Virus record (IMG/VR): IMGVR_UViG_3300026518_000006
Span: 124,001-188,000 of that record
Length of the DNA: 64,000 bases
Reading direction: 5' to 3' (one strand)
Translations under genes and position numbers: made by a program
Notes under the pieces: generated by a model
Seen by the model: the letters and a program-made list of their open reading frames with translations, nothing else
Database searches by the model: none
Told to the model about the DNA's origin: nothing
In this document: in pieces, positions 1-64,000 of the stretch
How the letters are laid out: every line of letters starts with the position of its first letter
Numbering within the stretch: the first letter of the stretch is position 1

Positions 1-395
1 TTTTTCTTAAATCCATCTAAAATAGCGTCTGAAATCAATTTTATAGTCGTTAATTCAGGATTAATATTAACTTCCATTGAAACACCTGTATCTGTCCATT
101 TCTGTATTCTTCGTGTAACATTTATCATACTATGAGCACCGTATTGGAATTTCCCTTTATAGTACCAATATCTTGTCTTAATATAGCGTGGCAAAATCGG
201 TACACTAATATCAGCTAAAGTTTGGTAATTTAGTTTGGAGTGTGGGGGTTGCCAAGAAGCAGTAGCCCCCATCAGAATACCGCTTGATGTGTTGTGACTT
301 GCACACCCATTATCTAAGAAGTAATGGTGGTCTACCTCGACTTCAAAATCATAGGTGGGAATGGGGTCTTTTTTTGTTATTTTCTTAATTTTCAT
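1..395 (-). CDS. nrdA: Ribonucleotide reductase alpha subunit, C-terminal fragment (35-aa IntC plus C-extein), runs off the window edge
   Basis: Hand translation from ATG 395: MKIKKITKKDPIPTYDFEVEVDHHYFLDNGCASHN|TSSGILMGATASWQPP. Joined to the upstream ...LLATAPN it restores the NrdA APxxSS motif. ATGA overlap with the upstream stop. Confidence 0.9.
   Translation of the reverse strand, partial: MKIKKITKKDPIPTYDFEVEVDHHYFLDNGCASHNTSSGILMGATASWQPPHSKLNYQTLADISVPILPRYIKTRYWYYKGKFQYGAHSMINVTRRIQKWTDTGVSMEVNINPELTTIKLISDAILDGFKK
291..395 (-). other. Split intein C-half (IntC, 35 aa) of nrdA
   Basis: Block F (TYDFEV..HHYF) and block G (SHN followed by Thr+1). Confidence 0.9.
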
Positions 396-1312
396 AATAA
401 TTCCTTTAATTTATTGATTATATTTTTTAAATCTGAATTTTTGTTTATTCTGATTAATTTGTAGCCTTTTTCTAAGGCAACTTTCTCTTTCGCTTCATCA
501 TTATCGATAATTGATTGTTTATCAATTAGAAAATGGTTTACTCCTATTTCATCCTCATTATAATGATACATATACCCGTCATATTCTATTATAATTTTTT
601 TGTCCAATATTACAAAATCATAATAATATTTTCGGTCTGCTTCAACATAAAACTCTTCCATATCTTTATACCCAAAAGCGACATTCAACCCCATCCCCAA
701 ACAAAACCCCCATATAGGCAATAGAAGCTCAAGAGACTCTTTTGATGCACTCCCTTTTAATTTATTTAAAGGTGTGTATTTCCCATTATAATGTCTCAAT
801 AAAATCTCTTCATCTGATATATCAATATCATATTTTTTTCTAAAATGACTAATTATCATCTTATTGGATTGTTCGAAGTTATTTTTATAATACTTCTCGG
901 TACCTTTTTCGACACCATATCTATCGATATAACCATCTAATGTATTAGCTAATGAAACTTTTTTAGCCTTTTCAAGATATTTTTTAGTTCCTATTTCTTC
1001 ACCATACCTTGAGACGAAAGATTTCAAATCACTTGAAATTTTTCCTTTTAGTTCATTAACTTTTTCAATAGCTTCATCTTCAGAAAGATTATATCTCTCC
1101 ATTTGCTGATTAATATCATATGGATTAAACTTTCTTTTAGATTGTTTAAGGTTAAATTGTTTTCTCCCCTCTACTTCACCTAATCTGTAAATATAACTTT
1201 CTAAACTATGTCCTGTTTTTAATTTTAGTTCATTAACTTTTTCAATAGCTTCATCTTCAGAAAGATTATATCTCTCCATTTGCTGATTAATATCATATGG
1301 ATTAAATCTCAT
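392..1312 (-). mobile_element. Free-standing homing endonuclease, Vsr/DUF559-like PD-(D/E)xK C-terminal domain
   Basis: YYYDF...IIEYDGYMYH...GYKLIRI motif, N-terminal helical repeats, and position between the nrdA IntN and IntC. Confidence 0.75.
1046..1306. repeat. Two identical 84-bp direct repeats (1046-1129 and 1223-1306) inside the endonuclease gene
   Basis: Exact DNA duplication encoding FNPYDINQQMERYNLSEDEAIEKVNELK, period 177 nt. Confidence 0.95.
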
Positions 1313-1342
1313 AGCTAAATCTCCCTATATATTTAATGAGAG

Positions 1343-4300
1343 CTATTGCTTCTCATTGATATTTATAATATCATCACCCTCTTTCAATTCATCACAACGA
1401 ATCCAAATCTCTTCGCCATTTCTATAGACAAGTAATTTGTGATTGTAGGTGAATTCATAAGTATTTCCATCTTCAAATTCAATTTCTATAACAGGTTGTT
1501 TTCCGTTATACCAAATGCGGTTTACTTCACTTTCTCCGTTTAATGTAGGTACTTTTATTGCGTCTATACCTATCCATTGCGGAACATTCAACTCTTCTAT
1601 TTTTCTGTAGTCTATATTTTGTTCTTCAAGAATATCATAAATAGATTTATTGCCGTCTGTTGTTTTCATTTTATTATGACCACTTTGACAGTTTGGTGCA
1701 GTAGCCAATAATAGGAAATTTCTAATCCCTTTTTCTTGAATTTTTTTAGACATTTCAGACCACTTGAAACCATTTAGGCTCTCTTTATCAAGTTGTTTGG
1801 TATTTTTTCCGAACATTTTAGAATAATCGGCTTTATCAAATAAAGGATAAGCACCTTTTTTCTCTGCAAGTTGAACACTTCTCTCATAACAATACCAAGC
1901 GATTTTTTCGTAAACCTTTTCAAGCTCGTCTAAGTCTTCAGGCTTCTCATAAGATAATTTATTATAAGCCATCCAATCACCTGTGCCCAACACTCCAATA
2001 CCAACATTTCTAAGAAGTTTTGATGAATTTTCAGCTTCTTTTACGGGCATTGTTCCTGTTTCAATACTTGCATCCATCATATCAACAGCGTTGTAGCAAA
2101 CTCTCTTCAATAGTTTATCTTCAGGGTCGTTTACAATTAATCCCAAATTGATACTCAAAAGATTACAACTGTGGTATAGCCCATCACTTTCTGTACTCAT
2201 AACTCCATTTTTGTAGCTTTGAACCCACTCGGTAGGTGCTTTAGTAACACTAAACGACTCCGTACAATTCATAGTCATAACACCATTAAACATTAATGTA
2301 TGGTTTTTTGGTTCATTACCACAATAAGTTGCTCCTCTCAACCCTGTTCTATCTATATTTTTAACGGTAACAAATCTAATTGCACTTCTATTATATTCTC
2401 TCATAGTAGGCATAACTCTATAAGCTTTATATCCTAAATCTAATAGTTTGATGCACTCAGAACCTGCAATTAATAATCTATATAGAGGTTTAACCGTGTA
2501 TTCTTTTTTATCAGAAGACCCGTTATTTAGAGGCAATTTTCTTTCGCCTCCATTATGTACTTTTTGTACTTTAGAATTAATACCCATTTCTTGTAAGAAT
2601 AACATTAAATTATTAATGAAAATTTCATTAACAGATGCAAATTGGATGCTTTCACTGCCTTTATCGTTTGTTAGAGTACCATCACTATCCATAATACCTG
2701 CTAACCATTTTAACCGACTTTCTAAAGTGTAATCAGAAGTAGGAATAAAAAATCTATCTTTTAATAATCTTGTGTAACTAATGGTAGTTCTATTTTGGGC
2801 TTCATCTTCATTAAATGAAGTATAACCACTAAAGTTATTCACTAAAGCTCTTTTCTCGTGATACAAATAAATTCTTTGTATTCCATTGTTATCTTGAGAC
2901 CCATCCCCTGAAAAAAACCCATTCTCATAAGCCAAAGGTAGCACCTTGTCCCCACTTAAAACAGGCAAATCGAATTTGGCAAGTCTGTCACCTACACTCA
3001 ATTCTTCAGTTCTCTTAATAATTGGAGCTTTTCTGCTGTCATCCTGTACGACTAACCAACGGTGCGCTAATGTGGCATTTATCGTTTGATTATTTGATAA
3101 AGAAACTGTGACTAATTCATCATCATCACTTGTTTTGAAAAGCTCACTCATAGACCATTCGGTACCGTTCCATACTTCAATAGTTTGACCCGATACAGAT
3201 TCAATGTCCACATAACCTTGTTTGGTAAGAATTTTGGTATCACCTGATACACAAAGGTTGGCACTATTAGCGATTAAATCTTCACCTTTCAGGTAGTTAC
3301 ATAGATTTAGATTGTCTTTATGTGTAATATAAAAGTCGCCTGTTTCAACCCAAATTCTCAGAAACTCTTTCCAAAGTGCTTTTGCATTTTCCTTTTTGCA
3401 GTTTGTTAGTGTGCCTTTTTCGCATAAATCATAGATGGTTTCTTGTGCTTTATACAGCTCTTCATCAATCAAAGAAACAATATCAATCCCTGTTTTTGTT
3501 TTCACTTCATAACTATCAAAGAGATATACATCTTTGTTTTTTAAAACAGCATCCACAAAATAATCATCCACTACTACTTGTGGGAACAAGTCAAAACACT
3601 TATTTCTCAAGTCACCTTGTGTTTCGGATTTCATTTCAATAAAGCTATGAATATCACCGTGCCACCAATCCAAAGCAGGAGTAATAGCACCTTTTCGGAT
3701 TCCTCTTTGGTTTACCGCTACTGCAATATCATTGATTATTTTAGCCCATCTGATGATATTGTTGGCATTTGGGATATTGTCTGAGTACGAACCTTCAGGT
3801 CTTAAACCACCTAAATAAACTCCAATTCCGCCACCCTCTTTGGAGATTTTAGCCATATCCTGCCAAGTTTTTGTAATACTCTCAATATTGTCTAAGGTAG
3901 GAACAATAAAACAGCTACCTACATTACCACCTTCTCTTCTGAGATTTGATTTAAATGGTGTTGCTAATGAGATATACATTCTCTGTAGCATAGTGAAATA
4001 TTCTTTTGTCTTTTTAACTCTTTCACTTTCATCTTCAATGCCACCTAAAATCATAGACGAAGCCATATCAGAAAATTGAGGGTATTCAATAACTCCTCTT
4101 GAATTTTTTAGAATATACTTTGAGCGAAGACTTAACACCTGAGCAATATTCATATCAAAGTCGTACTTCGGGTTAATAGCCTTTTTGATTGTCTTTATAT
4201 CCTCTTCTGAAAAAGGCTTCATAATATCTTTTCTGTAATGATTTGTTCTGACCGCATATTTAATATACTCATCAAATTGGTCATATTCAAATTTTGTATT

Positions 4301-4573
4301 TTTATATACTTGTCTATGGAGTTGGTACATTGATAATCTACCTGCGACAATAGACATCTCAGGATGGTCTTGGTCTATCATTGATGTAGCTGTAGAAACT
4401 AATAAATCTTGAATATCAGAGGTTTTCATATTGTTTTTAAAATTCAGCGTTAGCTTTGCTTCCAACTCAAGTTGATTTTCTTTTAATCCTGTGTATGCGA
4501 ATTCAAGTTGTTTTTTAATTTTACTATTATCAAACGGTTTTTTTGAACCATCTCTTTTAATTACTGTTTTCAT
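1343..4573 (-). CDS. nrdA: Class Ia ribonucleotide reductase alpha subunit, N-terminal fragment with ATP cone, cis intein and terminal IntN
   Basis: ATP-cone start (VIKRDG), GSCF, ANL|C..N|CTE, GIGVLG, LLATAPN. Confidence 0.95.
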   Translation of the reverse strand: MKTVIKRDGSKKPFDNSKIKKQLEFAYTGLKENQLELEAKLTLNFKNNMKTSDIQDLLVSTATSMIDQDHPEMSIVAGRLSMYQLHRQVYKNTKFEYDQFDEYIKYAVRTNHYRKDIMKPFSEEDIKTIKKAINPKYDFDMNIAQVLSLRSKYILKNSRGVIEYPQFSDMASSMILGGIEDESERVKKTKEYFTMLQRMYISLATPFKSNLRREGGNVGSCFIVPTLDNIESITKTWQDMAKISKEGGGIGVYLGGLRPEGSYSDNIPNANNIIRWAKIINDIAVAVNQRGIRKGAITPALDWWHGDIHSFIEMKSETQGDLRNKCFDLFPQVVVDDYFVDAVLKNKDVYLFDSYEVKTKTGIDIVSLIDEELYKAQETIYDLCEKGTLTNCKKENAKALWKEFLRIWVETGDFYITHKDNLNLCNYLKGEDLIANSANLCVSGDTKILTKQGYVDIESVSGQTIEVWNGTEWSMSELFKTSDDDELVTVSLSNNQTINATLAHRWLVVQDDSRKAPIIKRTEELSVGDRLAKFDLPVLSGDKVLPLAYENGFFSGDGSQDNNGIQRIYLYHEKRALVNNFSGYTSFNEDEAQNRTTISYTRLLKDRFFIPTSDYTLESRLKWLAGIMDSDGTLTNDKGSESIQFASVNEIFINNLMLFLQEMGINSKVQKVHNGGERKLPLNNGSSDKKEYTVKPLYRLLIAGSECIKLLDLGYKAYRVMPTMREYNRSAIRFVTVKNIDRTGLRGATYCGNEPKNHTLMFNGVMTMNCTESFSVTKAPTEWVQSYKNGVMSTESDGLYHSCNLLSINLGLIVNDPEDKLLKRVCYNAVDMMDASIETGTMPVKEAENSSKLLRNVGIGVLGTGDWMAYNKLSYEKPEDLDELEKVYEKIAWYCYERSVQLAEKKGAYPLFDKADYSKMFGKNTKQLDKESLNGFKWSEMSKKIQEKGIRNFLLLATAPNCQSGHNKMKTTDGNKSIYDILEEQNIDYRKIEELNVPQWIGIDAIKVPTLNGESEVNRIWYNGKQPVIEIEFEDGNTYEFTYNHKLLVYRNGEEIWIRCDELKEGDDIININEKQ
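1346..1690 (-). other. Split intein N-half (IntN, 115 aa) of nrdA
   Basis: Starts CQSG after APN, block B FTYNHKLL, ends at the stop codon with no block F or G. Confidence 0.88.
2267..3253 (-). mobile_element. Cis-splicing intein (329 aa) with LAGLIDADG endonuclease, at the thiyl-radical Cys of NrdA
   Basis: CVSGDTKIL start, ATLAHRW block B, GFFSGDG and LAGIMDSDG motifs, ends NGVMTMN|C. Confidence 0.93.
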
Positions 4574-4670
4574 ATAGCCTCTTTAGTTAAGTATTTTGAT
4601 TGTATTATATAGTGGTAATTTGAAGCAAGTCTTAAAACCTATACTTTAGTACATCAAAAAGAAAGAAAAC

Positions 4671-5360
4671 CTAAACCTTTTTTAATCTGTCTACTATTAT
4701 ATTATCCATTTTGATTTTATTGTACTTCTTCATCTCATCAAAATATATATTTATTTTTTCTTTTTCAGCGGGATTGTCTATATTAGTGTATATCTCTTTT
4801 AATATATTATATTTTTCTTCCAATTTTTTATCATACTGCATCATAAAATACATAAAACTATAGCTCGTTTTCTTTTCCAGTAAAAATTTTTCTATTCTTT
4901 CTCTTAATTCAAGCGGAGTATTTTTTGAGCCGTACTCTCCGAATATATAATTTAACAGTATAGCACTATCACTGACATATCTCTTAGGTTTAGTTAGAAA
5001 GTATTCTATGTCTTTAGTGAGCTGTGTTTTTTCTTCTTCTGTGAGTTTATCTTGATTTCTTGTTTTGATGTTCATAGTCATCTCAAACACTGCATTTGGG
5101 TACAACTTCTCTATTTGTTCTTTGTGTTCTTCTATGAATTTCAGAGCATCTTCGTAGGTATTTCTTGCCTGTTCTACAACATATTCGATAGTGAAATTTT
5201 CTTTTAGCTCTTCAGTTTCGTGGTTACACTTGTTGTCAAAAGGATTAAATGGGTTGTGAATACCTATTTTTTTAAGAAAACAGTCATATTTGGCTATCAG
5301 TGGTTTAAAAGGAGTTAATAAAAATTTTGTAATTTGTATAATCTGTTCAAGCATAATCAC
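4671..5360 (-). CDS. Hypothetical protein
   Basis: 229-aa ORF on the coding strand. Confidence 0.6.
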   Translation of the reverse strand: MIMLEQIIQITKFLLTPFKPLIAKYDCFLKKIGIHNPFNPFDNKCNHETEELKENFTIEYVVEQARNTYEDALKFIEEHKEQIEKLYPNAVFEMTMNIKTRNQDKLTEEEKTQLTKDIEYFLTKPKRYVSDSAILLNYIFGEYGSKNTPLELRERIEKFLLEKKTSYSFMYFMMQYDKKLEEKYNILKEIYTNIDNPAEKEKINIYFDEMKKYNKIKMDNIIVDRLKKV

Positions 5361-5392
5361 TCTGTTTTTGATTACTTATAAAAGTTAGAAAT

Positions 5393-5408
5393 GGGTGCCG
5401 AAGCACCC
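5393..5408 (-). terminator. Intrinsic terminator with UUCG tetraloop
   Basis: GGGUGC-UUCG-GCACCC followed by a U-rich tract after the SPFH gene. Confidence 0.75.
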
Positions 5409-5419
5409 CAAACTAACCT

Positions 5420-6802
5420 TTACAGGTCATTCATTAATTTAAGGTTTGCTAAATCTTCAAGGGTTGTTTTTCCTTTGGAATCTACACCATTGTTGATGAT
5501 GACTTTATCAGGCATTTGAACAAGACCTTTTCCGTTTTTCATAGCCTCATATTTAGCTAAGTTCGTGATTTTCTTAACCTCAAGCTCCAAAATATCTTTA
5601 CGAACAGCTTCATATTTAGCTTTTTTGATTTGCGCTTCAGCAAGTCCGATATGTAGTTTGGCTTCAGCTTGATATTTAGTCGCAATTTCATTTGCCTTTT
5701 GAATAGCTTGGTTGTCTTTGGCAATCTGAAGCTCTTTCTTTTTATCAATAACCGCAAGTTTAGCCAATTTTTGTCGGTCTACAATCTCCTTTTCAGCTTT
5801 TAGTTTTGCTACTTTGACCTCTTTTTTACGCTCAATGATTTCAGCATCCGCTTTGATAAGTCTTTCTTGTTCTGCCTTTTCACGCATAGCTTGACCTTTT
5901 AGTTTAGCGGTCTTGATGTCTTCTTTTGCGTTATCTTGCTCTTGTACACTCAAGATTTTTTTAGCAACTGCTGACTTTTTAGCCACAAGAAGCTTTTCAA
6001 GAAGTGGCTCAGGAATAGGGTCAGCAAGATTTACCTGAAGTACCTTAATGCCATATTTTTCGAAAGGATTTGATGTTCTGATGATTTTGCCGTCCTTATC
6101 ACGCTTTGGCACAGCTTTCCATACCGTTACAGCTTGCTCTACAGGTTTTCCTGTAGTTTTGTCAACACCAATATCAAGTCGCCCTTTTGTAGCTTGTTCA
6201 ACCACTACTCTCTTACGCTCAGTTACATAAACGCCATTATTAACTTGGTCTTCGATTGCAGATTTAAGACCGTTTAAACCACCTTGAGTTACTTCTTCAG
6301 CTGTAAATTGTTGAGCAGTGTTGGTCGCAACATCAATCATTGTTTTTTGGTAAAGTGAATTTACCAAGTTTCTATATGAGCGAAATGATTTATCAACCAT
6401 CAAAATATGCTCGTCATCGGTAGGAAGCACAAATCTTGCTGTTAGTGGAAGTTTTGCTTCGTATGTATCTGCAAATCTAATATCGATAGGTGTATTGACC
6501 GATGTAAATTTCCCTTTATCGCCACCGTCATTTGTAAACGCTACAGTAGTATCATCCTTATAAGTTCTTTCTGTACCAATCAGAATTGGACTAAAATACC
6601 AATCAGGACCGTGATATACTGTTGTTGTACCTGTAGCTTTGTTTTGATAAACATCTGTATACCCTAGTTCTACGGTACGAAACATCGATGACACTATCAG
6701 CACCGCTATTACACTCAATATACCGTAAATACTATACTTGATGTATTTTTTAAGCGATGATAGCTTTCCTTGTGTTCTACTGTTGTTTAGAATTTCTTCC
6801 AT
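5420..6802 (-). CDS. SPFH/band-7 (prohibitin-like) membrane protein
   Basis: N-terminal TM helix, V..GY..V.Q motif, YGIKVLQVNL, long Ala/Lys/Glu coiled coil. Confidence 0.8.
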   Translation of the reverse strand: MEEILNNSRTQGKLSSLKKYIKYSIYGILSVIAVLIVSSMFRTVELGYTDVYQNKATGTTTVYHGPDWYFSPILIGTERTYKDDTTVAFTNDGGDKGKFTSVNTPIDIRFADTYEAKLPLTARFVLPTDDEHILMVDKSFRSYRNLVNSLYQKTMIDVATNTAQQFTAEEVTQGGLNGLKSAIEDQVNNGVYVTERKRVVVEQATKGRLDIGVDKTTGKPVEQAVTVWKAVPKRDKDGKIIRTSNPFEKYGIKVLQVNLADPIPEPLLEKLLVAKKSAVAKKILSVQEQDNAKEDIKTAKLKGQAMREKAEQERLIKADAEIIERKKEVKVAKLKAEKEIVDRQKLAKLAVIDKKKELQIAKDNQAIQKANEIATKYQAEAKLHIGLAEAQIKKAKYEAVRKDILELEVKKITNLAKYEAMKNGKGLVQMPDKVIINNGVDSKGKTTLEDLANLKLMNDL

Positions 6803-6826
6803 TAGTTTTTTCCTTTGATTTTATCG

Positions 6827-7124
6827 GTACTATATGTACTCATAGAGATGTGACAGCAGAGCGGTACAGTAAACTCACCGACAAGTATAAAACCGTTTCC
6901 CCCTGATTTTATCTATCTTTAAACTTTAAGTCTTGACCTTTAAAATTTTAAACTTTAAGCTTTGAACTTTGAACTTTCATCTTTAAGCTTTAAAGGTTGG
7001 CACATCGCCTATTATTCCTATTTGCTGTAGAATGGATTCAAGTCCATAGATAAGTTCATAATATAGCTTATGAGGGCTGTCGATGTCTTATGTTTCGTCA
7101 CACCTCTATGAGTACATATAGTAC
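6827..7124 (-). ncRNA. Candidate structured RNA with a 28-bp closing stem and an AAAG heptad array
   Basis: Arms 7097-7124 and 6827-6854 pair fully on the minus strand with one G-U pair. Internal hairpins are present, and AAAG repeats at a 7-nt period. Confidence 0.6.
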
Positions 7125-7134
7125 TCTTAGAAGC

Positions 7135-7743
7135 TTATAGCTTGATAGTAGTCGTAGCGTTTGATGTACTTAGTACATAATCGACTTCGTTTTGAAACTC
7201 CATAATCTCGTTTTCAAGGTTATTGATGTATTCACCTAAATTGATTTTATCAAGAAGTTCAGGAGTTCTGAGTTTTAGGTATGTTTCTGTGAAATCTTTG
7301 ATTTTATTCTTGTCCTCAATTCCCTTGAGTTGGTCATCAAGAGCTTCTTGAATCTCATTTTTCAACATTTCAACTTCATTATTAGCACTAGCAAAGTCGT
7401 GCGACAATTTTTGCAGAAGTTGGTCTTTATAATCCATTGTGTCTTTGGTTATAATGGCTTCCGCAACTGTATACTTCTTTCCGCCAATCACCACTTTTGT
7501 TTTCATATTAGAAGCGTTTATGGCACCTTTAATTTTTTCTCTTTGAGCAATGAGGTCTTCAACAGACTGTAAAGAAGATTTAGCCTCATCGGGGTCAAAA
7601 TTTCTTCGTGGTTTACCTGCTACTTGCACACCAACAAAAACATTTTGTCTGATTTTTTTGTTGATTTTTTTGTCAAGAAGTTTAAGTTCATTTAGAGCTT
7701 GTGCGACAGTGATTTCTTTTTCTTTAGTCTTTGATTTACTCAT
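7135..7743 (-). CDS. Coiled-coil protein, possibly DIP1984-like
   Basis: ITVAQALNELKLLDKKI ... EVDYVLSTSNATT pattern. Start set at 7743 from the RBS AAAGGA and a -10 box at 7775-7780. Confidence 0.6.
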   Translation of the reverse strand: MSKSKTKEKEITVAQALNELKLLDKKINKKIRQNVFVGVQVAGKPRRNFDPDEAKSSLQSVEDLIAQREKIKGAINASNMKTKVVIGGKKYTVAEAIITKDTMDYKDQLLQKLSHDFASANNEVEMLKNEIQEALDDQLKGIEDKNKIKDFTETYLKLRTPELLDKINLGEYINNLENEIMEFQNEVDYVLSTSNATTTIKL

Positions 7744-7906
7744 AAAAAGTTCCTTTGTTTTGTTTATAACAGACATTATACAAAATAAAAGCTTTCATAC
7801 AGCTTAATACAACTTACTTTAGAAGTTTTTAGTTCCAACCAATGACTATATCCTATATCAAGGACACCACCACTAAACTTCCACATATTTAAACCTGAAA
7901 CTACTT

Positions 7907-8326
7907 TTAGGCAATCTTTCTTGCACAATTCTTCGAATTGTTTTTTTGTGATTTATATTTATCTATAGATTGTCTTATGATATTCCCACCAACCATATGC
8001 AACAAATAAAAGACACCAAGTACATTATAACCAAAATATACTAGTGTAAATAAAACAATACCGTCAAAAACATTATCTAATGTTTTTGGAACACCACCAA
8101 ACTCAAAATCTTCATCTTCTTCGATAATTTTTTTACTTAGGTAATCACCAAAGAAAATAAATAATGTTCCGATAAGTGAAATAGTCCAATAGAAAAATAT
8201 TGCGATATTATTCAAACCGTTGATGTTATATACTTCGCTGATTAAAAAAATCACAAATATTCCTATATTAACAATAATCCATTTTGCGCTTTTTAGTTGT
8301 TTTTTCGTAAAACTCGGTGCCTTCAT
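7907..8326 (-). CDS. Hypothetical membrane protein
   Basis: Several hydrophobic segments. Confidence 0.6.
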   Translation of the reverse strand: MKAPSFTKKQLKSAKWIIVNIGIFVIFLISEVYNINGLNNIAIFFYWTISLIGTLFIFFGDYLSKKIIEEDEDFEFGGVPKTLDNVFDGIVLFTLVYFGYNVLGVFYLLHMVGGNIIRQSIDKYKSQKNNSKNCARKIA

Positions 8327-8598
8327 TATTTAACTCCTGCTTTGATACTGTTTTCACAATCTTTTAATGTTTTTGTGTGGTAGATTGTTTGGATTACCTT
8401 ATACATAAAAGGTTTATCAACAATCTCCCAACAACAATCATCGAACTGATACTTGTGGTCTCTTCTGATGTTTTTATTCGCTCTCATTTTACCTAAAAAC
8501 TTGAATACATAAACATCTTTTTTGCCTCTTGATGTATTGTGCAAAATTTTACCGTTATTATACGCTTCTACAATTTCAGGCTGTGTTAATTTTTTCAT
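8326..8598 (-). CDS. Hypothetical protein
   Basis: ORF coupled to its neighbours. Confidence 0.55.
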   Translation of the reverse strand: MKKLTQPEIVEAYNNGKILHNTSRGKKDVYVFKFLGKMRANKNIRRDHKYQFDDCCWEIVDKPFMYKVIQTIYHTKTLKDCENSIKAGVK

Positions 8599-8624
8599 TA
8601 TTTCTCCTATTATAATTTAGACTA

Positions 8625-8912
8625 TTATATCAAATATTCTTGGTTTTTGTCAAGATATTTTTTGATATGCCATTTTTCCATAAAAAATAAAAATGAACCC
8701 AAAGGGATAACAATAATCCAAAAATAAGATTCAATTTCATCCAACATCTCAAGCATAAAGTCGCTATAAGTTGTATTTTGTGCTAATTTTAATTCATCGA
8801 TTATATACTTTTTATCAGTCCCCCACTCATCAAAAATATCATACTTAATAAACCCAAAAATATTAAATGAAGTAAAATTATTTATCAAAGACTCTGCTCT
8901 ATTTTTAATCAT
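8625..8912 (-). CDS. Hypothetical membrane protein with C-terminal tag QEYLI
   Basis: ORF, one TM segment, terminal motif. Confidence 0.6.
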   Translation of the reverse strand: MIKNRAESLINNFTSFNIFGFIKYDIFDEWGTDKKYIIDELKLAQNTTYSDFMLEMLDEIESYFWIIVIPLGSFLFFMEKWHIKKYLDKNQEYLI

Positions 8913-8921
8913 TATAGTCCT

Positions 8922-9413
8922 TTATTTTATTATAGATATTTTTTTGGTTGGTGATTGTGATAATTTTGTATTATAGTATTCTATTTTAATATCTACAGTA
9001 TCTTTTTTTATAACCGAAATATCATCGTCAGATACAACATATAAAACCTCTTTTGTTTTTGGGTCAAAAACATAAAATTTTAAAATATTATCCTGTTTTT
9101 TATATGTGAAGGGTAGATTTTTAATTGTTATGGGCTCTTTATTTACAGGGGTAAACACTGTATAGTTTATAATAGATACTCCAAAAAACCCCAATATAAA
9201 ATAAAACCTAGCCATATTAGCCGTAAGCCCTTCAGAATCTGTTCTGTGTAGAACAATTACTAAAGATAAAATTAACAGCCCTATTAAAAAAATACCAATA
9301 TCAAAGTCAAAAAAAGAATACACTACCAATACAATAGTAGAGAAGATAAAAAATACCCCTCTCTCTTTAAAAAATAGTAGCCATAAATTTTTCTTATAAC
9401 TTATCCTGTTCAT
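8922..9413 (-). CDS. Hypothetical membrane protein
   Basis: Three hydrophobic segments. Confidence 0.6.
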   Translation of the reverse strand: MNRISYKKNLWLLFFKERGVFFIFSTIVLVVYSFFDFDIGIFLIGLLILSLVIVLHRTDSEGLTANMARFYFILGFFGVSIINYTVFTPVNKEPITIKNLPFTYKKQDNILKFYVFDPKTKEVLYVVSDDDISVIKKDTVDIKIEYYNTKLSQSPTKKISIIK

Positions 9414-9652
9414 TTTACTTTCCTTGTTTGGGGATATTTAATATGAATCCAATTGAAAAATCTTCTTACAAAATAACTTCTCACAAAAGAAACAGCTGTG
9501 AAAATTACCGCTATTTGCGTGTTTCCTGCTACACCGAAATCTACATCATACATAGCAAATACTATAGGTTGTACGACAAATATAGACAACAACAGCCCAA
9601 ATATAAGCCCGAATGTTATCTCGATTATTGACCATTTTTTAGTTTGCACCAT
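9410..9652 (-). CDS. Small two-TM phage membrane protein
   Basis: SIIE...G....Q...F...FT.VS..RSY..RR.FN pattern, which I recall from small phage membrane proteins. Confidence 0.65.
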   Translation of the reverse strand: MVQTKKWSIIEITFGLIFGLLLSIFVVQPIVFAMYDVDFGVAGNTQIAVIFTAVSFVRSYFVRRFFNWIHIKYPQTRKVK

Positions 9653-9658
9653 AACCCC

Positions 9659-9883
9659 TTATATAAAAAATTCTGAGTTTTCTTTTTTAAATTTCTTTAC
9701 AACATAATTGGAATGCTCTACCCAAATATAAATGAAAGGAAATAGTACTATAAAGATAAATACTCGGATTAAACCGTTTTCTAAATACAACTCTTTTGTT
9801 AGTTTTAAATAACTAAAGTCTTTGTTTAATTTTTTTATATCTTTAGCAATTTTAATTTTAGCTTCTATGGGTAAATTATTCAT
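9659..9883 (-). CDS. Hypothetical protein with C-terminal tag SEFFI
   Basis: ORF, terminal motif. Confidence 0.6.
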   Translation of the reverse strand: MNNLPIEAKIKIAKDIKKLNKDFSYLKLTKELYLENGLIRVFIFIVLFPFIYIWVEHSNYVVKKFKKENSEFFI

Positions 9884-9919
9884 TTTTTGTAATCAAAGAA
9901 AATTCTATATTTAAAAATA

Positions 9920-10228
9920 TCATAACTCATCATTTTCGTACATTTCCTGAAGCAACTCTTCATTAAAAGATTGACTCTTTAAAGATGCTGTTATTCGTGC
10001 TGTATCACTTTCCATCAGTGGAGCTTTAAGAAGTTCACCAACAAGCTCTTTGCTCATTGCTATCTTCAGTTTTAAAGCGTCCTCATACCCAATTTTAGAG
10101 AGCCCCTTAATGCGTTTTCCATATAAGTACACCCCTTTTGGCATAATATCTTTATTTCGGAGATACATTTCATTGATATCATCATATGAGCTTCCATCTA
10201 TCGCATAGTATTTTTTTTGAGGTTCCAT
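9920..10228 (-). CDS. Hypothetical protein
   Basis: ORF with RBS and upstream promoter. Confidence 0.6.
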   Translation of the reverse strand: MEPQKKYYAIDGSSYDDINEMYLRNKDIMPKGVYLYGKRIKGLSKIGYEDALKLKIAMSKELVGELLKAPLMESDTARITASLKSQSFNEELLQEMYENDEL

Positions 10229-10253
10229 ATTTTATCCTATTCTAAATTTAAAT

Positions 10254-10276
10254 ATTATATAGAAAATAAACTTAAA
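10254..10276 (-). promoter_or_regulatory. TTTAAG-N11-TATAAT promoter
   Basis: Same architecture at 15815-15836, 39383-39405 and 54212-54234. Confidence 0.6.
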
Positions 10277-10329
10277 TGTAGGTAAATACAGATAAATATA
10301 GTGGTTTTGAATGAGTTTGAGGGGCGGGG

Positions 10330-10812
10330 TTAGGCGATAACCCCGATTCTTTTTGCTTCGAGTTTGATATAACTATTAACCACATAAGGATATTGTTTAT
10401 AACTAAAAGGAGTGTCGTAGTTGTTTTCTCCTATTAGCCACTTGTCAAGTTGTGCTCTCAATGATTTTCTAAATGGATTTTTAAAGGACTTTTGTTTGAG
10501 AAGTTTTACCATTCCTAATCTTAGTGCACCATCTTGAATAGCGGTAATTTTGAAAAATGCTTCTCTTCCGAGGTCTTCGCTTCCGCCAATTTTTAGGTAC
10601 CACTTCCAATTATGAGTATTAGCCAAATACTCTTCGGGGGTCATCCACTCAGGAATTTCAATTTCCTGAACATCATAAAGTGGAGTTGGGCAAGGTCTCC
10701 AATCAGAGCTTGAGAGGATGGTATTTGCTTGAGCATCAAAATCAACATCTTGCCCGTTGTAAACAGCCTCCACACTCACAGGAGAGTAAGAATACTCACC
10801 GTACTGCTTCAT
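10330..10812 (-). CDS. Hypothetical early protein
   Basis: First long ORF after a consensus sigma70 promoter. Confidence 0.65.
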   Translation of the reverse strand: MKQYGEYSYSPVSVEAVYNGQDVDFDAQANTILSSSDWRPCPTPLYDVQEIEIPEWMTPEEYLANTHNWKWYLKIGGSEDLGREAFFKITAIQDGALRLGMVKLLKQKSFKNPFRKSLRAQLDKWLIGENNYDTPFSYKQYPYVVNSYIKLEAKRIGVIA

Positions 10813-10861
10813 AAGAAACTTAACTTTTTCATTTTCAATCCTTTATCTCTTTTTATACCCT

Positions 10862-10890
10862 ATTATACAATAATCTTTAATAGAAGTCAA
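10862..10890 (-). promoter_or_regulatory. Sigma70 early promoter
   Basis: TTGACT-N17-TATAAT. Confidence 0.85.
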
Positions 10891-10943
10891 GGATTTTTGT
10901 GTATTTTTGAGTATTTTTTTGAGGACTTTTTGAGGACTTTTAA

Positions 10944-10980
10944 AGATTTTACTTTTAAAAAGTAAAATCTCTTGAAGAGG
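10944..10980. repeat. Palindromic intergenic element, copy 1 of 5
   Basis: AGATTTTACTTTT/AAAAGTAAAATCT followed by a TNAAGAG tail. Confidence 0.85.
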
Positions 10981-10982
10981 TG

Positions 10983-11309
10983 TTATTTTGAAGCAGGTGT
11001 CACTTTCACTTTCTTTTTAATTTTTACTTCGGTGGATTTTTCATCTTGGGAATTATCCTCACCATCTCCACCCTCCATATCGCCATCGTTTTCAATTCCG
11101 GGGTTATCAAGCTCTTTTGCGGGGGTATTCTTTTTCGGCTCATTAGGTTCTGTATCTTGTTTTTCTATTTCAGAAGCCTTTTTGTCCTTTTGGATTTTTA
11201 GCTTATCACCGTCTTTTCTTTCTTTATCTTCGCGCTCTTTTTCACTGTCGCTTTGCTTGATAGCTTTTGAAAGTTCGCTTTCTTTTAAAATGTCTGAAAG
11301 TGTCATCAT
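10983..11309 (-). CDS. Charged late protein, possible internal head protein
   Basis: Downstream of TATAAATA, N-terminus MMTLSDILKE, low complexity. Confidence 0.5.
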   Translation of the reverse strand: MMTLSDILKESELSKAIKQSDSEKEREDKERKDGDKLKIQKDKKASEIEKQDTEPNEPKKNTPAKELDNPGIENDGDMEGGDGEDNSQDEKSTEVKIKKKVKVTPASK

Positions 11310-11317
11310 ATATTCCT

Positions 11318-11599
11318 TTAAATGGCTACAAAAACTGAGTTGTTTTTGACTTTATTTGTTTTTATGATTTTACTCGCACTAATTGCGTCATCTTTGTTGA
11401 ATAGTATCACTTCCACTCCAAAGTTAGTCGGAATGATGTTCTTTATTTTTATGTTATTGTCTCTTAGGTCTTTCTTGATTTTTTCAAGTTTTGTTTCAGC
11501 TTCATTAAGCTCCGCTAAAATCTCCTGCTCTCTTTCAGAGCTAATTTCAGTTTCGATTGTAAGCTTTTCTGTAGCTTGTTTAAATTCATCTCTAAACAT
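11318..11599 (-). CDS. Late hypothetical protein
   Basis: Directly after TATAAATA at 11624-11631. Confidence 0.55.
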   Translation of the reverse strand: MFRDEFKQATEKLTIETEISSEREQEILAELNEAETKLEKIKKDLRDNNIKIKNIIPTNFGVEVILFNKDDAISASKIIKTNKVKNNSVFVAI

Positions 11600-11623
11600 A
11601 GTTATCCTTTTAATGTATTGTTG

Positions 11624-11631
11624 TATTTATA
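11624..11631 (-). promoter_or_regulatory. T4-type late promoter TATAAATA
   Basis: Consensus sequence in an intergenic gap. Confidence 0.7.
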
Positions 11632-11638
11632 ATGGGTA

Positions 11639-12136
11639 TTATACCAAAAATTCAGGGGCAAATTCTATAATATGAGATTTTAGTTTATCCATAGTTTTCA
11701 TTATCCCTTCGACATCTACACGACTGTTTGCCAAAGAAAATGATTTAAATTTTCCTCTTTTGTGTTTAAAATCAAAATAAATCCTAAAATCAACACTTGT
11801 AAAGTTAATTATATCACAATTTTCTAAAAAAGTAGGTATTTCCTCATTGACACCTTTTATAAAATTATGTATAGGTTTGTCTTTAAACTCAAGCTCATAC
11901 AATTCAAAACTATCAATTTCATCTCTACCACTAAACTTGAGCTCTATCGCATTTATTTTTACGCTTTCATTAGTGATAAATGTCACTATTTCTTTTATTA
12001 CAGGCTGATTTTTAGTCTTTATTATGAGTTTTTCTTTTGGATTTAAAGAGGATATTTCATCATCAATCACATCTTTGACAATATCCTCAATAATAGGTTT
12101 TAATGTTTTATGTAGTATTTGTTTAAATATATTCAT
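11639..12136 (-). CDS. Hypothetical protein with C-terminal tag PEFLV
   Basis: ORF, terminal motif. Confidence 0.6.
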   Translation of the reverse strand: MNIFKQILHKTLKPIIEDIVKDVIDDEISSLNPKEKLIIKTKNQPVIKEIVTFITNESVKINAIELKFSGRDEIDSFELYELEFKDKPIHNFIKGVNEEIPTFLENCDIINFTSVDFRIYFDFKHKRGKFKSFSLANSRVDVEGIMKTMDKLKSHIIEFAPEFLV

Positions 12137-12171
12137 AAGCGTATAATACCATAAAAAGCAAATATTATCCT

Positions 12172-12419
12172 TTAATTTACTTCTATTTCTAATGCTCTAA
12201 ACACTTCATTAAAAGGTATAATATTAAAGATATCAACATCCACCATTGTGAATTCTTTTGTGTCTTTGTTGTACATAAAATTTCGGGTGGTTGCATCTAC
12301 AGGACAAAAACATAAGTCCATTCCATCACGCTGTATTTTTTTCGGAGTTCTTTTGTTTTAATATATTTTTTATTGTTGTGTAAATACACAATAGGAGTTT
12401 TGTTATTTAATAATAACAT
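12172..12419 (-). pseudogene. Frameshifted small ORF
   Basis: Adding one A to the 7-nt run at 12336-12342 gives an 82-aa ORF, MLLLNNKT...EIEVN. Confidence 0.5.
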
Positions 12420-13061
12420 TTATCCCAAACTCCCAAATACACTATCACTATTTGAGATTCCCACAGATTCTTCGTCTTGGGTTCGCTTTGTTTCTTCAAG
12501 ACTATTAAAATATGAGTCTAAATCTTCGAATGTTTCTTGAACTTCTTCACTTTGTTCGGCTTCTTCGTCTACAGTATCTTGTTGGCTAACATAATAATTA
12601 CGCATAGATAATCTATAAACACTTTCTTCATCTTGATATGTGAAGAGATTGTTTATACCTTCTCCTGTAGTGGTTATATCAGCTATTTCCATTATAGCAC
12701 CACTTGGAAATAGCACAAGACTGTTTATAATATCTTTAGCGTGTTTGTCAAAACTCCAATCTTCAAACAACTTATACATAGTTTTTTTAGATATATATAG
12801 GTGCATTGTACGCATATTATTTAACCCAAATAAATCCCAGTTCAGGTCTTCTTCGAAACTAACCATTTCTTCGGGTAAAAGCATAACTTTTTTGGAATCA
12901 CCCTTTTTAAAGTGTGTGAAATCTCTTAAAATTTTGTCTTGATTTTCTTTTGAAGTATATATGTAATCACACTCTACCCCGTATATATTGATTACTTCTT
13001 CTATATGGTTTTGTTTTAAAATATAGTCAGGGTTTTTACTTCTATTGAGGTTGAATGCCAT
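12420..13061 (-). CDS. gp14: Neck protein, T4 gp14-like
   Basis: EEVINIYGVECDYI motif and acidic tail ending VFGSLG. Confidence 0.7.
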   Translation of the reverse strand: MAFNLNRSKNPDYILKQNHIEEVINIYGVECDYIYTSKENQDKILRDFTHFKKGDSKKVMLLPEEMVSFEEDLNWDLFGLNNMRTMHLYISKKTMYKLFEDWSFDKHAKDIINSLVLFPSGAIMEIADITTTGEGINNLFTYQDEESVYRLSMRNYYVSQQDTVDEEAEQSEEVQETFEDLDSYFNSLEETKRTQDEESVGISNSDSVFGSLG

Positions 13062-13069
13062 TATATGTC

Positions 13070-13222
13070 CTATATTTCAGGTGTAATATCTATCTCTTTT
13101 CCTGCACAATTAGTTTTGGATTTGAGCTCTTTACAATTACATTCTGTGTCCATACTAAATTTCGTAGCTGCACATCCCGCAAGTATGCCTAAACAAATTA
13201 AAACAGTTATAAAGAGTTTCAT
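13070..13222 (-). CDS. Small lipoprotein (50 aa), possibly o-spanin-like
   Basis: Hand translation MKLFITVLICLGILAGC..., with lipobox LAGC. Confidence 0.65.
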   Translation of the reverse strand: MKLFITVLICLGILAGCAATKFSMDTECNCKELKSKTNCAGKEIDITPEI

Positions 13223-13276
13223 AATATTTCCTTTAAAGTTTTAGAGTGCCCTCTAAGAGGACACTAAAAACCTTAT

Positions 13277-13804
13277 TTACGAAACTGTAATAGTGAAAGT
13301 AACTGTGTTAGAAACAACACCATCAACAGAAGCGGTAATATCAACTGTACTACCATCGGTAGCGGTTCCCACTGCAATTTCAACAACGCCTTTGCTACTT
13401 GCATCATTCGAAACAGTTGCTTGAGTTGTATCGCTTGAAGTAAATGTTAAAATACTATGGTCGTTAGATACACTACCATCACTATATGTGATAGTTGCGC
13501 TTTCTAGTACTTCGGAATCTTTACTACCATTAATTAAAGTGGGGTCAGCATAACTAATAGTAATGCTCGCTATTGTAACGGGTGTCGGAATGCTATCGAT
13601 GTATTTCTTTGCATAATATGCTTCGTATGGGTCTCCTACGACTTTTCCACTTCCGTCTTTGTATGAACCTCCTGAAGCAATATCATAAGTGGTTCCAATC
13701 GTGTTACCGTCTTTGTCTTTTGCAGGGTATTCTGCAATGATATCTGTTTTATTGTCAGTTGTTTGTAAATCCAATACAGCTTGTGCTTGTTCTTTTGTCA
13801 CCAT
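13277..13804 (-). CDS. Virion decoration-type protein with C-terminal Ig-like (Big_2) domain
   Basis: ATITYSDGS...LTFTSSD...ATVS...ITASVDGV pattern. Confidence 0.65.
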   Translation of the reverse strand: MVTKEQAQAVLDLQTTDNKTDIIAEYPAKDKDGNTIGTTYDIASGGSYKDGSGKVVGDPYEAYYAKKYIDSIPTPVTIASITISYADPTLINGSKDSEVLESATITYSDGSVSNDHSILTFTSSDTTQATVSNDASSKGVVEIAVGTATDGSTVDITASVDGVVSNTVTFTITVS

Positions 13805-13823
13805 TATATATCCTTTACTTTAT

Positions 13824-14387
13824 TTATATTGTCAGGGTAATAGTCACATCTTGTGTTGAGCCATCAGGTACACTATTAAAATCGCTAATAGCTGTTGCGT
13901 CTTGAGTTTGATAAAAAGGTGTATTTCCTGTTGTTGGTGCAAATGTTAGTGGATAATCATTTCCATTAATAGTGATTACTAAATCTCCATCAACTTTACT
14001 ATTTACTCCATCGACATTAAACGATACTCTCAAAAAGGCTCCGACTTGTGCAAGTTGAGAAGATAGTGTAAAGATTTCATATTTACCTATCATTTTTGGA
14101 GCTAAGTCACCATATCCTGAAGCTTGGGATGTTCCCGATTTATATCCTCTTTGTTGTCCTGAGTCAGATGTTCCCATTGTTAATGTTGCGATTAATGAAG
14201 CACTTGCAGTACCTCCGTTTTTCTTCGCAAACATTAACTCATAAGGGTCTCTGTGGTCAATTTGATAAGAAGTTTTGCCCGATACAATTACGCCATTTTC
14301 ATAAAATGGATATTCAGCTTGAATTTCATCTCCTAAGCTAAATCCGTGTAGTTTTGTAACAGCGTTAGTTTGAGATTGAGTAGCCAT
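13824..14387 (-). CDS. Late virion protein sharing its N-terminal domain with 13277-13804
   Basis: Shared AEYP...DPYE..AKK motif, and TATAAATA at 14410-14417. Confidence 0.55.
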   Translation of the reverse strand: MATQSQTNAVTKLHGFSLGDEIQAEYPFYENGVIVSGKTSYQIDHRDPYELMFAKKNGGTASASLIATLTMGTSDSGQQRGYKSGTSQASGYGDLAPKMIGKYEIFTLSSQLAQVGAFLRVSFNVDGVNSKVDGDLVITINGNDYPLTFAPTTGNTPFYQTQDATAISDFNSVPDGSTQDVTITLTI

Positions 14388-14409
14388 TTCTATTCCTTTT
14401 GTTTTTCTT

Positions 14410-14423
14410 TATTTATATAAATA
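14410..14423. promoter_or_regulatory. Back-to-back late promoters
   Basis: TATTTATA (minus strand, 14410-14417) overlaps TATAAATA (plus strand, 14416-14423). Confidence 0.65.
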
Positions 14424-14440
14424 TCAAAAAGGAAATATCT

Positions 14441-14601
14441 ATGAAAAAATCAAAACACTATCTGCTATTATTCTATTAGTTTATACAACAGGATTATTTT
14501 TAATTTCATGATGTGCCCTTATAAAGGTAAAAATAACACAAAAAACTATCACTGATGATACCCATAAGCCTGTGACAAAAACAAAAGTTAAAGTAAAATA
14601 A
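14441..14601 (+). pseudogene. Disrupted small lipoprotein gene
   Basis: RBS plus ATG. Adding one A in the A-run gives MKKIKTLSAIILLVYTTGLFLIS*CALIK..., with TGA at 14509 where a lipobox Gly is expected. Confidence 0.5.
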
Positions 14602-14619
14602 TGGATTTAATAGGGAGAC

Positions 14620-14859
14620 TTAGAATTTATATTTTAATAACACTCTTATATTACTAATCTCAGCCTCTTTTATTACTTTCCGATTAATTTTAATACCATA
14701 TGTTATTTTTAAAGGTATGTTTTCACTTAATATACCGATATTTTTATCATCTATACTTATCTTTGATATATGAGATGTTCGGAATTTTTTTTGAATAATT
14801 TGGGAGTTATATGCCGTCAGTTTAGTGAAGATTAATATCAAATATAAGAATTTTTTCAT
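14620..14859 (-). CDS. Hypothetical protein with signal-like N-terminus
   Basis: 79-aa ORF after TATAAATA at 14881-14888. Confidence 0.4.
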   Translation of the reverse strand: MKKFLYLILIFTKLTAYNSQIIQKKFRTSHISKISIDDKNIGILSENIPLKITYGIKINRKVIKEAEISNIRVLLKYKF

Positions 14860-14907
14860 ACCCTCTTCTCCTTTTGAGGGTATTTATAAAAAGTATATGT
14901 CTTATGT

Positions 14908-15309
14908 TTAGATGGTGCCTAAGATTTCTCTAATTTTTCGAAGCTGTTCTCTCGCTCTTCTAACGGCAAACGGGTCATTCGGGTCTAGTTTGGAGCCTTT
15001 ATGAAATCCGGGAAGAAGTCTAATAGGAACCTCATCGATTGGTATTCCTACTGTTTCAGGATTTTCTGTGATGTTGTGTTTTGAAGCTCTTTGATTTTCT
15101 TCTAAAATTTCTTTATTTTTCTTAACAACTTCCTTAGTTCTAACAGGTTTTTTGGGTTCTTTTACCTCTTCTTTGACCTCTTCTTTGACCTCTTCTTTGA
15201 CCTTTTTAGGTCTCCCTCTACGCTTTGGTTTAGTTTCTGTTTTTTCAGTCGCCTCAATACTCTCTTCAGATTGTATTGAAGACTCTGTTTTTTTGGTTGT
15301 TTCGGACAT
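14908..15309 (-). CDS. Charged low-complexity protein (EEVK repeats)
   Basis: ORF coupled to the Hsp20 gene. Confidence 0.55.
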   Translation of the reverse strand: MSETTKKTESSIQSEESIEATEKTETKPKRRGRPKKVKEEVKEEVKEEVKEPKKPVRTKEVVKKNKEILEENQRASKHNITENPETVGIPIDEVPIRLLPGFHKGSKLDPNDPFAVRRAREQLRKIREILGTI

Positions 15310-15782
15310 TAAAATACCTTTTTGGTTTTATTTATAGGTTCAGCAAGTATAAACGAAATAGTCAAGATTCCATTTTCAAGTGTTACATCTACTTCCCCAT
15401 CATATGCTTCTTTTGGGATTAACACCTTTGTTTCAAATGGTTTTTTTTCAAACTGTTTTATGGCGTATACTTCATTCATATCATTTTGTGGCTGTTCGGG
15501 GGTTCCGACAATATATGTGATATAAGAATTATCCTCAGCTTTTAACTCAACACTAATTTCATCTTTTGTAAAACCTGTTGCTTGAACCTCAATAAACATA
15601 TTTTTTTCGCCAATTTTTGAAACATTTATAGACGGCATATTTTTTCTCCATTTTGTTTTATCTAAAGTTTCATCTATGATTTCATCTAATGATTTGTATC
15701 TTTTTGCAGGCAATCCATCTTGGTCTTCGAATATTTTTATACCCCAAGTGTCGAAGAAATCTTCAATAAACTTATCTCTCAT
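15309..15782 (-). CDS. Small heat-shock (Hsp20/alpha-crystallin) protein
   Basis: SINV...IEVQATGFTKDEISVEL...LENGILTISF. Confidence 0.75.
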   Translation of the reverse strand: MRDKFIEDFFDTWGIKIFEDQDGLPAKRYKSLDEIIDETLDKTKWRKNMPSINVSKIGEKNMFIEVQATGFTKDEISVELKAEDNSYITYIVGTPEQPQNDMNEVYAIKQFEKKPFETKVLIPKEAYDGEVDVTLENGILTISFILAEPINKTKKVF

Positions 15783-15863
15783 ATGCTTTCCTTTTAATAT
15801 TTTTATAATTAAGAATTATAACATTAAAAACTTAAACAAACTTTAAAATATTTAGTAGAGCTA

Positions 15864-17321
15864 TTAATACCAATAAAATACTTTATTGCCACTATCAAAA
15901 ATTTGTCTATACCCATTATCGAACATATTTTGAAGTGCTGTTTTGTTTTCATCGAAATCAAAATCCTTAATATCTTTTAATTTATGCTTTTGAAACTTTT
16001 GTCTGCTATACAAGATATATGAATTGTGTTTAAAGAAAAAGAAATTTTTATCAGAATTATGACTAAAGAAAAACCCAAGAGTCTGATATAAATTTCCATC
16101 TGACCATCTTCGATTAGCATATGAAATTAAACTTCGTCCAATATGTTTTTTAAATCTATTTAATAGCTTGGAGGCACCACCTATAACAACTGTGTTCAAT
16201 TTTGTGCAAAACCTAACCAACTCATAATCTGCTTTTTTGTTAAATCTATTTTTAGAAAAAGTCATCACTGAAACCAACTTATTATTATAGAACAGCCCGT
16301 AATTTATCGAAGAGTGACTTCCGCCTTGCAGGTGATTATCTTCACAAAAATAAAAAGCATCTTTAGAACTAATCTCTTTAATTTCTGTATCTCTTGCATA
16401 TATTCTGTTATCAGTCTTATTTAGTCTATTTTTTATTACACTCTTCCACTTTTCTTTATTAAGAATCCACTCATTTTCAAAAATGTGTAAAAGTTGTATT
16501 CCGTTTTCTTCACAGACATCAGTTTTATGTTTATGTTTATTGGGGTTGAAATGATTTAAATTGTTCGGAAATGTTGACCCTTTTGAATGAAAGGTCAATC
16601 CATCGTATTCGATGGCTAAATTATATTCAGGTATGTATATGTCCAACTCAAAACCCAAGTGCATATCTCTTTCTATAATATTCTCTACCCCTATATCGGA
16701 TAGAAAGGATATAATCTCTTTCTCTGCATTAGATTGTTTATTGGAACATTTTGAACATCCTTGACCATTTAGATGAGCGTTTGGTTCCATTAAAAACTTT
16801 CCGTGAGTTGGACACAATATCTCAATTTTTTCTTTGCTATGTTTATATTCACTCACATATTGGTATTTGTACTGATGTTTTTTATTAAAATCTTCTACTG
16901 CTTGATTGTGGTCTTTTTTTGAATGATTGTTTCTTATAAGGTTGGCACATTTTGGACACCCAGACCCATTTTTATGGTTTTTGGGTGTCGGAAAAAAACT
17001 ACCGTGTATTTTACAAGTTACTTCGACAGGTGTTTTCATATTAATAAAATTTACTTTATCGTATGAGTATTTTTCACCGTGTACTTTTTTAAATTGTTCG
17101 ATTACGGTTTCAGTGGTGTACTTAGAGGATTTGTTGCATTTGCTACAACCTGCTCCTCTCATATGATGGTTTGGAGTCTGAGGAAACTCCCCGTGTATAG
17201 GACATATTATAATCATTGGGGTGCGGGTGTCCACTATACTATCTTCAATATATGTGTATTTATTATTGTGCTTTTCATGACACTTATTTAGTATTTCGGT
17301 TTTTGATAATTTCTTACTCAT
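15864..17321 (-). mobile_element. Hef-like homing endonuclease
   Basis: Three CPxHG..HxxGxGCxKC repeats, ELDIYIP..LAIEYDG..H nuclease motif, and C-terminal ELVRF..GGASKL domain. Confidence 0.8.
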
Positions 17322-17355
17322 TTTATATTATAGCATTATTGATATTAATTCAAAA

Positions 17356-18477
17356 TTAATCAAAAGCACCACTATTAATTTTTCGCATAGCATCAAAAGC
17401 TACATCAGGGTCATATGAACTCATATTTTGAAGCATACGGTCTTTCGTATAATCATCACTGCCATCATCAAACCCACCATCTGTGTCTAATAATGAATAA
17501 TAATCTGCTGTTTTTACACCATCTTCATCTTCTTCAGTATCTAAATCTATATTCTTTCTTAATACATCTAAAAATAAATCAAAATCATCAAACGCTTTTA
17601 TGTGCATAAATGGGGCAAAAATAATAGCTAAACTCATTATCATATCATCGTGATAGCCCTCTTCAGCTTCATATTTTTTCTTCACATTATCGCTTTTAAT
17701 GAAGTTAAAAAATTCGTTGATAGTATCTCTGTCTTGAACTATTAATTTCCCCTCTTCTATAAAAATCTTCAACATATTGATAATAAGAGGTCTTGATTTT
17801 ACAGTAGTTCTAAATCCGTAATATTTTTTATATTTTTTGTCTCCGTCATCTCTATCCCGATACATATTTGGATATTCGTAGTTGAGGTATAAAATATCGG
17901 CTACACTTTGTCCTGCACCTTCATTATTTTCGATAACTAAAAAAGCTTCATTATAATAAAGCCCTAATGTTTCAATATATTCAGGCATAACAAGATAATC
18001 TACATCTAATTTAGCTGAAGCAACCTGTATAAATGGAAATTTTGTAATATCAACCACTTGAATACTAAAACTATCTATCCCTTCTTTTGATGGGTCAATA
18101 CCAATGATGTAATTATGTCCTTTTATAGGTTTTTCATAAATATTAATCCCGCTGAATATGGTATCTTTAGCGACAGGTTCTTGTGGCACCATTAACTTCA
18201 ATCTTTCTGTACTAATCAGTGTTGAGGCAGAGCCAAGAAATTCACACGCCTCTGTTTGTGCGAAGAATTGTGCTCCATTTCTTGCTATTGTTTGTTTCTT
18301 GTACTCTTGAGGGGATAAAGGATTTCCTTTTTTATCAAAATGAGGAACTTCAGTCCAACTCGCTGTTACCAATCGGTGCCCGCTTTTGGACTTAAAAATA
18401 TTATATTTTACTGTATATGTCCCGTCAGGGTTTTTAATTATCTCTTTAATATCATTTATAGATTTTATTTTAAGCAT
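17356..18477 (-). CDS. gp17: Large terminase fragment 4 (nuclease domain)
   Basis: CEFLGSASTLI, IIGIDPS, IENN, HDDMIMSLAI. Confidence 0.92.
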   Translation of the reverse strand: MLKIKSINDIKEIIKNPDGTYTVKYNIFKSKSGHRLVTASWTEVPHFDKKGNPLSPQEYKKQTIARNGAQFFAQTEACEFLGSASTLISTERLKLMVPQEPVAKDTIFSGINIYEKPIKGHNYIIGIDPSKEGIDSFSIQVVDITKFPFIQVASAKLDVDYLVMPEYIETLGLYYNEAFLVIENNEGAGQSVADILYLNYEYPNMYRDRDDGDKKYKKYYGFRTTVKSRPLIINMLKIFIEEGKLIVQDRDTINEFFNFIKSDNVKKKYEAEEGYHDDMIMSLAIIFAPFMHIKAFDDFDLFLDVLRKNIDLDTEEDEDGVKTADYYSLLDTDGGFDDGSDDYTKDRMLQNMSSYDPDVAFDAMRKINSGAFD

Positions 18478-19100
18478 TATTCAACATCCATTATAATAGG
18501 GTGACGCTCTATAGTATGAAATTCTTTATAAATTTCTTCCAACGAAAATTCACCTAAAGCATCAATTTCGATTGTATCATCTTCAGACAACACAACTTCT
18601 TCGTCTTTAAAATTGATATTTTTAGCACCCTCCACTAGTTGAAAAAAGTGGTTCATACCATTAGCTGTAGAAGTGTTTATAACCTGTTTAAATATCAATG
18701 AGTTCATAGTAGGTATTACAGCATCGATAAAGTCATCCCAATCTTTTGATTTTATATAACCCGCTTCGTCAGTGTAGATAATATTGCAATTATGAGACTC
18801 AATCATATTTGTTGTATATGTGTGCCCCCTTACACCCACAACATCATAAAACTCAAAAGCCCCCTCTTTGTGAGTAATATTTTTTATTACACCATTGGAT
18901 ATTTTATCACCAACTTTTAAATTTTTGGCTTGTCTAAAAATTTTTCCTGATTTTGATTTTCCTACTAATAATCTATGGTCTTCGGTACATTTTAAACTAC
19001 TATTGTCAGTTTCAATATAGTAAAGTATTTTTTTATTAATTCGTCTAACTGTTTCAAAATCTTCATACCCTCTCTCAGTTTTTATCATATAATCGTTCAT
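18477..19100 (-). CDS. gp17: Large terminase fragment 3: IntC2 (104 aa, 18789-19100) plus Walker B and coupling motif
   Basis: CTEDH block B, ends ESHN|CNIIYTDEAG, STANGMNHF. Confidence 0.9.
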   Translation of the reverse strand: MNDYMIKTERGYEDFETVRRINKKILYYIETDNSSLKCTEDHRLLVGKSKSGKIFRQAKNLKVGDKISNGVIKNITHKEGAFEFYDVVGVRGHTYTTNMIESHNCNIIYTDEAGYIKSKDWDDFIDAVIPTMNSLIFKQVINTSTANGMNHFFQLVEGAKNINFKDEEVVLSEDDTIEIDALGEFSLEEIYKEFHTIERHPIIMDVE

Positions 19101-19971
19101 AAAAAGCTCCTATTAGATTTTCTTTTGTTATAGATGATTTCCAATTTTTAGATGAATTTAATTCTGATGGCAACATCTCTAAATTAATGATATTTCCTAT
19201 TATATAAGGAGGGATACCTTCCTTAAACCCCATAATTTTTGAAAATTTATGGTCTATATTATAAAAACCTTTTCCTCTCCCTCTTTTGTTATAGTTCGTC
19301 AAGGTATATAAATCTTGAGCTTTAGTTACTTTATCCACTTCTCTACAGTATAATTCATAATCTGAGAGTTCACTTTCTTTTACCCAAAGTCCGTTAATTT
19401 CCTTTAATTTTCTATAATTTTTTACTCTACATTTTATTTTCCCACAAGTAGGTCTATACCCTTGTCCATATGATAAATATTTTCTTGGTTTACAACAATA
19501 TTCACATTTTGGCTCTTCTTTCATATCATTCATAAATAAATATATATTTTTAGATATATTATTTGTTATTTTAGGTATAGAACCATAGATATCCATTATT
19601 AACTGATTTTTATTATGGTAGTTATCGGGTTTTATTTTGGATATGTAATTTTTAAGGTCATTTACGGATTTATCGAGTTTATTTTCAAGTTTCGGTGCAT
19701 TTAAATCATCCATTTGGCATTTGTGTGAGCAATATTTAGCATAACCATCTGATATATTTTTAAATTTTGTTTTTGCACCACATTTACATATTGGGGGTAT
19801 TAAAATGTTATGTTTTATAATATATAGCAACTCATTCAATTTATTTGTAGTTGGTGGAATTTTTGCATTTTCTAATAATTTTTGATAGTGAATTTTATAG
19901 AACTCAGATTTTGATGTTAATTTTCCAAAGCTTTCAAACTCTAACAACTCAATAATTGACAGTTCTTTCAT
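19075..19971 (-). mobile_element. Free-standing HNH homing endonuclease with Zn-ribbon repeats
   Basis: NIDHKFS...NLEML..LNSSKN motif and two PxC..C..F..GY..C repeats. Lies between IntN2 and IntC2. Confidence 0.75.
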
Positions 19972-20659
19972 ATAACTCTTTTATAGTAATTTTTTCTTCT
20001 TTTAATGTTTTTTTATTTATAACTTCTACCGTAGTATCAGGAGATACACAAGTATATCCACGAAAGCTGTCACTTGATGGGCTGTCTGTCATAATCCTTG
20101 TGCCGTTTTCAAACTCGATATTTGATTTGTTCCACACCGATATCCCATTCATAAGCCATATTGGAAGCTCTAAGAAAACCTTTTTAATTTTATCCAATAC
20201 TTCACGGGCTGTGGACGGTTTATTGGCTACAATCCCAATATTTATAGCAGTATCGTGAAACATAGCTCTCCACAACAGATAGTTGCCCACTGTAACCGTA
20301 TTATGGCTAAGAATATCATTAGTGTAATAAAGATTATCCCCACTAACACTTAAATCATACATTTCTTCTGAGTACCCTAAATCTATTACTTTCGTTACTT
20401 TTGAATCGCCTTTTTTTGTATTTAAGATTTTTCCTAAACTATTTTTTGCAAATACTTCTTGAAAGTCATTAGTAATTAAAATATGGTCATCAGCACACTT
20501 TATTTTTAGTCCATTTTGCAGGTGCACTTCATATAATCTGTATTTAACAGTTTTATTAGTTTTAGTTATATCTCTCCAACCATCGTGGCTTTCGACTTGC
20601 CAATCATTGACATCAAATTGTTCTGTAAATTTTCGGTTTATTTTATCTGATAGTTTCAT
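19949..20659 (-). CDS. gp17: Large terminase fragment 2: IntC1 (120 aa), 83-aa extein, IntN2 (33 aa)
   Basis: CADDH block B, LSHN|TVTVGN...DSFRGYT|CVSPDTTVEV. Confidence 0.92.
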   Translation of the reverse strand: MKLSDKINRKFTEQFDVNDWQVESHDGWRDITKTNKTVKYRLYEVHLQNGLKIKCADDHILITNDFQEVFAKNSLGKILNTKKGDSKVTKVIDLGYSEEMYDLSVSGDNLYYTNDILSHNTVTVGNYLLWRAMFHDTAINIGIVANKPSTAREVLDKIKKVFLELPIWLMNGISVWNKSNIEFENGTRIMTDSPSSDSFRGYTCVSPDTTVEVINKKTLKEEKITIKELYERTVNY

Positions 20660-21918
20660 TATTTTAGCCCATATTTATTTTTAAAATTTGTAGTGAAATT
20701 TTCCAAATCTTTTTTATTTATTTTTAATATGTTTTGTAATATATCTTCATCAAAACATTCAGTAGAAGAAAAATGATTATACTTCTTCGTTACTCTATTA
20801 TTCTTCGATAAAATATATTGCTCTTTATAGAAAGCTTTATCGTAAGGCATTTTCTCTGTATAGATAACATTATATGATAATCCGTTTTTGACTTCAAATA
20901 TTGACTGACTCCCCCACCTTGATATAATTCCTTGAGATGTTATGCCTATTTTATAAAAAACATCTCTTGAATTATAAAACTTAATATAATAAAGAATAGT
21001 TTCTGTATTTTTTGCCCAATAGTTTTTCTTTCTTATCAAATCTATACTCCATCCTATGTGCTCACCTTTCCCTTTATCTCTATTAATTCTCTCTAATTCT
21101 TCTTTTGGTTTTGATTGTAGAGTTTTTTGCCACTTTTGTTGTCTTTGATTAAATATAATTAATCCTTCTTCACCATATCTCTCAATACATTTCTCTAAAG
21201 AAAAAGTGCTTTGTCGTTCTGATAATAATCTTTTAGCTTCATTTTCATTATAACCTCGTTTTAAATAATACTCTAAAGTACAATCATTATTACCATTTTC
21301 CTTATTCGATTTCGATATTTTAGAATGAACTTCATTTATTTTTTGCTGTTTTTCTTCCTCTGTTAAACCTTGATATTTTATAAAGTTTTTAGAGCCACTT
21401 GAATACTTTCCACCGTGATTTTTGGCAGGATTATTATCTGAAGTGAACCCCTTTACTTGTTTGTCAATATTATGTAGTCCATATCGTACAATAGTTCCTA
21501 ATAGTCCATTTGATTTCTTTACATTTAATATATATCGTTGTCTTTCAAGGAACTTTGTTTTCATCCCATCAGATATAAACTTAGCAAAATTATCTATCTT
21601 CATATATTCGCCTTTATTTAAATAATATAGGCACTTTTTTAACTCTCTGAATTGAGATAATGTAGGAAATTTATTTAAGTTACTATAAAAGGATTTTTGA
21701 TTGAATAACCACCTTAAATCTTTTTCTTTATATGGTTTACCTTTGTTATCCAATTTAATTTTCAATTTAATTTTCAATTTATCTATTTCATTTTTATGAA
21801 CTAAATTAGTTGTTTTATTATAAGGAATGTATTCAACTTCTGAAAAGTCTATATATGGTATTTTTGAAACTCTTATATAGTTTGGCGAATAATGAAGTCT
21901 TCTGTTTACTTTGCTCAT
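20659..21918 (-). mobile_element. Free-standing homing endonuclease, GIY-YIG/T5orf172-like C-terminal domain
   Basis: LYYIKF...FYKIGIT....R...EQ motif and RYGEEG repeat. Lies between IntN1 and IntC1. Confidence 0.7.
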
Positions 21919-22480
21919 TTATCATTTCGTGGAATTCACCAATCGGCATTTTCACTAATTCTCCTGTGTGTTTGTTTTTTATATTTATAATAGTTGAAAA
22001 GTCGTTGCATTTACCGCTCTGTCTCGGATAAAGTACAACTAAATCCTCTAAACTCAGGAGCTCATCTTCTAAAAATACTTGGTATCTTCTTGGTTCAGGT
22101 CTTGCCAATCCTGTTTTTGTAGTGATGAAACAATAATTACTTCTGAAATATTTAAATGATTTCTTACACTTTTCTATTTCTATTTTGTGCAGAGTATTTA
22201 AATCTAATTCAGTTTTTTCACGCTTTAAAACACGAATACCATTGTATGATATTTTATTGCCGTATTTATCGGTATAATAACCATTTTCATTTCTTGGAGG
22301 TGTTAATAATAACAACAAGCCATCGTGTTCTTCAGGAGTCCAATCATAGGTATTCTGCACAAATTTTAAAAATGTTTTTTCCTCTAATAATTGGTCTAAT
22401 AAATCATAGATGTATTCATCTTCAGTGAGGTCTTTTACTTTAGTCAGTAGTTTTCTGTATTTTTTATCTAAATTAGTCAT
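21833..22480 (-). CDS. gp17: Large terminase fragment 1: N-terminus to Walker A plus short IntN1 (from 22009)
   Basis: EIEKCKKSFKYF..NY, RRYQ, PRQSGK|CNDFSTIINI. Confidence 0.9.
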   Translation of the reverse strand: MTNLDKKYRKLLTKVKDLTEDEYIYDLLDQLLEEKTFLKFVQNTYDWTPEEHDGLLLLLTPPRNENGYYTDKYGNKISYNGIRVLKREKTELDLNTLHKIEIEKCKKSFKYFRSNYCFITTKTGLARPEPRRYQVFLEDELLSLEDLVVLYPRQSGKCNDFSTIINIKNKHTGELVKMPIGEFHEMINEQSKQKTSLFAKLYKSFKNTIYRLFRS

Positions 22481-22539
22481 ATATTATTTATATTGTAATG
22501 GATATTCTATATCATAAAGTAAAATAGGAGTAGTTTAAA

Positions 22540-22578
22540 AGATTTTACTTTTTAAAAAAGTAAAATCTTTTAAAGAGG
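22540..22578. repeat. Palindromic intergenic element, copy 2
   Basis: AGATTTTACTTTTTAAAAAAGTAAAATCTTTTAAAGAGG. Confidence 0.85.
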
Positions 22579-22585
22579 TTGTATA

Positions 22586-22933
22586 TTAGAATTTGTTTGT
22601 GGTTTTTTCAAGCTTTTTGATTGTAGTTTTTAAGCTCTTTTCAAAAGCACTTAATGCTTGGGCTATTTCTGATGAAGCTTTTTTCATAATCTCAGTGTAT
22701 TGCTTTTCGATTTCAAGCCAATCTTTTTCATCATACTCAGCTTTGGTAGCTTCTACCGATTTTATTTTCGGTAAAAGCGAACTACCTGATACTCTGAAGC
22801 CCATAAGATTGTTGTTGGCTTCTTTTTCTATGAATACATTTACTAACTCACCGAATACAGACAGCCCATTATAATTACCATCAGCCTCTATTCTTTCATT
22901 TAGTACTGCTTCAAATATCTCTCTAAATTCCAT
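22586..22933 (-). CDS. Late protein, possible internal head protein
   Basis: TATAAATA at 22956-22963, N-terminus MEFREIFEAVLNE. Confidence 0.55.
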   Translation of the reverse strand: MEFREIFEAVLNERIEADGNYNGLSVFGELVNVFIEKEANNNLMGFRVSGSSLLPKIKSVEATKAEYDEKDWLEIEKQYTEIMKKASSEIAQALSAFEKSLKTTIKKLEKTTNKF

Positions 22934-22989
22934 AGTACGCCTTATATGTTTTAATTATTTATAAAACAAGCGTTCTATTGTAAAATCTG

Positions 22990-23328
22990 TTATCTATATC
23001 GAACTAACCCGTCTTCCAACATTTCATTAAGATAGGTGCCACCATTATAAAATATTGAAATGAAATCAATAGAGCCGTCATCATTCTCCACAATACTATT
23101 ATAATATGATGGGTCGAATTTTTCAACATCTTCTTTTTGATATAAAATATCATCAATAACAATATACTCATCACTATTTTCTCTGATATCTTCTACATAT
23201 GTTGCACTATACTCACTTTTCTCAATACTATTTTCTTCGTAAATTCTTTTACAAGTTTCTTCGATATCTTCATAACCGTCCACTTCTACAGGAACCAATC
23301 TACCTTTATATCCTACTGTTTCGCTCAT
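22990..23328 (-). CDS. Acidic hypothetical protein
   Basis: ORF with RBS. Confidence 0.6.
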   Translation of the reverse strand: MSETVGYKGRLVPVEVDGYEDIEETCKRIYEENSIEKSEYSATYVEDIRENSDEYIVIDDILYQKEDVEKFDPSYYNSIVENDDGSIDFISIFYNGGTYLNEMLEDGLVRYR

Positions 23329-23345
23329 TATAATCTCCTTTTTAT

Positions 23346-23522
23346 TTAAGCTTTATATCCATCAGCAGTTTTTACACCAAAAGAAGTAAAAACTCTGTAT
23401 AGAACCTCTTTGCATTCACTACATTTTTCTTCTTTTGAACTCTCAGTAACAGGTTTTACAATTTCAACTGTTTTATTATAGTTATTACACTTATCATTTC
23501 TACATTCATATAGATATGTCAT
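23346..23522 (-). CDS. FmdB-like zinc-ribbon protein (58 aa)
   Basis: Hand translation MTYLYECRNDKC...KCSECKEVLYRVF. Confidence 0.7.
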   Translation of the reverse strand: MTYLYECRNDKCNNYNKTVEIVKPVTESSKEEKCSECKEVLYRVFTSFGVKTADGYKA

Positions 23523-23546
23523 TTATTTTCCTTATTTAAAAATTTT

Positions 23547-23783
23547 TTAGTCATAGTCTTCTCCTTTTGATTTCGGGGTGTGATGAAAAATCTTTTTATC
23601 TATAAACCAAAATATAATACCACCAAAAAATGAACCCACCATAAGATTAGTCCATAATGGTAAGTGTGCTTCAAGAAAAGCCATAAACGGAAACATAACA
23701 AAACCGCTTATTTGCCATCTTGCCATATAAATTAACCACTTCTTGTTTATCTTCATTTTTTTAAAACTCAATTGTTCCCCCAT
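23547..23783 (-). CDS. Small membrane protein
   Basis: Two TM segments. Confidence 0.55.
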   Translation of the reverse strand: MGEQLSFKKMKINKKWLIYMARWQISGFVMFPFMAFLEAHLPLWTNLMVGSFFGGIIFWFIDKKIFHHTPKSKGEDYD

Positions 23784-24534
23784 CTACATCCCCATTACAA
23801 ACATCTCTGAACTCACAATAATCACACAGTGGACTTGTTATCTTTTCAAACACTTCGTCTTTTTCTGCTTTGATAATAGGCAGTAAAAGAGCCTTTTTGT
23901 AATCTTGTACTCTTTCTCTTGTAAGAGTGTACTCAAGTGTCGTGTTGTGCTCAACAAAAACGTAGACTATTTTTATTTTATCCACAGGAAATTTAGCAAA
24001 GTACCAACTTCCATAGTGCATAAGTTGGTCAGGTGTCTGTTTTATACCACTACTGCCACTTTTATCTTTGCCAGTCTTCCAATCAATAATTCTAACTAAA
24101 TCTGTGGTTTTATCAACAACAACACGGTCTATCAACCCTCTAAATAGAGTATCTTTATCAAGGTATTCACAAGGCTCTAATTTCTTGTTGAGTGCTACCT
24201 TTAATTCGGTTCCTAATTCAAAATCACCAAAGATACTTTTGGCTATATCTGTTTCTACAAATTTTCTATAAACTTGAATACACTCTTTTATTACTTCTTT
24301 CGTGAAATAAGGGCTTGTATTGATGTCGTCATCAAATTTCAGCTTATCTATACTTTCTTTGAGTGTTAATTTGTTATGGTATTCTAATAGGTGGTGTATG
24401 ATTTTACCTCTTGTCAACGCCAAACTATGTTCTTCAAAAGGAAGCTTTATTTTATCTACATATTTGTATTTGAATTTCCTTGGACATTGCTCATAAGTTG
24501 CCAATCTTGAGGCACTATACGGGGCATATTTCAT
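23761..24534 (-). CDS. Cas4/RecB-like PD-(D/E)xK exonuclease with 4-Cys Fe-S motif
   Basis: SASRL..YEQCP, RG..IH, GLIDRV, IIDWKTGK, Q..Y, CDYCEFRDVC. Confidence 0.85.
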   Translation of the reverse strand: MKYAPYSASRLATYEQCPRKFKYKYVDKIKLPFEEHSLALTRGKIIHHLLEYHNKLTLKESIDKLKFDDDINTSPYFTKEVIKECIQVYRKFVETDIAKSIFGDFELGTELKVALNKKLEPCEYLDKDTLFRGLIDRVVVDKTTDLVRIIDWKTGKDKSGSSGIKQTPDQLMHYGSWYFAKFPVDKIKIVYVFVEHNTTLEYTLTRERVQDYKKALLLPIIKAEKDEVFEKITSPLCDYCEFRDVCNGDVDGGTIEF

Positions 24535-24604
24535 TATTATTTTCCTTGATTTGATTTTATATGGTACCATAAAAATCTTATAAATAACTAAAAAGGTAAA
24601 ATTT

Positions 24605-24895
24605 ATGCTTGGGAATATTTTAGAAGAATTGAGAGAGGAATATAAAACCTACGATATAGAGAAGATAGACGAATATGTTTCTGATAAAGTGATGAATAAA
24701 GTGTATGGTATTTTAAAAGCGTATGGGTTTGACTGCTCTTCAACAGAAGATTATATTATTGATTTTTTGGTCAAAACATCTAAAAAGCTCAGATATCACG
24801 AAATAGAAGAATTGGCTAAAGATTTTTTCGATGGTAATTGTGATAGACATTTATTATTCAAAATATTATCACCAAAAAAGAAATTAGTCCTTTAA
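24605..24895 (+). CDS. Late hypothetical protein
   Basis: TATAAATA at 24579-24586 and RBS. Confidence 0.55.
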   Translation: MLGNILEELREEYKTYDIEKIDEYVSDKVMNKVYGILKAYGFDCSSTEDYIIDFLVKTSKKLRYHEIEELAKDFFDGNCDRHLLFKILSPKKKLVL

Positions 24896-25177
24896 ATCTT
24901 CTTCATAGGGAGGGAGTTCTTGAACTCTCTTCATAACTTCAGTTACTTCAAAATGAGTCAAATACCCCATAACATCATTAGTAATATCTGTATTGTAACA
25001 TATTTCATCCCCTTTAAATATAGCTAACTCGTATGTATCAACACCATTGCTATAAAACATATCGCCAAATACAACACTTACCGAGTAACCATTGTCAAAT
25101 TCACAAAATGCTTTTTTGGCATTTTTATCAAGAGTATTAAAATGTGGTTTAAATATTAATGAGCGAAAAGTTTTCAT
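24884..25177 (-). CDS. Conserved phage hypothetical protein
   Basis: FDNGYSVSV...YELAI..G...Y.T.IT.DV.GYL pattern. Confidence 0.65.
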   Translation of the reverse strand: MKTFRSLIFKPHFNTLDKNAKKAFCEFDNGYSVSVVFGDMFYSNGVDTYELAIFKGDEICYNTDITNDVMGYLTHFEVTEVMKRVQELPPYEEDLKD

Positions 25178-25186
25178 TGATTTCCT

Positions 25187-25459
25187 TTAGACCATATATT
25201 CAGGGTAAGCCTTACTAAGCAACTCTTCCATTTCTATATAATTTTTCTTTTTATCGGCTTTTCTTATTTTCTTGACAAGTTCATTTGGAAGAACTTCAAC
25301 TATTATTATTTCTGTTTCATCTTCAACAGGTATATTATCTTCCAATAGACCTAAATCGAAACCATACACATCAGATATTATGTTTGGTTCAGCAATCTTT
25401 TCAGCTATAAATATACCTCCATCATCAGGGTTTGATGGTTTGTAAAAATATATCACCAT
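25187..25459 (-). CDS. Hypothetical protein with C-terminal tag PEYMV
   Basis: ORF, terminal motif. Confidence 0.6.
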   Translation of the reverse strand: MVIYFYKPSNPDDGGIFIAEKIAEPNIISDVYGFDLGLLEDNIPVEDETEIIIVEVLPNELVKKIRKADKKKNYIEMEELLSKAYPEYMV

Positions 25460-25493
25460 ACCCCAACACTAATGTCTTTAACAAAAGCCTTAT

Positions 25494-25712
25494 TCAACAA
25501 AAATATGCTCCTCCAAGTTTGCTTAAAAAAATTCCACTCTCATATACTACATTATAAAATGAGAAGAAATAATCAGCAGCGGTTTTAGTTTCTAAAATAA
25601 AAAGCTTTTCTCTTTTAGGGTCGTGTATATCTATGTATGCTTTCGCCTTATTTCTTTCATAAAATTGAGCTTCTAAGCCACAACTATTTACATCAATTAC
25701 ATTAAAAATCAT
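25494..25712 (-). CDS. Hypothetical protein
   Basis: ORF in the small-gene cluster. Confidence 0.45.
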   Translation of the reverse strand: MIFNVIDVNSCGLEAQFYERNKAKAYIDIHDPKREKLFILETKTAADYFFSFYNVVYESGIFLSKLGGAYFC

Positions 25713-25955
25713 CTAATTCTTCTTTAAATTATTTTTTATTGCTTCAAGTTTTTCGTATTCTTCTATGGATAACAGTACCCCTTTAGGCTCTCCATTTTCT
25801 AATAGGGTAATACTTCCCAATATAGGCAGAGCTTCAAAGATTTTTTCAAACTCTGATTCAGACACTTTATTAAAATCTTCCACATTTATCATAACAATAG
25901 GAGTGCTAAGTGTATTATTTGATGTGTTGTTTGGTGTTTTGAAATCAGAACTCAT
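25713..25955 (-). CDS. Phd/YefM antitoxin-like small protein
   Basis: ITLLENGEPKGVLLSIEEYEKL resembles the Phd/YefM core. Confidence 0.5.
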   Translation of the reverse strand: MSSDFKTPNNTSNNTLSTPIVMINVEDFNKVSESEFEKIFEALPILGSITLLENGEPKGVLLSIEEYEKLEAIKNNLKKN

Positions 25956-26140
25956 TTATTTCTCCATCTATTGGCTTAGAAAATTTTTTAATAACTTTTT
26001 TCATAAATACTAATTTGTTTTTATCTTTAAAGACTTCCTCTTTTATAGCGTATTTCCACATAGTATCATCCTTATTTTATAATTATAGCATATAAAACTT
26101 ATTTATACCTTAATAAACAAAATGCTTCTACATAATATGT

Positions 26141-26405
26141 TCATATAAAATATTCTCCAAAAGTACTCAAAATAATATCCATAAGAGCTTCTTTTGGTAT
26201 AGGCTCATTTATATTTTGATTAATGAGCAAATTACACCATACTCCTTGTCCATCGTTGGTAAATTGTTTTTATATGTGAAAGTTTGTAGAACCAAATCTG
26301 TTTATCCTCATCACCAAAATCCTTGTATGCTTCTGTGCACTCAAACATATTTAAATTTGATGATAAAAAACCATCTGAACAAGTTATTGAAATTATACTA
26401 TACAT
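26141..26405 (-). pseudogene. Frameshifted ORF ending TFGEYFI
   Basis: Removing one A near 26270 gives an 87-aa ORF ending in the shared tag. Confidence 0.55.
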
Positions 26406-26422
26406 TTTGCTATGCCTGTTAG

Positions 26423-26727
26423 TTAAAATGGCATTTCGTGGAGTTCATAAAAATCAGGAACAGATATCAAGTGTTCAGGAAATTGTCGTTCAAATTCTGC
26501 CATAAGGTGCTCTGTGTTCAAATTAATCTCCTGTATAATCTTTTCGCCATCTTCAGTATCCACTTTAACATCTACTATAAGATGGTTATTACCACCGTAA
26601 TGTTGCCTGTATGTAACACATACAATATTTTCACTTGTAAAGTTGAATAATATACCTTATAATCATAAGGCGTTGTGAATTTTGCGGGCTTTGCTCTATC
26701 AATTACTTCTTTATATCACTCAACCAT
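26423..26727 (-). pseudogene. Disrupted ORF (TGA plus frameshift) containing QFPEHLI near its end
   Basis: TGA at 26716-26718 and a -1 nt lesion near 26657. Confidence 0.5.
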
Positions 26728-26751
26728 AACCATCCTCTATTCTATATGGTG

Positions 26752-26919
26752 TTAATAATCTGAAGGATTATCAATAAATCCAACTAAAGCGATGGCTCCA
26801 ATGATTGCACCAAATACTACCACAGTCTTTAAAACTTTATCTTTGGTATCTTTATCTTCTGCATTAAGCCACTCAAACCCATCATCAATTTTGTTTTCAA
26901 TTTTAACTATTAGTTCCAT
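26752..26919 (-). CDS. Small early membrane protein (55 aa)
   Basis: Hand translation; first ORF after the consensus promoter. Confidence 0.6.
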   Translation of the reverse strand: MELIVKIENKIDDGFEWLNAEDKDTKDKVLKTVVVFGAIIGAIALVGFIDNPSDY

Positions 26920-26950
26920 TTTCAAATCCTTTTCACTCTAAATATACTGT

Positions 26951-26979
26951 ATTATAGTGTAATAATTTTAAAATGTCAA
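26951..26979 (-). promoter_or_regulatory. Sigma70 early promoter
   Basis: TTGACA-N17-TATAAT. Confidence 0.88.
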
Positions 26980-26989
26980 GCTCTTTTAA

Positions 26990-27028
26990 ATATTTTACTT
27001 TTTTAAAAAGTAAAATATTTAAAAGAGC
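26990..27028. repeat. Palindromic intergenic element, copy 3
   Basis: ATATTTTACTTTTTTAAAAAGTAAAATATTTAAAAGAG, with both arms changed in a compensatory way (G to T, C to A). Confidence 0.8.
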
Positions 27029-27045
27029 CCATAAAGGCTCCTCTG

Positions 27046-27771
27046 TTATATAAATACTTCAGGAAACGCTTCTTTGATATACTTGTAAATAGCATTTGTC
27101 ATCTGAAGTTTAAGGAAAGCACTTGAAGACTTTCTTCCCGCTTTGAGTTCAATGTTACCTGTCTTTTTGCTTTTCAGTTTTACAAAATAATCACCTTCTT
27201 CGTATTTTTTAATCATTGCATTGGTGTAGTCGTAAACATTTTTATAAATCTCACTCACATTCCAATCGACCAACTCAACAAAGTTATCTTTTGACATAGG
27301 TTGCTTGAATACAATATCTCTCACAGCAATCTTAAAATCATCTCTCACAGGGGTATGTTTAAGTTTTTCAACAGCCGATTTTGCGTTTTCAATAGCATCA
27401 ATAAGCTCATCTTTATTTACTGAAATGTTGTCTACAATAATTTTTGCTTGCTCTCCAATATGAAGCTTTCTGTTTAGATTTAGTGGGATAATAAAACCAT
27501 TATCGTTGTATTTAAAACTAAACGCACGAGAACGGTCATAAGAGTTTTCAATTGAAATTGTAGCCCCTTTGTAATCTAAATATACAGAGTGAGCTGAGTT
27601 AAAGTTGTAGTACTTTACTCCATACTTAAAACTAAACTCAGGCTCAAGATGTTCAATGATTTCGCTTGTATAGATAGGGACATACTTTTCCGATACATTC
27701 TCATCGATAATTTCGAGTGCCTTTACTTCTTCTTTTGTATTAAGAATTTGAATCTTTCCTGCCATTTGCAA
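27046..27771 (-). CDS. Hypothetical protein with C-terminal tag PEVFI
   Basis: ORF, terminal motif. Confidence 0.65.
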   Translation of the reverse strand: MQMAGKIQILNTKEEVKALEIIDENVSEKYVPIYTSEIIEHLEPEFSFKYGVKYYNFNSAHSVYLDYKGATISIENSYDRSRAFSFKYNDNGFIIPLNLNRKLHIGEQAKIIVDNISVNKDELIDAIENAKSAVEKLKHTPVRDDFKIAVRDIVFKQPMSKDNFVELVDWNVSEIYKNVYDYTNAMIKKYEEGDYFVKLKSKKTGNIELKAGRKSSSAFLKLQMTNAIYKYIKEAFPEVFI

Positions 27772-27906
27772 TCCTTTTTAATAATATGGTAGAGAAAGTA
27801 TAAGACAAAAAGCCTTTAATATACCTTAATAGAATAATATTTTAAAGGGATTTTTAGATTGTTTGTAGATTATTGGATAAGATTAGTGAACACAATGGCT
27901 CACTAA

Positions 27907-28923
27907 TCAGAAGAGTGGTAAAAGCCCAATTAAATCAACAGCACCATACTTCATAAAGTAGTCTATAAGTGCTTGCTCATTCTTTTTGGAAGAGGCATTA
28001 TCGTATTCGTTTATTATGGCTTGTTTTATTTCATCAGGTATTCCGCTTGGAAGTGCTAATTTTTTATTAAGCTCATAATTTAACTTATATATCGGGTTTC
28101 TTGATAAAAACTCATCAATAGTAAACCCCTCTTTTTCCATCTTCTTTTTGAAAGTTTTGGCTCCCATTCGTGGGTGTTTGTATGCACTTTTCCCTGTTTT
28201 TTTACGAAAAGCTAAATCAATTTCGTGTCGCTTTGGGTAAGCTTTAAGTTCTGTTACATCAGGGTACATAGCCTTAAATTCATCGGAAAATTGACTATAA
28301 TAAACAACAGGAAACAGGTAGTCCCCTCTATCTCCAAACATACAATGCTCAAATTTAAGGTTTTCTATTTCTGCTTCATTAAACTCCACCCAACCACATT
28401 GCTTGTCCTTTACATTGTGTTTGGTTTCCCAATATTTTACATTAGGGTGTACCAAATTGTAAATCCAATCGTGGTCTAAAGACTTAATTATAACCTCGTG
28501 ACCTCTTTTGGACAATTCTTCAGACAATACAAATCCGACATCATCACCCTCCGCACCTTTTAGTTTTATAATTTTGAAAGAAGAGTGATTTCTTAAAAGT
28601 TCCACAATCTCAGATTGTGTCTGTTTCACTTTTTTCCAATCAATTCCACTTTTATCTTCTGTCTGTCTACCGTATTTGTAACCACTCCAAAGCTTTTCAC
28701 GCCAGTATGGTTTAGCATCAATAGCGAGTACAAGTTCGTCATATTCAAATTTGTATTTGAACTTTGCTATGTAGTCCAAAACTTTATAGATGAAGATATC
28801 TTTATATTCATCAAAATTATAAAGACCGTCATCGCCTACATTTAAAGTTTTTGAAGCTTCAGTAGTAGTACTAAAAGCCCATCTGTAAAAGATTGGGCTC
28901 ATATCAACGATTAAGGTCTTCAT
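27907..28923 (-). CDS. rnh: T4-type RNase H (5'-3' exonuclease)
   Basis: LIVDMS, LAID...YWR, EGDD, SLDHDW, GDRGD. Confidence 0.88.
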   Translation of the reverse strand: MKTLIVDMSPIFYRWAFSTTTEASKTLNVGDDGLYNFDEYKDIFIYKVLDYIAKFKYKFEYDELVLAIDAKPYWREKLWSGYKYGRQTEDKSGIDWKKVKQTQSEIVELLRNHSSFKIIKLKGAEGDDVGFVLSEELSKRGHEVIIKSLDHDWIYNLVHPNVKYWETKHNVKDKQCGWVEFNEAEIENLKFEHCMFGDRGDYLFPVVYYSQFSDEFKAMYPDVTELKAYPKRHEIDLAFRKKTGKSAYKHPRMGAKTFKKKMEKEGFTIDEFLSRNPIYKLNYELNKKLALPSGIPDEIKQAIINEYDNASSKKNEQALIDYFMKYGAVDLIGLLPLF

Positions 28924-28931
28924 ATGGTGCC

Positions 28932-29864
28932 TTATGCGATTTCCGCTAAGAGGTCGTCAATTTCACTGTCAACATCAGCTTTAGGCTGTTCTTTAGGAGC
29001 TTCAGCTTTTGGTTGTTCTTTGGTTTCAGGTTTTTTATCTCCCAAATCCAATCCTGTGTTGAGTGAAGCTTGCACCTCAGCGTCTTGAATTGCTTTTTCT
29101 TCAGAGCCACTTTCTGCTTGTGGGGCATATTTGCCTCTTTGGAGGAATCTATCAAGCTTATCCGAAAGCTCTTCATATGATAGGAATTTCTCAGGGCTTA
29201 GGAACTCTGAAAGCACATAAGTATTCTCCATAATGTCTTTTTCTGCTTCTTCTTTTGAAGAGTAGATTGAAGTCACTTTATCCGAGAATTTTGAAGATGA
29301 ATAGGTTGGAATACCATTATCACCATCTTTTACTTTGATGAGGTAGTTATTACCCTCAAGAGGGTTGTAAACAGCGATAGGTTCTTCTTCGAGTGCCTTC
29401 ATAGCCTCTGTCTGAATCATAACCTCTTTAATGCTATCCATCATAGTGCTTGACATCTCATATAAGAAAATCTTGCCTTCGTTTTCAGGATTTGCAGGGT
29501 CTTTGATAACCTTGATGTTTGTAATGAAACGGAATTGTCTTCCAAGTGTTTTAGCAGTTTCTTTATCTCCTGCTTTCCACAACTTGCTAAACTCATCATT
29601 AAACGGGCACTTCATACCAATAGTCTGTGGAGACCAGTCGTTTACGAAATAACCTTTATTGCCTTTTCTTGCATTGATTTTAATCATCTTTACAAAAGGC
29701 ACACCGTTCTTGTCAGGTAAGAAGCGAATAATCGCACCACCATTACCATTTTCATCACGAGAGAGTTTCCAAAAACGAGAGTCTTCTTCTTTCTCATAAG
29801 TTTTCTTGTCATTAAATGCGTTCTCTTGCAGTTTTCCTGCCATTGCTTCCCAACTAAAATCCAT
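28932..29864 (-). CDS. gp32: Single-stranded DNA-binding protein gp32
   Basis: DSRFWKLSRDENGNGGAIIRFLP, NIKVIKDPANPENEGKIFLY, acidic tail DDLLAEIA. Confidence 0.93.
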   Translation of the reverse strand: MDFSWEAMAGKLQENAFNDKKTYEKEEDSRFWKLSRDENGNGGAIIRFLPDKNGVPFVKMIKINARKGNKGYFVNDWSPQTIGMKCPFNDEFSKLWKAGDKETAKTLGRQFRFITNIKVIKDPANPENEGKIFLYEMSSTMMDSIKEVMIQTEAMKALEEEPIAVYNPLEGNNYLIKVKDGDNGIPTYSSSKFSDKVTSIYSSKEEAEKDIMENTYVLSEFLSPEKFLSYEELSDKLDRFLQRGKYAPQAESGSEEKAIQDAEVQASLNTGLDLGDKKPETKEQPKAEAPKEQPKADVDSEIDDLLAEIA

Positions 29865-30106
29865 AACTTTTCCTTTAAGTCTTTTTACTGTGAGTAGTAC
29901 CCTACTCTAATTTTAAGTGCTTATACCTAAACACTACAAAATTGTTACCATAGTTCGAACCCGAACTAACCAAAATGTTTACGCCTGTCTTGTTGAAAGA
30001 CATCTGTATTCTATGACAATACTCTTAAAATTTTCTTAGGATTTCAAGAGCAATCTTTAGGTTTTACAAAGCCAACAAATACAATATTGACTTCAACTAT
30101 TTTCGC
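29865..30106 (-). promoter_or_regulatory. Structured 5' leader of gene 32
   Basis: 242-nt non-coding gap with hairpins at 29892-29907, 29951-29968, 29986-30002 and 30006-30022. Confidence 0.5.
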
Positions 30107-30802
30107 TTACGCTCTAATAGAAAGTACAAATTTAAAAATAGCATTTTCCATAGTAACACGGTAACTATCTCTTCTTTCGTTATACTTAATTTTAAGTGCG
30201 CTTTCCATTGTTGGAAGAGACAGAAAGTTGTTAATAGGAATAGCGATTTCAAAATTTTTGCCTGTAGATTTTTCAGGGTCTAATTTAATCATATAGCTAT
30301 TATCTCTTGAAGCAAAGGACTCTTTATTTCCTGTTTTTAAAAACACACCTTCATCATTTTTGATAATAAACAGGTCTTTTAATGTCTTAAAAACAGAAGC
30401 CCCTTTTCTAATTTTGGCAATAAGGTCTTTATCAACCTTGACTTCTACAACAGATGGTGCATCTATAATACTCGTGATATTAATCATATCTGTGGTAAAA
30501 TCACTCAAGGAAATAGGAGAAGATGTAATAAAGCTAATTTGAGAAGTGTCATCTTTAGCTATAATCTCTTTGTTTTCGAGAGTAATTGTAGGTTCCTCAA
30601 GCACATCAATAGCGTTTAAAAAACTACCCAAATCCATAATACCAAACTCTTCAAATTCATCAGGGTCAATTACACTAAAATCAATTGTGCCCAATACATC
30701 AGCATCAGCATTGATAATTGTAGTTACAGGGTAAGATATAATTGCAGAGTTGGTGATTGATGTCACACTTTGCAAGACTTTGATAGACTCTTTATTTAAC
30801 AT
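30107..30802 (-). CDS. gp45: Sliding clamp gp45
   Basis: MLNKESIKVLQSVTSI, EEFGIMDLGSFLNAI, length and context. Confidence 0.8.
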   Translation of the reverse strand: MLNKESIKVLQSVTSITNSAIISYPVTTIINADADVLGTIDFSVIDPDEFEEFGIMDLGSFLNAIDVLEEPTITLENKEIIAKDDTSQISFITSSPISLSDFTTDMINITSIIDAPSVVEVKVDKDLIAKIRKGASVFKTLKDLFIIKNDEGVFLKTGNKESFASRDNSYMIKLDPEKSTGKNFEIAIPINNFLSLPTMESALKIKYNERRDSYRVTMENAIFKFVLSIRA

Positions 30803-30885
30803 TTTTGCTCCTAAATTCGTACATTAATTTTTGTATATTACAGGTTTATATTGAAACTAATCTTAAAACTATACCAAAGTATAGT

Positions 30886-31800
30886 TTAAATATTGGGTAG
30901 AGTGACTTCTTTAGTTAAAATGGGGTGTCCTTCTGATACATAGTACATTTCTCTTTCATAAAAGTGTTTTAAACTATAGGTGTCTTTAACATAAGTGAAC
31001 ACATCTACTAAATCAAAAACATATACATTATCACCTTTTTCTTTATGTAACCTCATAATTCTACCCATAGCTTGAAGTACTAGAGTATATGATTTTGTTG
31101 AGCTCAAAAACACAAGGTTCTTTAGTCTTGGGATGTTGATACCTGTACTCAAAACATTATATTGTCCTATTACAATAGCATTCTCACAAGTATTAAGGTA
31201 AAGTCTAATCTGCTCTCTAACACTTGATTTTGTGTTTCCACTCATAAAGAAAACATTGTGTTTTTTCATAAACTCAAAGTCAGATTTTCTTTTATTGGTA
31301 AGCTTCTCACCTGTTAAACTTTCAAAAGTATCTTCCCCGTGTGCAGTGACAGCGTATAAGGCTACTGTAACCCCTTTAAGTTTTTCTAAAAACTGTTTTA
31401 CAAACAACTGTCTTGATTTGCTTTCTCTTATGAATTTTGTTTCTTCCTGATACTTCATACCACTTTTGGTTTGGTTTCGTGGATGTGTTAAGAAAATAGC
31501 CATAATAGTTGTGTCTGTTAATAAGCCCATCTCAATTAGTTGTCTTGCATTAACAATTCTTTCGGGTTTTCCCAATGCTTGCTCTAATAACATAGCATCT
31601 TCTTCTATGATAGGCATAGAGCCAGTCATACCCAATTTTATCTCACAAGGTTGCTTTAATATAGACTGAAGTACTTCAGCTTTAGCTTGGTGACAATTAG
31701 ACACTAAAATGTTATTGGCATAATAATTGTGGTTGTTTTCTATATGTAAATTATAAGTATCACCTTGAAACTCAACCTTTTTTATGGACTTTATCTTCAT
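30886..31800 (-). CDS. uvsW: UvsW helicase C-terminal fragment (35-aa IntC at 31696-31800 plus extein)
   Basis: MKIKSIKKV...ILVSN|CHQAK, GMTGS, STGINIP, QAMGRIMR. Confidence 0.92.
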   Translation of the reverse strand: MKIKSIKKVEFQGDTYNLHIENNHNYYANNILVSNCHQAKAEVLQSILKQPCEIKLGMTGSMPIIEEDAMLLEQALGKPERIVNARQLIEMGLLTDTTIMAIFLTHPRNQTKSGMKYQEETKFIRESKSRQLFVKQFLEKLKGVTVALYAVTAHGEDTFESLTGEKLTNKRKSDFEFMKKHNVFFMSGNTKSSVREQIRLYLNTCENAIVIGQYNVLSTGINIPRLKNLVFLSSTKSYTLVLQAMGRIMRLHKEKGDNVYVFDLVDVFTYVKDTYSLKHFYEREMYYVSEGHPILTKEVTLPNI

Positions 31801-32857
31801 TCTTACCCTTTAGTTTTTCCAATTTTTGTATCGCATTTGTTACTTTATCGGTATTTTCATCATCCAATTTAATATTAGCGAATAACTCTTTTATATTGCT
31901 TAAATTTTTAATCAGATAATCCTCTGTTATAATTTTATATGAGTAATTATTTTCTTCACACCAAACCAAAGCACTATCTTCTTTTGCTATATTTCGAGCA
32001 TTGAGTATTAGTGATTTTGGTTTTATTTCGAATATTATATTATGTTTGTTATCTGTAAAATCCACAATATATGTGTGTATACTATCTTCAAATAAATATG
32101 GTATTCTAGTGGTTTCATATAGTGTATTTGGGTTCAACAAATAAAACATAAATTCCCAAGAGCTCCTAAAATTAAAATTGCCAAATTTTATTCTGCTTCT
32201 CGACCAAGAGTTGGTAATACACGGGGTAAATTCTCCGCTTGCAATTTTTGATTTCATTATTATAGAGTTATGTTTGGCTATCTTCTTTTTTGTCTCTTTT
32301 GACATTTTATGAGCAGGGTTGTTTTTTCTCATCCGCTCAGAACATAATAATTGTCTACATTTTTCATTACAGGTTTTTCTATTCAATGATGAAGATTGTG
32401 CCCTTTTAATTTTATTACCACAATAATCGCAATATAGTGGGTCTATTTCATCAATATATTCTATTCTTGACAATCTAAGCAAGTTCGGAAATTTTAAATC
32501 TGCTCCAACAAAAAGTAAATATTTCATATAATTATCATTATCATCTATAAATGAATATTTAGGGGTAGTTGTTGATTTATACTTTGGTAAATTATTTTTT
32601 AATGTTTCGTATGTAACATTTTCTACAATCCTACCACTATAATCCCAATTTCCAAGAACTAGCTTTAAGTCATAAATGTCATCTTTAAAAGCATTGAATA
32701 TAAAGGCATATTTTATCGTTTTGTTGCCTTTATATTCATAAAAGAGCGTCCTTAAATCTTCACGATATATTAAAATTTGTTTTATTATTTTTGATTTTAA
32801 TGGTTTTGACAGCTTGTTTGGATTAAGTGTTTTTAAATATTTTTTATAATCATCCAT
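31772..32857 (-). mobile_element. Free-standing endonuclease, TnsA-like PD-(D/E)xK domain
   Basis: FRSSWE...YE..IPY...YIVDF...EIKP, with CDYC..C..C and NUMOD3-like segments. Lies between the uvsW IntN and IntC. Confidence 0.75.
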
Positions 32858-32860
32858 ATC

Positions 32861-33817
32861 TTATTTATAGGGCAGAAGCTCATCAGTTAACACCAACTCG
32901 TCTACTCTAACATAACCTCGTTGTGTAAATACCTTATGATTACCTGTGATATATAGCTTTCCGTTATCTGTTTCTATCTCATACATCTGTTCGTTTGATA
33001 TATTTTTATGTGTTTTTAGTACTTGATTGTATTCATTTTGTTTGGTAGTTTCATTGTATGTCATAACTAAATCTCCTTCAGTTATACTGCCGATTGGCAC
33101 ATCTCCATTAATAGTTTTAATCAAAGTATCACCTCTTAGACACTCATCAACCAAGATAGCGTCATATAGTCTTACATCTTTCATAACTTTGTTCAAGCTT
33201 TGCCAAGTGGTGATTATATAGGGTTTATCCAACGCTTTATCATCATTCTCACCACCAATTAGTTTAATACTGTCAAGCATCTCTTTTGGGGCATTGTAAT
33301 CTTTAAAATCTTGGAACATTTGAGATGTTAATCCGATTGTGGGGACTACTAATATAGTCGGGATATCGTGGTCGAAAAAGTATTTTAAAACCAAATAAGC
33401 AACCATTGACTTGCCACCACCTGTGGCAATAATATCCAATTTATTTCTACTTCTAATAAGGCTTAGAAAGCCTTTTAGTTGGTGTTTATAGGGGGTAAAG
33501 GGTAGGGTAGGGATAACGCTTTTCAAGAAGTCTATAGCATCATCACGCTCTAATGGCGGTAATAATTCAACTTTATCGAATTCAATATTTTCTATAAGAC
33601 GCTCTTTAAAACCTTTTTCAACTTTGAAATATTTACCATCTTTATAATTCTGAGCTTGATAAAATCGAGTATATCCATCATCTTTGCCCATTTGAACTCT
33701 AGGTTCGTGCTCTGAATTTAGTCTTTTGGCTCTAAGTAGCTTATCAATCTTGAATACAGTGTCTCTATTATTAGTGAATAGGTTAAGATGATGTTTCGCC
33801 TCATTTAATATTGTCAT
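32861..33817 (-). CDS. uvsW: UvsW helicase N-terminal fragment plus IntN (93 aa, 32864-33142)
   Basis: PYKHQ, ATGGGKS, VVPT, TTWQSL, LVDE|CLRGDT, ITGNHKV block B. Confidence 0.92.
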   Translation of the reverse strand: MTILNEAKHHLNLFTNNRDTVFKIDKLLRAKRLNSEHEPRVQMGKDDGYTRFYQAQNYKDGKYFKVEKGFKERLIENIEFDKVELLPPLERDDAIDFLKSVIPTLPFTPYKHQLKGFLSLIRSRNKLDIIATGGGKSMVAYLVLKYFFDHDIPTILVVPTIGLTSQMFQDFKDYNAPKEMLDSIKLIGGENDDKALDKPYIITTWQSLNKVMKDVRLYDAILVDECLRGDTLIKTINGDVPIGSITEGDLVMTYNETTKQNEYNQVLKTHKNISNEQMYEIETDNGKLYITGNHKVFTQRGYVRVDELVLTDELLPYK

Positions 33818-33827
33818 ATAGTTTCCA

Positions 33828-34040
33828 TTATATTGTGTATTCGGGATTATCCTCAAGCCATTTAATATAAGGCTTTTTTAGTACGATTTCGGTAGACCCT
33901 CTTTTTCGTATATTTCCTTTGATTTTTACTTTATTGTCGATAACATCAGTAACTACACCTTCATTAAACCAGTAGCCGTCTTTGCCTGTGTATAAAACAG
34001 TATCGCCAATCTTTACATTAATCCCGAAATAGTCTTTCAT
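33828..34040 (-). CDS. Small SH3-like protein with tag PEYTI
   Basis: DYFG..VKIGDTV pattern. Confidence 0.6.
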   Translation of the reverse strand: MKDYFGINVKIGDTVLYTGKDGYWFNEGVVTDVIDNKVKIKGNIRKRGSTEIVLKKPYIKWLEDNPEYTI

Positions 34041-34420
34041 TCACAACCCTTTACAATTGATTCTAATTTCTTATATAACTTTAGTTGTTTCATATAAGGA
34101 GTTATGTTGAAATATTGTTGGGCATCATCATCACTCCAACCATCTTTTATTAATGACATACAAGATACCGTTTGTGCCTCAATTATATTTTCCAATCTTT
34201 CTTTGACAGATAAAGTGTCTATATCTACTTCATCTTCATCACAGTATTCCTCTATGCAAAAGAACATACCCTCTCTATAAAGTTTGATGGCGTTATGGTC
34301 GTCTCTTTCGACAAACATATATAAACCTTTTGGAGTGTACTCATTTTCATACTTTTCATCAATTCTAACCAAACAACCGTTCAACCAAATCAAATCTTTA
34401 AGGGTTATCTTTTTATACAT
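34037..34420 (-). CDS. Hypothetical protein
   Basis: ORF with RBS. Confidence 0.55.
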   Translation of the reverse strand: MYKKITLKDLIWLNGCLVRIDEKYENEYTPKGLYMFVERDDHNAIKLYREGMFFCIEEYCDEDEVDIDTLSVKERLENIIEAQTVSCMSLIKDGWSDDDAQQYFNITPYMKQLKLYKKLESIVKGCE

Positions 34421-34447
34421 AAACTCTCCTATTATAGTTAATGTGTA

Positions 34448-34663
34448 TTATATTAGACTTTCAGGATAGTGCTTTTCTAATATTTCATCGATGTCTATAT
34501 TAATACCTTTGTTTGACAGATATTGATTTGCAAACAATTTTATCATTTCTTCAGTATTATTAGGCACAACACCATTCAAAATAACATTCATAGACATCTG
34601 ATGGTGTTTTTTATTGTTAATATCGTACTGCAAACTTACATCATCTATCGCTATAATCACCAT
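34448..34663 (-). CDS. Hypothetical protein with tag PESLI
   Basis: ORF, terminal motif. Confidence 0.6.
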   Translation of the reverse strand: MVIIAIDDVSLQYDINNKKHHQMSMNVILNGVVPNNTEEMIKLFANQYLSNKGINIDIDEILEKHYPESLI

Positions 34664-34675
34664 ACTAATCCTTTT

Positions 34676-34913
34676 TTATATTAAGTTTTGCGGGTATTTC
34701 TCTTTTAAGATACTATCTATATCTTCCTTAATTCCCAATAAATTGAGATATTTTTGAGCCTTTTAACGCTTAATATCTTTTGGGCTACGATTTGCAGTCC
34801 CTTCAGAAATTATTTGCCATTCATTGCCATTAAAAAACCAATACATTATCGTTTTGTAGTGCTATTTCACCAACATTTGGGTTAATGGGTTGATTTGTCT
34901 TAATAGTAATCAT
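34676..34913 (-). pseudogene. Disrupted ORF ending KYPQNLI
   Basis: An extra base in the run at 34832-34837 and an in-frame TAA at 34763-34765; repair gives 78 aa. Confidence 0.55.
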
Positions 34914-34923
34914 AAAATTCTCC

Positions 34924-35184
34924 TTATATCAATACTTCGGGACAACACTTTTCTGCTTCTTCTAAACTTATTTTTTCTTCATACATAAAGTCGAATAATA
35001 CCATCTCAGGGTCATTTTCTATAAAAGAGATTCCCTTTTTGTTTTTATAAACAAGGCGATAATTACCACACCAAAATGGATACTTTTCGAGGAGTCTGAA
35101 CCCCATAGCAAAATTACCATCAATAAAGTATTGTTTTGGTTGTATTTTTATCACAAATGATGGTTTAGCGTCTTTATTATTCAT
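34924..35184 (-). CDS. Hypothetical protein with tag PEVLI
   Basis: ORF, terminal motif. Confidence 0.6.
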   Translation of the reverse strand: MNNKDAKPSFVIKIQPKQYFIDGNFAMGFRLLEKYPFWCGNYRLVYKNKKGISFIENDPEMVLFDFMYEEKISLEEAEKCCPEVLI

Positions 35185-35374
35185 TGTTGAGTATTGATTT
35201 TACTTCTGATGTCAGTTCTTCTATATTCACAAATTTTTTAGAATTAACTACTGCAAAAAATTTAGAGTATTCAAAATTTCTGTTGAAATCTGTAAGTTCT
35301 GCACAATTTGAAACATTATAATACATTCCTGTAGGATTATTTGTTTCTTTTGAGTGTTCGATAATTGTTACCAT
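35177..35374 (-). CDS. Hypothetical protein
   Basis: Start moved to 35374 (ATGA overlap with the upstream stop). Confidence 0.5.
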   Translation of the reverse strand: MVTIIEHSKETNNPTGMYYNVSNCAELTDFNRNFEYSKFFAVVNSKKFVNIEELTSEVKSILNNE

Positions 35375-35375
35375 A

Positions 35376-35858
35376 TCAATCCTTTGGTTGTAAATCTTCA
35401 ATAATTTTCTCAAGAGTGGTAATAATTGCTTTTTGTTTATAATACAACTCACGCCAATAACTATCTTCATTTTTTGGTATGGATTTTGGTATGCTTTTTG
35501 GTATAAATGTAGAGCTTTTGTTAGGAGCAACACCAACGCTATAGTTTGTCAAATCTCTATTTTGAATAGGTGTATCAACCTCAACCTCTTTTCCATCACT
35601 ACCATATACTTTTGGTTTTAGTGCTTCGTTGTCCGCCTGTTTTAGGTCAAACCCATCAGAAACCAATTCTTCATTTCGCTTCAAAGCTTGCTTTATTTCT
35701 TCAGGTGAGCCACCAAATGAAAAATCATCGCCTTTATCTGCGCTTTTGTCCAATCCTTCATCTAAGTTTTTCAAGAAGTCGAAATTCGGTGCGTCATTTT
35801 CAGATATAGATGGAAAGTCATCTGATGGTTTTGGTTCTAGTTTATAATCTGTACTCAT
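35376..35858 (-). CDS. Acidic low-complexity hypothetical protein
   Basis: ORF. Confidence 0.55.
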   Translation of the reverse strand: MSTDYKLEPKPSDDFPSISENDAPNFDFLKNLDEGLDKSADKGDDFSFGGSPEEIKQALKRNEELVSDGFDLKQADNEALKPKVYGSDGKEVEVDTPIQNRDLTNYSVGVAPNKSSTFIPKSIPKSIPKNEDSYWRELYYKQKAIITTLEKIIEDLQPKD

Positions 35859-36145
35859 ATAGTTTCCTTTTTGTTTTCTTTGCCTAATCTTGTTATTTTA
35901 CCATAATTAACAGCTTCAATCAAGTCAAAATCTTTGTTTAATATAGTTTTAAACTGTTTTTCTATTTCTATAATGTAGTGGTCGTGTTTTTCTTCTAAGA
36001 CTTGGAACACAAAACTTTTGGAGAACATATCCTCATCGGAAGATTTATAATAGTAGAATACATCTGCTTCTAAATTTTGAATAGGTAATATAGATGGCTC
36101 TTTGAATACTTCATTAGCCAACAATTGTAAGCCTAAGTTTTTCAT
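35855..36145 (-). CDS. Hypothetical protein
   Basis: ORF with RBS. Confidence 0.55.
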   Translation of the reverse strand: MKNLGLQLLANEVFKEPSILPIQNLEADVFYYYKSSDEDMFSKSFVFQVLEEKHDHYIIEIEKQFKTILNKDFDLIEAVNYGKITRLGKENKKETI

Positions 36146-36160
36146 AGCACCTCTATTACT

Positions 36161-36325
36161 TTATCTGTATTTTGCATTACTTTCTTCTTCTAATATTTGC
36201 TCTATAAGATATTGCTTTTGTTCTTTTAATTCAGCAACCTCTTCTTGGTGTTTAGGGTCATATTTAAATTTTTCTATGAACCCTTGAACCACTGCCAACT
36301 CAGTTAGTAATTCTTGGTATGTCAT
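36161..36325 (-). CDS. Small hypothetical protein (54 aa)
   Basis: Hand translation MTYQELLTEL...NAKYR. Confidence 0.5.
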   Translation of the reverse strand: MTYQELLTELAVVQGFIEKFKYDPKHQEEVAELKEQKQYLIEQILEEESNAKYR

Positions 36326-36366
36326 TTGTAATCCTAAAATTATACTACTGAAATATTAGATTAAAC

Positions 36367-36573
36367 TTATACGAAATATTCAGCGTATTGTTTTCGTATT
36401 GGTTCAATACCTACAACATTATCCAAGAAATATACATTGCCACTTTTTGTTTTAACGGTTTTATCGACTATATCAACTATGACTTCAATTTTTCTGTCGA
36501 TGCCCGACAACCCAAGAATAACATCACCTTTCTTAATTGGTACACCTAGTAAGTCTTTTGGGTCATTCGTCAT
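36367..36573 (-). CDS. Small SH3-like protein with tag AEYFV
   Basis: DLLGVPIKKGDVI, similar to 33828-34040. Confidence 0.6.
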   Translation of the reverse strand: MTNDPKDLLGVPIKKGDVILGLSGIDRKIEVIVDIVDKTVKTKSGNVYFLDNVVGIEPIRKQYAEYFV

Positions 36574-36598
36574 TTATTTTCCTACAATAATATATTAA

Positions 36599-36985
36599 TC
36601 AGATACTGTGCTCAGGTCTGAAAATACTATTATATTTATTGAAATCAAAAACTTCATAATTTGCCCTCAAAATAATACTTCCATTGAGGTCTTTGTGTGT
36701 ACTAATATTTGGGATAAAGAATTGTTTGCCATTGTGATTTCTCAAGATATCATCTTTGATTTGGGTAGAAAAGTGCGATTTAAAATCTTCTTCAAGTCCA
36801 TCATTATAAGTGTGTACATCTACTCTCATTTCAGAAATCATATTCACAACAAAGTCATTTATAATAGCTTTTACATCATCAATATCCAATTCATACTTTT
36901 CCATAAATGGCTTGTATCTTAACATCGGCTCTGTTTCATTTCGGTTAATGATACTTTTAGTTTTATGGTAGATATATTTTTTCAT
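36599..36985 (-). CDS. Hypothetical protein with tag PEHSI
   Basis: ORF; start set from the RBS GGAGG. Confidence 0.6.
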   Translation of the reverse strand: MKKYIYHKTKSIINRNETEPMLRYKPFMEKYELDIDDVKAIINDFVVNMISEMRVDVHTYNDGLEEDFKSHFSTQIKDDILRNHNGKQFFIPNISTHKDLNGSIILRANYEVFDFNKYNSIFRPEHSI

Positions 36986-36998
36986 ATTTTCCTCCGAG

Positions 36999-37256
36999 TT
37001 ATATAAAATATTCAGGTTTATTATCATACAGTAATTCTACCATATCTCCGACTATATCGCAAGCCGATACTCTGAAATCCTGTATGGTTATAATAAAAGG
37101 GTACCCTCTACTATTAATGTCTTTAATTTCTTTGTGTATAATTTTGTCTTTTTCTTGAGCTAAACAAACTATGCTTCTTATTATTTTTGTTGTTCCCATT
37201 TCTAACCCTGTTTCAAAAGAGTATGTAATGATATATGCTTTAACTGCTGTTGGCAT
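36999..37256 (-). CDS. Hypothetical protein with tag PEYFI
   Basis: ORF, terminal motif. Confidence 0.6.
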   Translation of the reverse strand: MPTAVKAYIITYSFETGLEMGTTKIIRSIVCLAQEKDKIIHKEIKDINSRGYPFIITIQDFRVSACDIVGDMVELLYDNKPEYFI

Positions 37257-37264
37257 ATTTATCC

Positions 37265-37564
37265 TTATATTAAATACGGTGTCAATTCTGTATATACTCT
37301 TTCCTCTAACAACTTAAAGAAAGCTATACCACCTTTTGTCTTGTGCTTAAACTCATCCATTTTGATTTCTATCTTTTTGGTAGGCTTGATATAATATAAA
37401 GGCTTATCAGGCACGCCTTTTTGTAAATTGAAATCAATAACTACAAACAAAATTCCTCCGTTATATCCGTGAGAAAAATTTATAGATGTTATGTTGAATT
37501 TTTTCAAAAAGTTGTAAAATGTGTCTAAGTTTTTAGCACAAAAAATCTCATCATAATAATTCAT
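37265..37564 (-). CDS. Hypothetical protein ending ELTPYLI
   Basis: Paralog-like end shared with the two upstream ORFs. Confidence 0.6.
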   Translation of the reverse strand: MNYYDEIFCAKNLDTFYNFLKKFNITSINFSHGYNGGILFVVIDFNLQKGVPDKPLYYIKPTKKIEIKMDEFKHKTKGGIAFFKLLEERVYTELTPYLI

Positions 37565-37573
37565 TACTTTCCT

Positions 37574-37891
37574 TTATATAATATAGGGTTGAATTTCGGT
37601 GTCTATCTCACTGAGGATATTTTTGAAAATATCTTCTATAGAGTTTCCCATTCTAAATTTAACTTTTATATCCCTTTTTGTAGCCCGTTTACCTGTGCTA
37701 TCAACTGTTAAAGCATCTACTTCTTCTTTATCTTTCTGTGTATTAAAAAACAAAAAAAGCTCATATTCATTATCAAAAAAATCTCTACCATATTGATAAT
37801 AAAGTTGAGAATCATATATCTTATACTTGCGCTCCAATATGTGTTTCAACTCATTCAAATGATTGTTTAAATATAAATTGTTTGTAGCCAT
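37574..37891 (-). CDS. Hypothetical protein ending EIQPYII
   Basis: Similar to 37898-38158. Confidence 0.6.
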   Translation of the reverse strand: MATNNLYLNNHLNELKHILERKYKIYDSQLYYQYGRDFFDNEYELFLFFNTQKDKEEVDALTVDSTGKRATKRDIKVKFRMGNSIEDIFKNILSEIDTEIQPYII

Positions 37892-37897
37892 AATATA

Positions 37898-38158
37898 TCA
37901 TATAATATAGGGTTGGATTTCTGCATTTATTTCTTTGAAAATATTGCCAATATCATATGCGGAATTCATTTTTACTAAAATTGAAATTGAATATTTTTTA
38001 TCAGAATCTTTTAATTTAAAAGATAGTTTAAATGGATATGTGCCTTTTGTTTTAGAGTTCTGTTGATAGACTTTTGTATTTTTTAGCTTGTACTTATTTG
38101 CTACAACACCTGATATATTGTGTAGCGTTTGGTCTGTAAGAATACAATCATCTTTCAT
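37898..38158 (-). CDS. Hypothetical protein ending EIQPYII
   Basis: Similar to 37574-37891. Confidence 0.6.
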   Translation of the reverse strand: MKDDCILTDQTLHNISGVVANKYKLKNTKVYQQNSKTKGTYPFKLSFKLKDSDKKYSISILVKMNSAYDIGNIFKEINAEIQPYII

Positions 38159-38242
38159 AAAAATTCCTTTGAGTTTTATTAAGTCTTTCAATTACAATAA
38201 AGAATCAATAAAGCCCAAAGCCTAATGGCTTTGAGTTTGGTC

Positions 38243-39349
38243 TTAAAAGACCTTTTCTGTTACGATACGGAATACCCAACGGTCAGGCACATTTCTTGCC
38301 CACTCGTAATAGAACTCTTCAGTATCGGGGTCTTCTTTCCAAGTTTTGTAGATACTCTGCATAATCTCCATATTGAGAGAGGCAAGGTATGTTGTCAGAA
38401 CATCATATGTTACTTTTGGGTTTTCACCACTTTCGATTTCCGCTTTGATTTTTTGTGCAAGTTCAGAAGCCGAAATTTGCTCCATTTCTTTGGTCATTTT
38501 TCCGATTTTTTCAGCCACTTTTTCTTGTTGTTCACGAGTCTCGATTTTAGCTTTTCCGATAGCTTTGAGGACATCTTCAACTTTCATAACTTTTGCATAG
38601 TCCACATAGAATTGGAAAAATGAAGCCCCAACAGTTTGACCAATTTTTGACTCAATCACTGAGAGTTGCATATTCTCAGGAATAAGGTTAAAGTTCTTCA
38701 TAATATCAGAAAGTTTAGCCCAAGCACGAGGCGTAGCCCCTTTATCTTCAGATTGGTCTTCCGCCATCCAATGGAGTTTGTCAGGGAAATCAGCCAAGAA
38801 GTCGGTGATTACACTTTCAATATTGTTTGCTCGTGCCCACTTCAGCCAACCTTTTACATCTGTCTCGACTTTATAGGTCATAAAACGGTCAAGTAGAGCG
38901 GGGTCAAGCTCATCAGTCTGATATTCGTCAGATGGGTTATCTGCACCAATTACAAGTGTTTCAAGTCCCATTGTATCGACAGGCAGGTGGTGTTCGTGAA
39001 TACGGTGGTCAAGTACCAACTGAAGTGCTGATTGCCGAACTTCAAGCGGTGCTCTTGCAAGCTCATCAAGGAACAGACAACATTGTTTGCCCTGTGCTGA
39101 AGCGTCTTCCATTCTCTTCAACCAAACAGGTTTTGACCAATAAGTTACGCCATCTTTTTCGACTGGCATACCGATAAGGTCTGCTACCTCATTCTGTGAA
39201 AGCATCAAAATTTCAAGGTGGATATCGTTCTCTTTGCAGTACTGTTCGACAACTTTTGATTTACCAATACCGTGAAGTCCAACCATATGTACGGAGTCAC
39301 CTGAAGCCTGTGCCAATTTGAAGATTTTTGTCATATTTGAAATTTTCAT
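38243..39349 (-). CDS. MoxR/dynein-related AAA+ ATPase
   Basis: GLHGIGKS Walker A, LFLDELARA Walker B, DPALLDRF sensor/Arg finger. Confidence 0.88.
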   Translation of the reverse strand: MKISNMTKIFKLAQASGDSVHMVGLHGIGKSKVVEQYCKENDIHLEILMLSQNEVADLIGMPVEKDGVTYWSKPVWLKRMEDASAQGKQCCLFLDELARAPLEVRQSALQLVLDHRIHEHHLPVDTMGLETLVIGADNPSDEYQTDELDPALLDRFMTYKVETDVKGWLKWARANNIESVITDFLADFPDKLHWMAEDQSEDKGATPRAWAKLSDIMKNFNLIPENMQLSVIESKIGQTVGASFFQFYVDYAKVMKVEDVLKAIGKAKIETREQQEKVAEKIGKMTKEMEQISASELAQKIKAEIESGENPKVTYDVLTTYLASLNMEIMQSIYKTWKEDPDTEEFYYEWARNVPDRWVFRIVTEKVF

Positions 39350-39591
39350 CTCAATCCTTTTCTTTTGTGTTTTGGTATTAGCAGTATAACAGTTTAAACC
39401 TTAAATCTACTTAAAGCTCGTCTAAATATTATTCAAAAGAACTAAGCAGAAGGTCAAAACCTCTCTTGCTATGTGCTATTATAATAAGAATAATCTTTTA
39501 AAGAGCTTAAATTTTAAGTAAATTTCAAAATTTTCTAAAATATTTCGAAATATTCGATAAAACCGATACCAAAAGGAGTTCCTACCTTTAA

Positions 39592-39608
39592 TATAAATAC
39601 TATAAATA
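39592..39608 (+). promoter_or_regulatory. Tandem late promoters TATAAATA
   Basis: Copies at 39592-39599 and 39601-39608. Further copies at 42397, 45377, 47951, 54644 and 62813. Confidence 0.8.
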
Positions 39609-39638
39609 AATAAACCTAAATACTCAAAGGAAAATTAG

Positions 39639-40844
39639 ATGAGTGAAAAAATACTTTTTGAAAATCTTTTAACACAAGTACCTGTATCAGAAACACCCCT
39701 AACTGAAGCAGAACCAAATCACGGCTCAAGCACACAAGATACAGGATATAATATCGATGGTAATACTGATGGCAAAAAATTGGGATTTGCTCGAAGTGTA
39801 GTTTCTAAAACATTACCTGCTCTCCTTTCTTATATCCAACCTATTGAATACCCATCAGGATATATTTTCGGTTTGAGAGCAAGAGGCGGAGTTGATAGCC
39901 CTATTGTTATGAACCCTGATAATATTGAATATCAAGGGACAGCATTACAAACAACTGTTTCTGTAGATGACCCATATGGAGCTAATACAAGCGGTATTAT
40001 GGAACACGGTATAGGTCACAACACAAGACAAGAAATAACAGTAGCCCGTAAATCTATTAACACAGGTATTCGTGAGGTTGTAATCAACACCACTAATGAA
40101 GTAGAGCAGGATATTAAGGCTCTTTTTGGAAGTGATTATACTAAAGCATATGAAGAAATTGAAATAGCAGGCTCAGGTGAAAAGAAATCAGTGGCTAAAT
40201 TTTTCAATGAATTTGCATTTTCTGAAATGGTTAAAAAGACAAATGCAGAGTTTACAAACTTCTTAGAAACTTATGCAAGAAATTTAGGTACTGCTACTTT
40301 AAGTGGAGATGAATCCGAAAAACTTTTGGGTATTATAGGTGAACTTCAAGCGGGTCTTATGAAAGGCAGAAAGAAATTTGGCGGTAGAGTGTGGATGATT
40401 GCCACTCCTATTATTGCGGGTATTCTTTCAGGGTTAAAAGGGGCGTATGACAACACACAAAGTGAATTCAGTGTTGTTAAAAAACCAAATTCGTATGATA
40501 ATACTTATGTGACTACTTTAGGAAACATAGATGTTTATGTATCCCCTTATTTCTCCACTGTTTCGGCAGGAGAAGAAAAAATTATTATGGGCATAGTGGG
40601 CGGACCTAACTCGTCTTCTATCTATTACACCCCTTATAAAGAATATGTTGTGGTTGGTGGTTCAGATATCAATACAGGTCACAACAATTTCTTTTATCGT
40701 GTTAGAGATGATTGGCAGACAAATCCATTAGATACATATGGTGATACACAACCTATACCACCATCAACAGAGGTTCAGCCTGTGCCAAATCAGTCTGATT
40801 TTTTAGTATCTGCAACAATAACATACAATAAACTGCTGTCGTAA
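39639..40844 (+). CDS. gp23/gp24-family capsid protein paralog
   Basis: LTE|AE cleavage-like site and IQPIEYPSGYIFGLRAR, which aligns with gp23 VQPMxxPTGxIFALR. Confidence 0.75.
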   Translation: MSEKILFENLLTQVPVSETPLTEAEPNHGSSTQDTGYNIDGNTDGKKLGFARSVVSKTLPALLSYIQPIEYPSGYIFGLRARGGVDSPIVMNPDNIEYQGTALQTTVSVDDPYGANTSGIMEHGIGHNTRQEITVARKSINTGIREVVINTTNEVEQDIKALFGSDYTKAYEEIEIAGSGEKKSVAKFFNEFAFSEMVKKTNAEFTNFLETYARNLGTATLSGDESEKLLGIIGELQAGLMKGRKKFGGRVWMIATPIIAGILSGLKGAYDNTQSEFSVVKKPNSYDNTYVTTLGNIDVYVSPYFSTVSAGEEKIIMGIVGGPNSSSIYYTPYKEYVVVGGSDINTGHNNFFYRVRDDWQTNPLDTYGDTQPIPPSTEVQPVPNQSDFLVSATITYNKLLS

Positions 40845-40853
40845 GGGGTCGCT

Positions 40854-41813
40854 ATGGACTCTTTGGTTTTAGCACAGATAAAAGAAAATTCAAACATAAA
40901 TGAAAACAGTAATAGTGGCGATATAGCCACTATTCAAGGTTTTATTGGTAAGCTGATAGATGAAAAATACAACACCTCATTAATGTATCAGGTTGCTGAA
41001 GTGTTGCCGATACAAAGTAGCTTTGGTAGTGTATATGCCTCAAAACGAAATTATGGAACAAGTAGTTTTGAAATAGTTAGAAAAGATATACACACAAAAA
41101 CTTACACTATTGACACAGGGTACACACAAGAAGTTTGGCAGGATATACAAAAACTTTTTGGAAAAAGAGCTATTCAACAATCTTCAAATATTTTAGGTGG
41201 ATTGAGTGCCGAAGAAGAAAATTACACACTTATAAACTTTTTATTTAATGAAAGTTTAAACAAGCCCGACTTAGAAGTAAATGTAAATAATAGTGCTTGG
41301 GTTACTTCACAAATATCAATGAGAGTTGCTGAGAGTGTTATCGAAATGAATAGATTCGGGTTTAAGTCTTTAGATAGTTTTTGTATTCTATCACCTAAAT
41401 GGGCTTCAGCTTTTTTAGGAACCGCCTCTTATGTCAAAAGTGACAAAGAAAGTGCAGGAGGTAATAGCACATTATTTGTCGGTAGATATGGAAGAACCGA
41501 CTTCTATGTAAATCCTTTCAGAAACGAAAGTAAAATGTTCAACAGTGATTTCAATGATGATTATGCAAACCCAAATGGTGATAGTGGTAATAGAGATGAC
41601 TATTGTTATGTGGGTCTTAAAAGTAGTGTAAGTGGCGAGAGTTCTGTGGTATTTTCACCTTATTTGTATGAAGGTAATATGGTGCCTGACCCTGAAACTG
41701 GAGCAAATAAATTGTTTATATATAATCGATATGGGTTGACTACAAATCCCCTGCATACACCCATAGAAGGGAAGAGTATGCTTCATAAATTTTTAATTAA
41801 GGAAGCACCGTAA
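40854..41813 (+). CDS. Second gp23/gp24-family capsid (vertex-like) paralog
   Basis: VAEVLPIQSSFGSVYA, YTQEVWQDIQKLFG, and terminal RYGL..NP. Confidence 0.7.
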   Translation: MDSLVLAQIKENSNINENSNSGDIATIQGFIGKLIDEKYNTSLMYQVAEVLPIQSSFGSVYASKRNYGTSSFEIVRKDIHTKTYTIDTGYTQEVWQDIQKLFGKRAIQQSSNILGGLSAEEENYTLINFLFNESLNKPDLEVNVNNSAWVTSQISMRVAESVIEMNRFGFKSLDSFCILSPKWASAFLGTASYVKSDKESAGGNSTLFVGRYGRTDFYVNPFRNESKMFNSDFNDDYANPNGDSGNRDDYCYVGLKSSVSGESSVVFSPYLYEGNMVPDPETGANKLFIYNRYGLTTNPLHTPIEGKSMLHKFLIKEAP

Positions 41814-42283
41814 TGTCAAGTAATAATAACCTGAAAGACCAAGTATTAGCTTTATTTCCTGATAATAATAATTTCGAAATAACTGCTCAAGATATGCGGT
41901 TATATATTGAAGCAATATTTGGTGATAAAGAAGTTGTGATAATTAAAATAAAACAAATGTCGGATTTAGCCTTTAATAATTCAAGAATATATGAAGGTTC
42001 AATGGTGGTAATATATAATGATGCTAATCCTGATAGGGTGGGTATATATCTGAGTAAAGTAAATCAGCCCACTGTAGAAACTGACCTTATTCAAGTAACA
42101 AGAATAGGACAGGGGACATCATTTAGAGGTCATTGGGATGCTTCTACAAATATACCCACTCTATCAGATGGAATAGGAGTGAACGGGGATTATTACATTG
42201 TTTCTGTGGCAGGTACTCAAGATTTAGGTTCAGGTGCTATTGACTTTCAACTTGGAGTAGTGATGTTTGGACATCAGCTATAA
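41813..42283 (+). CDS. Truncated fibre-like protein with shared LFPDN..EITA N-terminal motif
   Basis: FRGHWDASTNIP.L..G.G.NGDYYIV fibre motif, ending abruptly. Confidence 0.6.
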   Translation: MSSNNNLKDQVLALFPDNNNFEITAQDMRLYIEAIFGDKEVVIIKIKQMSDLAFNNSRIYEGSMVVIYNDANPDRVGIYLSKVNQPTVETDLIQVTRIGQGTSFRGHWDASTNIPTLSDGIGVNGDYYIVSVAGTQDLGSGAIDFQLGVVMFGHQL

Positions 42284-42366
42284 CGGTTATGCAAGACATC
42301 AAAAATGGGTTAGAGCCATTCCCCACTCACGAAGAGCTGATACAAAAAATACCCCCTGCCCTTTAG
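42253..42366 (+). pseudogene. 3' remnant of a tail-fibre-chaperone-like gene
   Basis: Alternative frame WSSDVWTSAITVMQDIKNGLEPFPTHEELIQKIPPAL with no start codon. Confidence 0.5.
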
Positions 42367-42430
42367 GTGATATCCCAACCTAAAAACTCACGCCCTTATA
42401 AATAAGATAATTAAACTTATAAGGGTTTCT

Positions 42431-42964
42431 ATGACTAATAATAACAATAAACAACGACTACTTAATCTGTTTGCTGATAATATCAATGGAGAGATTACAG
42501 CGGGAACTTTGAGAGATTTTATCGAAACCATCTTTGATGACAAAGAAGAAAATATCATATTGTTCGACAGCTTAGAAGCTTTTGAGTATGCCCCTGCTGA
42601 ACAAAGAGAAAAAATTTATGAAGGCTCTTTTGTAGCTATAACAAACTCTTCAGACGAAGAAAATGGTTTATATCTTTCTCTTATGAATCAACCTCAACAA
42701 AGAGAATTCTTAAAGCAAATTTCAAGTAATTCAAAATTATCAAAAGCTACCGTTAATTATGTAGAGTACACAGCTCAAGACGGTCAGTATCTTTTCAATG
42801 TTGAATATTCAGACAATCTTGTTGAAGTATATGTAGATGGCAATAAGCGTCCTGCCTCAAGAGTTCAATTAAATAGTACTCCTACAAATAATGGGACAAG
42901 TGTAATTCTTTTAGACCCTGCTTTTGCGGGTCAATTAGTAGAGATAAGAGCTACTGTATTATAA
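42431..42964 (+). CDS. Virion protein with shared LFxDN..EITA N-terminal motif
   Basis: Late promoter, and C-terminal TAQDGQ.LF...Y....VEVYVDG repeat. Confidence 0.65.
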   Translation: MTNNNNKQRLLNLFADNINGEITAGTLRDFIETIFDDKEENIILFDSLEAFEYAPAEQREKIYEGSFVAITNSSDEENGLYLSLMNQPQQREFLKQISSNSKLSKATVNYVEYTAQDGQYLFNVEYSDNLVEVYVDGNKRPASRVQLNSTPTNNGTSVILLDPAFAGQLVEIRATVL

Positions 42965-42973
42965 GGATTACTT

Positions 42974-43552
42974 ATGCAAATTGTAAAGAGCAACGGTATA
43001 GGTGTAGACTATGAAAAAAGCATAGAACAAGGCGCAATTTTTATTAGTGGCGGTACTTTTTCGGGTATGAGTTTTGTAGGAAATTTTGAGCCTGTTATTA
43101 CTGATATTGATTGTGTTTCAGAGGGAGAACATTACATACAAGTCTATGTGAATCCGAAAACAGGTCAGGTTTTTTTAGAGGACAAGCCTGTATCTGAAAG
43201 CTATATTCCTCAAACATTGCACATTGGTGGGTTGTCTGTGATTTGTGATGGATGTGGTAATTACAAAATCAAAGAAGAAATACTACCTGAAAATCCCTGC
43301 ATAGTATATGCAAGACCATTCTCAAGTGCTTTTGATATCAGCTTTAATAAAAAACAAGCACAATATGACATCTGCTCAATTATGGTCGGTGAAAAGGAAT
43401 TCAGTAAAGACTATAATTGTGACTATGCTATCCAAGGTACAGATACTATTTGTCCTGAAGAGTTTGCGTTATTTAATGGCAATACTTCGCTAATTAATGG
43501 TAATACAGAATTAGATGATGGAAATAGACCAAACCCAAACCAAAACCCATAA
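42974..43552 (+). CDS. Cys-rich hypothetical protein in the structural module
   Basis: ORF with RBS. Confidence 0.55.
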   Translation: MQIVKSNGIGVDYEKSIEQGAIFISGGTFSGMSFVGNFEPVITDIDCVSEGEHYIQVYVNPKTGQVFLEDKPVSESYIPQTLHIGGLSVICDGCGNYKIKEEILPENPCIVYARPFSSAFDISFNKKQAQYDICSIMVGEKEFSKDYNCDYAIQGTDTICPEEFALFNGNTSLINGNTELDDGNRPNPNQNP

Positions 43553-43563
43553 AGGAAATAAAA

Positions 43564-45375
43564 ATGGCTATGACAGGAATTATCCAAAGATATGGAACCA
43601 AACAAGAGTTAACTGATGCAAATCACGGAAATGACAGACCAAGACAGGGAGAACTTGTATTTGCAACCGATACAGGTGAATTTGGATATTTAGACGAGTA
43701 TTCAAATCTTACTTGGATTAACTTTAAAGAGTATTTTAAAAAAGATGATTTTGTTAGTGTAGGTGGTGATGCTTCAGACGCAGGAAAACCAGTAAAGCTT
43801 AATAGCAGTGGTTACATTGATGAGAGTATGGTGAAAAAACACGCATACCAATTAATAGACGAGTTTACACCAGTTGTAGGAATGGGAACTGAATACCCCG
43901 ATACAACAGGTCAAGAAGTGGGCTCTTTTTGGGTTATCAAGGGTGTAGATTCTATTGATGGATTTAGATTTAGTTATGGTGATTTAAATGGAGAAACGGT
44001 TTACAACGGAGATAATATTATTATCGCAGAACAAGGGTGGCTGATTGTAAGAGGAGCAGTAAACCCTGAAGCATATTATAAACTCGATGGTAGTAAAGCG
44101 ATTATTGCGGATTTTAATGCAGGTGGCTTTAAAGTGTCAAATATGGCTGATGGAGTTGCTTTAGATGATGGGGTTACAGTCGCTCAATGGAATACGAAGT
44201 TCGATGGTCTTTCTTCAAGTGGTATGATGAAAATAGAGGAGGGTGCTGATTTTGTAGTCAGTGGCTCAAACGATAACTTGTTTGGGTATGGGATAGTATC
44301 TGCAACAGACCCTTTATTTCCAAACGGAGTGGTTATTAATATCGGTACAAGTACATCTGCTATTGATATACACAGTACACTATTTAAACCACTTAAACTC
44401 AAAAATGATACTGCTATTCAGGCTTGGGACAATACTTACAATAGTGTAAAGAATTTGGTGAGTAGAACTCCGCAAGACCCCAATATATCAGGCGATTATA
44501 ATAATGATATTCATATAGGTGATTCAGATGTCTTAACAGCCATTAGAGCTACTTCAGGTTTTGACCCTGTTGTAAGAAAAGGTGTATATGGTGATACAAT
44601 TGACTATAAACTTTATACTACTGAGCATTTTGATATAGCAGACTATTATACAAAATCTGAAATTAACACCAATAACTATACAAAACTTGAGACAGATAAT
44701 AAATTTGCAGCGAAGGTTGCGCTTACAGCAGGATTGAATACAAAATTGGATTTACCACAAGGAACGCAACAACCTCTATATGCCGTTACATCTAATTCAG
44801 CCAATAATGGTATTGTGTGGACATTGATAGATAAAACTTTTGTTGGGCTTGGTAATGTAGAAAACCTATCTCCTGCCGATATGCCGATTTCAACACAACA
44901 AAAATCATATGTTGATGGTCACGCATTAGATATAAATAACCCTCACGGTGTAACAAAAGCCCAAATTGGTTTAGACCAAGTTGATAACACATCTGATATC
45001 AATAAACCTATTTCTACAGCTACACAAACAGCTTTAGATGGCAAAGAGGATAGTCTTGGAAATCCATCTGTTGATGGCGCATACCTAACCTCTTTGAGTG
45101 ACGGCAATAGAGTTTGGCAAGAAGTAACAAAAGCACATTTTGGTGGCGATGGGACTAACAATACATTCACAATCACAGGAGTTAATTTAGAGGGTATTGA
45201 AATAAATGTATATCTAAATGGAGTTATGAAAGTGTCACCTCAAGCCGAAAGTGCAGTATCTTCGCTTACAGCTGAGTATACAGCATCTAATAATGGGGCT
45301 GATACCAATATTACAATTTCAGCAGTTCCTTCCAATGGTGATTGGATTATGGTCGAATATAAAGCAAATGCTTAA
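43564..45375 (+). CDS. Fibre-like virion protein
   Basis: N-terminal P..GELVFATDT motif, fibre repeats (LGNVENLS, NPHGVTKAQIGLDQVDNTSD). Confidence 0.75.
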   Translation: MAMTGIIQRYGTKQELTDANHGNDRPRQGELVFATDTGEFGYLDEYSNLTWINFKEYFKKDDFVSVGGDASDAGKPVKLNSSGYIDESMVKKHAYQLIDEFTPVVGMGTEYPDTTGQEVGSFWVIKGVDSIDGFRFSYGDLNGETVYNGDNIIIAEQGWLIVRGAVNPEAYYKLDGSKAIIADFNAGGFKVSNMADGVALDDGVTVAQWNTKFDGLSSSGMMKIEEGADFVVSGSNDNLFGYGIVSATDPLFPNGVVINIGTSTSAIDIHSTLFKPLKLKNDTAIQAWDNTYNSVKNLVSRTPQDPNISGDYNNDIHIGDSDVLTAIRATSGFDPVVRKGVYGDTIDYKLYTTEHFDIADYYTKSEINTNNYTKLETDNKFAAKVALTAGLNTKLDLPQGTQQPLYAVTSNSANNGIVWTLIDKTFVGLGNVENLSPADMPISTQQKSYVDGHALDINNPHGVTKAQIGLDQVDNTSDINKPISTATQTALDGKEDSLGNPSVDGAYLTSLSDGNRVWQEVTKAHFGGDGTNNTFTITGVNLEGIEINVYLNGVMKVSPQAESAVSSLTAEYTASNNGADTNITISAVPSNGDWIMVEYKANA

Positions 45376-45404
45376 TTATAAATAATAAATAAAAGGAAAT
45401 AAAT

Positions 45405-45932
45405 ATGGCTCAAACAGGAATTTTACAACGAAGAGATATAAAGGCTAATTTAATAGCTAATCCTCCCATTGATGGGGAGATAGTATACGCAACCGATACA
45501 GATGAGCACGGTTTTGTAAATAACGGAACTTTGTATTGGAAAAAATTCGATATGCTTCAACCTATTGTAACTGTGGATGCTCCACCTACGGGTCTTGAAA
45601 ATGACCCTATAGGAACTGTTTATCTTGTTGTGTCCAACATAAGAAGCATACAAATTACTCCAAGAAATCCTGAAATGAATACAGATAAAGGAGTTGCTGA
45701 GCCTATACAATTTACAGCCACGGCTACTTATGGTGATGGAAGTAATAGTGATGTCACTACTGATGTCTCTTGGACTTCAAGTGATACAAACATTGTAACT
45801 ATTAATCAAACAGGGTTGGCTGAGTTTGTTTATGGAGATAGATATGGTGGTGTCGTTACAATAACTGCAAGTATCAATGGTATTGTAGATTCAGTAGATA
45901 TTAACATATGGTATAATAGAATAATATTATAA
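45405..45932 (+). CDS. Virion protein with P..GEIVYATDT N-terminus and Big_2 Ig domain
   Basis: N-terminus shared with 43564; QFTATATYGDGS..DVT..VSWTSSD. Confidence 0.75.
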   Translation: MAQTGILQRRDIKANLIANPPIDGEIVYATDTDEHGFVNNGTLYWKKFDMLQPIVTVDAPPTGLENDPIGTVYLVVSNIRSIQITPRNPEMNTDKGVAEPIQFTATATYGDGSNSDVTTDVSWTSSDTNIVTINQTGLAEFVYGDRYGGVVTITASINGIVDSVDINIWYNRIIL

Positions 45933-45950
45933 AGAACAAAAGGAATCAAT

Positions 45951-46145
45951 ATGCCAAAAATACCAAATAGTTATATAAAATCAGAAGACGGTAGCATTAA
46001 AAGAGTTATTGAAATATATCAAAAAGATAGTGATTCAACAGTTGTAAAAATGATGGACGGGTTTACGAAGATTTCGGAAAGAGAAGTGAAATCGTTTTGT
46101 ATTGAAACTAAGCCTAAATTTTATTTAGAATTAACAATAAATTAA
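45951..46145 (+). CDS. Hypothetical protein
   Basis: 64-aa ORF, in frame with the next two. Confidence 0.45.
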   Translation: MPKIPNSYIKSEDGSIKRVIEIYQKDSDSTVVKMMDGFTKISEREVKSFCIETKPKFYLELTIN

Positions 46146-46148
46146 GGA

Positions 46149-46424
46149 TTGAATATGAACAATAACACTTCTTACCAGTTACCATCTACTGGTGAAATAG
46201 GAATACATTTTTTTGTTGTATACCCTGACGGTAGTACCGATTATATTACAAACTCTCAAGATTTAGTAAATTTGAGTATCGACAAAGGAGATGGTGTTTT
46301 TATTGAATATAGAGATGTGTCCTATGTTAATTTTACTCCTGTTGGACAAAAAGTAATTATAAAAAGCAATTCTGATATTCAAAATTTTAAACTAATTGAA
46401 CCATTTGATAAAAAAGGACAGTGA
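46149..46424 (+). CDS. Hypothetical protein (likely ATG at 46155)
   Basis: RBS TAAGGA; in frame with its neighbours. Confidence 0.45.
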   Translation: MNMNNNTSYQLPSTGEIGIHFFVVYPDGSTDYITNSQDLVNLSIDKGDGVFIEYRDVSYVNFTPVGQKVIIKSNSDIQNFKLIEPFDKKGQ

Positions 46425-47489
46425 ATGATTATAGAAGCAAAACTATTAAATGGTTCGACTCTGCAATCTTTAGAGAGCAGTTTTGAGCGATTATCAGATA
46501 TAAATAGTATTGTTATCACCAATACTCCGAATGTAAAATTTTTATCACATTGCTTTTATTTCGATACAAATTTATCAGATATATTTATTGATTATAAGAG
46601 TATTCCAAAAATATCAGGTAATGGACTTGACGGTACTTTTTTTAATACACGGTCTTTATATGAGGGGTTTTTTGATGATTTTATATCCAATAGAGACACA
46701 AGTGAGCTGAATAGTTTAAAAGAAACCTTTAAATATTCAAATCTTATCATATCTCCTTTTGATACTTCCAATGTTGAAGACATACAGAGTTGTTTTTATG
46801 GTGCAAGAGAGATAAAAGGAGGGTGGAATTTTGATAATGTAATAGACGCTTCCTACGCCTTTTCTAATTGCAATAGCTCTACTTTTCCTGTTATAAATTT
46901 TCCAAATTGTACCAATTTCTATTCCACTTGGGCTTATTCGCAATTCACAAGTTTCCCTACTATTGATGTGTCTAACGGTGTGGATTTTGGAAGAGCTTGG
47001 GGCGATTCAACATTAAATAGTTTCCCATCTGATACCAACGGTGTATGTACTCTTGATTTTGGCAATGCTACAAATATGGATAATTGTTTTATAAGAGTAG
47101 GTGTAGCTAATATGCCAAAATTAAACATTAACACCAACAAATATTGTAGTATAGATAATATATTTTATTCATCAAATATGATAACTTTTGGTGGGTTTAA
47201 TAGTGATGCTAAAATAGTTGGTTATAAAGGTGTATTCGTATATTCAGAGTTATTAGAGTGTATAGACGGGGATTTGCCAAGATGCTCAACAGGTGTATAT
47301 TGGCAAGCGTTTGACGGTTGTGAAAGACTAAGAAGTATTAGAAGTATAGACACAACAGGGTTAACTAGTTCAGATTATATGTTTAATGGTTGTACTTCAC
47401 TAGTAGCACCAAACACTACAGAGCAACAGCAATTGACGGTAGCAGGCGGTGCAGTTTATTTTTCAGGAATTGATTGTTCTGCAAAATAA
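46425..47489 (+). CDS. BspA/DUF285-like leucine-rich repeat surface protein
   Basis: Repeats FDTSNVEDIQSCF, IDVSNGVDFGRAW, IDTTGLTSSDYMFNGC. Confidence 0.7.
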   Translation: MIIEAKLLNGSTLQSLESSFERLSDINSIVITNTPNVKFLSHCFYFDTNLSDIFIDYKSIPKISGNGLDGTFFNTRSLYEGFFDDFISNRDTSELNSLKETFKYSNLIISPFDTSNVEDIQSCFYGAREIKGGWNFDNVIDASYAFSNCNSSTFPVINFPNCTNFYSTWAYSQFTSFPTIDVSNGVDFGRAWGDSTLNSFPSDTNGVCTLDFGNATNMDNCFIRVGVANMPKLNINTNKYCSIDNIFYSSNMITFGGFNSDAKIVGYKGVFVYSELLECIDGDLPRCSTGVYWQAFDGCERLRSIRSIDTTGLTSSDYMFNGCTSLVAPNTTEQQQLTVAGGAVYFSGIDCSAK

Positions 47490-47506
47490 GTTAAATAAGG
47501 ATAGAA

Positions 47507-47920
47507 ATGATAACCTTTGAAGAAATTACTAAAGAAGAATATGTCGAGATGTCAAAAAAAAGAGGGGTAAAGCCAAATATACACCCAAAAGCTACTTATC
47601 AAAAAGTGATTCGTGATGGCGATTTTGTAGCAATAAGAGCGTCTATTATTTTATCTCACATTGAAACCTCAAGACAATTCATAATTAACCCTGAATATAA
47701 AGGAAATGGAGGGTATATAATGAAACAAACCATAAAGACCATTCTTGATTCAGGAAAAACCTATCAATCTTTTTGGAATAGTAAAGTATTGACAATACTT
47801 AACGGATTTTTCAAGAATATGACAATTACTAAAATAAATAGTAAACTTAATTATATCGTTATATTTGATGGTGAATTAAACCCAAAAGAAACAATAAAGT
47901 ATAATAGAAATATTGCATAG
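47507..47920 (+). CDS. Hypothetical protein, possibly GNAT-like
   Basis: INPEYKGNGG resembles the acetyl-CoA-binding motif A. Confidence 0.4.
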   Translation: MITFEEITKEEYVEMSKKRGVKPNIHPKATYQKVIRDGDFVAIRASIILSHIETSRQFIINPEYKGNGGYIMKQTIKTILDSGKTYQSFWNSKVLTILNGFFKNMTITKINSKLNYIVIFDGELNPKETIKYNRNIA

Positions 47921-47983
47921 CAGTTTCATTATGCCCCTTATGGTTAAATTTATAAATAAGATAAATACCATAAGGATTATTGA

Positions 47984-50245
47984 ATGGCTAACTCAAAAGA
48001 TACTATACTTAATCTATTTCCTGATAACAATAATAATGAGATTACAGCTTCTAAAATAAGACAATTTGTAAGCTCAATTTTTGATGAGAAAATAGATATT
48101 AATGAAATCCAAAACCGCTTAACATCTACTGACACAGATAAACCACTATCTGCCAATATGGGTAGAGTTTTATCAGAAAGAGATGATAACCTACAACAAC
48201 AAATAGACGGCAAAGAAAACTCTTTACCAAACGGAAATGCAGGGGATATTCTAGTATTAGACCCAAATGGGAATAAAGTATGGGAAGCCCCTACTGTTTA
48301 TAACGAAACTATCGTATATGATGGACTTGATTCTTCATCTTCTATAGAAGCTTTGTCTGCTAATATGGGTAGAGAACTTGATAATAAAATTCAAATTCAA
48401 GCTAATATAAACACAGCCCAAGACACACTCATCTCAGCCCTTGAAAATAGAGCTACTGTTAATGAAGCCGATATTCTTCAAAATAAAACCGATATTTCAC
48501 AAAATGCGTCTGATATAGCTCAGAATAGAACCGATATAAACCAAAATATTATCAGAATTAATGACAACAGAGCTGATATAGTATCAGCTAATCAACGAAT
48601 TTCTCAAAACATCACGGACATCACACAAAATGCTTCTGATATTACAGCTTTGAGAAGTAGCTTAGATGCAACCAATATAAATGTTAGCACAAATACTTCA
48701 AATATTGCTCAAAACACAGCAAATATTTCCCAAAACATAGGAGACATATCAACCCTACAAACACTTGTTGGCTGGGTAAATATTCCGAACCTTCAAGCAC
48801 AAGTATCCGCAAATACAGCAGATATCAGTGGTCTACAGGGGATAGTAAGTGGTTACACAGGAATGATTAATGCGAATACATCAGCAATTCAAGCCAACAC
48901 AAATGCTATTCAAGTAAATAAAGACGCAATTGTAGTGCTTGATACAAGAGTTACTTCAAATGACAGCGATATAACGAATCTACAAAATGTAGACGCTCAA
49001 CAACAAACGGAGATTGATGATTTAGAAAGTCGTGTTACACAAAATGAAAATGACATAGCCGTAAATGCGACTAATATAACAGCTAATGCAAATGCTATAT
49101 CAATCAACACTAATAATATCAATTCTAATGTCACGAATATAGCCAATAACCGCTCTGATATAGTCAATTTGAGAACAGACCTTGACACACAGGGTATTAG
49201 AATTACAACAAATGAAACGAATATTGCGGATAATGTGGCGGATATCGAAAGCAACAGACTCAATATTCTAAGACTTGGACAAGACCTTGAAAATACTGAT
49301 ACTACCGTTGCTCAAATGCAGGTGCAGATTAACAGCAAAGAAGCATTTTTGGGACTCCCACCTGAAGACGGTATGGTGTTAGCTTCGATGACTAACGGCA
49401 CAAGAATGTGGGTAGAAAATCAAGGCAGTGGCAGTGGTAATATCACTGTTATTGACCACTTAAATGGTGTTGGTCTTGCAGATGATGCCTTATCAGCGAA
49501 TCAGGGTTACATATTAAACCAAAAGGTAATCTCTAAAGAAGAATATTTGGGACTTCCATATATGGATAATATGGTCTTAACAAGCACATCTTCAGGGAAT
49601 AGAATTTGGAAAGACCCAAGAATACTTAAAATTGATTATGGGGTATTCTATGGTGCAGGAAATAGAATTGTTAGCGCAACAATTACACCATCAGATGCTA
49701 CATATTTTGAGAGTTCACAACCTGTTCAACTTATAGCGATAGCGACAAGAGCAGGAGGACAAGTTGAGGACATAACAACAAGAGCCGTTTGGAGTACAAA
49801 CAACACGGCTATTCTAACGGTTAGTGATACGGGGGTTATTGTTCCTACAGGTACGGCATATGGTACAGCCATAGTCACAGCAGAAATTGATGATGGTTCA
49901 GGAAGCAATGTTATCGTAGCTACAGCCAATATTACAATAGAACAGGTGCTTATAACTGATTTAACCCTTACCCCTGCTGATGCTGTTGTTGGACAAAATG
50001 TGACAATCCATTATGTAGCCACCGCTACAAATAATGACGGTTCGACTGAAGATGTTACACAACTTTGTGATTGGTCGATAAATGACCCAAGTATAGCGAC
50101 TATACTAAATGCGTATCCTGATAAAGGAACGGTTATCACTAATAATAGTTTTGTTACAGGCACAGCCCATATTTCAGCGACAATTGATAATGGGGCAGGC
50201 ACAGATATTTTAGGCACTACGAGTTTAAGTGTAACAACTTCTTAA
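47984..50245 (+). CDS. Long fibre protein: LFPDN..EITA N-terminus, coiled-coil shaft, two C-terminal Ig-like domains
   Basis: LSANMGR repeats, N..DI heptads, KExxLGLP..DxMVL repeats, Big_2-like C-terminus. Confidence 0.78.
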   Translation: MANSKDTILNLFPDNNNNEITASKIRQFVSSIFDEKIDINEIQNRLTSTDTDKPLSANMGRVLSERDDNLQQQIDGKENSLPNGNAGDILVLDPNGNKVWEAPTVYNETIVYDGLDSSSSIEALSANMGRELDNKIQIQANINTAQDTLISALENRATVNEADILQNKTDISQNASDIAQNRTDINQNIIRINDNRADIVSANQRISQNITDITQNASDITALRSSLDATNINVSTNTSNIAQNTANISQNIGDISTLQTLVGWVNIPNLQAQVSANTADISGLQGIVSGYTGMINANTSAIQANTNAIQVNKDAIVVLDTRVTSNDSDITNLQNVDAQQQTEIDDLESRVTQNENDIAVNATNITANANAISINTNNINSNVTNIANNRSDIVNLRTDLDTQGIRITTNETNIADNVADIESNRLNILRLGQDLENTDTTVAQMQVQINSKEAFLGLPPEDGMVLASMTNGTRMWVENQGSGSGNITVIDHLNGVGLADDALSANQGYILNQKVISKEEYLGLPYMDNMVLTSTSSGNRIWKDPRILKIDYGVFYGAGNRIVSATITPSDATYFESSQPVQLIAIATRAGGQVEDITTRAVWSTNNTAILTVSDTGVIVPTGTAYGTAIVTAEIDDGSGSNVIVATANITIEQVLITDLTLTPADAVVGQNVTIHYVATATNNDGSTEDVTQLCDWSINDPSIATILNAYPDKGTVITNNSFVTGTAHISATIDNGAGTDILGTTSLSVTTS

Positions 50246-50268
50246 TAAATAAATTAAAAGGAAAATAA

Positions 50269-52554
50269 ATGGCTATTCAATTTAAAGGTTCAAATATATC
50301 AGGTGTAGTTCCTGATATGTCTGAATTAGCAGAAAGAGAAATCGGGATAAACACTGCTGATGGTAAACTCTTCACCAATGACGGCTCAGGCATAATTGAA
50401 ATTGATGCTTCAAAAACAAACACAGGTTTAGAATTAATCAATGGTGTTGTTAGTTGGAGATTAGTTGGTCAAAATGTTGGTCAAAGTATTGGGGTTAGTG
50501 CTATTGAATTATGTACAGATAATCCAAGTACAGGAGCGATTGGAAATTTTTCTATCGCAATAGGAGATAAAGCGACAGCATTAAATACAAGAGATATCGC
50601 TATTGGTAATGATGTTGCCGTTGGAAGTCCCGATAGTCTTAGTATTGGTTATGATAATGTTGTTGGCTCAACAAATTCATCAGGCAATATAGTTATTGGT
50701 ATTCATAACACCGCAACAAATTCGAATCCATCAAACAACAACACTATAATTTATGGCAATAATAATGATATTAGTGGATTTAACTCTATTGCGGTGGGAT
50801 ATAACAATACAAATGGAAGCTCAACAAATGAAAATAGTGTACTGTTTGGTGTAGGTTTGTCGGGGGGGGATAAGAAAACTGTAATTGGTATGTATAATGA
50901 CACAACAGCTATTCCAAATAGTGTATTTGAAGTTGGTGCGGGAAATCTTGCAGGAACAAAAACAGTATTCGGTATCAATAATGATGGGGTTGCTATAGTA
51001 CCTACCGCTACACCTGCAAACATCACTAATGCAGGCGCATATGCAATAGTAACATCAGGATATCTTGCAGACCCCGCTACACTTGGTGTTTCTAAGGTAA
51101 ATAATCAAACAGGTGAAGTATTCCTATACACTAATGATGTACCTACTTCGAATGATAAACTTTATATTAGTCAATCGAAACTTGATTTGATAGATACAAA
51201 TGCCTCAAATATCTCAACACTTGATTCAACAAAACAGGATAATATTATATACGGCAACGCAGGTCAAATTATGACCACAAACGGTGCTTCTGATGGATAT
51301 AATTGGATTGATTTCTCTATTCTAAATAATATCGATGTTGTTGACACAATGGGTTCAGCGGGTCAATATATGAGAGTCAACACAGCAGGCACTCAAATTA
51401 TATTTGAAGATATGACTGCTACTGTTATCGGACTTGATAAAGTTGAAAATATGTCGCCATTAGAATTGGCTACTTCTGAGTTTCTACCTGATGGAACCAC
51501 AAGAAACCCTATAGACCAACGATTTGATGGATTGGATGAAAACAAAATAAATGCTCCGGGAGTTCCTGACACAGACCAAGTTGGGGCGGTTTTACAGGTA
51601 GAGTCTACAAATGGCGTGGACGCCTATACTACAAGATGGACGGATTTCACATTTTATGAGCTTGGTGATGTTACTCAATATGTCCCGACAACAGATGACG
51701 GCAAATTTTTGAGATTAGCAACTCCTTTGGTAAATGGTAGCCCTGCTGTTGTTTACGATAACATAGACCTCTCATATACAGCTTCTCCTACTGATGGTAG
51801 TGTAGATATCAATAGCGGTACAAGTGCTGTTATCCCATTAGCTGATGGTACTAATGCGGGGCTTTTGGCACCTGCGGACTTTAATAAACTTAGCTACATC
51901 ACTGTGACTGGAAATGTTGATTTAGATAATGTTGTAAGTGATACTTTAAGTTATGGTACAGCGGGGCAGGTATTAGCCACTAATGCTTCGGGTGATGGGT
52001 ATGCTTGGGGCACAATTCCGAACACAGATTTATCTTACACTGCTTCGCCTACAGATGGTAAAGTAACAAGTTCAACAGGTACAGATGCTACATTGCCTTT
52101 AGCTGATAGTACTAATGCAGGACTTTTATCGCCTGTTGGTTTTGATAAGCTTGGGTATATTAGTGTAACACAGGCTGTTGATTTAGATACAATGGAAACG
52201 GATATAGCCACTAATGCAACCAACATAGCAAACAATACGACAGCAATCAACACAAAAGCGGAAAAGATTACCTACACAAGCCTTACCTCTAATGGGATGG
52301 CTTCCGCTAATAATTACTATTTTGCTGATACTTCAGGGGGAGCAATTACATTAACCCTACCAAACGGTAATGCAGGTGATGTGGTTTATGTGCTTGATGT
52401 TGCAAACAGTTTTGCTACAAATAACTTAACTGTTGCGGTTCAAACTGGCGACTCAATAATGGGTGTTACAGATGGAACTGTTACACTATCTACAGGAAAT
52501 GAAGAAGCGAAAATGATTTACGCAGGTTCTGATTGGAGAGTAATAGAGTACTAA
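50269..52554 (+). CDS. Fibre/adhesin protein with YadA-like repeats and gp34-like C-terminal domain
   Basis: IQFK..P...LAEREIGINTADGKLF, SIAIG repeats, duplicated DLSYTASPTDG unit, YFADTSGGAITLTLP. Confidence 0.78.
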   Translation: MAIQFKGSNISGVVPDMSELAEREIGINTADGKLFTNDGSGIIEIDASKTNTGLELINGVVSWRLVGQNVGQSIGVSAIELCTDNPSTGAIGNFSIAIGDKATALNTRDIAIGNDVAVGSPDSLSIGYDNVVGSTNSSGNIVIGIHNTATNSNPSNNNTIIYGNNNDISGFNSIAVGYNNTNGSSTNENSVLFGVGLSGGDKKTVIGMYNDTTAIPNSVFEVGAGNLAGTKTVFGINNDGVAIVPTATPANITNAGAYAIVTSGYLADPATLGVSKVNNQTGEVFLYTNDVPTSNDKLYISQSKLDLIDTNASNISTLDSTKQDNIIYGNAGQIMTTNGASDGYNWIDFSILNNIDVVDTMGSAGQYMRVNTAGTQIIFEDMTATVIGLDKVENMSPLELATSEFLPDGTTRNPIDQRFDGLDENKINAPGVPDTDQVGAVLQVESTNGVDAYTTRWTDFTFYELGDVTQYVPTTDDGKFLRLATPLVNGSPAVVYDNIDLSYTASPTDGSVDINSGTSAVIPLADGTNAGLLAPADFNKLSYITVTGNVDLDNVVSDTLSYGTAGQVLATNASGDGYAWGTIPNTDLSYTASPTDGKVTSSTGTDATLPLADSTNAGLLSPVGFDKLGYISVTQAVDLDTMETDIATNATNIANNTTAINTKAEKITYTSLTSNGMASANNYYFADTSGGAITLTLPNGNAGDVVYVLDVANSFATNNLTVAVQTGDSIMGVTDGTVTLSTGNEEAKMIYAGSDWRVIEY

Positions 52555-52580
52555 CCTCTATTACTTGATAGTAGTTTTGA

Positions 52581-52620
52581 AGATTTTACTTTTCAAAAAA
52601 GTAAAATCTCTCAAAGAGCC
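52581..52620. repeat. Palindromic intergenic element, copy 4
   Basis: AGATTTTACTTTTCAAAAAAGTAAAATCTCTCAAAGAG between convergent genes. Confidence 0.85.
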
Positions 52621-54179
52621 TACATATCCTCAAAGTTAATTTTTTTGTGATTCTTGAGAGTAGGTGTTACACCATCACCATTTTCTGTAGTATTGAGCCA
52701 CAGAACTTTAGGTTTAAATTTCAACCAATTTTCATCAGTATCCACATCTTCAATATACATATCAGAAATCATAATCAGCACATCGGGCTTCGCATTTTTG
52801 CTTTCAAGGAACGGCACAATAGCACCCATATATGTACCTCCATACCCTCTTCGTTTAAAGTGCTTATTTTTTTCTCCAAATTCTTCAATGCTTTTAATTT
52901 CTGTATCAATTTGAATAACCTTCAAATCGGTACCGTTAAGTTTAGCTACTTCCAAAATCTCAACAAGACCGTCCAAAATTTGTTCATCACTCATAGACCC
53001 TGAAGTATCAACTCCAACATAAATTTCGTGTTTATCTTTTGTGACCTTTTTACCTCTTAGGTCAGTTCTTCTTGGAAATCTTCTATCTCTTCGTTTGATA
53101 GTAGGCTCTCTCTTTCCTGTTTTTGAGCTGAGTATTCTTCTCAGTTCTTTTTTCCAAGAAACTTTTGGTTTTCGTCTAAGGATATCCAAAATCTGCTCAA
53201 TATCTCCCGGAAGATGACCTCTTTGGGTAGAACTCATAGAATCTTTAACCATTTTTTCTGCAACAGAGCGAGCGAGTTCTTCTGAGTCTTCATCACTTTC
53301 ACACCAAGTAGAATGATTGTCGATTGTATAACTTTTGTCGAGATTTGTTAAGTTAGGGTGTCCGTTAGAAGGCTCCCATTTACCACCATCTTGTTTTCCT
53401 GAGCCACCACAGGATTCACAAGGCTCTTTACCTCCATCTTCATTAGCTTGACTTTGACCATTTTCGTCTTTATTTCCATCTTCTTGACTTTGACCATTTT
53501 CGTCTTTATTTCCATCTTCTTGACTTTGACCATTTTCGTCTTTATTTCCATCTTCCTTATTTTGACCATTTTCGTCTTTATTTCCATCTTCCTGATTTTG
53601 ACCTTGGTTATTCTTGTCTTGTTCTCCTGAGCCACCACAACTTGAACAAGAGCTCTGATTTTTCATAAACTCACTTTTCTCTTTTTCTTGTTGTTTTTTT
53701 TCTTCTAAAAGGAGTTCATAGTATTGTTCAGCGGTAAGGTTTTGGGGGAAATCAAAATCTTCAGGATAAAGGGCTCCACCAACTTTTTTGCCTGTCACAG
53801 GGTCTTTTGTTCCTTGGGGAAGGTTTTTGATAAGTTGATTCATAGCGATATCAGAAGCGTAATTGAACAACTGATGGTCACGCTCACCCTGTCTGAAAAT
53901 GTGTCCTGAAATAATATGGCGACTTTCGTGGACAAGAACTGCAATTCTTTCGAGCAAAGACCATTTTTTAAACTCATCCCCAATTGCAAGATTGTATGAG
54001 TTTCCTGAAAATGATACGCCTGCTGTTTTGATTTCGGGAATGAATTTAATGCGACATTTTGCAATAATAAAAGAGTAGAAAGACACATCAAGCATCTCAG
54101 GGTTAGTCATCATATTCGCCAATGCTTCTTCGAAAGCGTCTCTGTCGGGCTGAATGTTATATTTCTTGTTTTCGGTCAT
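52620..54179 (-). CDS. Metallopeptidase-like plus VWA protein (DUF2201-type), typical partner of MoxR-like AAA ATPases
   Basis: LVHESRH (HExxH), DIAMN, VSWKKELRR, VGVDTSGSM MIDAS, GYGGT, ISDMY. Confidence 0.85.
   Translation of the reverse strand: MTENKKYNIQPDRDAFEEALANMMTNPEMLDVSFYSFIIAKCRIKFIPEIKTAGVSFSGNSYNLAIGDEFKKWSLLERIAVLVHESRHIISGHIFRQGERDHQLFNYASDIAMNQLIKNLPQGTKDPVTGKKVGGALYPEDFDFPQNLTAEQYYELLLEEKKQQEKEKSEFMKNQSSCSSCGGSGEQDKNNQGQNQEDGNKDENGQNKEDGNKDENGQSQEDGNKDENGQSQEDGNKDENGQSQANEDGGKEPCESCGGSGKQDGGKWEPSNGHPNLTNLDKSYTIDNHSTWCESDEDSEELARSVAEKMVKDSMSSTQRGHLPGDIEQILDILRRKPKVSWKKELRRILSSKTGKREPTIKRRDRRFPRRTDLRGKKVTKDKHEIYVGVDTSGSMSDEQILDGLVEILEVAKLNGTDLKVIQIDTEIKSIEEFGEKNKHFKRRGYGGTYMGAIVPFLESKNAKPDVLIMISDMYIEDVDTDENWLKFKPKVLWLNTTENGDGVTPTLKNHKKINFEDM
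53448..53602. repeat. 36-bp tandem repeat, about 4.3 copies (QSQEDGNKDENG)
   Basis: Seen directly; flanked by two CxxCGGSG motifs. Confidence 0.9.
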
Positions 54180-54272
54180 TTTTTTACCTCTCTTTGGTTT
54201 TTATATAAGTAATTATAGTGTATAAAACCTTAAAGAGAGGTAAAAACTCATTTAAATATTATTTAAATGAAG

Positions 54273-54623
54273 TTATGCGAGTGGAATTTCTTCTTCATTA
54301 ATATCATCTGTATCGTCAGATTTACACTCTTCATTTTCTTGGATAAAGTCATCAACCACAGTTTCAATAAGACGCTCTATTGTTTGGGTGAGGTCTGCAT
54401 TAGGAAACAGCTTTGAAAATAATTCATTAAAATCATCTGCAATTTCAATTGTAATGCCACCTTCTTGTGTAAGTTCTGTATCTTCAGGAATTTTGATAGG
54501 TTCTTCACCATTCATAGCATACTCAGCCATTACCTGTACAAATAAACCCATATCAATGACCTGATTTGTGTCGAGTGGTTTTACTTCTGTTTCGGGTTGT
54601 TTGGTGTTTTTGTCTTTACTCAT
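54273..54623 (-). CDS. Acidic hypothetical protein
   Basis: Start moved to 54623 (MSKDKN) from the RBS. Confidence 0.55.
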   Translation of the reverse strand: MSKDKNTKQPETEVKPLDTNQVIDMGLFVQVMAEYAMNGEEPIKIPEDTELTQEGGITIEIADDFNELFSKLFPNADLTQTIERLIETVVDDFIQENEECKSDDTDDINEEEIPLA

Positions 54624-54686
54624 AAGAGTCCTTTTTTTGTTTTTATAAATATAGTAATAATACAATACCAAAATTAAAGGAAGCTT

Positions 54687-55331
54687 ATGGCAACTTATAA
54701 AACACCCGATTTCGGAAAATATTTTATGGAAAAAATCAACGAAAAACTCAGAGAGGAAAAATCTGATACCATTGATAAAGTTGATGAGGTTGGTACGAAC
54801 CAAACAGAGGACATTATAGAGAGTTCTGTTACAGATGATGTTGCTTCAACTTATCAAGAAGGTGATGGTGATGCTACATATGGTGATTTAGTAGAACTAA
54901 TCGGAGTCCTTGATGAAGAAGACTACAATGAAATTGCCGATTGTCTACTTGATTTTATGGACGAAAAATACGGTGATTTAGACGATGAAGATATGGAATT
55001 TGACGATGAAGATATGGAAGAAGCCGTAGACGCTTTTGTTGAAACATTGATTATATCTGAGGAAAACCTTGATAATCTTACTGAAGATGAGCTTATTGAA
55101 ATTGCCAAAAGATTTAAAAACTTCAACAAATCCCGTACATTTTTCACAAAAACTGCTTCTAAAATGAAAGTCGATAGACTTAAAAACAGAACAGTAAATC
55201 GTATCAAGAGAATTAAAGGCAGAGTTCAAAGAAAAAGAACTAGATTTGCCCGTAAAAAATACCAAAAATCAAGAAATCAAGCTATAAAGATAGGTAAGCA
55301 TATCGTTAAAAAACACAGAGGTTTAAAATAA
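54687..55331 (+). CDS. Late protein with acidic core and basic tail, possibly prohead core/scaffold-like
   Basis: TATAAATA at 54644; charge pattern like T4 prohead core proteins. Confidence 0.5.
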   Translation: MATYKTPDFGKYFMEKINEKLREEKSDTIDKVDEVGTNQTEDIIESSVTDDVASTYQEGDGDATYGDLVELIGVLDEEDYNEIADCLLDFMDEKYGDLDDEDMEFDDEDMEEAVDAFVETLIISEENLDNLTEDELIEIAKRFKNFNKSRTFFTKTASKMKVDRLKNRTVNRIKRIKGRVQRKRTRFARKKYQKSRNQAIKIGKHIVKKHRGLK

Positions 55332-55337
55332 CCTCTG

Positions 55338-56957
55338 TTAAGCGATTTCTATGTCATCGAATAAGCCCTCTAGTTCTTTATCGAGGGCTTCATCAAGACT
55401 TGATTTAGCTTCTTTTTTTGTGGGGTTTGATGGGTTATTTGTCTCAATTGATGTATCATCTCCTACAGTTACATTTGCATTTTGAGATTTACCACCAAAC
55501 ACACCTATATCCATATTTGGTATAGGCTGTGTTATATTCTCACCTTTTAAGTCTTCTGCTGTTTTAGGTGTTGTTTTAGGCGTTGTTTTTTGGTTGCTGT
55601 ATATAACATTACCTCCATATTTAGACATATTTTCTTCATAATATCTATCTACAAATCTCATTTTGTTATAATCAAAACCCATTTCAACAGGAAATGTTTT
55701 ACCAGTCATACGGTTTTTTTCAAAGTTTACCTTTAATGTGCCTGTTTCTTTCATCTCTTTGGTTTGGAGTAACATAATCATACTATCACTAAACATAGAG
55801 ATACCCGCTGAATCTGATACTGTTTCTTGTCCTGCTTCAACATTCCCGATAGCCTGTCTGTTAAGTTGATGTGCTGTTAAAATAGGAATATATAATTTTT
55901 GGGCAACTCCTCTTAATTCTGCCGTGACCGACTTCATATACTCATATGATGATGTTCCTGTAGCCATTCTTGATGAACTCAATAACCCCAAATAATCAAC
56001 GAATACAACCATATTTGAAAAGATGTCTTCAGGCGTTACTTCTTTTTCAGGGGTGCTTCTATCTTTTGCCAACTTAACAGCATATTTCTCCAAGTAGTTT
56101 TGAATCTGAATAGGAGACACACTGTATGATGGGTATTCTTTTACCACAAGAGTTCCAAGGTCGTGTTTAATATTGTCGAATATATTTTTTGTATTGGTTT
56201 TATTCTCGGTATCAAGAGTTGTTATATCCATATTTAAAATATTAGCATATATACGCTTCATCCACTCAGCTTCATCCATCTCAAGAGTAAACACAACAAC
56301 ATCTAATTGTTGTGTTAGAAATTGACAAGCAAAAGCACTCAACGAAGCCGATTTTCCAACCCCAGGAGGTGCAAGAAATGTGTGTAAAGTTTTCGGCAAA
56401 AACCCTCTTCCAAGCATAAAATCAAAAGTTCCTATGTTTGGCAAAAATCCTTGTGTATCGTCTTGATAATAGTCCAAGCAATAATCTAAATCTTCAACTG
56501 ATGTTCCAAAATCATTATCAAGAGTTACTTTTTGAGCAATTTCAGCTATTGCAAAACTTTCAGCCAATTTCTCATTGTTATTTTCACTCATTGCTTCCGC
56601 ACCCAATATGAGTGATTCTGTATGTATTGCTTTACGAATAAAATCCTCAGTCTTTTCCAAAAGTAGCTTTTCGTTTATGTGGGTGTCGGAATTTTTTATT
56701 TTTTTGAGGGCTTCTACTTCTACTGCTTGAGTTGATTTAGGGTCATCTTTAATCATAACCACCAAATCTTTAAATGTTGGCTTATCTCCTGTTTGAGTGT
56801 AAAAGTTCTTCATCTTTTCAAAGAGAGCACTATTTCCCACATCACTAAAAAATCGTGGCTTCATTAAAGGGACTACACTACCAAAATAAGACCCATCATT
56901 TAATAATTTGTGTAAAATCTCTTCTTCAAACAATCCCCGTGCGTTTATATCTTCCAT
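55338..56957 (-). CDS. gp41: Replicative helicase, T4 gp41/DnaB family
   Basis: APPGVGKS, FTLEM, VFVDYLG, TAHQLNR, KNRMTG. Confidence 0.92.
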   Translation of the reverse strand: MEDINARGLFEEEILHKLLNDGSYFGSVVPLMKPRFFSDVGNSALFEKMKNFYTQTGDKPTFKDLVVMIKDDPKSTQAVEVEALKKIKNSDTHINEKLLLEKTEDFIRKAIHTESLILGAEAMSENNNEKLAESFAIAEIAQKVTLDNDFGTSVEDLDYCLDYYQDDTQGFLPNIGTFDFMLGRGFLPKTLHTFLAPPGVGKSASLSAFACQFLTQQLDVVVFTLEMDEAEWMKRIYANILNMDITTLDTENKTNTKNIFDNIKHDLGTLVVKEYPSYSVSPIQIQNYLEKYAVKLAKDRSTPEKEVTPEDIFSNMVVFVDYLGLLSSSRMATGTSSYEYMKSVTAELRGVAQKLYIPILTAHQLNRQAIGNVEAGQETVSDSAGISMFSDSMIMLLQTKEMKETGTLKVNFEKNRMTGKTFPVEMGFDYNKMRFVDRYYEENMSKYGGNVIYSNQKTTPKTTPKTAEDLKGENITQPIPNMDIGVFGGKSQNANVTVGDDTSIETNNPSNPTKKEAKSSLDEALDKELEGLFDDIEIA

Positions 56958-56972
56958 AATATTCCTTTTATT

Positions 56973-57350
56973 TTAATCATAAAGAGTTTTGAACTCTTCA
57001 ATTTGTGGGTCTTTCATAAGCTCAAGATATTCTATTGCCGTTTCTATATTAATATTATAATATCTGCTTATATTTTCTAATAGTTTATTGTTCAACTTTT
57101 CTTTTTTCTGAGGTTGAATAAATTTTATCTTGCCCTTGAGTAGCTGTTTGGCAATATCATACTGAATGTTCAATGGAATTTCATTATAATATCTATTAAT
57201 AATATTCCCTACAAATACCGACTGTGGATTATTACTCAAATATCTACAAAAGAAAAAAGAATTTATACTCATCTTTTCTTCATATGTTGGTTGATAATCA
57301 CTAAGAATAGATGTCATAATCTTGTATGGGTTTGGTTTTTTTGCCATCAC
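56973..57350 (-). CDS. gp62: Clamp loader small subunit, T4 gp62-like
   Basis: NSFFFCRYLS...N...IP...QY...KIKFI...ISRYYNI...A.EYL. Confidence 0.75.
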   Translation of the reverse strand: MMAKKPNPYKIMTSILSDYQPTYEEKMSINSFFFCRYLSNNPQSVFVGNIINRYYNEIPLNIQYDIAKQLLKGKIKFIQPQKKEKLNNKLLENISRYYNINIETAIEYLELMKDPQIEEFKTLYD

Positions 57351-57737
57351 ATTCCTTTTTTAAAATTAATGTATTTTACTATCTTAAAATCAAGATAACC
57401 TTAAAAGGTTTCTTCAATAAATATCACATCTGTATATATAGTATTATTTGGAAATTTCATAACTATCAGATTGTTTTTATCAAAATTCCCAATATAGTTA
57501 TCTACTTCTTCCCCATATATAAGGTAGTTTTGTTCTTAATTTAAGTTCATTTTCAATATCTTTATATTCTATTTTCTTCACTTTACAAAATCCTTTTCTG
57601 AAATATGTTTGAGCGAGTTTTGATTCGGGCGAAGTGCCTATAAACGCCTCTTCTTTAGTTTTAATACTTATGGCTCTAATTAAATAGTAATTATTAGTCA
57701 TATATGGACTTTCCATAAGCTTTAACGCACATATCAT
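57347..57737 (-). pseudogene. Probably disrupted hypothetical gene
   Basis: The frame shifts near 57540 into EQNYLIYGEEVD...EETF, with TAA at 57401-57403. Confidence 0.4.
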
Positions 57738-57970
57738 ATTAAAAACTCCGCATTTTCATTTTTAAAATTTTCCAACCTCTCTTTAAGTATCTCCAACATT
57801 TTATTTTCATAACTCCACTGTTTTTTTGCTTGGTTTAACCTTTCTTCATCAGAAGTATATCTCATTATGCTATCATAATATTCCAATGCACTATATGTCT
57901 GATTTATAGAATTTTCTATATCAGCTAAAGTCTTGTTAAAATCTGCTTTAGTGAGTGGTCTTGTACTCAT
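57734..57970 (-). CDS. Coiled-coil hypothetical protein with tag AEFLI
   Basis: ORF, terminal motif. Confidence 0.6.
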   Translation of the reverse strand: MSTRPLTKADFNKTLADIENSINQTYSALEYYDSIMRYTSDEERLNQAKKQWSYENKMLEILKERLENFKNENAEFLI

Positions 57971-57983
57971 TTTAATCCCTTTA

Positions 57984-58331
57984 TTATACCCAATATTCAG
58001 GAAACTTTTTTATGTGTGCTTTTATTTCCCTTTTTATTTGTTCGGGAACTTTGGCGTTTTTGTTTGCTGTTATAATATTATGGTAATATTTAAACAAATC
58101 CACTTTATTAGTGTATAAATTTTCCATATCAGTATTAAAAGTCATATAAAATATCTTTTCAGAGCGTCTATTTAAATCCCTAAAGCCATATCTATATGAA
58201 TATGGTTTAGGGTAAGTACTAATATTCTCAATATCTTCGACTATATATATTCTATATCCAACTTTAGTTTGAGAACTTCGTATAGCATATATTTTTTGCC
58301 CAAGCTCCAATTTTTCATCGGCTTTTATCAT
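57984..58331 (-). CDS. Hypothetical protein with tag PEYWV
   Basis: ORF, terminal motif. Confidence 0.6.
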   Translation of the reverse strand: MIKADEKLELGQKIYAIRSSQTKVGYRIYIVEDIENISTYPKPYSYRYGFRDLNRRSEKIFYMTFNTDMENLYTNKVDLFKYYHNIITANKNAKVPEQIKREIKAHIKKFPEYWV

Positions 58332-58340
58332 AACAAATCC

Positions 58341-58613
58341 TTATACAAATAATTCAGGAAATATCTCTTGATATCTCATACAACTCTCTTCTAAAAATTT
58401 TAGGTTCGATGGATTTTCTGTGAGTGTAAATCCAAAAACCTTGTATGCAATATACTCTTCCAAAACATCTAAAAATAAACTTTGGGATATAGTTAATTTT
58501 TTAGAGTGTGACAGCATACCTTCACTTATGTATTGCTCTACCTGCTTTTTAACTTCAGGGTCATAACAAAACTCATCTCCAAGAGGGTCATTCATTTCGT
58601 TTTGATAATCCAT
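58341..58613 (-). CDS. Hypothetical protein with tag PELFV
   Basis: ORF, terminal motif. Confidence 0.6.
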   Translation of the reverse strand: MDYQNEMNDPLGDEFCYDPEVKKQVEQYISEGMLSHSKKLTISQSLFLDVLEEYIAYKVFGFTLTENPSNLKFLEESCMRYQEIFPELFV

Positions 58614-59186
58614 TTATTCGAGTCCAAGATAAGATAGTCTTTCCTCTGCATCAATGAGCTTAATGTAATCTTCTTGAGATAACTTATAGTCATTCAAAGT
58701 GGAAATTAACTTTCTCTTTTCCTCTTCAGATTTACCAACAACATTTATTTCGTCTAATTTCCTACAAAAATAATTGTAATCTTTTGACAACTTTGAAGTA
58801 ATATTTTTAAGCTTGTTATATTCGGCTATAACCGCTCTCCCTGTCATTGGGTTATCTTCTATTTTTAAAAACAGTCTAATGTTAATATCTCCTGTTCTAT
58901 CGAAATCATTACTATAATCTATATAGTATTTTCCTAAGAAGTACTCTCTACTTTCTTGAGAGATATCATCAAAATCATACCAATTGTAATACATTTCACC
59001 ATCAGCTTCATCATATCCTTCATCAACAATATTTCTAATATCTCTATAATCACCGTGGTTATTTGAAAACCCAAAATCAGTGAGAATATTAAAAAAATGC
59101 CCCTTATGACCATAGTGTAGGTCTGCCAAAAACTCAATAACTGCTTTAAAATCCTCTTGCTTGGTTAAATCATATGTTCCTACCAT
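58614..59186 (-). CDS. Hypothetical protein
   Basis: 190-aa ORF with RBS. Confidence 0.6.
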   Translation of the reverse strand: MVGTYDLTKQEDFKAVIEFLADLHYGHKGHFFNILTDFGFSNNHGDYRDIRNIVDEGYDEADGEMYYNWYDFDDISQESREYFLGKYYIDYSNDFDRTGDINIRLFLKIEDNPMTGRAVIAEYNKLKNITSKLSKDYNYFCRKLDEINVVGKSEEEKRKLISTLNDYKLSQEDYIKLIDAEERLSYLGLE

Positions 59187-59198
59187 AATACATCTCCT

Positions 59199-59417
59199 TT
59201 ATTCATCTATATAATCTGCATCGTGTCCGTGTCTTCGCATATCCCGCACTACTTTTCTGTGAAAGTTTGGGTCTGTTGAAGTACAACCAAAATTGATTGT
59301 GTTTCCATTTTCATCACGCCACAAATCACCGTGTTTAGCGTGCCTTACCTTTTTATACCCGTGTTTAGTGGATAGTGCCTCTAATTTTTTGATGGCTGTT
59401 GAGAGTTTCAAATGCAA
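59199..59417 (-). CDS. HicA-like small protein
   Basis: GY..VR..KH..W....G..I...T.TD....KV..D.RR pattern. Confidence 0.5.
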   Translation of the reverse strand: MHLKLSTAIKKLEALSTKHGYKKVRHAKHGDLWRDENGNTINFGCTSTDPNFHRKVVRDMRRHGHDADYIDE

Positions 59418-59510
59418 CCCTTTTGTGGTAATATAATAGTATAGTGTAAAATTATTTAAAATAAACTTAAATTATAGAGGGGATGTTGGGATTGGGAAAA
59501 GCCGATTGGC

Positions 59511-59801
59511 TTAACCCAAGATAATTTCTTGTTTTGGTACTTCAATACCTGAGATTTGTTGTAGATAGCCCTGAAGAAGGTCGTTATTTTCAGCTTCAAC
59601 AGAACATAAAATATGTTCGTTTTTCAGCTCTAATTCAGGCACATTTTGACCGATATGTGCTTCCAAGAATGGAGTTAAAAGGAATGGATTTCCATTACCA
59701 CCTTGGATGCTGTACGGTTTTTTAATAACAATGCCACTATTGGTCTGCTCTGTGTCGCCTATTAAGATTACATTGTTTGTTAAAACAGTGATTTTATTCA
59801 T
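59511..59801 (-). CDS. Sm-like hypothetical protein
   Basis: LIGD....GIVIKKPY...L.PF pattern seen in T4-like phages. Confidence 0.5.
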   Translation of the reverse strand: MNKITVLTNNVILIGDTEQTNSGIVIKKPYSIQGGNGNPFLLTPFLEAHIGQNVPELELKNEHILCSVEAENNDLLQGYLQQISGIEVPKQEIILG

Positions 59802-60088
59802 TATCTTATAGCTTTTTCTTCTTTTTCTTCTTTTTCTTCTTCATACTCAGGAGTAACTTCAGTAAATGTGCCTGTTCTTGACAACAGAAAATTAACAAGA
59901 TACTGTACAGCATAAGTTAAATCCCGTATTTCAAGTTTTTTTGCTCCAATTTTATCATTGATTTCAATGGCTTGAGTAAAAGCATTTTTACTTTCTTCGT
60001 CAAGTGAATTAAATAAATATTGTTTATTATCAATATTTACAATTTTTTGTTCTGCTTCTTGCTCAGTTTGTGGATTTGGTAGTGTCAT
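59801..60088 (-). CDS. Hypothetical protein
   Basis: ORF with RBS. Confidence 0.55.
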   Translation of the reverse strand: MTLPNPQTEQEAEQKIVNIDNKQYLFNSLDEESKNAFTQAIEINDKIGAKKLEIRDLTYAVQYLVNFLLSRTGTFTEVTPEYEEEKEEKEEKAIR

Positions 60089-60223
60089 AACTTTCCTTTT
60101 ATTTTATTTTATTTTATTTTATACCATTATCTTTAATATAAACTTAAATCATATTTTAAAACATAATAGTTTAAGTTATAATTAAATCCTTTAAGGTAAA
60201 ATAGCAGATAAAAAAGGATGTAA

Positions 60224-61030
60224 GTGATAGAGAAAAGTGAAAAACAATATCTCGATATTATGAGAGATATTCTTGATAATGGTGAGATAAAAGACACTAG
60301 AAACGGCAGAACCAAATCTATATTTGGCGCACAAATTCGTGTCACAGAGTTAAAAGAGGGTAGATTCCCCCTTATGACTTCACGAAAAAACTTCTATAAA
60401 GGCATTGCGGGTGAGTGGAGTGCTTTCCTAAATCAACCAAAAACAATCGAAGACTTCAGAAGCAGAGGGTGTAATTATTGGGATTTATGGGGTAATGAAG
60501 ATGGGTCTATAAACATTGATTATGGCAACGCTTGGTCGGCTTTTGATGGTGATGAAAACTATAATCAAATTGAGTATGTGTTAAATCTGTTGAAAAATGA
60601 CCCGAATTCAAGACGAATTATTTTTACAGGTTGGAACCCAAAGAACATTATAGATGATACTTTAAATTTACCTTGCTGTCATCATACATATCAATTTGTA
60701 GTTTCTGAGGGAAAATACCTAAATTTAAAATGGATTCAAAGAAGTGTTGATTGGGCGTTAGGCAACAATTTAACCTTAGCTTCACTGATGTTATTGAGTT
60801 TTGCACGGGCTTCAGGTTATGAAGTTGGGGAAATTCTAATGGATTATACAGATGTACACATTTACGAAGAACATTGGGAAAATGCTCGAAAACAAATTGA
60901 AGCCGAAACATTTAGATTTCCAACTTTCGCCGATACTATATCTAACGATATTTATGCTTTTAATAAAGATATGATAAATCTTCAAAACTATCAATATAGT
61001 GATAGTATCAAATATACACTAAAGGCTTAA
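60224..61030 (+). CDS. thyA: Thymidylate synthase
   Basis: DTRNGRTKSIFG, DPNSRR, LPCCH, QRSVDW..G.N, DVHIYEEH. Confidence 0.93.
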   Translation: MIEKSEKQYLDIMRDILDNGEIKDTRNGRTKSIFGAQIRVTELKEGRFPLMTSRKNFYKGIAGEWSAFLNQPKTIEDFRSRGCNYWDLWGNEDGSINIDYGNAWSAFDGDENYNQIEYVLNLLKNDPNSRRIIFTGWNPKNIIDDTLNLPCCHHTYQFVVSEGKYLNLKWIQRSVDWALGNNLTLASLMLLSFARASGYEVGEILMDYTDVHIYEEHWENARKQIEAETFRFPTFADTISNDIYAFNKDMINLQNYQYSDSIKYTLKA

Positions 61031-61031
61031 A

Positions 61032-61409
61032 ATGATTGTAGGAATGTTACTTATAGACCAAGACGATATATATGTTAGAGAGGATGGCTCTTTACCAAAA
61101 AGACCCGCTTTTGATAAAGGCTTATTATTGGGTGTTGCTACTAATCAAGTTGGTATTTGTAGTGATAACACAAAAAAGGATTTTCCCCCATCACTATTAA
61201 AGGTTATGAAAGATATAACAAATTCAGACAAAGGTGATTTGGCAATGAGTCCTGACAAGATAGATAAAAATGCCCATCTATTAATAATTAGTAGAAGTAG
61301 CGACAGTGGACTTGGGGGTAAGAAATTTCGTTTTGATAAATTCAAACGATTAGTATCTATGTATAGCCTTGAAATTTGGGTTAGAGATTATGAGAAGGAG
61401 ATAAAATGA
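61032..61409 (+). CDS. Divergent, short DHFR-like protein
   Basis: LIDQDDIYVREDGSLP.RP.FD...TNQV.IC..NT aligns loosely with the DHFR N-terminal half; adjacent to thyA. Confidence 0.4.
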   Translation: MIVGMLLIDQDDIYVREDGSLPKRPAFDKGLLLGVATNQVGICSDNTKKDFPPSLLKVMKDITNSDKGDLAMSPDKIDKNAHLLIISRSSDSGLGGKKFRFDKFKRLVSMYSLEIWVRDYEKEIK

Positions 61410-61630
61410 CACCACCTATAAATGCCCCTGAAGATAAGAATATCGAGTATGATGATTTAAGCTCTGATGGGAAAATGATTGTAAGTATTTTTGAAGAGAG
61501 TAGAAAAATAGACACATATATGAGCCAATCAGAATATGGTAGATTTATTAAACATATGTCGTTTTCAGAGCGTGAAAAACTAATTACAGAAATGTTATTT
61601 AAAATAAAACTTGAAAAGGAAAGTAGATGA
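61406..61630 (+). CDS. Hypothetical protein
   Basis: Coupled ORF. Confidence 0.5.
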   Translation: MTPPINAPEDKNIEYDDLSSDGKMIVSIFEESRKIDTYMSQSEYGRFIKHMSFSEREKLITEMLFKIKLEKESR

Positions 61631-62187
61631 ATTTTACAACAAAAGAACTTGAAGAACTAACAGAAATGTGGCTTAGAGATAGAAAGATTACAATCAATGG
61701 GGTCACTAATAGCCAAATTATTAAATTTTTAGAAGAATTTGGGGAAACTGCGTTAGGTATTTTACAAAAAGATAGTAATGAAATTAAAGATGGTTTAGGG
61801 GATATGGCTGTTGTTATGACTGCTATTACAGGGCTTATTATCCGTGATACTCCTGAATTGTCTAAAAATGGTGTGCCGAACATTTTAGATGTATATATAG
61901 AAAAAGACTATAGAAACCACTCTATTGAAACACCCGAAAGACAAGTGTTAAAGCTCATTGTATCGCTTGGAAAGACTTGTGGGTATATTGCACGGGGTAA
62001 GAACGAAGAAGCCTTTAAAATGCTTTCTGAGAACTTTGACAATATTGCACTGTTGGCTATCGCAAACGGATTTGATATTAATGAGAGTTGGAATATTGCT
62101 TATAATGAAATAAAAGACCGAAAGGGATTTTTAAACGAAGATGGGATTTTTATCAAACAGTCTGATATTGATGAAGGAAAAGCATAA
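61627..62187 (+). CDS. MazG-like nucleotide pyrophosphohydrolase
   Basis: KFLEEFGE...EIKDGLGDMAVV, AYNEIKDRKG...GIFIK. Confidence 0.82.
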   Translation: MNFTTKELEELTEMWLRDRKITINGVTNSQIIKFLEEFGETALGILQKDSNEIKDGLGDMAVVMTAITGLIIRDTPELSKNGVPNILDVYIEKDYRNHSIETPERQVLKLIVSLGKTCGYIARGKNEEAFKMLSENFDNIALLAIANGFDINESWNIAYNEIKDRKGFLNEDGIFIKQSDIDEGKA

Positions 62188-62801
62188 TGGAAAAGACTAT
62201 CATTTTAATCAACGGAAAAAAACGAAGTGGTAAAGATTTTAGTGCGGATATACTGCAAGATAAGTTGAGTAGTTTAGGAGGAGCAGATAAGATTTCTTTT
62301 GCTACTCCACTTAAACAAATTATAGCTGATACATTCAATATACCTATGGAAGACTTAGAAACCTTTAAAAATGATGTGAATGGTTATGGTATTGAGTGTA
62401 AAGCCTACCCGAACAATCAGCCTGAAGTGACATTTTTATACACAAATTTCAGAACTATTTTGCAAAGATTTGGTACAGAAGGTATGAAGCCTGTGTTCGG
62501 GAAAAGTGTTTGGGCGGATATCACCTATAAGAACTCCATTGAAAGTGACAGTAAATATATCATTATACCTGATTTTAGATTTTATGTAGAACACGATGTT
62601 TTTTATAAACCATTTAAAGAGGGGAAAATAAAGCTTGTCACCCTAAAAATAGAAAACAGTGATGTGGAGGTTGATGATGCTCACGCTTCTGAAAAAGAAC
62701 TTGATGATTTCCACTTTGATTATATTATAGATAATACAGGATATACAGAGCATCTGCCTGAGTATTTGGACAGCTTTATAGATACCCATTTAAAAGATTA
62801 A
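62187..62801 (+). CDS. Deoxynucleoside monophosphate kinase
   Basis: INGKKRSGKD, SFATPLK, RTILQRFGTE, IPDFRF..E, HASE. Confidence 0.85.
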   Translation: MEKTIILINGKKRSGKDFSADILQDKLSSLGGADKISFATPLKQIIADTFNIPMEDLETFKNDVNGYGIECKAYPNNQPEVTFLYTNFRTILQRFGTEGMKPVFGKSVWADITYKNSIESDSKYIIIPDFRFYVEHDVFYKPFKEGKIKLVTLKIENSDVEVDDAHASEKELDDFHFDYIIDNTGYTEHLPEYLDSFIDTHLKD

Positions 62802-62847
62802 TTTTTAATTTTTATAAATAACATAATAACCTTATAAGGGGACTACA

Positions 62848-63333
62848 GTGGGTATCAAGTACCAATTAAAATTAAATGAAATGCTTGGAAAATTATTGAC
62901 TAATGAGATTTCAGCAAGTTCAATGTATGTTGAGGCTTCAGGATATATAACGGATATTACTCTTTCAAAAGAAATTTTGACACACGCTGAAGAAGAATTT
63001 GGTCATTTTCAAAAACTTATGAAATTTTGTATTAATCACGGACTAAAAACAAATTATGATTTTGACAGAACTGTGATTAAGAAAGTTCCAAAGAATAAAA
63101 AGCAGATAATCAAGTTGATTCAAAATCTTGAGCAACAAGCAATACAAGATTATAAAGAGGCTACTATTTTTGCAAGACAAAATAATGATATCGAAGCTGA
63201 AGCATTATTTACTGAAATAATGAATGATGAGATAGAGCACTTTGATGATTTAGCACAAGAAACAGGTCAAACAAGAAGATTGGGCGAAGGTTTTAAAAAC
63301 TTTAAAGCTCAATTTGAAAAGATTGAGGACTAA
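62848..63333 (+). CDS. Ferritin-like (di-iron four-helix) protein
   Basis: NE...Y, EEFGH, E..A...Y, DEIEH motifs; late promoter at 62813. Confidence 0.75.
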   Translation: MGIKYQLKLNEMLGKLLTNEISASSMYVEASGYITDITLSKEILTHAEEEFGHFQKLMKFCINHGLKTNYDFDRTVIKKVPKNKKQIIKLIQNLEQQAIQDYKEATIFARQNNDIEAEALFTEIMNDEIEHFDDLAQETGQTRRLGEGFKNFKAQFEKIED

Positions 63334-63371
63334 TCAATTACCTTCGGTTAGTCCTTTTTAGTACTTAATTA

Positions 63372-63530
63372 TTAGTCGTAGTGCTCAACCTTTTTCATCT
63401 TCTTTCTGTTGTATCTCTTTTTGTTTTGTGTGTTTCGGATAGTCCCTATCTGACACTCACCACGAATACCTGCTAAAATATTCAAATCCCTTGGTTTAAC
63501 AGTCTTTTTATTTTTCTTTTTCTTAGCCAT
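63372..63530 (-). CDS. Small basic early protein (52 aa)
   Basis: True start is ATG 63530 after the RBS AAAGGA; the longer ORF call runs through the promoter. Confidence 0.6.
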   Translation of the reverse strand: MAKKKKNKKTVKPRDLNILAGIRGECQIGTIRNTQNKKRYNRKKMKKVEHYD

Positions 63531-63560
63531 TTTCAATCCTTTTATAATATTTATAAGACT

Positions 63561-63589
63561 ATTATACAATAATCTTTGAAAGAAGTCAA
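63561..63589 (-). promoter_or_regulatory. Sigma70 early promoter
   Basis: TTGACT-N17-TATAAT. Confidence 0.85.
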
Positions 63590-63629
63590 GGATTTTTGTG
63601 TATTTTTTGAGTATTTTGAGGACTTTTAA

Positions 63630-63669
63630 AGATTTTACTTTTTTAAAAAGTAAAATCTCTTGAAGAGGT
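63630..63669. repeat. Palindromic intergenic element, copy 5
   Basis: AGATTTTACTTTTTTAAAAAGTAAAATCTCTTGAAGAGG. Confidence 0.85.
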
Positions 63670-63678
63670 GAGAAAAGG

Positions 63679-63987
63679 TTATATCCCGCACTCAGGGTAA
63701 CGCTCATATATACTTAGTAGTTTTTCATTTAGGGTATCGACACTTTTTTGTAGGCTTTCGTTTTCTTTCTGTAGAGATTCTATTATGTCTTGAGAATATT
63801 CCACCTCTCCATTTAAATCTTTAATTTCATTGATAGCCACATCTATCTGAAGTTCAAATTCTTTAATTTCTTCATTTGTTTTTTCGATAATAGAACAAAG
63901 TGGACATTCCATACCGTATCCGATAATGGGGTTATGTCTATTGGCAAAATCACCAACACACACCCACAAAAATTCTTCATCTTCCAC
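63679..63987 (-). CDS. Coiled-coil protein with Zn-like motif and tag PECGI
   Basis: C...H....CPLC, terminal motif. Confidence 0.6.
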   Translation of the reverse strand: MEDEEFLWVCVGDFANRHNPIIGYGMECPLCSIIEKTNEEIKEFELQIDVAINEIKDLNGEVEYSQDIIESLQKENESLQKSVDTLNEKLLSIYERYPECGI

Positions 63988-64000
63988 GATAGAATGTAGG

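Follow-up and report, generated by a model that had tools for sequence, protein, structure and literature searches.

The window analysed here is a stretch of 64,000 nucleotides (IMGVR_UViG_3300026518_000006:124001-188000) of a large T4-like phage. Fifteen of its 108 called genes encode proteins that end in E-x-x-[IV], and all 15 are on the minus strand. Three more genes carry a variant ending in P-Y-[LI]-I, and three decayed remnants are present. The tagged genes, remnants and relevant neighbors are as follows.

8625-8912 (-): 95-aa protein with one hydrophobic (membrane-like) segment; tail NQEYLI, with Pro replaced by Gln
9659-9883 (-): 74-aa protein with one hydrophobic segment followed by a Lys-rich stretch; tail NSEFFI
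11639-12136 (-): 165-aa soluble protein without a Pfam or PHROG hit; tail APEFLV
25187-25459 (-): 90-aa protein; tail YPEYMV
26141-26563 (-): decayed region with two remnants, an ORF fragment ending GEYFI (stop at 26141), and QFPEHLI at about 26465-26485, which has lost its stop and reads on for 13 residues
27046-27771 (-): 241-aa conserved protein next to RNase H; tail FPEVFI
27907-30802 (-): RNase H (ends LIGLLPLF), gp32 (ends DDLLAEIA) and the gp45-type clamp, each with a C-terminal tip different from the tag
33828-34040 (-): 70-aa protein; tail NPEYTI; paralog of 36367-36573
34448-34663 (-): 71-aa protein; tail YPESLI
34676-34885 (-): pseudogene remnant ending KYPQNLI, with an in-frame stop 27 codons before the end
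34924-35184 (-): 86-aa protein; tail CPEVLI
36367-36573 (-): 68-aa protein, predicted SH3/Tudor-like beta-barrel followed by a short C-terminal helix; tail YAEYFV
36599-37027 (-): 142-aa protein; tail RPEHSI, with a weak hydrophobic residue at -2
36999-37256 (-): 85-aa protein; tail KPEYFI
37265-38191 (-): three adjacent ORFs (37265-37564, 37574-37891 and 37898-38191) ending TPYLI, QPYII and QPYII; the last two are paralogs
38243-39349 (-): MoxR-type AAA_5 ATPase immediately upstream of the largest tagged array
57734-57970 (-): 78-aa helical protein; tail NAEFLI
57984-58331 (-): 115-aa protein; tail FPEYWV
58341-58613 (-): 90-aa protein; tail FPELFV
63679-63987 (-): 102-aa coiled-coil-like protein; tail YPECGI, with an atypical Gly at -2

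Enrichment of the tail in the window

The first-pass annotation reported that at least 18 unrelated small proteins share a C-terminal tag, and this observation was confirmed and proved stronger than first described. All 20 listed termini, including those of two broken genes, read exactly as given. Enrichment of the terminal residues over internal positions and shuffled termini had been proposed as a test. The pattern E..[IV] at the carboxyl end was found in 15 of 108 genes, against 200 internal matches in 19,264 positions (1.1 expected; binomial P = 6e-13). The pattern [PA]E..[IV] was found at the end of 13 genes, against 0.095 expected (P = 4e-24). Of 206 shadow ORFs, none matched [PA]E..[IV] at the terminus and one matched E..[IV], and shuffled termini gave a mean of 1.1 and a maximum of 6. 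The DNA pattern CCN-GAR-N6-RTH-TRR occurs 11 times on both strands, each time at the end of one of these ORFs.

Some details of the first description required correction. Two pairs of the listed proteins (36367/33828 and 37574/37898) are paralogs. The TPYLI and QPYII (x2) termini lack the Glu and look like a separate small family with its own ending, E-[IL]-x-P-Y-[IL]-I, so their membership in the tag set is uncertain. The third remnant, QFPEHLI, had not been listed. The tagged genes had been described as accessory, but the 241-aa gene at 27046-27771 is not a dispensable ORFan; it is a conserved syntenic gene next to RNase H in relatives. The conserved unit is also longer than five residues. 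It comprises about 14 residues forming a helix, a kink, and then P-E-x-Φ-Φ at the free end. Counting back from the carboxyl end, it is hydrophobic at -13 and -10, Lys/Arg at -9, and Tyr/His/Phe at -6, followed by Pro-Glu-x-(Phe/Leu)-(Ile/Val/Leu).

We found no Pfam or PHROG family that describes the tail. Ten tagged window proteins were scanned against Pfam and four of those against PHROGs, and 10 tagged proteins of Vibrio phage phiTY18 were scanned against Pfam and six others against PHROGs. None gave a significant hit; one sub-threshold PHROG hit of unknown function appeared. We found no paper describing the tail. Tripartite sorting tags (PEP-CTERM, LPXTG, GlyGly-CTERM) consist of a motif followed by a transmembrane helix and a basic cluster, but nothing follows the motif here, which is the free end. 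The type 1 secretion C-terminal signal (an acidic residue plus a hydrophobic end, carried by secreted proteins with a cognate ABC exporter) has a format similar to E-x-Φ-Φ, while the tags also sit on membrane-like proteins with Lys-rich, presumably cytoplasmic ends.

Distribution, conservation and dialects in related phages

The tail is not private to this phage, which the first-pass annotation did not recognize. It is common in a whole clade that includes cultured Vibrio phages, and many uncultured relatives have it. In phiTY18, 76 of 346 ORFs end in [PAD]E..[IV], against 0.44 expected, and a broader pattern gives 85. In the cultured Vibrio phages about a quarter of all genes carry the tail. 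Among minus-strand phiTY18 ORFs of 150 aa or less, 79 of 197 are tagged. No tag was found in the first 50 kb of T4 or in 50 kb of Campylobacter phage CJLB-13. The MoxR-type ATPase gene has the same arrangement with respect to a tagged array in the genomes designated L002, L015 and L077, and its phiTY18 ortholog is 42% identical.

The proteins that carry the tail are largely unrelated. The 76 phiTY18 bodies form 72 BLASTP clusters, and the 14 in L015 show no similarity to one another. Bodies range from 41 to 379 aa, and some have membrane-like segments. AlphaFold2 (AF2) models predict an SH3-like barrel for the 68-aa protein and an alpha/beta fold with no PDB match for the 241-aa protein. A recurrent sub-family of SH3-like proteins of about 70 aa with an N-terminal GD-x-Φ-x-Φ motif also carries the tail.

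Orthologs retain the tail. The family of the 241-aa protein has 77 representatives (clusters at 50% identity), nearly all ending in [YFH]-[PIV]-E-x-Φ-[IVL]. Of 73 full-length representatives, 60 keep Glu at -4, nearly all have I, L, V or F as the very last residue, and nothing is ever tolerated after it. Orthologs of the 68-aa protein keep AEYF[VI]. An ortholog of the 115-aa protein with 56% overall identity keeps 11 of the last 12 residues. Tail identity between ortholog pairs exceeds body identity in five of seven comparisons but falls below it in two.

Each genome has its own dialect of the tail, shared by its unrelated genes. The last residue (I, V or L) depends on the genome (chi-square 117, P = 7e-23). 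The 241-aa family follows the dialect, and a prediction from this one ortholog held. In L077 the family member ends in FV, and 5-6 of the other tags end in V at a GC content of 33%; in the genome L079 it ends in FL, and five of five tags end in L. In genomes L012-L014, four of the five tail-like ends read P-Q, one reads P-Y, and none reads P-E. The L and Q dialects are each monophyletic on the gp32 tree. These dialects argue for a single co-evolving reader, although each dialect is confined to one clade, and shared ancestry plus local copying of tails by recombination could mimic such co-evolution.

Coding of the tail and overlap with downstream genes

The tail is under selection on the protein, not the DNA. 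The first-pass annotation had noted synonymous variation of the Pro and Glu codons, and codons vary synonymously both within and between genomes. Relatives keep the residues while using all Pro, Glu, Leu and Ile codons and all three stop codons. In L002 (GC 43%) the tags use CCT/CCG/CCC/CCA, GAA/GAG, GTT/GTA/GTC and all three stops, and L015 encodes the terminal Leu as TTA, CTA, CTT and TTG. Positions -6, -9, -10 and -13 are also conserved as amino acids.

The tail's codons have a second use at the RNA level, which had been missed. When the next gene overlaps (ATGA), the tag is written CC[G/A]-GAG-N6-ATA-TGA, which spells a Shine-Dalgarno (SD) sequence (GGAG or AGAG), an 8-nt spacer and the start codon of the downstream gene. 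In phiTY18, 23 of 24 tagged genes with an overlapping downstream gene have this form, and the last Ile is ATA in 51 of 72 cases, against 20% genome-wide. The same design appears in L015 and in the genome L044. In the window, the gene at 57734-57970 ends in GCG GAG ... ATA TGA and overlaps the ATG of the next gene. Tagged genes are enriched in tightly packed arrays, where this use also applies.

The tail could in principle be a by-product of translational coupling, conserved as RNA with an incidental peptide. This explanation is very unlikely and already largely refuted. In phiTY18 the peptide is kept with GAA (no SD) in 25 of 26 genes whose successor starts 0-25 nt downstream, and in 27 genes with no near successor. 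Most window tags end in TAA and are followed by a separate SD, and the P-Q dialect (CCT CAA) contains no SD at all. The first 50 kb of T4 contain several such 4-nt stop/start overlaps but no tag.

A common recognition signal as the favored interpretation

We consider the tail a portable protein module placed on many unrelated, mostly small accessory proteins, inferred to be non-late, of one deep clade of T4-like phages. It most likely works as a common recognition signal, and we favor this explanation with moderate confidence. In this view one partner, which could be phage-encoded, host-encoded, or the tails themselves pairing with each other, reads the end of all these proteins, and a large share of the accessory proteome would be handled together, whether docked, chaperoned or removed. 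Selection on the protein, strict terminal position, unrelated bodies, retention in orthologs and genome-wide dialects are demonstrated by our analysis, whereas the existence of a single reader is inferred from sequence alone, and its identity and the outcome of being read remain conjecture. The earlier interpretation as a shared addressing signal, such as a degron, a docking peptide or a packaging signal, is partly supported. Its named candidate readers receive little or no support. The clamp seems to use a different C-terminal tip, no homolog of the SPFH protein was found in phiTY18 at BLASTP E<1e-4, and the MoxR AAA family, proposed together with a VWA partner, is widespread in phages, most of which lay outside our survey of tags.

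A generic structural cap, or one hyper-divergent superfamily, is an unlikely alternative in which an intramolecular helix-kink-hook closes or stabilizes small domains without an external reader. Pro at N1 and Glu at N2/N3 are textbook residues of a helix start, and the hydrophobic positions at -13, -10, -6, -2 and -1 form one face. In the 241-aa protein, AF2 models a long C-terminal helix, a kink and a one-turn helix, and places the tail confidently (pLDDT about 88) as part of the long terminal helix, which fits a structural element at least as well as a free docking peptide. However, tail pLDDT is only 68 in the 68-aa protein, against more than 90 for its body. The bodies include predicted beta-barrels, an alpha/beta fold and membrane-like proteins with no detectable similarity. 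A purely intramolecular role does not explain why unrelated proteins of one genome all switch I→L, I→V or E→Q together, nor why nothing is tolerated after the last residue in 73 divergent members of the 241-aa family.

C-terminal degrons of bacterial AAA+ proteases (ssrA ...LAA; MuA ...RRKKAI) share a terminal position, a non-polar last residue and a need for the free carboxylate, and one reader handles many unrelated substrates. A degradation tag would be a specific version of the favored explanation, in which non-late accessory proteins, including membrane proteins with cytoplasmic ends, are handed for timed clearance to host ClpXP, ClpAP, Lon or FtsH, or to a phage ClpP working with a host unfoldase. 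This remains possible but is doubtful. Tags occur on soluble and membrane-like proteins whose ends should face the cytoplasm, and the main tagged arrays lack the late-promoter motif TATAAATA that precedes structural genes. The Vibrio phages pv27 and phiTY18 encode their own ClpP (Pfam CLP_protease, E = 8e-49), an S49 peptidase and a trypsin-like protease. The phage ClpP and the trypsin-like protease were found only in the Vibrio phages, however, and none is in the window. The consensus P-E-x-[FL]-[IVL] is not an Ala-Ala or Lys-Lys-Ala-Ile type ending. Known degrons are short and degenerate and sit on flexible tails, whereas this motif carries far more information, with near-invariant Pro-Glu, a conserved upstream amphipathic helix and clade-specific dialects.

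T-even internal proteins are described as highly diverse defense proteins that share only the capsid targeting sequence (CTS) (PMC3012670). In T4 this short peptide is carried by IPI, IPII, IPIII and Alt. The T4 CTS read from the genome is MKTYQEFIAE, and its aromatic-x-E-F-I core resembles [YHF]-P-E-x-F-I. A C-terminal counterpart that loads diverse defense-countering proteins into the head for co-injection was considered, but it is very unlikely. [YHF]-P-E fits, on sequence alone, the Φ-x-E pattern cleaved by T4-type prohead proteases, but cleavage after Glu would remove only three residues. The CTS is N-terminal, directly after Met, is cleaved off by the prohead protease, and sits on a handful of head-packaged proteins expressed in time for head assembly. 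The tag is always at the extreme C-terminus and is found on 20-25% of all ORFs, including membrane-like ones, and 76-85 different cargo proteins is far beyond any known case. The TATAAATA motif precedes the structural genes in the same window but not the three main tagged arrays, although one site at 26100 lies about 640 nt upstream of 25187, and no virion proteomics exists for these phages.

C-terminal tips also serve as docking peptides to replisome hubs in this phage family, as for T4 gp43, gp55 and gp33 at the clamp and for SSB or gp32 acidic tips. T4 gp43 ends SLDFLFG and gp55 ends SLDFLYEAND, and tagged arrays flank the clamp, gp32 and RNase H genes. A clamp- or replisome-binding role is nevertheless very unlikely. 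Tag-bearing phages have their own distinct polymerase, RNase H and gp32 tips; the polymerase ends SLDDW (as in phiTY18) and RNase H ends ADDFGW or LIGxLxΦΦ, unlike the tag. The late sigma factor lacks the tag, the tag sits on proteins with no recognizable function, and 80 or more clamp partners is implausible.

Sorting tails such as PTS1 (-SKL), encapsulin cargo-loading peptides and poxvirus PRANC/F-box tails on ankyrin proteins offer an analogy of logic only. In these systems many unrelated cargo or adaptor proteins carry one short C-terminal tail read by one receptor, and in poxviruses a large share of a viral gene family carries a common C-terminal adaptor motif. There is no sequence similarity to the tail described here, and no compartment is known in these phages.

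The tail behaves like a previously undescribed address label. In the broadest reading, which we consider about as likely as not, it would be a virus-encoded, proteome-wide C-terminal address code, marking a quarter of the phage's proteins and about 40% of its small ORFs for one co-evolving reader. The reader could be a phage-controlled unfoldase/protease, a chaperone or an assembly hub, or the tails could zip to one another. Dialect switches (I/V/L at the end; E to Q at -4) would record reader-tag co-evolution, and the tail would also be spread to new genes together with the ribosome-binding site it encodes.

Genomic setting and gene ends

The window belongs to a 235,593-bp IMG/VR contig (IMGVR_UViG_3300026518_000006), and its GC content is about 31%. 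It carries a T4-type replication module consisting of gp32, a gp45-like clamp, RNase H, a DnaB-like helicase, and an intein-containing ribonucleotide reductase and helicase, together with a MoxR AAA ATPase, an SPFH protein, and plus-strand structural genes. By gp32, its nearest cultured relatives are six Vibrio phages of about 191-196 kb (pv27, phiTY18, phiKT1024, Va1, TDDLMA, and SRILMA; about 42% identity), and Campylobacter T4-like phages come next. The following loci of the window were also noted.

1343-4573 (-), ribonucleotide reductase large subunit carrying an intein with a LAGLIDADG domain
30886-33856 (-), a helicase in pieces: 32861-33856 has DEAD/ResIII plus a Hint N-terminus, 31772-32857 is a TnsA-like endonuclease, and 30886-31800 is the helicase C-part
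17356-20659 (-), a large terminase gene that appears to be split: three ORFs (17356-18477, 18477-19100, and 19949-20659) all match one 632-aa phiTY18 TerL, and a homing-endonuclease-like ORF (19075-19971) lies between them
39639-41813 (+), two adjacent capsid-protein-like genes: 39639-40844 (major head protein PHROG) and 40854-41813 (Pfam Gp23), the second of which has a homolog that in pv27 lies inside the replication module
38243-39349 (-), MoxR-type AAA_5 ATPase, conserved in phiTY18 (42% identity)
52620-54179 (-), a 519-aa protein with a VWA-type MIDAS motif (DTSGS), labeled an HNH endonuclease by PHROGs and conserved in phiTY18 (34% identity)
25955-27046 and 34676-34885, gene-decay zones with stop-interrupted or read-through remnants of tagged genes, showing turnover of this gene class
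9410-9652 (-), an 80-aa ORF ending IHIKYPQTRKVK, which may be a P-Q type tail followed by five extra residues, that is, a tail that has been extended or is decaying

The first-pass annotation listed twenty termini sharing a C-terminal tail, and its observation is confirmed, as every one of them reads as it was given. With a simple greedy gene call of 108 genes, 15 end in E-x-x-[IV]; the same pattern occurs 200 times at 19,264 internal positions, so 1.1 terminal matches are expected (P = 6e-13). Thirteen end in [PA]-E-x-x-[IV], against 0.095 expected (P = 4e-24). All are on the minus strand. Among 206 shadow ORFs, 0 match [PA]E..[IV]$ and 1 matches E..[IV]$, and shuffled termini never exceed 6. 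The DNA pattern CCN-GAR-N6-RTH-TRR occurs 11 times in the window, in each case on the minus strand and at one of these ORF ends. All-against-all BLASTP finds only two related pairs, 36367/33828 and 37574/37898. The three ORFs ending T/Q-P-Y-[LI]-I lack the Glu and are treated here as an uncertain variant. The two genes described as broken are real remnants, and a third remnant, QFPEHLI, has lost its stop codon.

Selection on the peptide, scale, and dialects

A DNA signal was suspected first, because 13 of the 15 E-type tails in the window end in ATA or GTA before the stop, which looks like a -10 box. This promoter (-10 TATAA) reading of the ATA-TAA ending was rejected because spacing to the next start is too short and relatives use other codons and stops. 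The locus L002 (an IMG/VR locus with gp32 63% identical, GC 43%) has 8-9 tagged ORFs among 36, and these use all four Pro codons, both Glu codons, GTT/GTA/GTC/ATA at the last position, and TAA/TAG/TGA stops. The locus L015 has 14 of 29 ORFs ending [YH]-P-E-[YL]-x-L, plus a 15th ending HSEYFL, and Leu is encoded by TTA, CTA, CTT, and TTG. A DNA-level repeat or cassette was rejected because of this synonymous variation, and the constraint is therefore on the peptide. Megablast of the tagged array against the phage collection gave no match.

The complete genome of Vibrio phage phiTY18 was used to assess scale. In it, 76 of 346 ORFs end in [PAD]-E-x-x-[IV], against 0.44 expected from the internal frequency. 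Allowing Leu and a few variants at -5 gives 85 ORFs, and among minus-strand ORFs of 150 aa or less, 79 of 197 (40%) are tagged. With the last 14 residues removed, the 76 bodies form 72 BLASTP clusters. A position-specific profile shows conservation beyond the pentapeptide: hydrophobic at -13 and -10, Lys/Arg at -9, Tyr/His/Phe at -6, Pro at -5 (4.1 bits), Glu at -4, Phe/Leu at -2, and Ile at -1. No tagged protein scanned against Pfam or PHROGs gave a significant hit, and in the parts of the pv27 record examined (1-100 kb and 147-188 kb) every tagged ORF is annotated as hypothetical. The first 50 kb of T4 and 50 kb of Campylobacter phage CJLB-13 have no tagged ORFs. A tblastn search with a 25-aa tail against 50,697 phage records found only orthologs in the six Vibrio phages, but the query is too short to be general.

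The tail is present in many of 68 gp32-anchored IMG/VR loci that were retrieved. On a gp32 tree the tag-bearing genomes form two deep groups, the window's group (window, L002, L010/L011, L077, L013/L014 with the closely related fragment L012, and L015/L079) and the pv27-like group. The untagged Campylobacter-phage lineage is sister to the pv27-like group, which implies either a loss or two gains.

Each genome has its own dialect of the tail, and the last residue depends on the genome (chi-square 117, P = 7e-23). The counts are I 69, L 7, and V 5 in phiTY18, V 7 and I 1 in L002, and L 14 of 14 in L015, while the window is mixed for I and V. This was tested as a prediction using the family of the 241-aa protein at 27046-27771. 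Family member P0008 ends ...ELFV, and on its contig (L077, GC 33%) 5-6 of the tags end in V; family member P0038 ends ...EYFL, and on its contig (L079) all 5 tags end in L. In L012-L014, four of the five tail-like ends read P-Q-x-F/V-I (CCT CAA), one reads P-Y-H-F-I, and none reads P-E. Unrelated genes of one genome thus share a dialect, and an orthologous family changes its tail to match. This is the main argument for one common reader, or for tails that recognize each other. However, each dialect is confined to one clade, so ancestry plus local copying could contribute.

Retention, predicted structure, and codon use

Orthologs keep the tail. The 241-aa protein at 27046-27771 belongs to a family with 77 representatives at 50% clustering. 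Of 73 full-length members, 60 have Glu at -4, position -5 is Pro or an aliphatic residue in nearly all, and nearly all end in I, L, V, or F as the final residue, with nothing after it. The ortholog of the gene at 57984 keeps 11 of the last 12 residues at 56% overall identity, and orthologs of the gene at 36367 keep AEYF[VI]. In pairwise comparisons the tail is more conserved than the body in five of seven pairs.

AF2 models the 27046 protein (pLDDT 86) as a mixed alpha/beta protein, ending in a long helix (216-233), a kink, and a one-turn helix (235-238), with pLDDT about 88. It has no PDB fold match. The possibility that this family is DUF932- or gp59-like was not supported, as the only hit is T4_Gp59_N at E = 0.14 and the modeled fold is mixed alpha/beta. 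AF2 models the 36367 protein (pLDDT 87) as an SH3/Tudor-like barrel followed by a short helix and a turn, and the tail pLDDT is 68 against more than 90 for the body. Other tagged proteins have single hydrophobic segments followed by Lys-rich tails, so the tag should face the cytoplasm. The bodies are therefore truly different, and the tail looks like a helix, a Pro-Glu helix start, and then a hydrophobic hook.

The tail also has a second use at the RNA level in phiTY18. When the next gene overlaps by ATGA, 23 of 24 tags read CC[G/A] GAG N6 ATA TGA, which is GGAG or AGAG placed 8 nt before the downstream ATG. When the next start is 0-25 nt away, 25 of 26 use GAA. ATA is used for the last Ile in 51 of 72 cases, against 20% genome-wide. 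The tail's codons are thus tuned to double as a ribosome-binding site, but the peptide persists without that role.

The T4 late-promoter motif TATAAATA is enriched about two-fold in the window (27 sites against 14.5 expected). It sits 30-40 nt upstream of most plus-strand structural genes, so T4-style late transcription is probably conserved, and it also lies just upstream of minus-strand fiber-like genes (13277-13804 and 13824-14387) and a few other untagged minus-strand ORFs. It does not precede the tagged arrays 38191-33828, 58613-57734, or 9883-8625, although one site at 26100 lies about 640 nt upstream of 25187. The tagged genes are therefore probably not late genes, which counts against capsid loading as the role of the tail.

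Candidate readers, related systems, and significance

The clamp, an AAA/VWA pair, and the SPFH protein were named as candidate readers in the first-pass annotation. The clamp is unlikely, because the polymerase (SLDDW), RNase H (ADDFGW or LIGLLPLF), and gp32 (LDDLLxxL) each have their own distinct tips. Such tips are conserved at window 27907-28923 and 28932-29864 and in L002, L013-L015, L077, L079, and pv27: RNase H ends LIGxLxΦΦ (window clade) or A[DE]DFGW (pv27 clade), gp32 ends LD[DA]LLxxL, and the phiTY18 split polymerase ends SLDDW. These are probably hub-binding tips. The MoxR ATPase heads tagged arrays in four genomes, and a VWA partner with a MIDAS motif exists (52620-54179). As a specific reader it was set aside because its family is widespread in N4-like, rV5-like, and other phages, at most a minority of which were checked for tags. 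No homolog of the SPFH protein was found in phiTY18 at BLASTP E<1e-4.

Phage-encoded chaperones and proteases were also considered. Both pv27 and phiTY18 encode a set of protein-handling genes, GroEL/GroES, ClpP, an S49 peptidase, and a trypsin-like protease, but these could be shown only for the Vibrio phages. ClpP and the trypsin-like protease were rejected as clade-wide readers on this basis. Phage GroEL was also rejected; it is about 55-61% identical to the GroEL genes found on other IMG/VR contigs, and the search for it in the source contig was swamped by such genes. Loci noted in the Vibrio phage pv27 and its clade are as follows.

pv27 (OR413349.1) 8800-9105, 16284-17864, 68921-69832, 97197-97781, and 161259-161918, encoding GroES, GroEL, an S49 peptidase, a true ClpP (E = 8e-49), and a trypsin-like protease; pv27 also encodes an Alc-like protein, a TROVE/Ro-like protein, and a 698-aa protein with an ADP-ribosyltransferase domain
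L003 (pv27) 14856-16569 and about 35 IMG/VR loci, an actin-like (ParM/Alp7A-type) protein 58-81% conserved across the pv27-like clade, preceded by two small proteins that share their own C-terminal motif, E-[ML]-x-[DN]-[LF]-[DE]-[FIL]; this may be a phage DNA-segregation or positioning module

The nearest precedent in logic is the T-even capsid targeting sequence (CTS), where the internal proteins are described in a review as highly diverse defense proteins sharing only the CTS (PMC3012670). We verified MKTYQEFIAE at the N-termini of ipII and ipIII, and the Y-x-E-F-I flavor is similar. The terminus, the scale, the timing, and the presence of membrane-like proteins all differ. C-degrons, clamp- or SSB-type tips, PTS1-like sorting tails, and poxvirus PRANC tails are analogies and not families to which the tail belongs. 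Literature searches by motif, phage name, and general phrase, including the pv27 and phiTY18 genome papers, gave no description of the tail, and it is apparently undescribed.

The analysis establishes that the feature is real, highly significant, selected on the protein, and widespread in one phage clade. That the tail is a shared addressing signal, as the first-pass annotation proposed, remains an inference. This interpretation is partly supported: it is the best-supported reading and somewhat more likely than not, but the reader is unidentified and several mechanisms remain possible. The route by which the tail spreads is also inferred, in that a gene moving with its upstream ribosome-binding site would carry a tail-coding segment with it.

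If one tail governs the fate of a quarter of a phage's proteins, it is a new layer of viral gene-product control, and it predicts an unidentified reader. It offers a portable 14-residue tag for biotechnology, and the cultured Vibrio phages make it directly testable. The dual coding, in which the tail also serves as the ribosome-binding site of the next gene, suggests a mechanism by which new genes acquire the tail when they are shuffled. The tail would then also be a handle on phage "dark matter": it would group hundreds of ORFans across a widespread clade of uncultured T4-like phages, known mostly from metagenomes, into one functional class.

What the first reader, a model, noticed from the sequence alone, without database searches (positions are those of the whole stretch)
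18390..18620. Third terminase break carries a catalytically dead intein-like tail
Seen: against T4 gp17 (NHFY...KSGF...W), about 47 extra aa end F3 and about 29 extra aa begin F4. The F3 tail VLSEDDTIEI...FSLEEIYK aligns with IntN2 CVSPDTTVEV...ITIKELYE but has Val in place of Cys1. F4 starts MLKIKSI like the IntCs in this window but has no block F or HN. The ORFs overlap by 1 nt (TAATG) with no endonuclease between them. Inference: a former split intein kept as a non-covalent clasp joining ATPase and nuclease halves; alternatively a -1 frameshift joins F3 and F4.
Basis: inference. Interest (0 to 1): 0.7.

Follow-up and report, generated by a model that had tools for sequence, protein, structure and literature searches.

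The report
Two-piece terminase with intein-derived tails
In this hydrothermal-vent phage, the third break in the DNA-packaging enzyme is an old, conserved gene split whose two loose ends look like leftovers of a homing-endonuclease/split-intein cassette that can no longer splice, so the two pieces must work as separate, non-covalently joined proteins.

Summary
F3 (18477-19100, minus strand) ends with 47 extra residues. F4 (17356-18477) begins with 29 extra residues. Stop and start overlap as TAATG, and no endonuclease gene lies between them.

The break is not specific to this genome. At least 20 metagenomic relatives have the same two-gene large terminase (TerL), many with no inteins at all. 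Frame relations vary, and the F4 frame has a stop two codons before its ATG, so a frameshift is excluded.

The tail matches the N-fragment of the atypically split inteins of these TerL genes, in register (profile-profile P = 3e-5). Position 1 is never Cys.

The head is weaker evidence. Its first 20 residues resemble the start of the C-fragment only weakly (P about 3e-3). It is a beta-hairpin, and blocks B, F and G are absent, so neither a HINT fold nor splicing is possible.

Two findings change the picture:
- In relatives L036 and L022, a homing-endonuclease gene sits exactly in this break.

Best reading: the ends of a dead intein/endonuclease cassette now form the two halves of a small insertion module in a two-subunit TerL. 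The clasp function is untested, because the co-fold gave no answer.

The parts
18480..18620 (-). F3 tail: 47 residues (F3 aa 161-207) with no counterpart in T4 gp17 or in insert-free relatives
   Evidence: AF2 on the homologous intein-free N piece predicts two short strands plus a helix here, pLDDT about 65-70.
18510..18593 (-). Intein-N-fragment-like core of the tail (aa 170-197, VLSEDDTIEI...EFSLEEIYKEFHTI), with Val170 at the Cys1 position
   Evidence: hhalign against 40 N-fragments: P = 6.5e-5 (14 tails) and 3e-5 (18 tails); 0 of 100 shuffles reach the score; reversed control gives no match. Not detected by Pfam or by profile-sequence HMMER.
18480..18503 (-). Last 8 tail codons, dual-use: they hold the weak Shine-Dalgarno-like GGA and lead-in to the F4 start. 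Protein sequence here is nearly unconstrained between subgroups.
   Evidence: pN 0.5-0.8. Relatives have GGAG/GGAGG 7-12 nt before the C-piece start.
18475..18479 (-). TAATG stop/start overlap (F3 stop TAA, F4 start ATG). The F4 frame has TGA two codons upstream of the ATG.
18391..18477 (-). F4 head: 29 residues forming a beta-hairpin around NPDG (strands aa 10-15 and 21-25)
   Evidence: Non-synonymous divergence 0.20-0.33, the same as the adjacent enzyme core. Homologous to the hairpin of contiguous inserts in unsplit TerLs (P = 3.3e-4 and 1.2e-3).
17356..18390 (-). Rest of F4 (C piece): strand SKSGHRLVTASW (gp17 about 304-315), second segment of ATPase subdomain II, hinge, and RNase-H-like nuclease domain. 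Cys78 is an empty intein site.
18621..18788 (-). F3 extein segment (aa 105-160: CNIIYTDEAG...NGMNHFFQLVEGAK), holding the Walker B and coupling-motif region of the ATPase
18789..19100 (-). C-fragment of split intein 2 (F3 aa 1-104, ends ESHN|C), apparently intact
   Evidence: match to the engineered consensus intein CatC, PDB 6dsl_B, E 8e-6
19075..19971 (-). Free-standing endonuclease-like gene in break 2. It belongs to the same family as the gene that occupies break 3 in relatives L022 and L036.
   Evidence: (39% identity, E 2e-15)
19949..20659 (-). F2: C-fragment of intein 1, extein, and N-fragment of intein 2 (CVSPDTTVEV...)
21833..22480 (-). F1: TerL N-terminus through Walker A (RQSGK), then N-fragment of intein 1

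Best explanation
The third break is an old, conserved fission of the T4-type large terminase gene into two genes.

How the pieces are made: after the two real split inteins join F1, F2 and F3, the phage has an N piece of about 340 aa and a separate C piece (F4, 373 aa). The C piece is translated from its own start codon, coupled to termination of the N piece at TAATG. No peptide bond is ever formed between them.

What the loose ends are: they are the ends of a mobile cassette that once sat here, and still sits here in some relatives. That cassette is a free-standing homing-endonuclease gene flanked by pieces of an atypically split intein.
- The tail is a Cys-less copy of the about 30-aa N-fragment.
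- The head begins like the C-fragment but keeps only a beta-hairpin. Everything catalytic is gone.

How they probably work: tail (strand-strand-helix) and head (hairpin) together make one small insertion module in a surface loop of the ATPase domain. Unsplit relatives have the same module in one piece. The two polypeptides are probably held together by refolding of this module and by the C piece supplying the strand and subdomain-II segment that the ATPase domain lacks.

Shown: the split, its conservation, separate translation, absence of catalytic residues, tail-to-N-fragment similarity, the endonuclease in the break in relatives, and contiguous homologues.
Inferred: the cassette origin, and the clasp or complementation role.
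For: Conservation:
- 10 C pieces (366-377 aa) all start with the head, and 11 or more N pieces (334-348 aa) all end with the tail.
- Intein-free two-gene pairs occur in L012, L013, L015, L016 and L034.
- More distant split lineages are L006, L023, L029 and L036.
- The window clade is monophyletic (support 0.998).
- The genome holds a single C-piece locus.

No frameshift:
- Overlaps are 1, 4, 8, 11, 14 and 23 nt, falling in two different frame relations.
- The window has a stop in the C frame two codons before the ATG.
- Shine-Dalgarno-like motifs precede the C start.

Selection: head pN is 0.20-0.33, equal to the core (0.16-0.31). Tail core pN is 0.35-0.56.

Intein likeness: tail versus N-fragment P = 3e-5, in register. 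Independent tails give P = 2.4e-4. Head versus the C-fragment start gives P = 2.7e-3.

Cassette:
- In L036 the order is N piece with tail, then a DUF7487-type endonuclease gene, then C piece with head.
- In L022 the same gene type overlaps the C-piece start by 4 nt.
- The split P0041 and the unsplit L030 are 76% identical just after the hairpin but only 27% identical in it. The window and P0041 hairpins are 52% identical against 31% in the flank.
- Insert and split states are scattered on the tree.

One module: the contiguous versions in L030 and P0069 join the N-fragment-like part to the hairpin by a few residues.
Against: - Co-folding of tail and head gave no answer, so physical pairing is unproven.
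- Pfam and profile-sequence HMMER do not link the tail to inteins. The similarity appears only in profile-profile comparison and covers a generic strand-strand-helix pattern.
- The head similarity is marginal, and its NxDGTYTV motif also recurs in unrelated repeat proteins.
- No relative with a working intein (Cys1 plus a full C-fragment) at this site was found.
- Tail and head charges are not complementary: tails are -1 to -12 and heads +3 to -5.
- Contiguous inserts could be ancestral, with the split arising later by point mutation.
- The structure search of the contiguous module found no HINT-like fold.
Confidence: 0.6

Rival explanations
1. Ordinary subdomain, ordinary fission. The 50-90 aa insert is a lineage-specific TerL subdomain with no intein ancestry. 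In some lineages it was cut in two by a stop/start mutation or by an endonuclease gene landing in it. Its likeness to intein N-fragments is convergence of a strand-strand-helix motif.
For: - Unsplit TerLs carry contiguous inserts at the same loop (P0032, P0033, P0052, P0055, P0059, P0075, P0069, P0078, P0083, P0099, P0101, L030).
- The head is homologous to their hairpin.
- Profile-sequence searches find no intein signal.
- The Atlas structure matches are generic alpha/beta domains.
Against: - Tail versus N-fragment gives P = 3e-5 in exact register, reproduced with independent tails.
- The tail HMM's weak non-family hits are nearly all true N-fragments.
- The split falls where atypical inteins are split.
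- Class A unsplit inserts lack the N-fragment-like strands that their split relatives L023 and L006 have.
- The insert's patchy distribution among close relatives needs many exact gains or losses.
Confidence: 0.25
2. A programmed -1 or +1 ribosomal frameshift (or stop read-through) fuses F3 and F4 into one chain.
For: Only the 1-nt overlap itself.
Against: - The F4 frame has TGA two codons before its ATG, leaving no room to shift.
- There is no slippery heptamer.
- Relatives overlap by 1, 4, 8, 11, 14 or 23 nt in different frames.
- L036 has a whole endonuclease gene and a 160-nt gap in between.
Confidence: 0.02
3. The tail and head are a working but non-canonical split intein that still splices.
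For: Ser30 at the would-be +1 position is invariant.
Against: - Neither tail nor head has any Cys.
- No nucleophile at position 1 in 18 tails.
- No TxxH, no block F, no His-Asn.
- The head is 29 aa against 104-120 aa for the real C-fragments.
Confidence: 0.02
4. The break is damage: a decaying, non-functional terminase gene or an assembly error.
For: None beyond the gene being in pieces.
Against: - The junction is the same in independent runs and strains and in 20 or more diverged lineages.
- The head is as constrained as the enzyme core.
- It is the only TerL C piece in the genome.
Confidence: 0.03

Closest known systems
Phage Aeh1 NrdA-a/NrdA-b: ribonucleotide reductase split by the mobE endonuclease and reassembled through tails that came with the mobile element (Crona et al. 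2011, PMC3045599)
   Same: An essential T4-like phage gene is cut in two. Each piece gained a tail absent from insert-free homologues. A homing endonuclease is tied to the break. There is no RNA or protein splicing, and the pieces are translated separately. The authors themselves raised a degenerate split intein as a possible origin.
   Different: - Here the endonuclease is gone from the window's break, though present in relatives.
- The split is conserved across a whole clade.
- The tails show measurable sequence likeness to intein fragments.
- There is no charge complementarity.
- Contiguous versions of the tails exist.
- Function of the tails is untested here.
Fractured genes with split inteins and free-standing endonucleases, including the gp17-like terminase with an intein split at an unusual point (Dassa et al. 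2009, PMC2677866). The AceL-TerL and GOS-TerL atypical split inteins are cited from my own knowledge, not checked here.
   Same: Same host gene, same layout in relatives (piece, endonuclease gene, piece), and the same short-N/long-C split position. Breaks 1 and 2 of this window are ordinary members.
   Different: Break 3 has no Cys1, no C-fragment body and no splice-junction residues, so the pieces cannot be ligated.
T4 topoisomerase gp39/gp60 split by the mobA insertion
   Same: A gene split linked to an endonuclease, with tail-like extensions on both products (as discussed in PMC3045599).
   Different: Different enzyme. No intein-like sequence has been reported there.
Engineered catalytically dead split inteins used as high-affinity pairing tags (my own knowledge, not checked here)
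   Same: The idea that intein halves can hold two proteins together without splicing.
   Different: Those keep the whole HINT fold. Here only about 76 residues remain.

Membership tests
Intein (HINT protein-splicing domain) | Cys/Ser/Thr nucleophile at intein position 1 | tested here: not met
   Val170 in the window. Other, mostly hydrophobic residues, never Cys, in all 18 tails aligned.
Intein (HINT protein-splicing domain) | Block B TxxH | tested here: not met
   Absent from tail and head. The real C-fragments of the window have it (CTEDH, CADDH).
Intein (HINT protein-splicing domain) | Blocks F and G ending in His-Asn followed by Cys/Ser/Thr | tested here: not met
   The head ends ...NIFK|SKSG. 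There is no HN. Ser30 is invariant but stands alone.
Intein (HINT protein-splicing domain) | Recognised by intein profiles, with a full HINT fold of about 130 aa or more | tested here: not met
   Pfam PF14890 hits only F3 aa 19-103 (the intein 2 C-fragment), not the tail or head, even at E up to 10. Tail plus head is 76 aa. The Atlas structure search of the contiguous homologue found no HINT.
Intein (HINT protein-splicing domain) | Block A (N1) sequence pattern | tested here: met
   hhalign of tails against 40 N-fragments: P = 3e-5, probability 73%, in register.
Fractured gene with split intein (Dassa 2009) | Free-standing endonuclease gene between the two gene pieces | tested here: not met
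   The window has a 1-nt overlap with nothing between. The feature is met in relatives L036 and L022 at this same break.
Fractured gene with split intein (Dassa 2009) | Complementary, splicing-competent intein halves on the two pieces | tested here: not met
   See the intein rows above.
Mobile-element-derived assembly tails (Aeh1 NrdA type) | Gene split relative to close homologues, with tails absent from insert-free homologues | tested here: met
   The sister clade P0023-P0026, P0034, P0036 and others have 24-25 aa between GxNHF and W..VP, the same as T4.
Mobile-element-derived assembly tails (Aeh1 NrdA type) | Oppositely charged tails | tested here: not met
   Tails net -1 to -12; heads +3 to -5.
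Mobile-element-derived assembly tails (Aeh1 NrdA type) | Tails required for assembly or activity | not testable with these tools
   Only one co-fold was allowed, and it gave no answer.
Programmed ribosomal frameshift | Open overlap window with a slippery site and a conserved frame relation | tested here: not met
T4-type large terminase (gp17) | Terminase_6N ATPase plus Terminase_6C RNase-H-like nuclease, alignable to gp17 structures | tested here: met

The most novel reading that the evidence does not exclude
A mobile gene-splitting cassette made of an intein N-fragment-like tail, a homing-endonuclease gene and a C-fragment-start-like head homes into one loop of T4-type terminases. It never splices. 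Instead it supplies the two halves of a small self-complementing module, so the host enzyme survives as two subunits. After the endonuclease is lost, the halves either stay apart (this window) or fuse in frame, and the contiguous inserts of L030 and P0069 are such fused fossils. That would make it a natural non-splicing descendant of a split intein, kept as a protein-pairing device.
Probability: 0.3. Interest if true: 0.8.

Novelty: new variant of a known kind. Interest (0 to 1): 0.62.

Why it matters
- Large terminases are treated as single-chain motors. A whole clade of vent phages appears to run the motor as two polypeptides, cut inside the ATPase domain.
- It gives sequence-level support to an idea raised only as speculation for the Aeh1 reductase: that assembly tails on genes split by homing endonucleases can be dead split-intein ends.
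- If the tail and head do pair, they are a natural, very small (about 47 + 29 aa), cysteine-free heterodimerising pair, of possible use as a protein tool.
- It is also a warning for annotation: a terminase in pieces is not necessarily broken, and not every piece boundary beside inteins is a splice site.

Tried and rejected
- Tails-only co-fold (A2 + A3): score 0.19, below the mark, so no answer.
- AF2 of the N piece and C piece separately: low overall confidence (mean pLDDT 64 and 66). Used only for the secondary structure of tail and head.
They were resent without that row.
- Pfam at E up to 10 on tails and heads: only chance-level hits.
- ESM Atlas feature search on the tail: scores under 0.8, not informative.
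- HMMER tail, head and N-fragment profiles against the six-frame genome: no second copy of the module, and no tail-intein cross hits.
- dN/dS: synonymous sites are saturated (pS 0.6-1.0), so only pN was compared.
- Charge-complementarity idea: rejected.
- The apparent 107-nt gap between the pieces in L015 is a run of N with duplicated flanks. The true junction is ATGA.
- L018 is a chance match to the hairpin motif in an unrelated small ORF.
- The metagenome scan added only three loci.
- Comparison of class C contiguous inserts with N-fragments was not significant.
- Literature searches found no earlier description of a two-gene TerL of this kind.

Full report
**1. The observation.**
On the minus strand the large terminase (TerL) gene is in four pieces:
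- F1, 21833-22480
- F2, 19949-20659
- F3, 18477-19100
- F4, 17356-18477

Endonuclease-like ORFs lie in the first two breaks, at 20659-21918 and 19075-19971. At the third break the sequence reads GAA TAATG CTT, so the stop of F3 and the start of F4 share one base.

HMMER against solved T4 gp17 chains aligns F3 up to residue 157 with position 299 of 3ezk_A, and F4 from residue 27 with position 301.

In gp17 terms the break lies at about residue 300-304. ATPase subdomain II is aa 1-58 and 314-353, and the hinge is 354-364 (PMC3074133). F4 therefore carries the strand that follows the NHFY helix, half of subdomain II, the hinge and the nuclease domain. The cut is inside the ATPase domain, not between ATPase and nuclease.

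Contigs from other runs carry the identical junction: X3 and X5 with 0 differences, and X4 as a 95-99% variant, all from hydrothermal-vent metagenomes.

**2. The break is conserved, and it is not a frameshift.**
- A word-indexed search with F4 residues 1-110 returned ten C pieces of 366-377 aa, all beginning with the head.
- A search with the end of an intein-free N piece returned eleven N pieces of 334-348 aa (or intein-bearing fragments), all ending with the tail.
- Contigs L012, L013/L014, L015, L016 and L034 show a plain two-gene TerL with no intein at all.
- Stop/start overlaps are 1, 4, 4, 4, 8, 11, 14 and 23 nt, giving two different frame relations.
- In the window the F4 frame has TGA two codons before its ATG.
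- Relatives have GGAG-type motifs 7-12 nt before the C-piece start, lying inside the last tail codons.
- The genome has one C-piece locus.
- Synonymous sites are saturated, but non-synonymous divergence can still be compared. The head (0.20-0.33) equals the neighbouring enzyme core (0.16-0.31). The tail core is looser (0.35-0.56). The last eight tail codons are nearly free.

**3. Is it intein-like?**
The real inteins of this gene family are the atypically split kind already described for a gp17-like terminase (PMC2677866). F3's C-fragment matches the engineered consensus intein CatC, PDB 6dsl_B.

I collected 40 N-fragments and 38 C-fragments from the loci and proteins fetched.

*Tail.* The tail alignment matches the N-fragment profile:
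- 14 tails: P = 6.5e-5.
- 18 tails: P = 3e-5, score 22.8, against 5.7 +/- 1.2 for 100 column shuffles. A reversed control found nothing.
- The match covers profile positions 3-32, so Val170 falls on Cys1.
- Four tails from other lineages (L023, L029, L034, L036) match on their own at P = 2.4e-4.
- The tail HMM's weak non-family hits are almost all true N-fragments, for example CVCFDTKIEIEGMGELKIGELYESL in P0080.

*Head.* The evidence is weaker:
- 21 heads against the C-fragment profile give P = 2.7e-3 (0 of 60 shuffles), always aligned to the first 20 residues of the C-fragment.
- The window clade alone gives P = 0.023.

*Against.* Neither Pfam nor profile-sequence HMMER sees any of this. No tail has Cys/Ser/Thr at position 1. 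There is no TxxH, no block F and no His-Asn. Splicing is excluded, and 76 residues cannot make a HINT fold.

**4. The insert also exists in one piece.**
An exhaustive profile search (C-piece residues 1-95 against 1.84 billion representatives) found 90 TerLs. The distance from GxNHF to W..VP falls into these groups:
- 24-25 aa in most, as in T4 and in the window clade's sister group.
- 58-63 aa in P0032, P0033, P0052, P0055, P0059 and P0075.
- 72 aa in P0069.
- 81-92 aa in P0078, P0083, P0099 and P0101.

The head is homologous to the hairpin of these contiguous inserts (P = 3.3e-4 and 1.2e-3).

Two unsplit proteins stand out:
- P0069 (945 aa, one ORF in L025) is 59% identical to the split C piece of L029 right through the hairpin. 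It keeps an N-fragment-like stretch just before it.
- L030 encodes an intein-free, unsplit 657-aa TerL whose insert reads ...ENIKIGAKNMTVQELYNL, then six residues, then QIDSVALNDNVYTV.... This is the same module with tail part and hairpin joined by a short linker.

It also shows that tail and head lie next to each other in one small module. The Atlas structure search for the P0069 insert returned compact alpha/beta domains and no HINT.

**5. The break is an endonuclease site in relatives.**
In L036 the gene is in five pieces, with three real split inteins. At our break the order is:
- an N piece ending in a Cys-less tail (...KNDLIQLKDGTEITVEEYY...),
- a 251-aa DUF7487-type endonuclease-like gene,
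- a C piece beginning with the head.

In L022 a gene of the same family overlaps the C-piece start by 4 nt. That gene is 39% identical (E 2e-15) to the window's ORF in break 2.

Identities around the hairpin are discontinuous:
- The split P0041 (L022) and the unsplit L030 are sisters (support 1.0) and 76% identical in the 49 residues after the hairpin, but only 27% identical in the hairpin.
- The window and P0041 hairpins are 52% identical, against 31% in the flank.

On the tree, insert-free, contiguous and split states alternate among close relatives. These patterns fit a cassette that moves or is exchanged between TerL genes and brings its own ends. The counts are small, and the direction (fission of an old insert versus fusion of cassette ends) is not settled.

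**6. Mechanism proposed.**
Shown:
- Two separate genes, with translational coupling signals.
- No possible splicing.
- A constrained head.
- A tail with an N-fragment pattern.
- Contiguous homologues.
- An endonuclease in the break in relatives.

Inferred:
- The N piece (after two trans-splicing events) and the C piece associate without a covalent bond.
- The association uses refolding of the tail/head module and the C piece's contribution of the SKSGHRLVTASW strand and the subdomain-II segment to the ATPase domain.

AF2 gives strand-strand-helix for the tail (E315-318, E322-325, H326-337 of P0012, pLDDT about 65-70). It gives a hairpin for the head (E10-15, E21-25, pLDDT about 71). The SKSG...W strand is unconfident in the isolated C piece.

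**7. Comparison with what is known, and verdict.**
Breaks 1 and 2 are ordinary fractured-gene split inteins. Break 3 works like the Aeh1 NrdA-a/NrdA-b case, where tails acquired with the mobE endonuclease are needed for assembly and where a degenerate intein origin was only suggested (PMC3045599).

Break 3 fails every defining test for an intein except the block-A pattern. It is not a frameshift site, not an assembly error and not a dead gene.

I found no earlier description of such a two-gene TerL.

- Right: the tail is a dead intein-like sequence, and the pieces are separate proteins.
- Wrong: a HINT-like unit, the domain boundary, and the frameshift alternative.
- Incomplete: the module also exists unsplit, and the break is a homing-endonuclease site in relatives.

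Noticed in passing
window 18243-18246 (Cys78 codon of F4): In run X4 a 95-99% identical strain carries about 1.33 kb extra DNA exactly at the QTEA|C78 site. The size fits an N-fragment + endonuclease + C-fragment cassette. L004, L006, L029 and L036 have an intein at this same site. This looks like a presence/absence polymorphism of a fourth intein cassette between near-identical strains.
   Followed up: partly
window 15864-17321 (-): A 485-aa free-standing HNH/Hef-like homing endonuclease gene (phrog_559, E 7e-138; zinc-ribbon repeats plus an MTES_1575-like nuclease) lies directly downstream of F4.
   Followed up: partly
window 20659-21918 (-) and 19075-19971 (-): The ORFs inside breaks 1 and 2 have no Pfam hit but match phage endonuclease families (phrog_681; phrog_5104 and phrog_3339). 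The second belongs to the DUF7487-type family that occupies break 3 in L022 and L036.
   Followed up: partly
window 1346-4582 (-), 30889-31809 (-), 32864-33877 (-): Three other ORFs of the window hit my intein profile (E 3e-6, 2e-3, 1e-5). More fractured or intein-bearing genes probably lie in this genome.
   Followed up: no
L036 1168-7005: A relative has its TerL in five pieces. It has split inteins at the P-loop (GRQ|C), at Walker B (VVDE|C, with a GIY-YIG-like gene after it) and at QNYG|C (endonuclease fused to the C-fragment), plus the non-splicing break with its own endonuclease gene.
   Followed up: partly
L015 1147-1253: The apparent 107-nt spacer between the N and C pieces is a run of N flanked by a duplicated ATTAGTATGAT, a scaffolding artefact. 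The real junction is an ATGA overlap.
   Followed up: yes
P0077, P0091, P0092, P0113, P0038 (hits): The hairpin motif (V/I)xNxDGTY(T/E)V recurs 5-13 times (more in P0038) in very large unrelated repeat proteins. Short matches to the head alone are therefore unreliable.
   Followed up: no
window 15309-15782 (-): A small heat-shock-protein-like gene (HSP20 by Pfam in the L013 counterpart) lies two genes downstream of the terminase, after the endonuclease gene; in relatives L013 and L014 it directly follows the terminase.
   Followed up: no
L022 1-309: The first about 300 nt of this contig look different from the rest and encode no TerL N piece. The contig may be chimeric, so the N side of that endonuclease-bearing break could not be read.
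   Followed up: no

Follow-up and report, generated by a model that had tools for sequence, protein, structure and literature searches.

How a large environmental phage could obtain a working large terminase (TerL) from a gene that lies in four separate open reading frames, F1 to F4, with endonuclease genes between them, is the question raised by this locus. The locus is on the minus strand of the window, i.e. the whole 64-kb stretch of DNA that was analysed. Judged from sequence, it is very probable that F1 to F3 make up the ATPase-bearing part of TerL, split by two selfish intein-endonuclease elements and trans-spliced to a chain of 343 aa, with F4 left unligated. The sequence-only reading of this DNA had described the four-ORF layout, with an IntC1 of 120 aa, a middle extein of 83 aa, an IntN2 of 33 aa and an IntC2 of 104 aa; coordinates and domain matches agree with it, and all of its figures that were open to checking were confirmed (Table 1).

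Table 1. Features of the TerL locus in window coordinates; a slash marks an insertion point.
Feature	Position	Strand	Description
F1	21833-22480	minus	215 aa; TerL residues 1-157 ending ..YPRQSGK, then IntN1
F1 N-extein	22010..22480	minus	TerL residues 1-157, ends in Walker A ..RQSGK; from PHROG and intein-free alleles
IntN1	21836..22009	minus	58 aa to stop, starts with Cys1 (Cys158 of F1)
HEG-A	20659..21918	minus	419 aa, between IntN1 and IntC1; phrog_681 endonuclease, E=9e-10
F2	19949-20659	minus	236 aa; IntC1, 83-aa extein, IntN2
IntC1	20300..20659	minus	F2 residues 1-120; block B His, block F Asp, ends ..LSHN; +1 Thr
Extein 2	20051..20299	minus	F2 residues 121-203, 83 aa, TVTVG...FRGYT
IntN2	19952..20050	minus	F2 residues 204-236, 33 aa, starts CVSPDT (Cys1)
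HEG-B	19075..19971	minus	298 aa, HNH-like C-terminus, between IntN2 and IntC2; phrog_5104, phrog_3339
F3	18477-19100	minus	207 aa; IntC2, then extein beginning CNIIYTDEAG
IntC2	18789..19100	minus	F3 residues 1-104; block B TEDH, ends ..ESHN; +1 Cys
Extein 3	18480..18788	minus	103 aa; Walker B (CNIIYTDE), TSTANG motif, clade-specific tail
IntN-like relic	18513..18590	minus	F3 tail (F3 residues 171-196), without Cys1; hhalign
F4	17356-18477	minus	373 aa; remaining ATPase domain and RNaseH-like nuclease; Terminase_6C (Pfam)
Empty insertion site	18243..18246	minus	..AQTEA/CEFLG..; site of third atypical split intein and Vsr-like endonuclease
Third free-standing HNH-type homing endonuclease	15864..17321	minus	directly downstream of F4; phrog_559, E=7e-138

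PHROG large-terminase families match F1, F2, F3 and F4, and the TerL of CP220 aligns colinearly across all four. The features of T4 gp17 are present, namely Walker A, Walker B and the C-motif of the ATPase together with a C-terminal RNaseH-like nuclease, and gp17 structures match; among solved structures, those of the gp41-1 intein, the Cat atypical TerL intein and T4 gp17 come nearest. The N-extein of F1 is 100% colinear with intein-free alleles, and extein 2 corresponds to residues ~170-248 of gp17, the interval from Walker A to Walker B. Promoter-like sites at the locus do not exceed shuffled expectation and no minus-strand terminator was found within it; at most, this suggests that the pieces are co-transcribed.

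The pieces carry the halves of two inteins, and Pfam Intein_splicing matches F2 and F3. As had been claimed, both inteins are atypically split, because the block B His sits in the IntC (CADDH in IntC1, CTEDH in IntC2); IntN2 has 33 aa, IntN1 ~30-36 aa, and the IntCs of 120 and 104 aa contain block B. Only the first ~30-36 aa of IntN1 are IntN-like, its tail overlapping the start of HEG-A, and the IntN1 of relatives measures 32-36 aa. Class-1 splice ends are present (..LSHN/T in intein 1, ..ESHN/C in intein 2), as is the class-1 Cys1 right after each N-extein (Cys158 in F1, Cys204 in F2). Among 36 diverse middle pieces (37-66% identity), the block B His, the block F Asp, LSHN and the Cys204 of IntN2 are invariant, and the block B of IntC1 (ADDH) has an almost invariant Ala at the Thr position, which speaks against the splicing reading. 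CatC is matched by IntC1 (E=4e-5), as is the gp41-1 intein, and also by IntC2 (PDB 6DSL_B, E=8e-6). The AF2 model of F2 (mean pLDDT 84) has a HINT fold, with the gp41-1, Cat and VidaL inteins and also gp17 as top Foldseek matches; in this model IntN2 forms a strand-strand-helix unit (pLDDT ~88).

Since three separate genes bear matching intein halves, the ATPase half of TerL would be joined after translation. IntN1 of F1 would complete the near-complete HINT domain of IntC1 in F2, and splicing of intein 1 would join K157 to T, thus restoring Walker A. IntN2 of F2 would likewise complete IntC2 of F3, joining ..FRGYT to CNIIYTDE.. directly before Walker B, and the double trans-splice would yield the chain of 343 aa. 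The junctions RQSGK-T and FRGYT-CNIIYTDE, first proposed from the letters of the window, recur in four intein-free alleles of 343-346 aa from other metagenomes; these are colinear with the predicted spliced chain, 76-82% identical to it, and carry 16-mers across both junctions that are identical to the predicted spliced sequence. The predicted tryptic peptide spanning junction 2 is GYTCNIIYTDEAGYIK.

The three endonuclease ORFs in or beside the gene could also mean that endonuclease insertions have broken the gene, which no longer works and is decaying, the working copy lying elsewhere, and the window covers just 64 kb of a 235.6-kb contig. However, all four pieces are open and free of frameshifts, the exteins retain the 76-82% identity to intein-free alleles, and the catalytic intein residues are invariant in the 36 diverged sequences. 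The upstream PDDEXK exonuclease and four small ORFs are moreover syntenic with intein-free loci. An intact terminase elsewhere had been named among the observations that would count against the reading; in the 64 kb of the window, tblastn with CP220 TerL, with two metagenomic TerL pieces and with the sequences of F4 and the predicted spliced chain hit this locus alone. Decay therefore appears very unlikely.

T4-like phages carry group I introns containing endonucleases, and the ORFs of the window overlap tightly, as might be expected if the interruptions were removed as RNA (group I or II introns with endonuclease ORFs) or by recoding. Against this, Rfam gave no intron match at E<=1 in positions 15500-23000, and a group I/II intron was rejected for want of a recognisable intron RNA core at that threshold. 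On either side, the interruptions instead have HINT halves in frame, which bear Cys1, block B, and HN followed by a nucleophile. In one relative (L008) the pieces are 50-70 nt apart with no endonuclease, and in another (L016) they are out of genomic order, which puts them beyond repair by RNA cis-splicing. Removal as RNA or by recoding is thus extremely unlikely. The source contig is metagenome-derived, so that an assembly artefact or a chimeric contig has also to be weighed, but an independent Logan assembly (SRR33151388, here L007) reproduces F1, HEG-A, F2, F3 and F4 at 97-98% nucleotide identity, and a JGI locus that is 66% identical has the same piece order; the chance of an artefact seems negligible. 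We infer that F1, F2 and F3 are spliced, and the two-intein ligation with F2 as its middle piece, as put forward in the sequence-only reading, is supported by the intein-free alleles, the invariant residues and the independent assembly.

The boundary between F3 and F4 is of a different kind. It consists of a TAATG stop/start overlap without intein residues, kept in the window, L007, L010 and L012. L010-L012, free of both inteins and endonucleases, have ORFs of 346 and 371 aa that overlap in the same way. Given that the break is conserved across the clade, including the intein-free alleles, the mature enzyme would be expected to contain two chains, F4 never being joined; the terminase of this clade would normally consist of two translationally coupled chains. 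A programmed frameshift at this boundary was considered and rejected, as in L006 the overlap measures 11 nt and the downstream ORF lies in another relative frame. F4 would bind the spliced chain non-covalently, and this contact may be made by the IntN-like relic in the tail of F3, whose hhalign score is 23 as against 7.8 ± 1.6 (maximum 12.5) in 200 column shuffles. This tail may be the remains of a dead split intein that now serves as a non-covalent assembly tag holding both terminase chains together. The head of F4 was also considered as an IntC remnant and discarded, its hhalign similarity to IntC not being significant. The split NrdA of Aeromonas phage Aeh1, reportedly an essential enzyme that a mobile element has split and that reassembles without being ligated, offers a model for the F3/F4 break, but here the break is clade-wide and adjoins an IntN-like relic.

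Two free-standing endonuclease ORFs, HEG-A and HEG-B, which the sequence-only reading did not mention, lie between the intein halves. No Pfam family was found in either, even at E<=5. The annotated start codon of HEG-A is tentative and the ORF is conserved in L006 and L007, while the core of HEG-B (19187-19884) is deleted in the near-identical L007. That locus differs from the window by two clean indels, the missing HEG-B core and an added 1331-nt split intein with its endonuclease. The added element occupies the third site, empty in the window and filled also in L006 and L014, and Vsr-like endonucleases are present in L007, L014 and L015. The intervening homing endonucleases and the clean presence/absence polymorphisms point to invasion by selfish elements: two composite elements, each an atypically split class-1 intein with a free-standing homing endonuclease, would have entered TerL. 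Such an invasion is a simpler origin than motor control, and nothing was found in support of the earlier suggestion that the ligation controls an essential motor. The arrangement reads as homing and tolerance of mobile elements, a role as a regulatory device being unsupported. The locus illustrates the degree of fragmentation by selfish intein-endonuclease elements that an essential phage gene can survive.

Multi-piece TerL is not a one-off but widespread across phage sequences. Middle pieces with an IntC at the start and an IntN at the end make up 79 of the 265 relatives collected, other multi-split loci being L006, L008/L009, L014, L015 and L016; in L006, L007 and L014 TerL is fractured three times, and some loci would need three trans-splices. 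Lengths and nucleophiles of the atypical TerL inteins are published (PMC11766414). AceL-TerL, GOS-TerL and the consensus intein Cat, all of T4-like terminases, share with those of the window the short IntN (25-37 aa) without block B, the long IntC (104-122 aa), the class-1 mechanism and the TerL host, but they are described as single splits, whereas the window has two inteins in one gene. In the full-text literature searched, no natural gene with at least two split inteins was found; the primary descriptions of AceL-TerL, GOS-TerL and Cat may mention one. The IntC chain of Cat ends ..HA/CE, and this C-E context at +1/+2 fits the third site, vacant in the window, where the nuclease domain begins with ../CEF(L/F)GS. 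The occupied sites of the window are other than this one, at GK/T in Walker A and at RGYT/C before Walker B.

Dassa et al. (2009, PMC2677866) described fractured genes in which a host N-part with its IntN is followed by a free-standing homing endonuclease on the same strand and then by an IntC with the host C-part, and included one terminase locus whose IntC, of 122 aa, is unusual. The window likewise has same-strand free-standing endonucleases between the halves, though HEG-A and HEG-B have no Pfam GIY-YIG or Vsr match, and its TerL is fractured twice, giving middle pieces, where each of those loci is fractured in two. The terminase of Campylobacter phage CP21 (HE815464; Firehammervirus), the pieces of which are labelled just 'putative terminase' in the record, has intein 2 at the same site before Walker B and split in the same way, its halves being separated by an endonuclease ORF of 421 aa. 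It also has a homologous intein at the Walker A loop, but this one is contiguous and inserted three residues earlier (RQ/S), and a third, contiguous intein follows Walker B. Because both of these are contiguous, CP21 needs only one trans-splice and no middle piece.

The sequence-only reading further held that the two inteins must be strictly orthogonal, or F2 would cyclise or F1 would splice straight to F3, and strict orthogonality seems a reasonable requirement. Engineered tandem trans-splicing, orthogonal sets and SICLOPPS use a middle fragment with IntC first and IntN last (PMC7090010; Shi and Muir 2005, as cited), and share the need to avoid cross-reaction or cyclisation; they are man-made from unrelated inteins, whereas here homologous atypical inteins lie in one essential gene. 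Mis-pairing to cyclic F2 or the F1-F3 skip product may still occur, since the IntNs share one sequence motif (28% identity between IntN1 and IntN2 in the window, 53% in L006) and IntN1 scores on the IntN2 profile (E=5e-4). According to a review, the GOS-TerL IntC accepts the AceL-TerL IntN (PMC11766414), and two further split inteins, one in NrdA and one in the helicase, are co-expressed by the phage of the window. The inteins might then splice without being strictly orthogonal, with cognate pairing favoured kinetically, e.g. through co-translation from one mRNA or extein context, and both side products tolerated. On the other hand, within one genome the IntCs are just 19-30% identical and the IntNs 28-53%, and six of seven Walker A-site IntNs carry an F-H signature, at IntN positions ~26-27, where other sites have L-Y/F. 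Within F2, proximity would greatly favour cyclisation in cis, and selection against cross-reaction should accordingly be strong, and the 79 middle pieces persist in nature. Tolerated mis-pairing seems rather unlikely on balance. That multi-fragment ligation is a recurrent, selected design of T4-like TerL, with mutually orthogonal sets of two to three inteins plus the F3 tail as an assembly tag, is put forward tentatively, at somewhat short of an even chance.

Traceless protein ligation relies mainly on split inteins, and joining more than two pieces needs orthogonal pairs, which are scarce, above all with a short, synthesisable IntN. From our results, tandem trans-splicing in two and three steps, by homologous atypical inteins, seems already to operate in nature on an essential enzyme, and this locus and its relatives provide candidate orthogonal intein sets. 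Close relatives supply built-in controls, namely intein-free alleles, an endonuclease-deleted copy and a copy with a third intein, by which the avoidance of cross-reaction and cyclisation among closely related split inteins becomes directly testable. If the recurrent-design reading is true, the phage sets, which include a middle piece with an extein of just 8 aa in one relative locus, would offer orthogonal short-IntN inteins as a natural toolbox ready for use.

The large terminase (TerL) locus comprises six ORFs in tight succession on the minus strand (17356-22480, boundaries computed exactly), in which neighbouring ORFs overlap by 86, 1, 23, 26 and 1 nt and no minus-strand terminator was found. 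The recomputed boundaries bear out every piece and intein-half length given by the sequence-only reading, whose description lacked the two endonuclease ORFs between terminase pieces. In the 86-nt overlap of the F1 tail (IntN1) with the start of HEG-A (21833-21918), both frames are kept at the protein level in L006, a locus from another genome (66% identity). The HEG-A start codon is uncertain, given that the gene caller set the endonuclease start further downstream in another locus, L007.

Terminase pieces, intein-bearing genes and endonuclease ORFs of the window (slashes in motifs, here and in the text, mark splice or insertion sites)
Feature	Coordinates	Strand	Description
F1	21833-22480	minus	215 aa; TerL residues 1-157, ending ..YPRQSGK, then Cys-initiated IntN1
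HEG-A	20659-21918	minus	419-aa ORF after F1; PHROG endonuclease family match
F2	19949-20659	minus	236 aa; IntC1 (residues 1-120, ends LSHN), 83-aa extein, IntN2 (33 aa, first residues CVSPDT, F2 C-terminus)
HEG-B	19075-19971	minus	298-aa ORF after F2; HNH-like C-terminus; PHROG homing-endonuclease family matches
F3	18477-19100	minus	207 aa; IntC2 (residues 1-104, ends ESHN), then CNIIYTDEAG...
F4	17356-18477	minus	373 aa; Terminase_6C nuclease domain
Third endonuclease ORF	15864-17321		HNH-type, free-standing, just downstream of F4; phrog_559, E=7e-138
NrdA locus	3-4573	minus	Two more inteins
NrdA ORF	1343-4573	minus	1076 aa; contiguous intein with LAGLIDADG domain, about residues 445-760; C-terminal IntN (..LLATAPN/CQSG..)
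ORF after NrdA IntN	392-1312	minus	306 aa; C-terminus Vsr/DUF559-like by eye, no Pfam match
NrdA IntC and C-extein	3-410	minus	..ASHN/TSSG..; continues past window edge
Helicase locus	30886-33856	minus	ResIII/DEAD-type
Helicase ORF, IntN	32861-33856	minus	Ends ..LVDE/CLRGDT..
ORF in helicase locus	31772-32857	minus	361 aa; TnsA-like endonuclease
Helicase ORF, IntC	30886-31800	minus	IntC first (..ILVSN/CHQ..), then Helicase_C
Homing endonuclease ORF	52620-54179		HNH-type, free-standing; phrog_1314

We infer that F1, F2 and F3 are joined by protein splicing, and the strongest evidence for this predicted joining is, at the sequence level, the comparison with intein-free alleles. Four of these (P0040, P0043, P0045 and P0048; 343-346 aa, from other metagenomes) are colinear with the in-silico spliced chain of 343 aa (76-82% identity), and carry identical 16-residue strings over both junctions, LYPRQSGK-TVTVGNYL and SDSFRGYT-CNIIYTDE. 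Given these identical junctions in colinear alleles, the inteins are inserted in the P-loop and directly before the Walker B strand, and their removal restores both motifs, as had been proposed. The residue following intein 2 is Cys in some intein-free alleles (..RGYTCNII..; the same four) and Ile in others (..RGYTINIL..; P0091, P0080); this Cys may reflect past occupancy by the intein or be needed by the homing site.

In both IntCs the block B His (CADDH in IntC1, CTEDH in IntC2) and block F are present, and the terminal His-Asn precedes a nucleophile, which is Thr after intein 1 and Cys after intein 2; Cys is the first residue of both IntNs. F2 and F3 match Pfam Intein_splicing with scores under the gathering score. 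Among solved structures, IntC2 matched CatC, the C-fragment of Cat, a consensus atypical TerL intein (6DSL_B, E=8e-6), IntC1 the gp41-1 intein (E=1e-8) and CatC (4e-5), and the F2 extein residues ~170-248 of T4 gp17. The best PDB matches of the F2 AF2 model (mean pLDDT 84, input 36 homologues) were the gp41-1, Cat and VidaL inteins, with gp17 after these. Taken together, two atypically split inteins with F2 as a middle piece are confirmed as an observation, and the comparative evidence supports their interpretation.

F2, with an IntC at its front and an IntN at its back, has the geometry of SICLOPPS, and the concern raised earlier about cyclisation or skipping is sound. Were IntN2 to pair with IntC1 in cis, the product would be a cyclised 83-aa extein; pairing of IntN1 with IntC2 would leave F2 out. 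IntC1 is homologous to IntC2, with only 30% identity, and IntCs within one genome share 19-30%. The IntNs have one common motif, with 28% identity in the window and 53% in L006, and IntN1 gave a weak score on the IntN2 profile (E=5e-4). F-H occupies IntN positions ~26-27 in 6/7 Walker A-site IntNs, with L-Y or L-F at other sites, and is a candidate specificity mark. It has been reported that GOS-TerL and AceL-TerL fragments cross-complement (review, PMC11766414). Given selection, strict orthogonality would be plausible.

The sequence-only reading placed the terminase in four ORFs, with a three-piece double trans-splice. The junction match supports the three-piece splice of F1-F3, and F4 would stay a separate chain: the F3 stop and F4 start overlap as TAATG, and intein residues are absent. 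The same break, with the same overlap, separates a 346-aa from a 371-aa ORF in three loci that have neither inteins nor endonucleases (L010-L012), and homology searches gave about a dozen more N-terminal pieces (334-348 aa), of which the sequences inspected all end in the same region. Compared with T4 gp17 and CP21, an additional ~75 aa stand between ..VEGAK and SG....W, and the break falls within this insertion; in a more distant relative, P0124, the insertion is contiguous. The downstream ORF of L006 is read in another relative frame and overlaps by 11 nt, which speaks against a conserved frameshift. We infer a mature enzyme of two chains, F4 and the spliced 343-aa product, which would be held to each other non-covalently. 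Residues 171-196, in the F3 tail, look like an IntN without Cys1 (hhalign against the IntN profile, 23; 200 column shuffles, 7.8 +/- 1.6, maximum 12.5), and the similarity of the F4 head to IntC was not significant. Speculatively, a relic of an older, dead split intein could mediate chain association.

A search with F2 returned many proteins of 230-270 aa covering 94-100% of it, and 36 of them, once aligned, retain the block B His and block F Asp, LSHN and, in the terminal IntN, Cys1. When all 265 collected proteins were sorted by IntC and IntN profiles, 79 were middle pieces, 121 had an N-terminal IntC but lacked a terminal IntN, as a single split would give, and 16 had a terminal IntN only. 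One class of middle pieces has exteins of 82-108 aa, which start at the Walker A site and end at any of several sites in the Walker B region (RGYT/C, RGxSIx/C, ..LLY/C, ..DE/C); in another (~179-191 aa) they run from the Walker A site to ..QExx/C at the start of the nuclease domain, which appears to be the AceL/GOS/Cat site. In P0123 the extein is just 8 residues (CNVVYIDE).

Partner pieces exist, as seen in whole loci (L008/L009, L014, L015 and L016). L008 (3397-6271) and L009, from two independent samples, encode a three-piece terminase in which endonucleases are absent; its middle piece (141 aa) carries the Walker B strand CNVVYIDE as an 8-residue extein between IntC and IntN. A T4-like phage, L014, has four pieces and three split inteins, the third with Ser1 and Cys+1, a rare combination that is reported for GOS-TerL. 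The second IntC of L014 (8541-9323) ends ..NNIVCQQ/C, not His-Asn, which suggests a C-terminal Gln variant. L015, a 335-kb phage, has three pieces and two Vsr-like endonucleases. In L016 (300-kb contig, 4322-7705) the pieces are out of genomic order: an IntC2-extein-IntN3 piece (IntN3 and IntC3 being the halves of a third intein) comes upstream of the F2-like middle piece that spans Walker A to Walker B, with a 627-aa non-endonuclease, Laminin_G_3-like ORF between the two, and the middle piece is followed by three further large ORFs (687, 702 and 506 aa). Neither an N-terminal nor a nuclease piece was located in L016. This order of the pieces is repairable only by protein trans-splicing. The multi-piece terminase is a design that recurs in nature rather than an isolated curiosity.

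The window is part of a 235.6-kb IMG/VR contig. Its entire locus recurs at 97-98% nucleotide identity in L007, an independent Logan assembly, with two clean indels as the differences. L007 is without window positions 19187-19884 (the HEG-B core; compared with L007 7178-7328), its IntN2 and IntC2 being intact, and has an additional 1331-nt element (L007 8186-9516) at window 18243-18246, absent from the window. Made up of IntN3, a Vsr/DUF559-like endonuclease and IntC3, this element turns ..AQTEA/CEFLG.. in F4 into a third atypical split intein. Set side by side, L007 and the window are a natural before/after record of homing and of endonuclease decay. The order in L006 is the same, with this third split and an extra GIY-YIG gene in addition. 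No Rfam intron was found at the terminase locus, nor another terminase within the 64-kb window. Mobile intein-endonuclease units would be expected to leave just such presence/absence differences between near-identical genomes; the fragmentation is most simply put down to selfish-element invasion, rather than to control of an essential motor as had been suggested.

Dassa et al. 2009 (PMC2677866) described 'fractured genes' cut in two by a split intein and a free-standing endonuclease, a set that includes one terminase, whose IntC is unusual at 122 aa. Of the atypical splits, AceL-TerL, GOS-TerL and Cat have been characterised, single in each case (PMC11766414), in agreement with the background of the earlier reading. 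In the searchable full-text literature, a scope outside which the primary AceL, GOS and Cat descriptions fall, no report was found of a natural gene with at least two split inteins or of a natural middle piece, and on that scope the multi-split-intein arrangement is unreported so far. The cultured Campylobacter phage CP21 shares split intein 2, together with an endonuclease ORF, but, unlike in the window, its inteins at the Walker A loop and behind Walker B are contiguous; CP220, also cultured, has only the contiguous Walker A intein. The CP21 terminase (L001, HE815464, 5485-9771) has its three inteins at RQ/S (contiguous), before Walker B (split, the halves flanking the CP21_126 ORF) and after VVDE/C (contiguous); its 614-aa GTG-initiated ORF (7927-9771) is annotated in part only, as CP21_127.

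Elsewhere in the window, the second NrdA intein is a canonical split, and the helicase is also fractured by a canonical split intein. Together with the two in the terminase, this brings the split inteins co-expressed by the phage to at least four. Homing endonucleases are unusually abundant in the genome, another free-standing one being phrog_1314.
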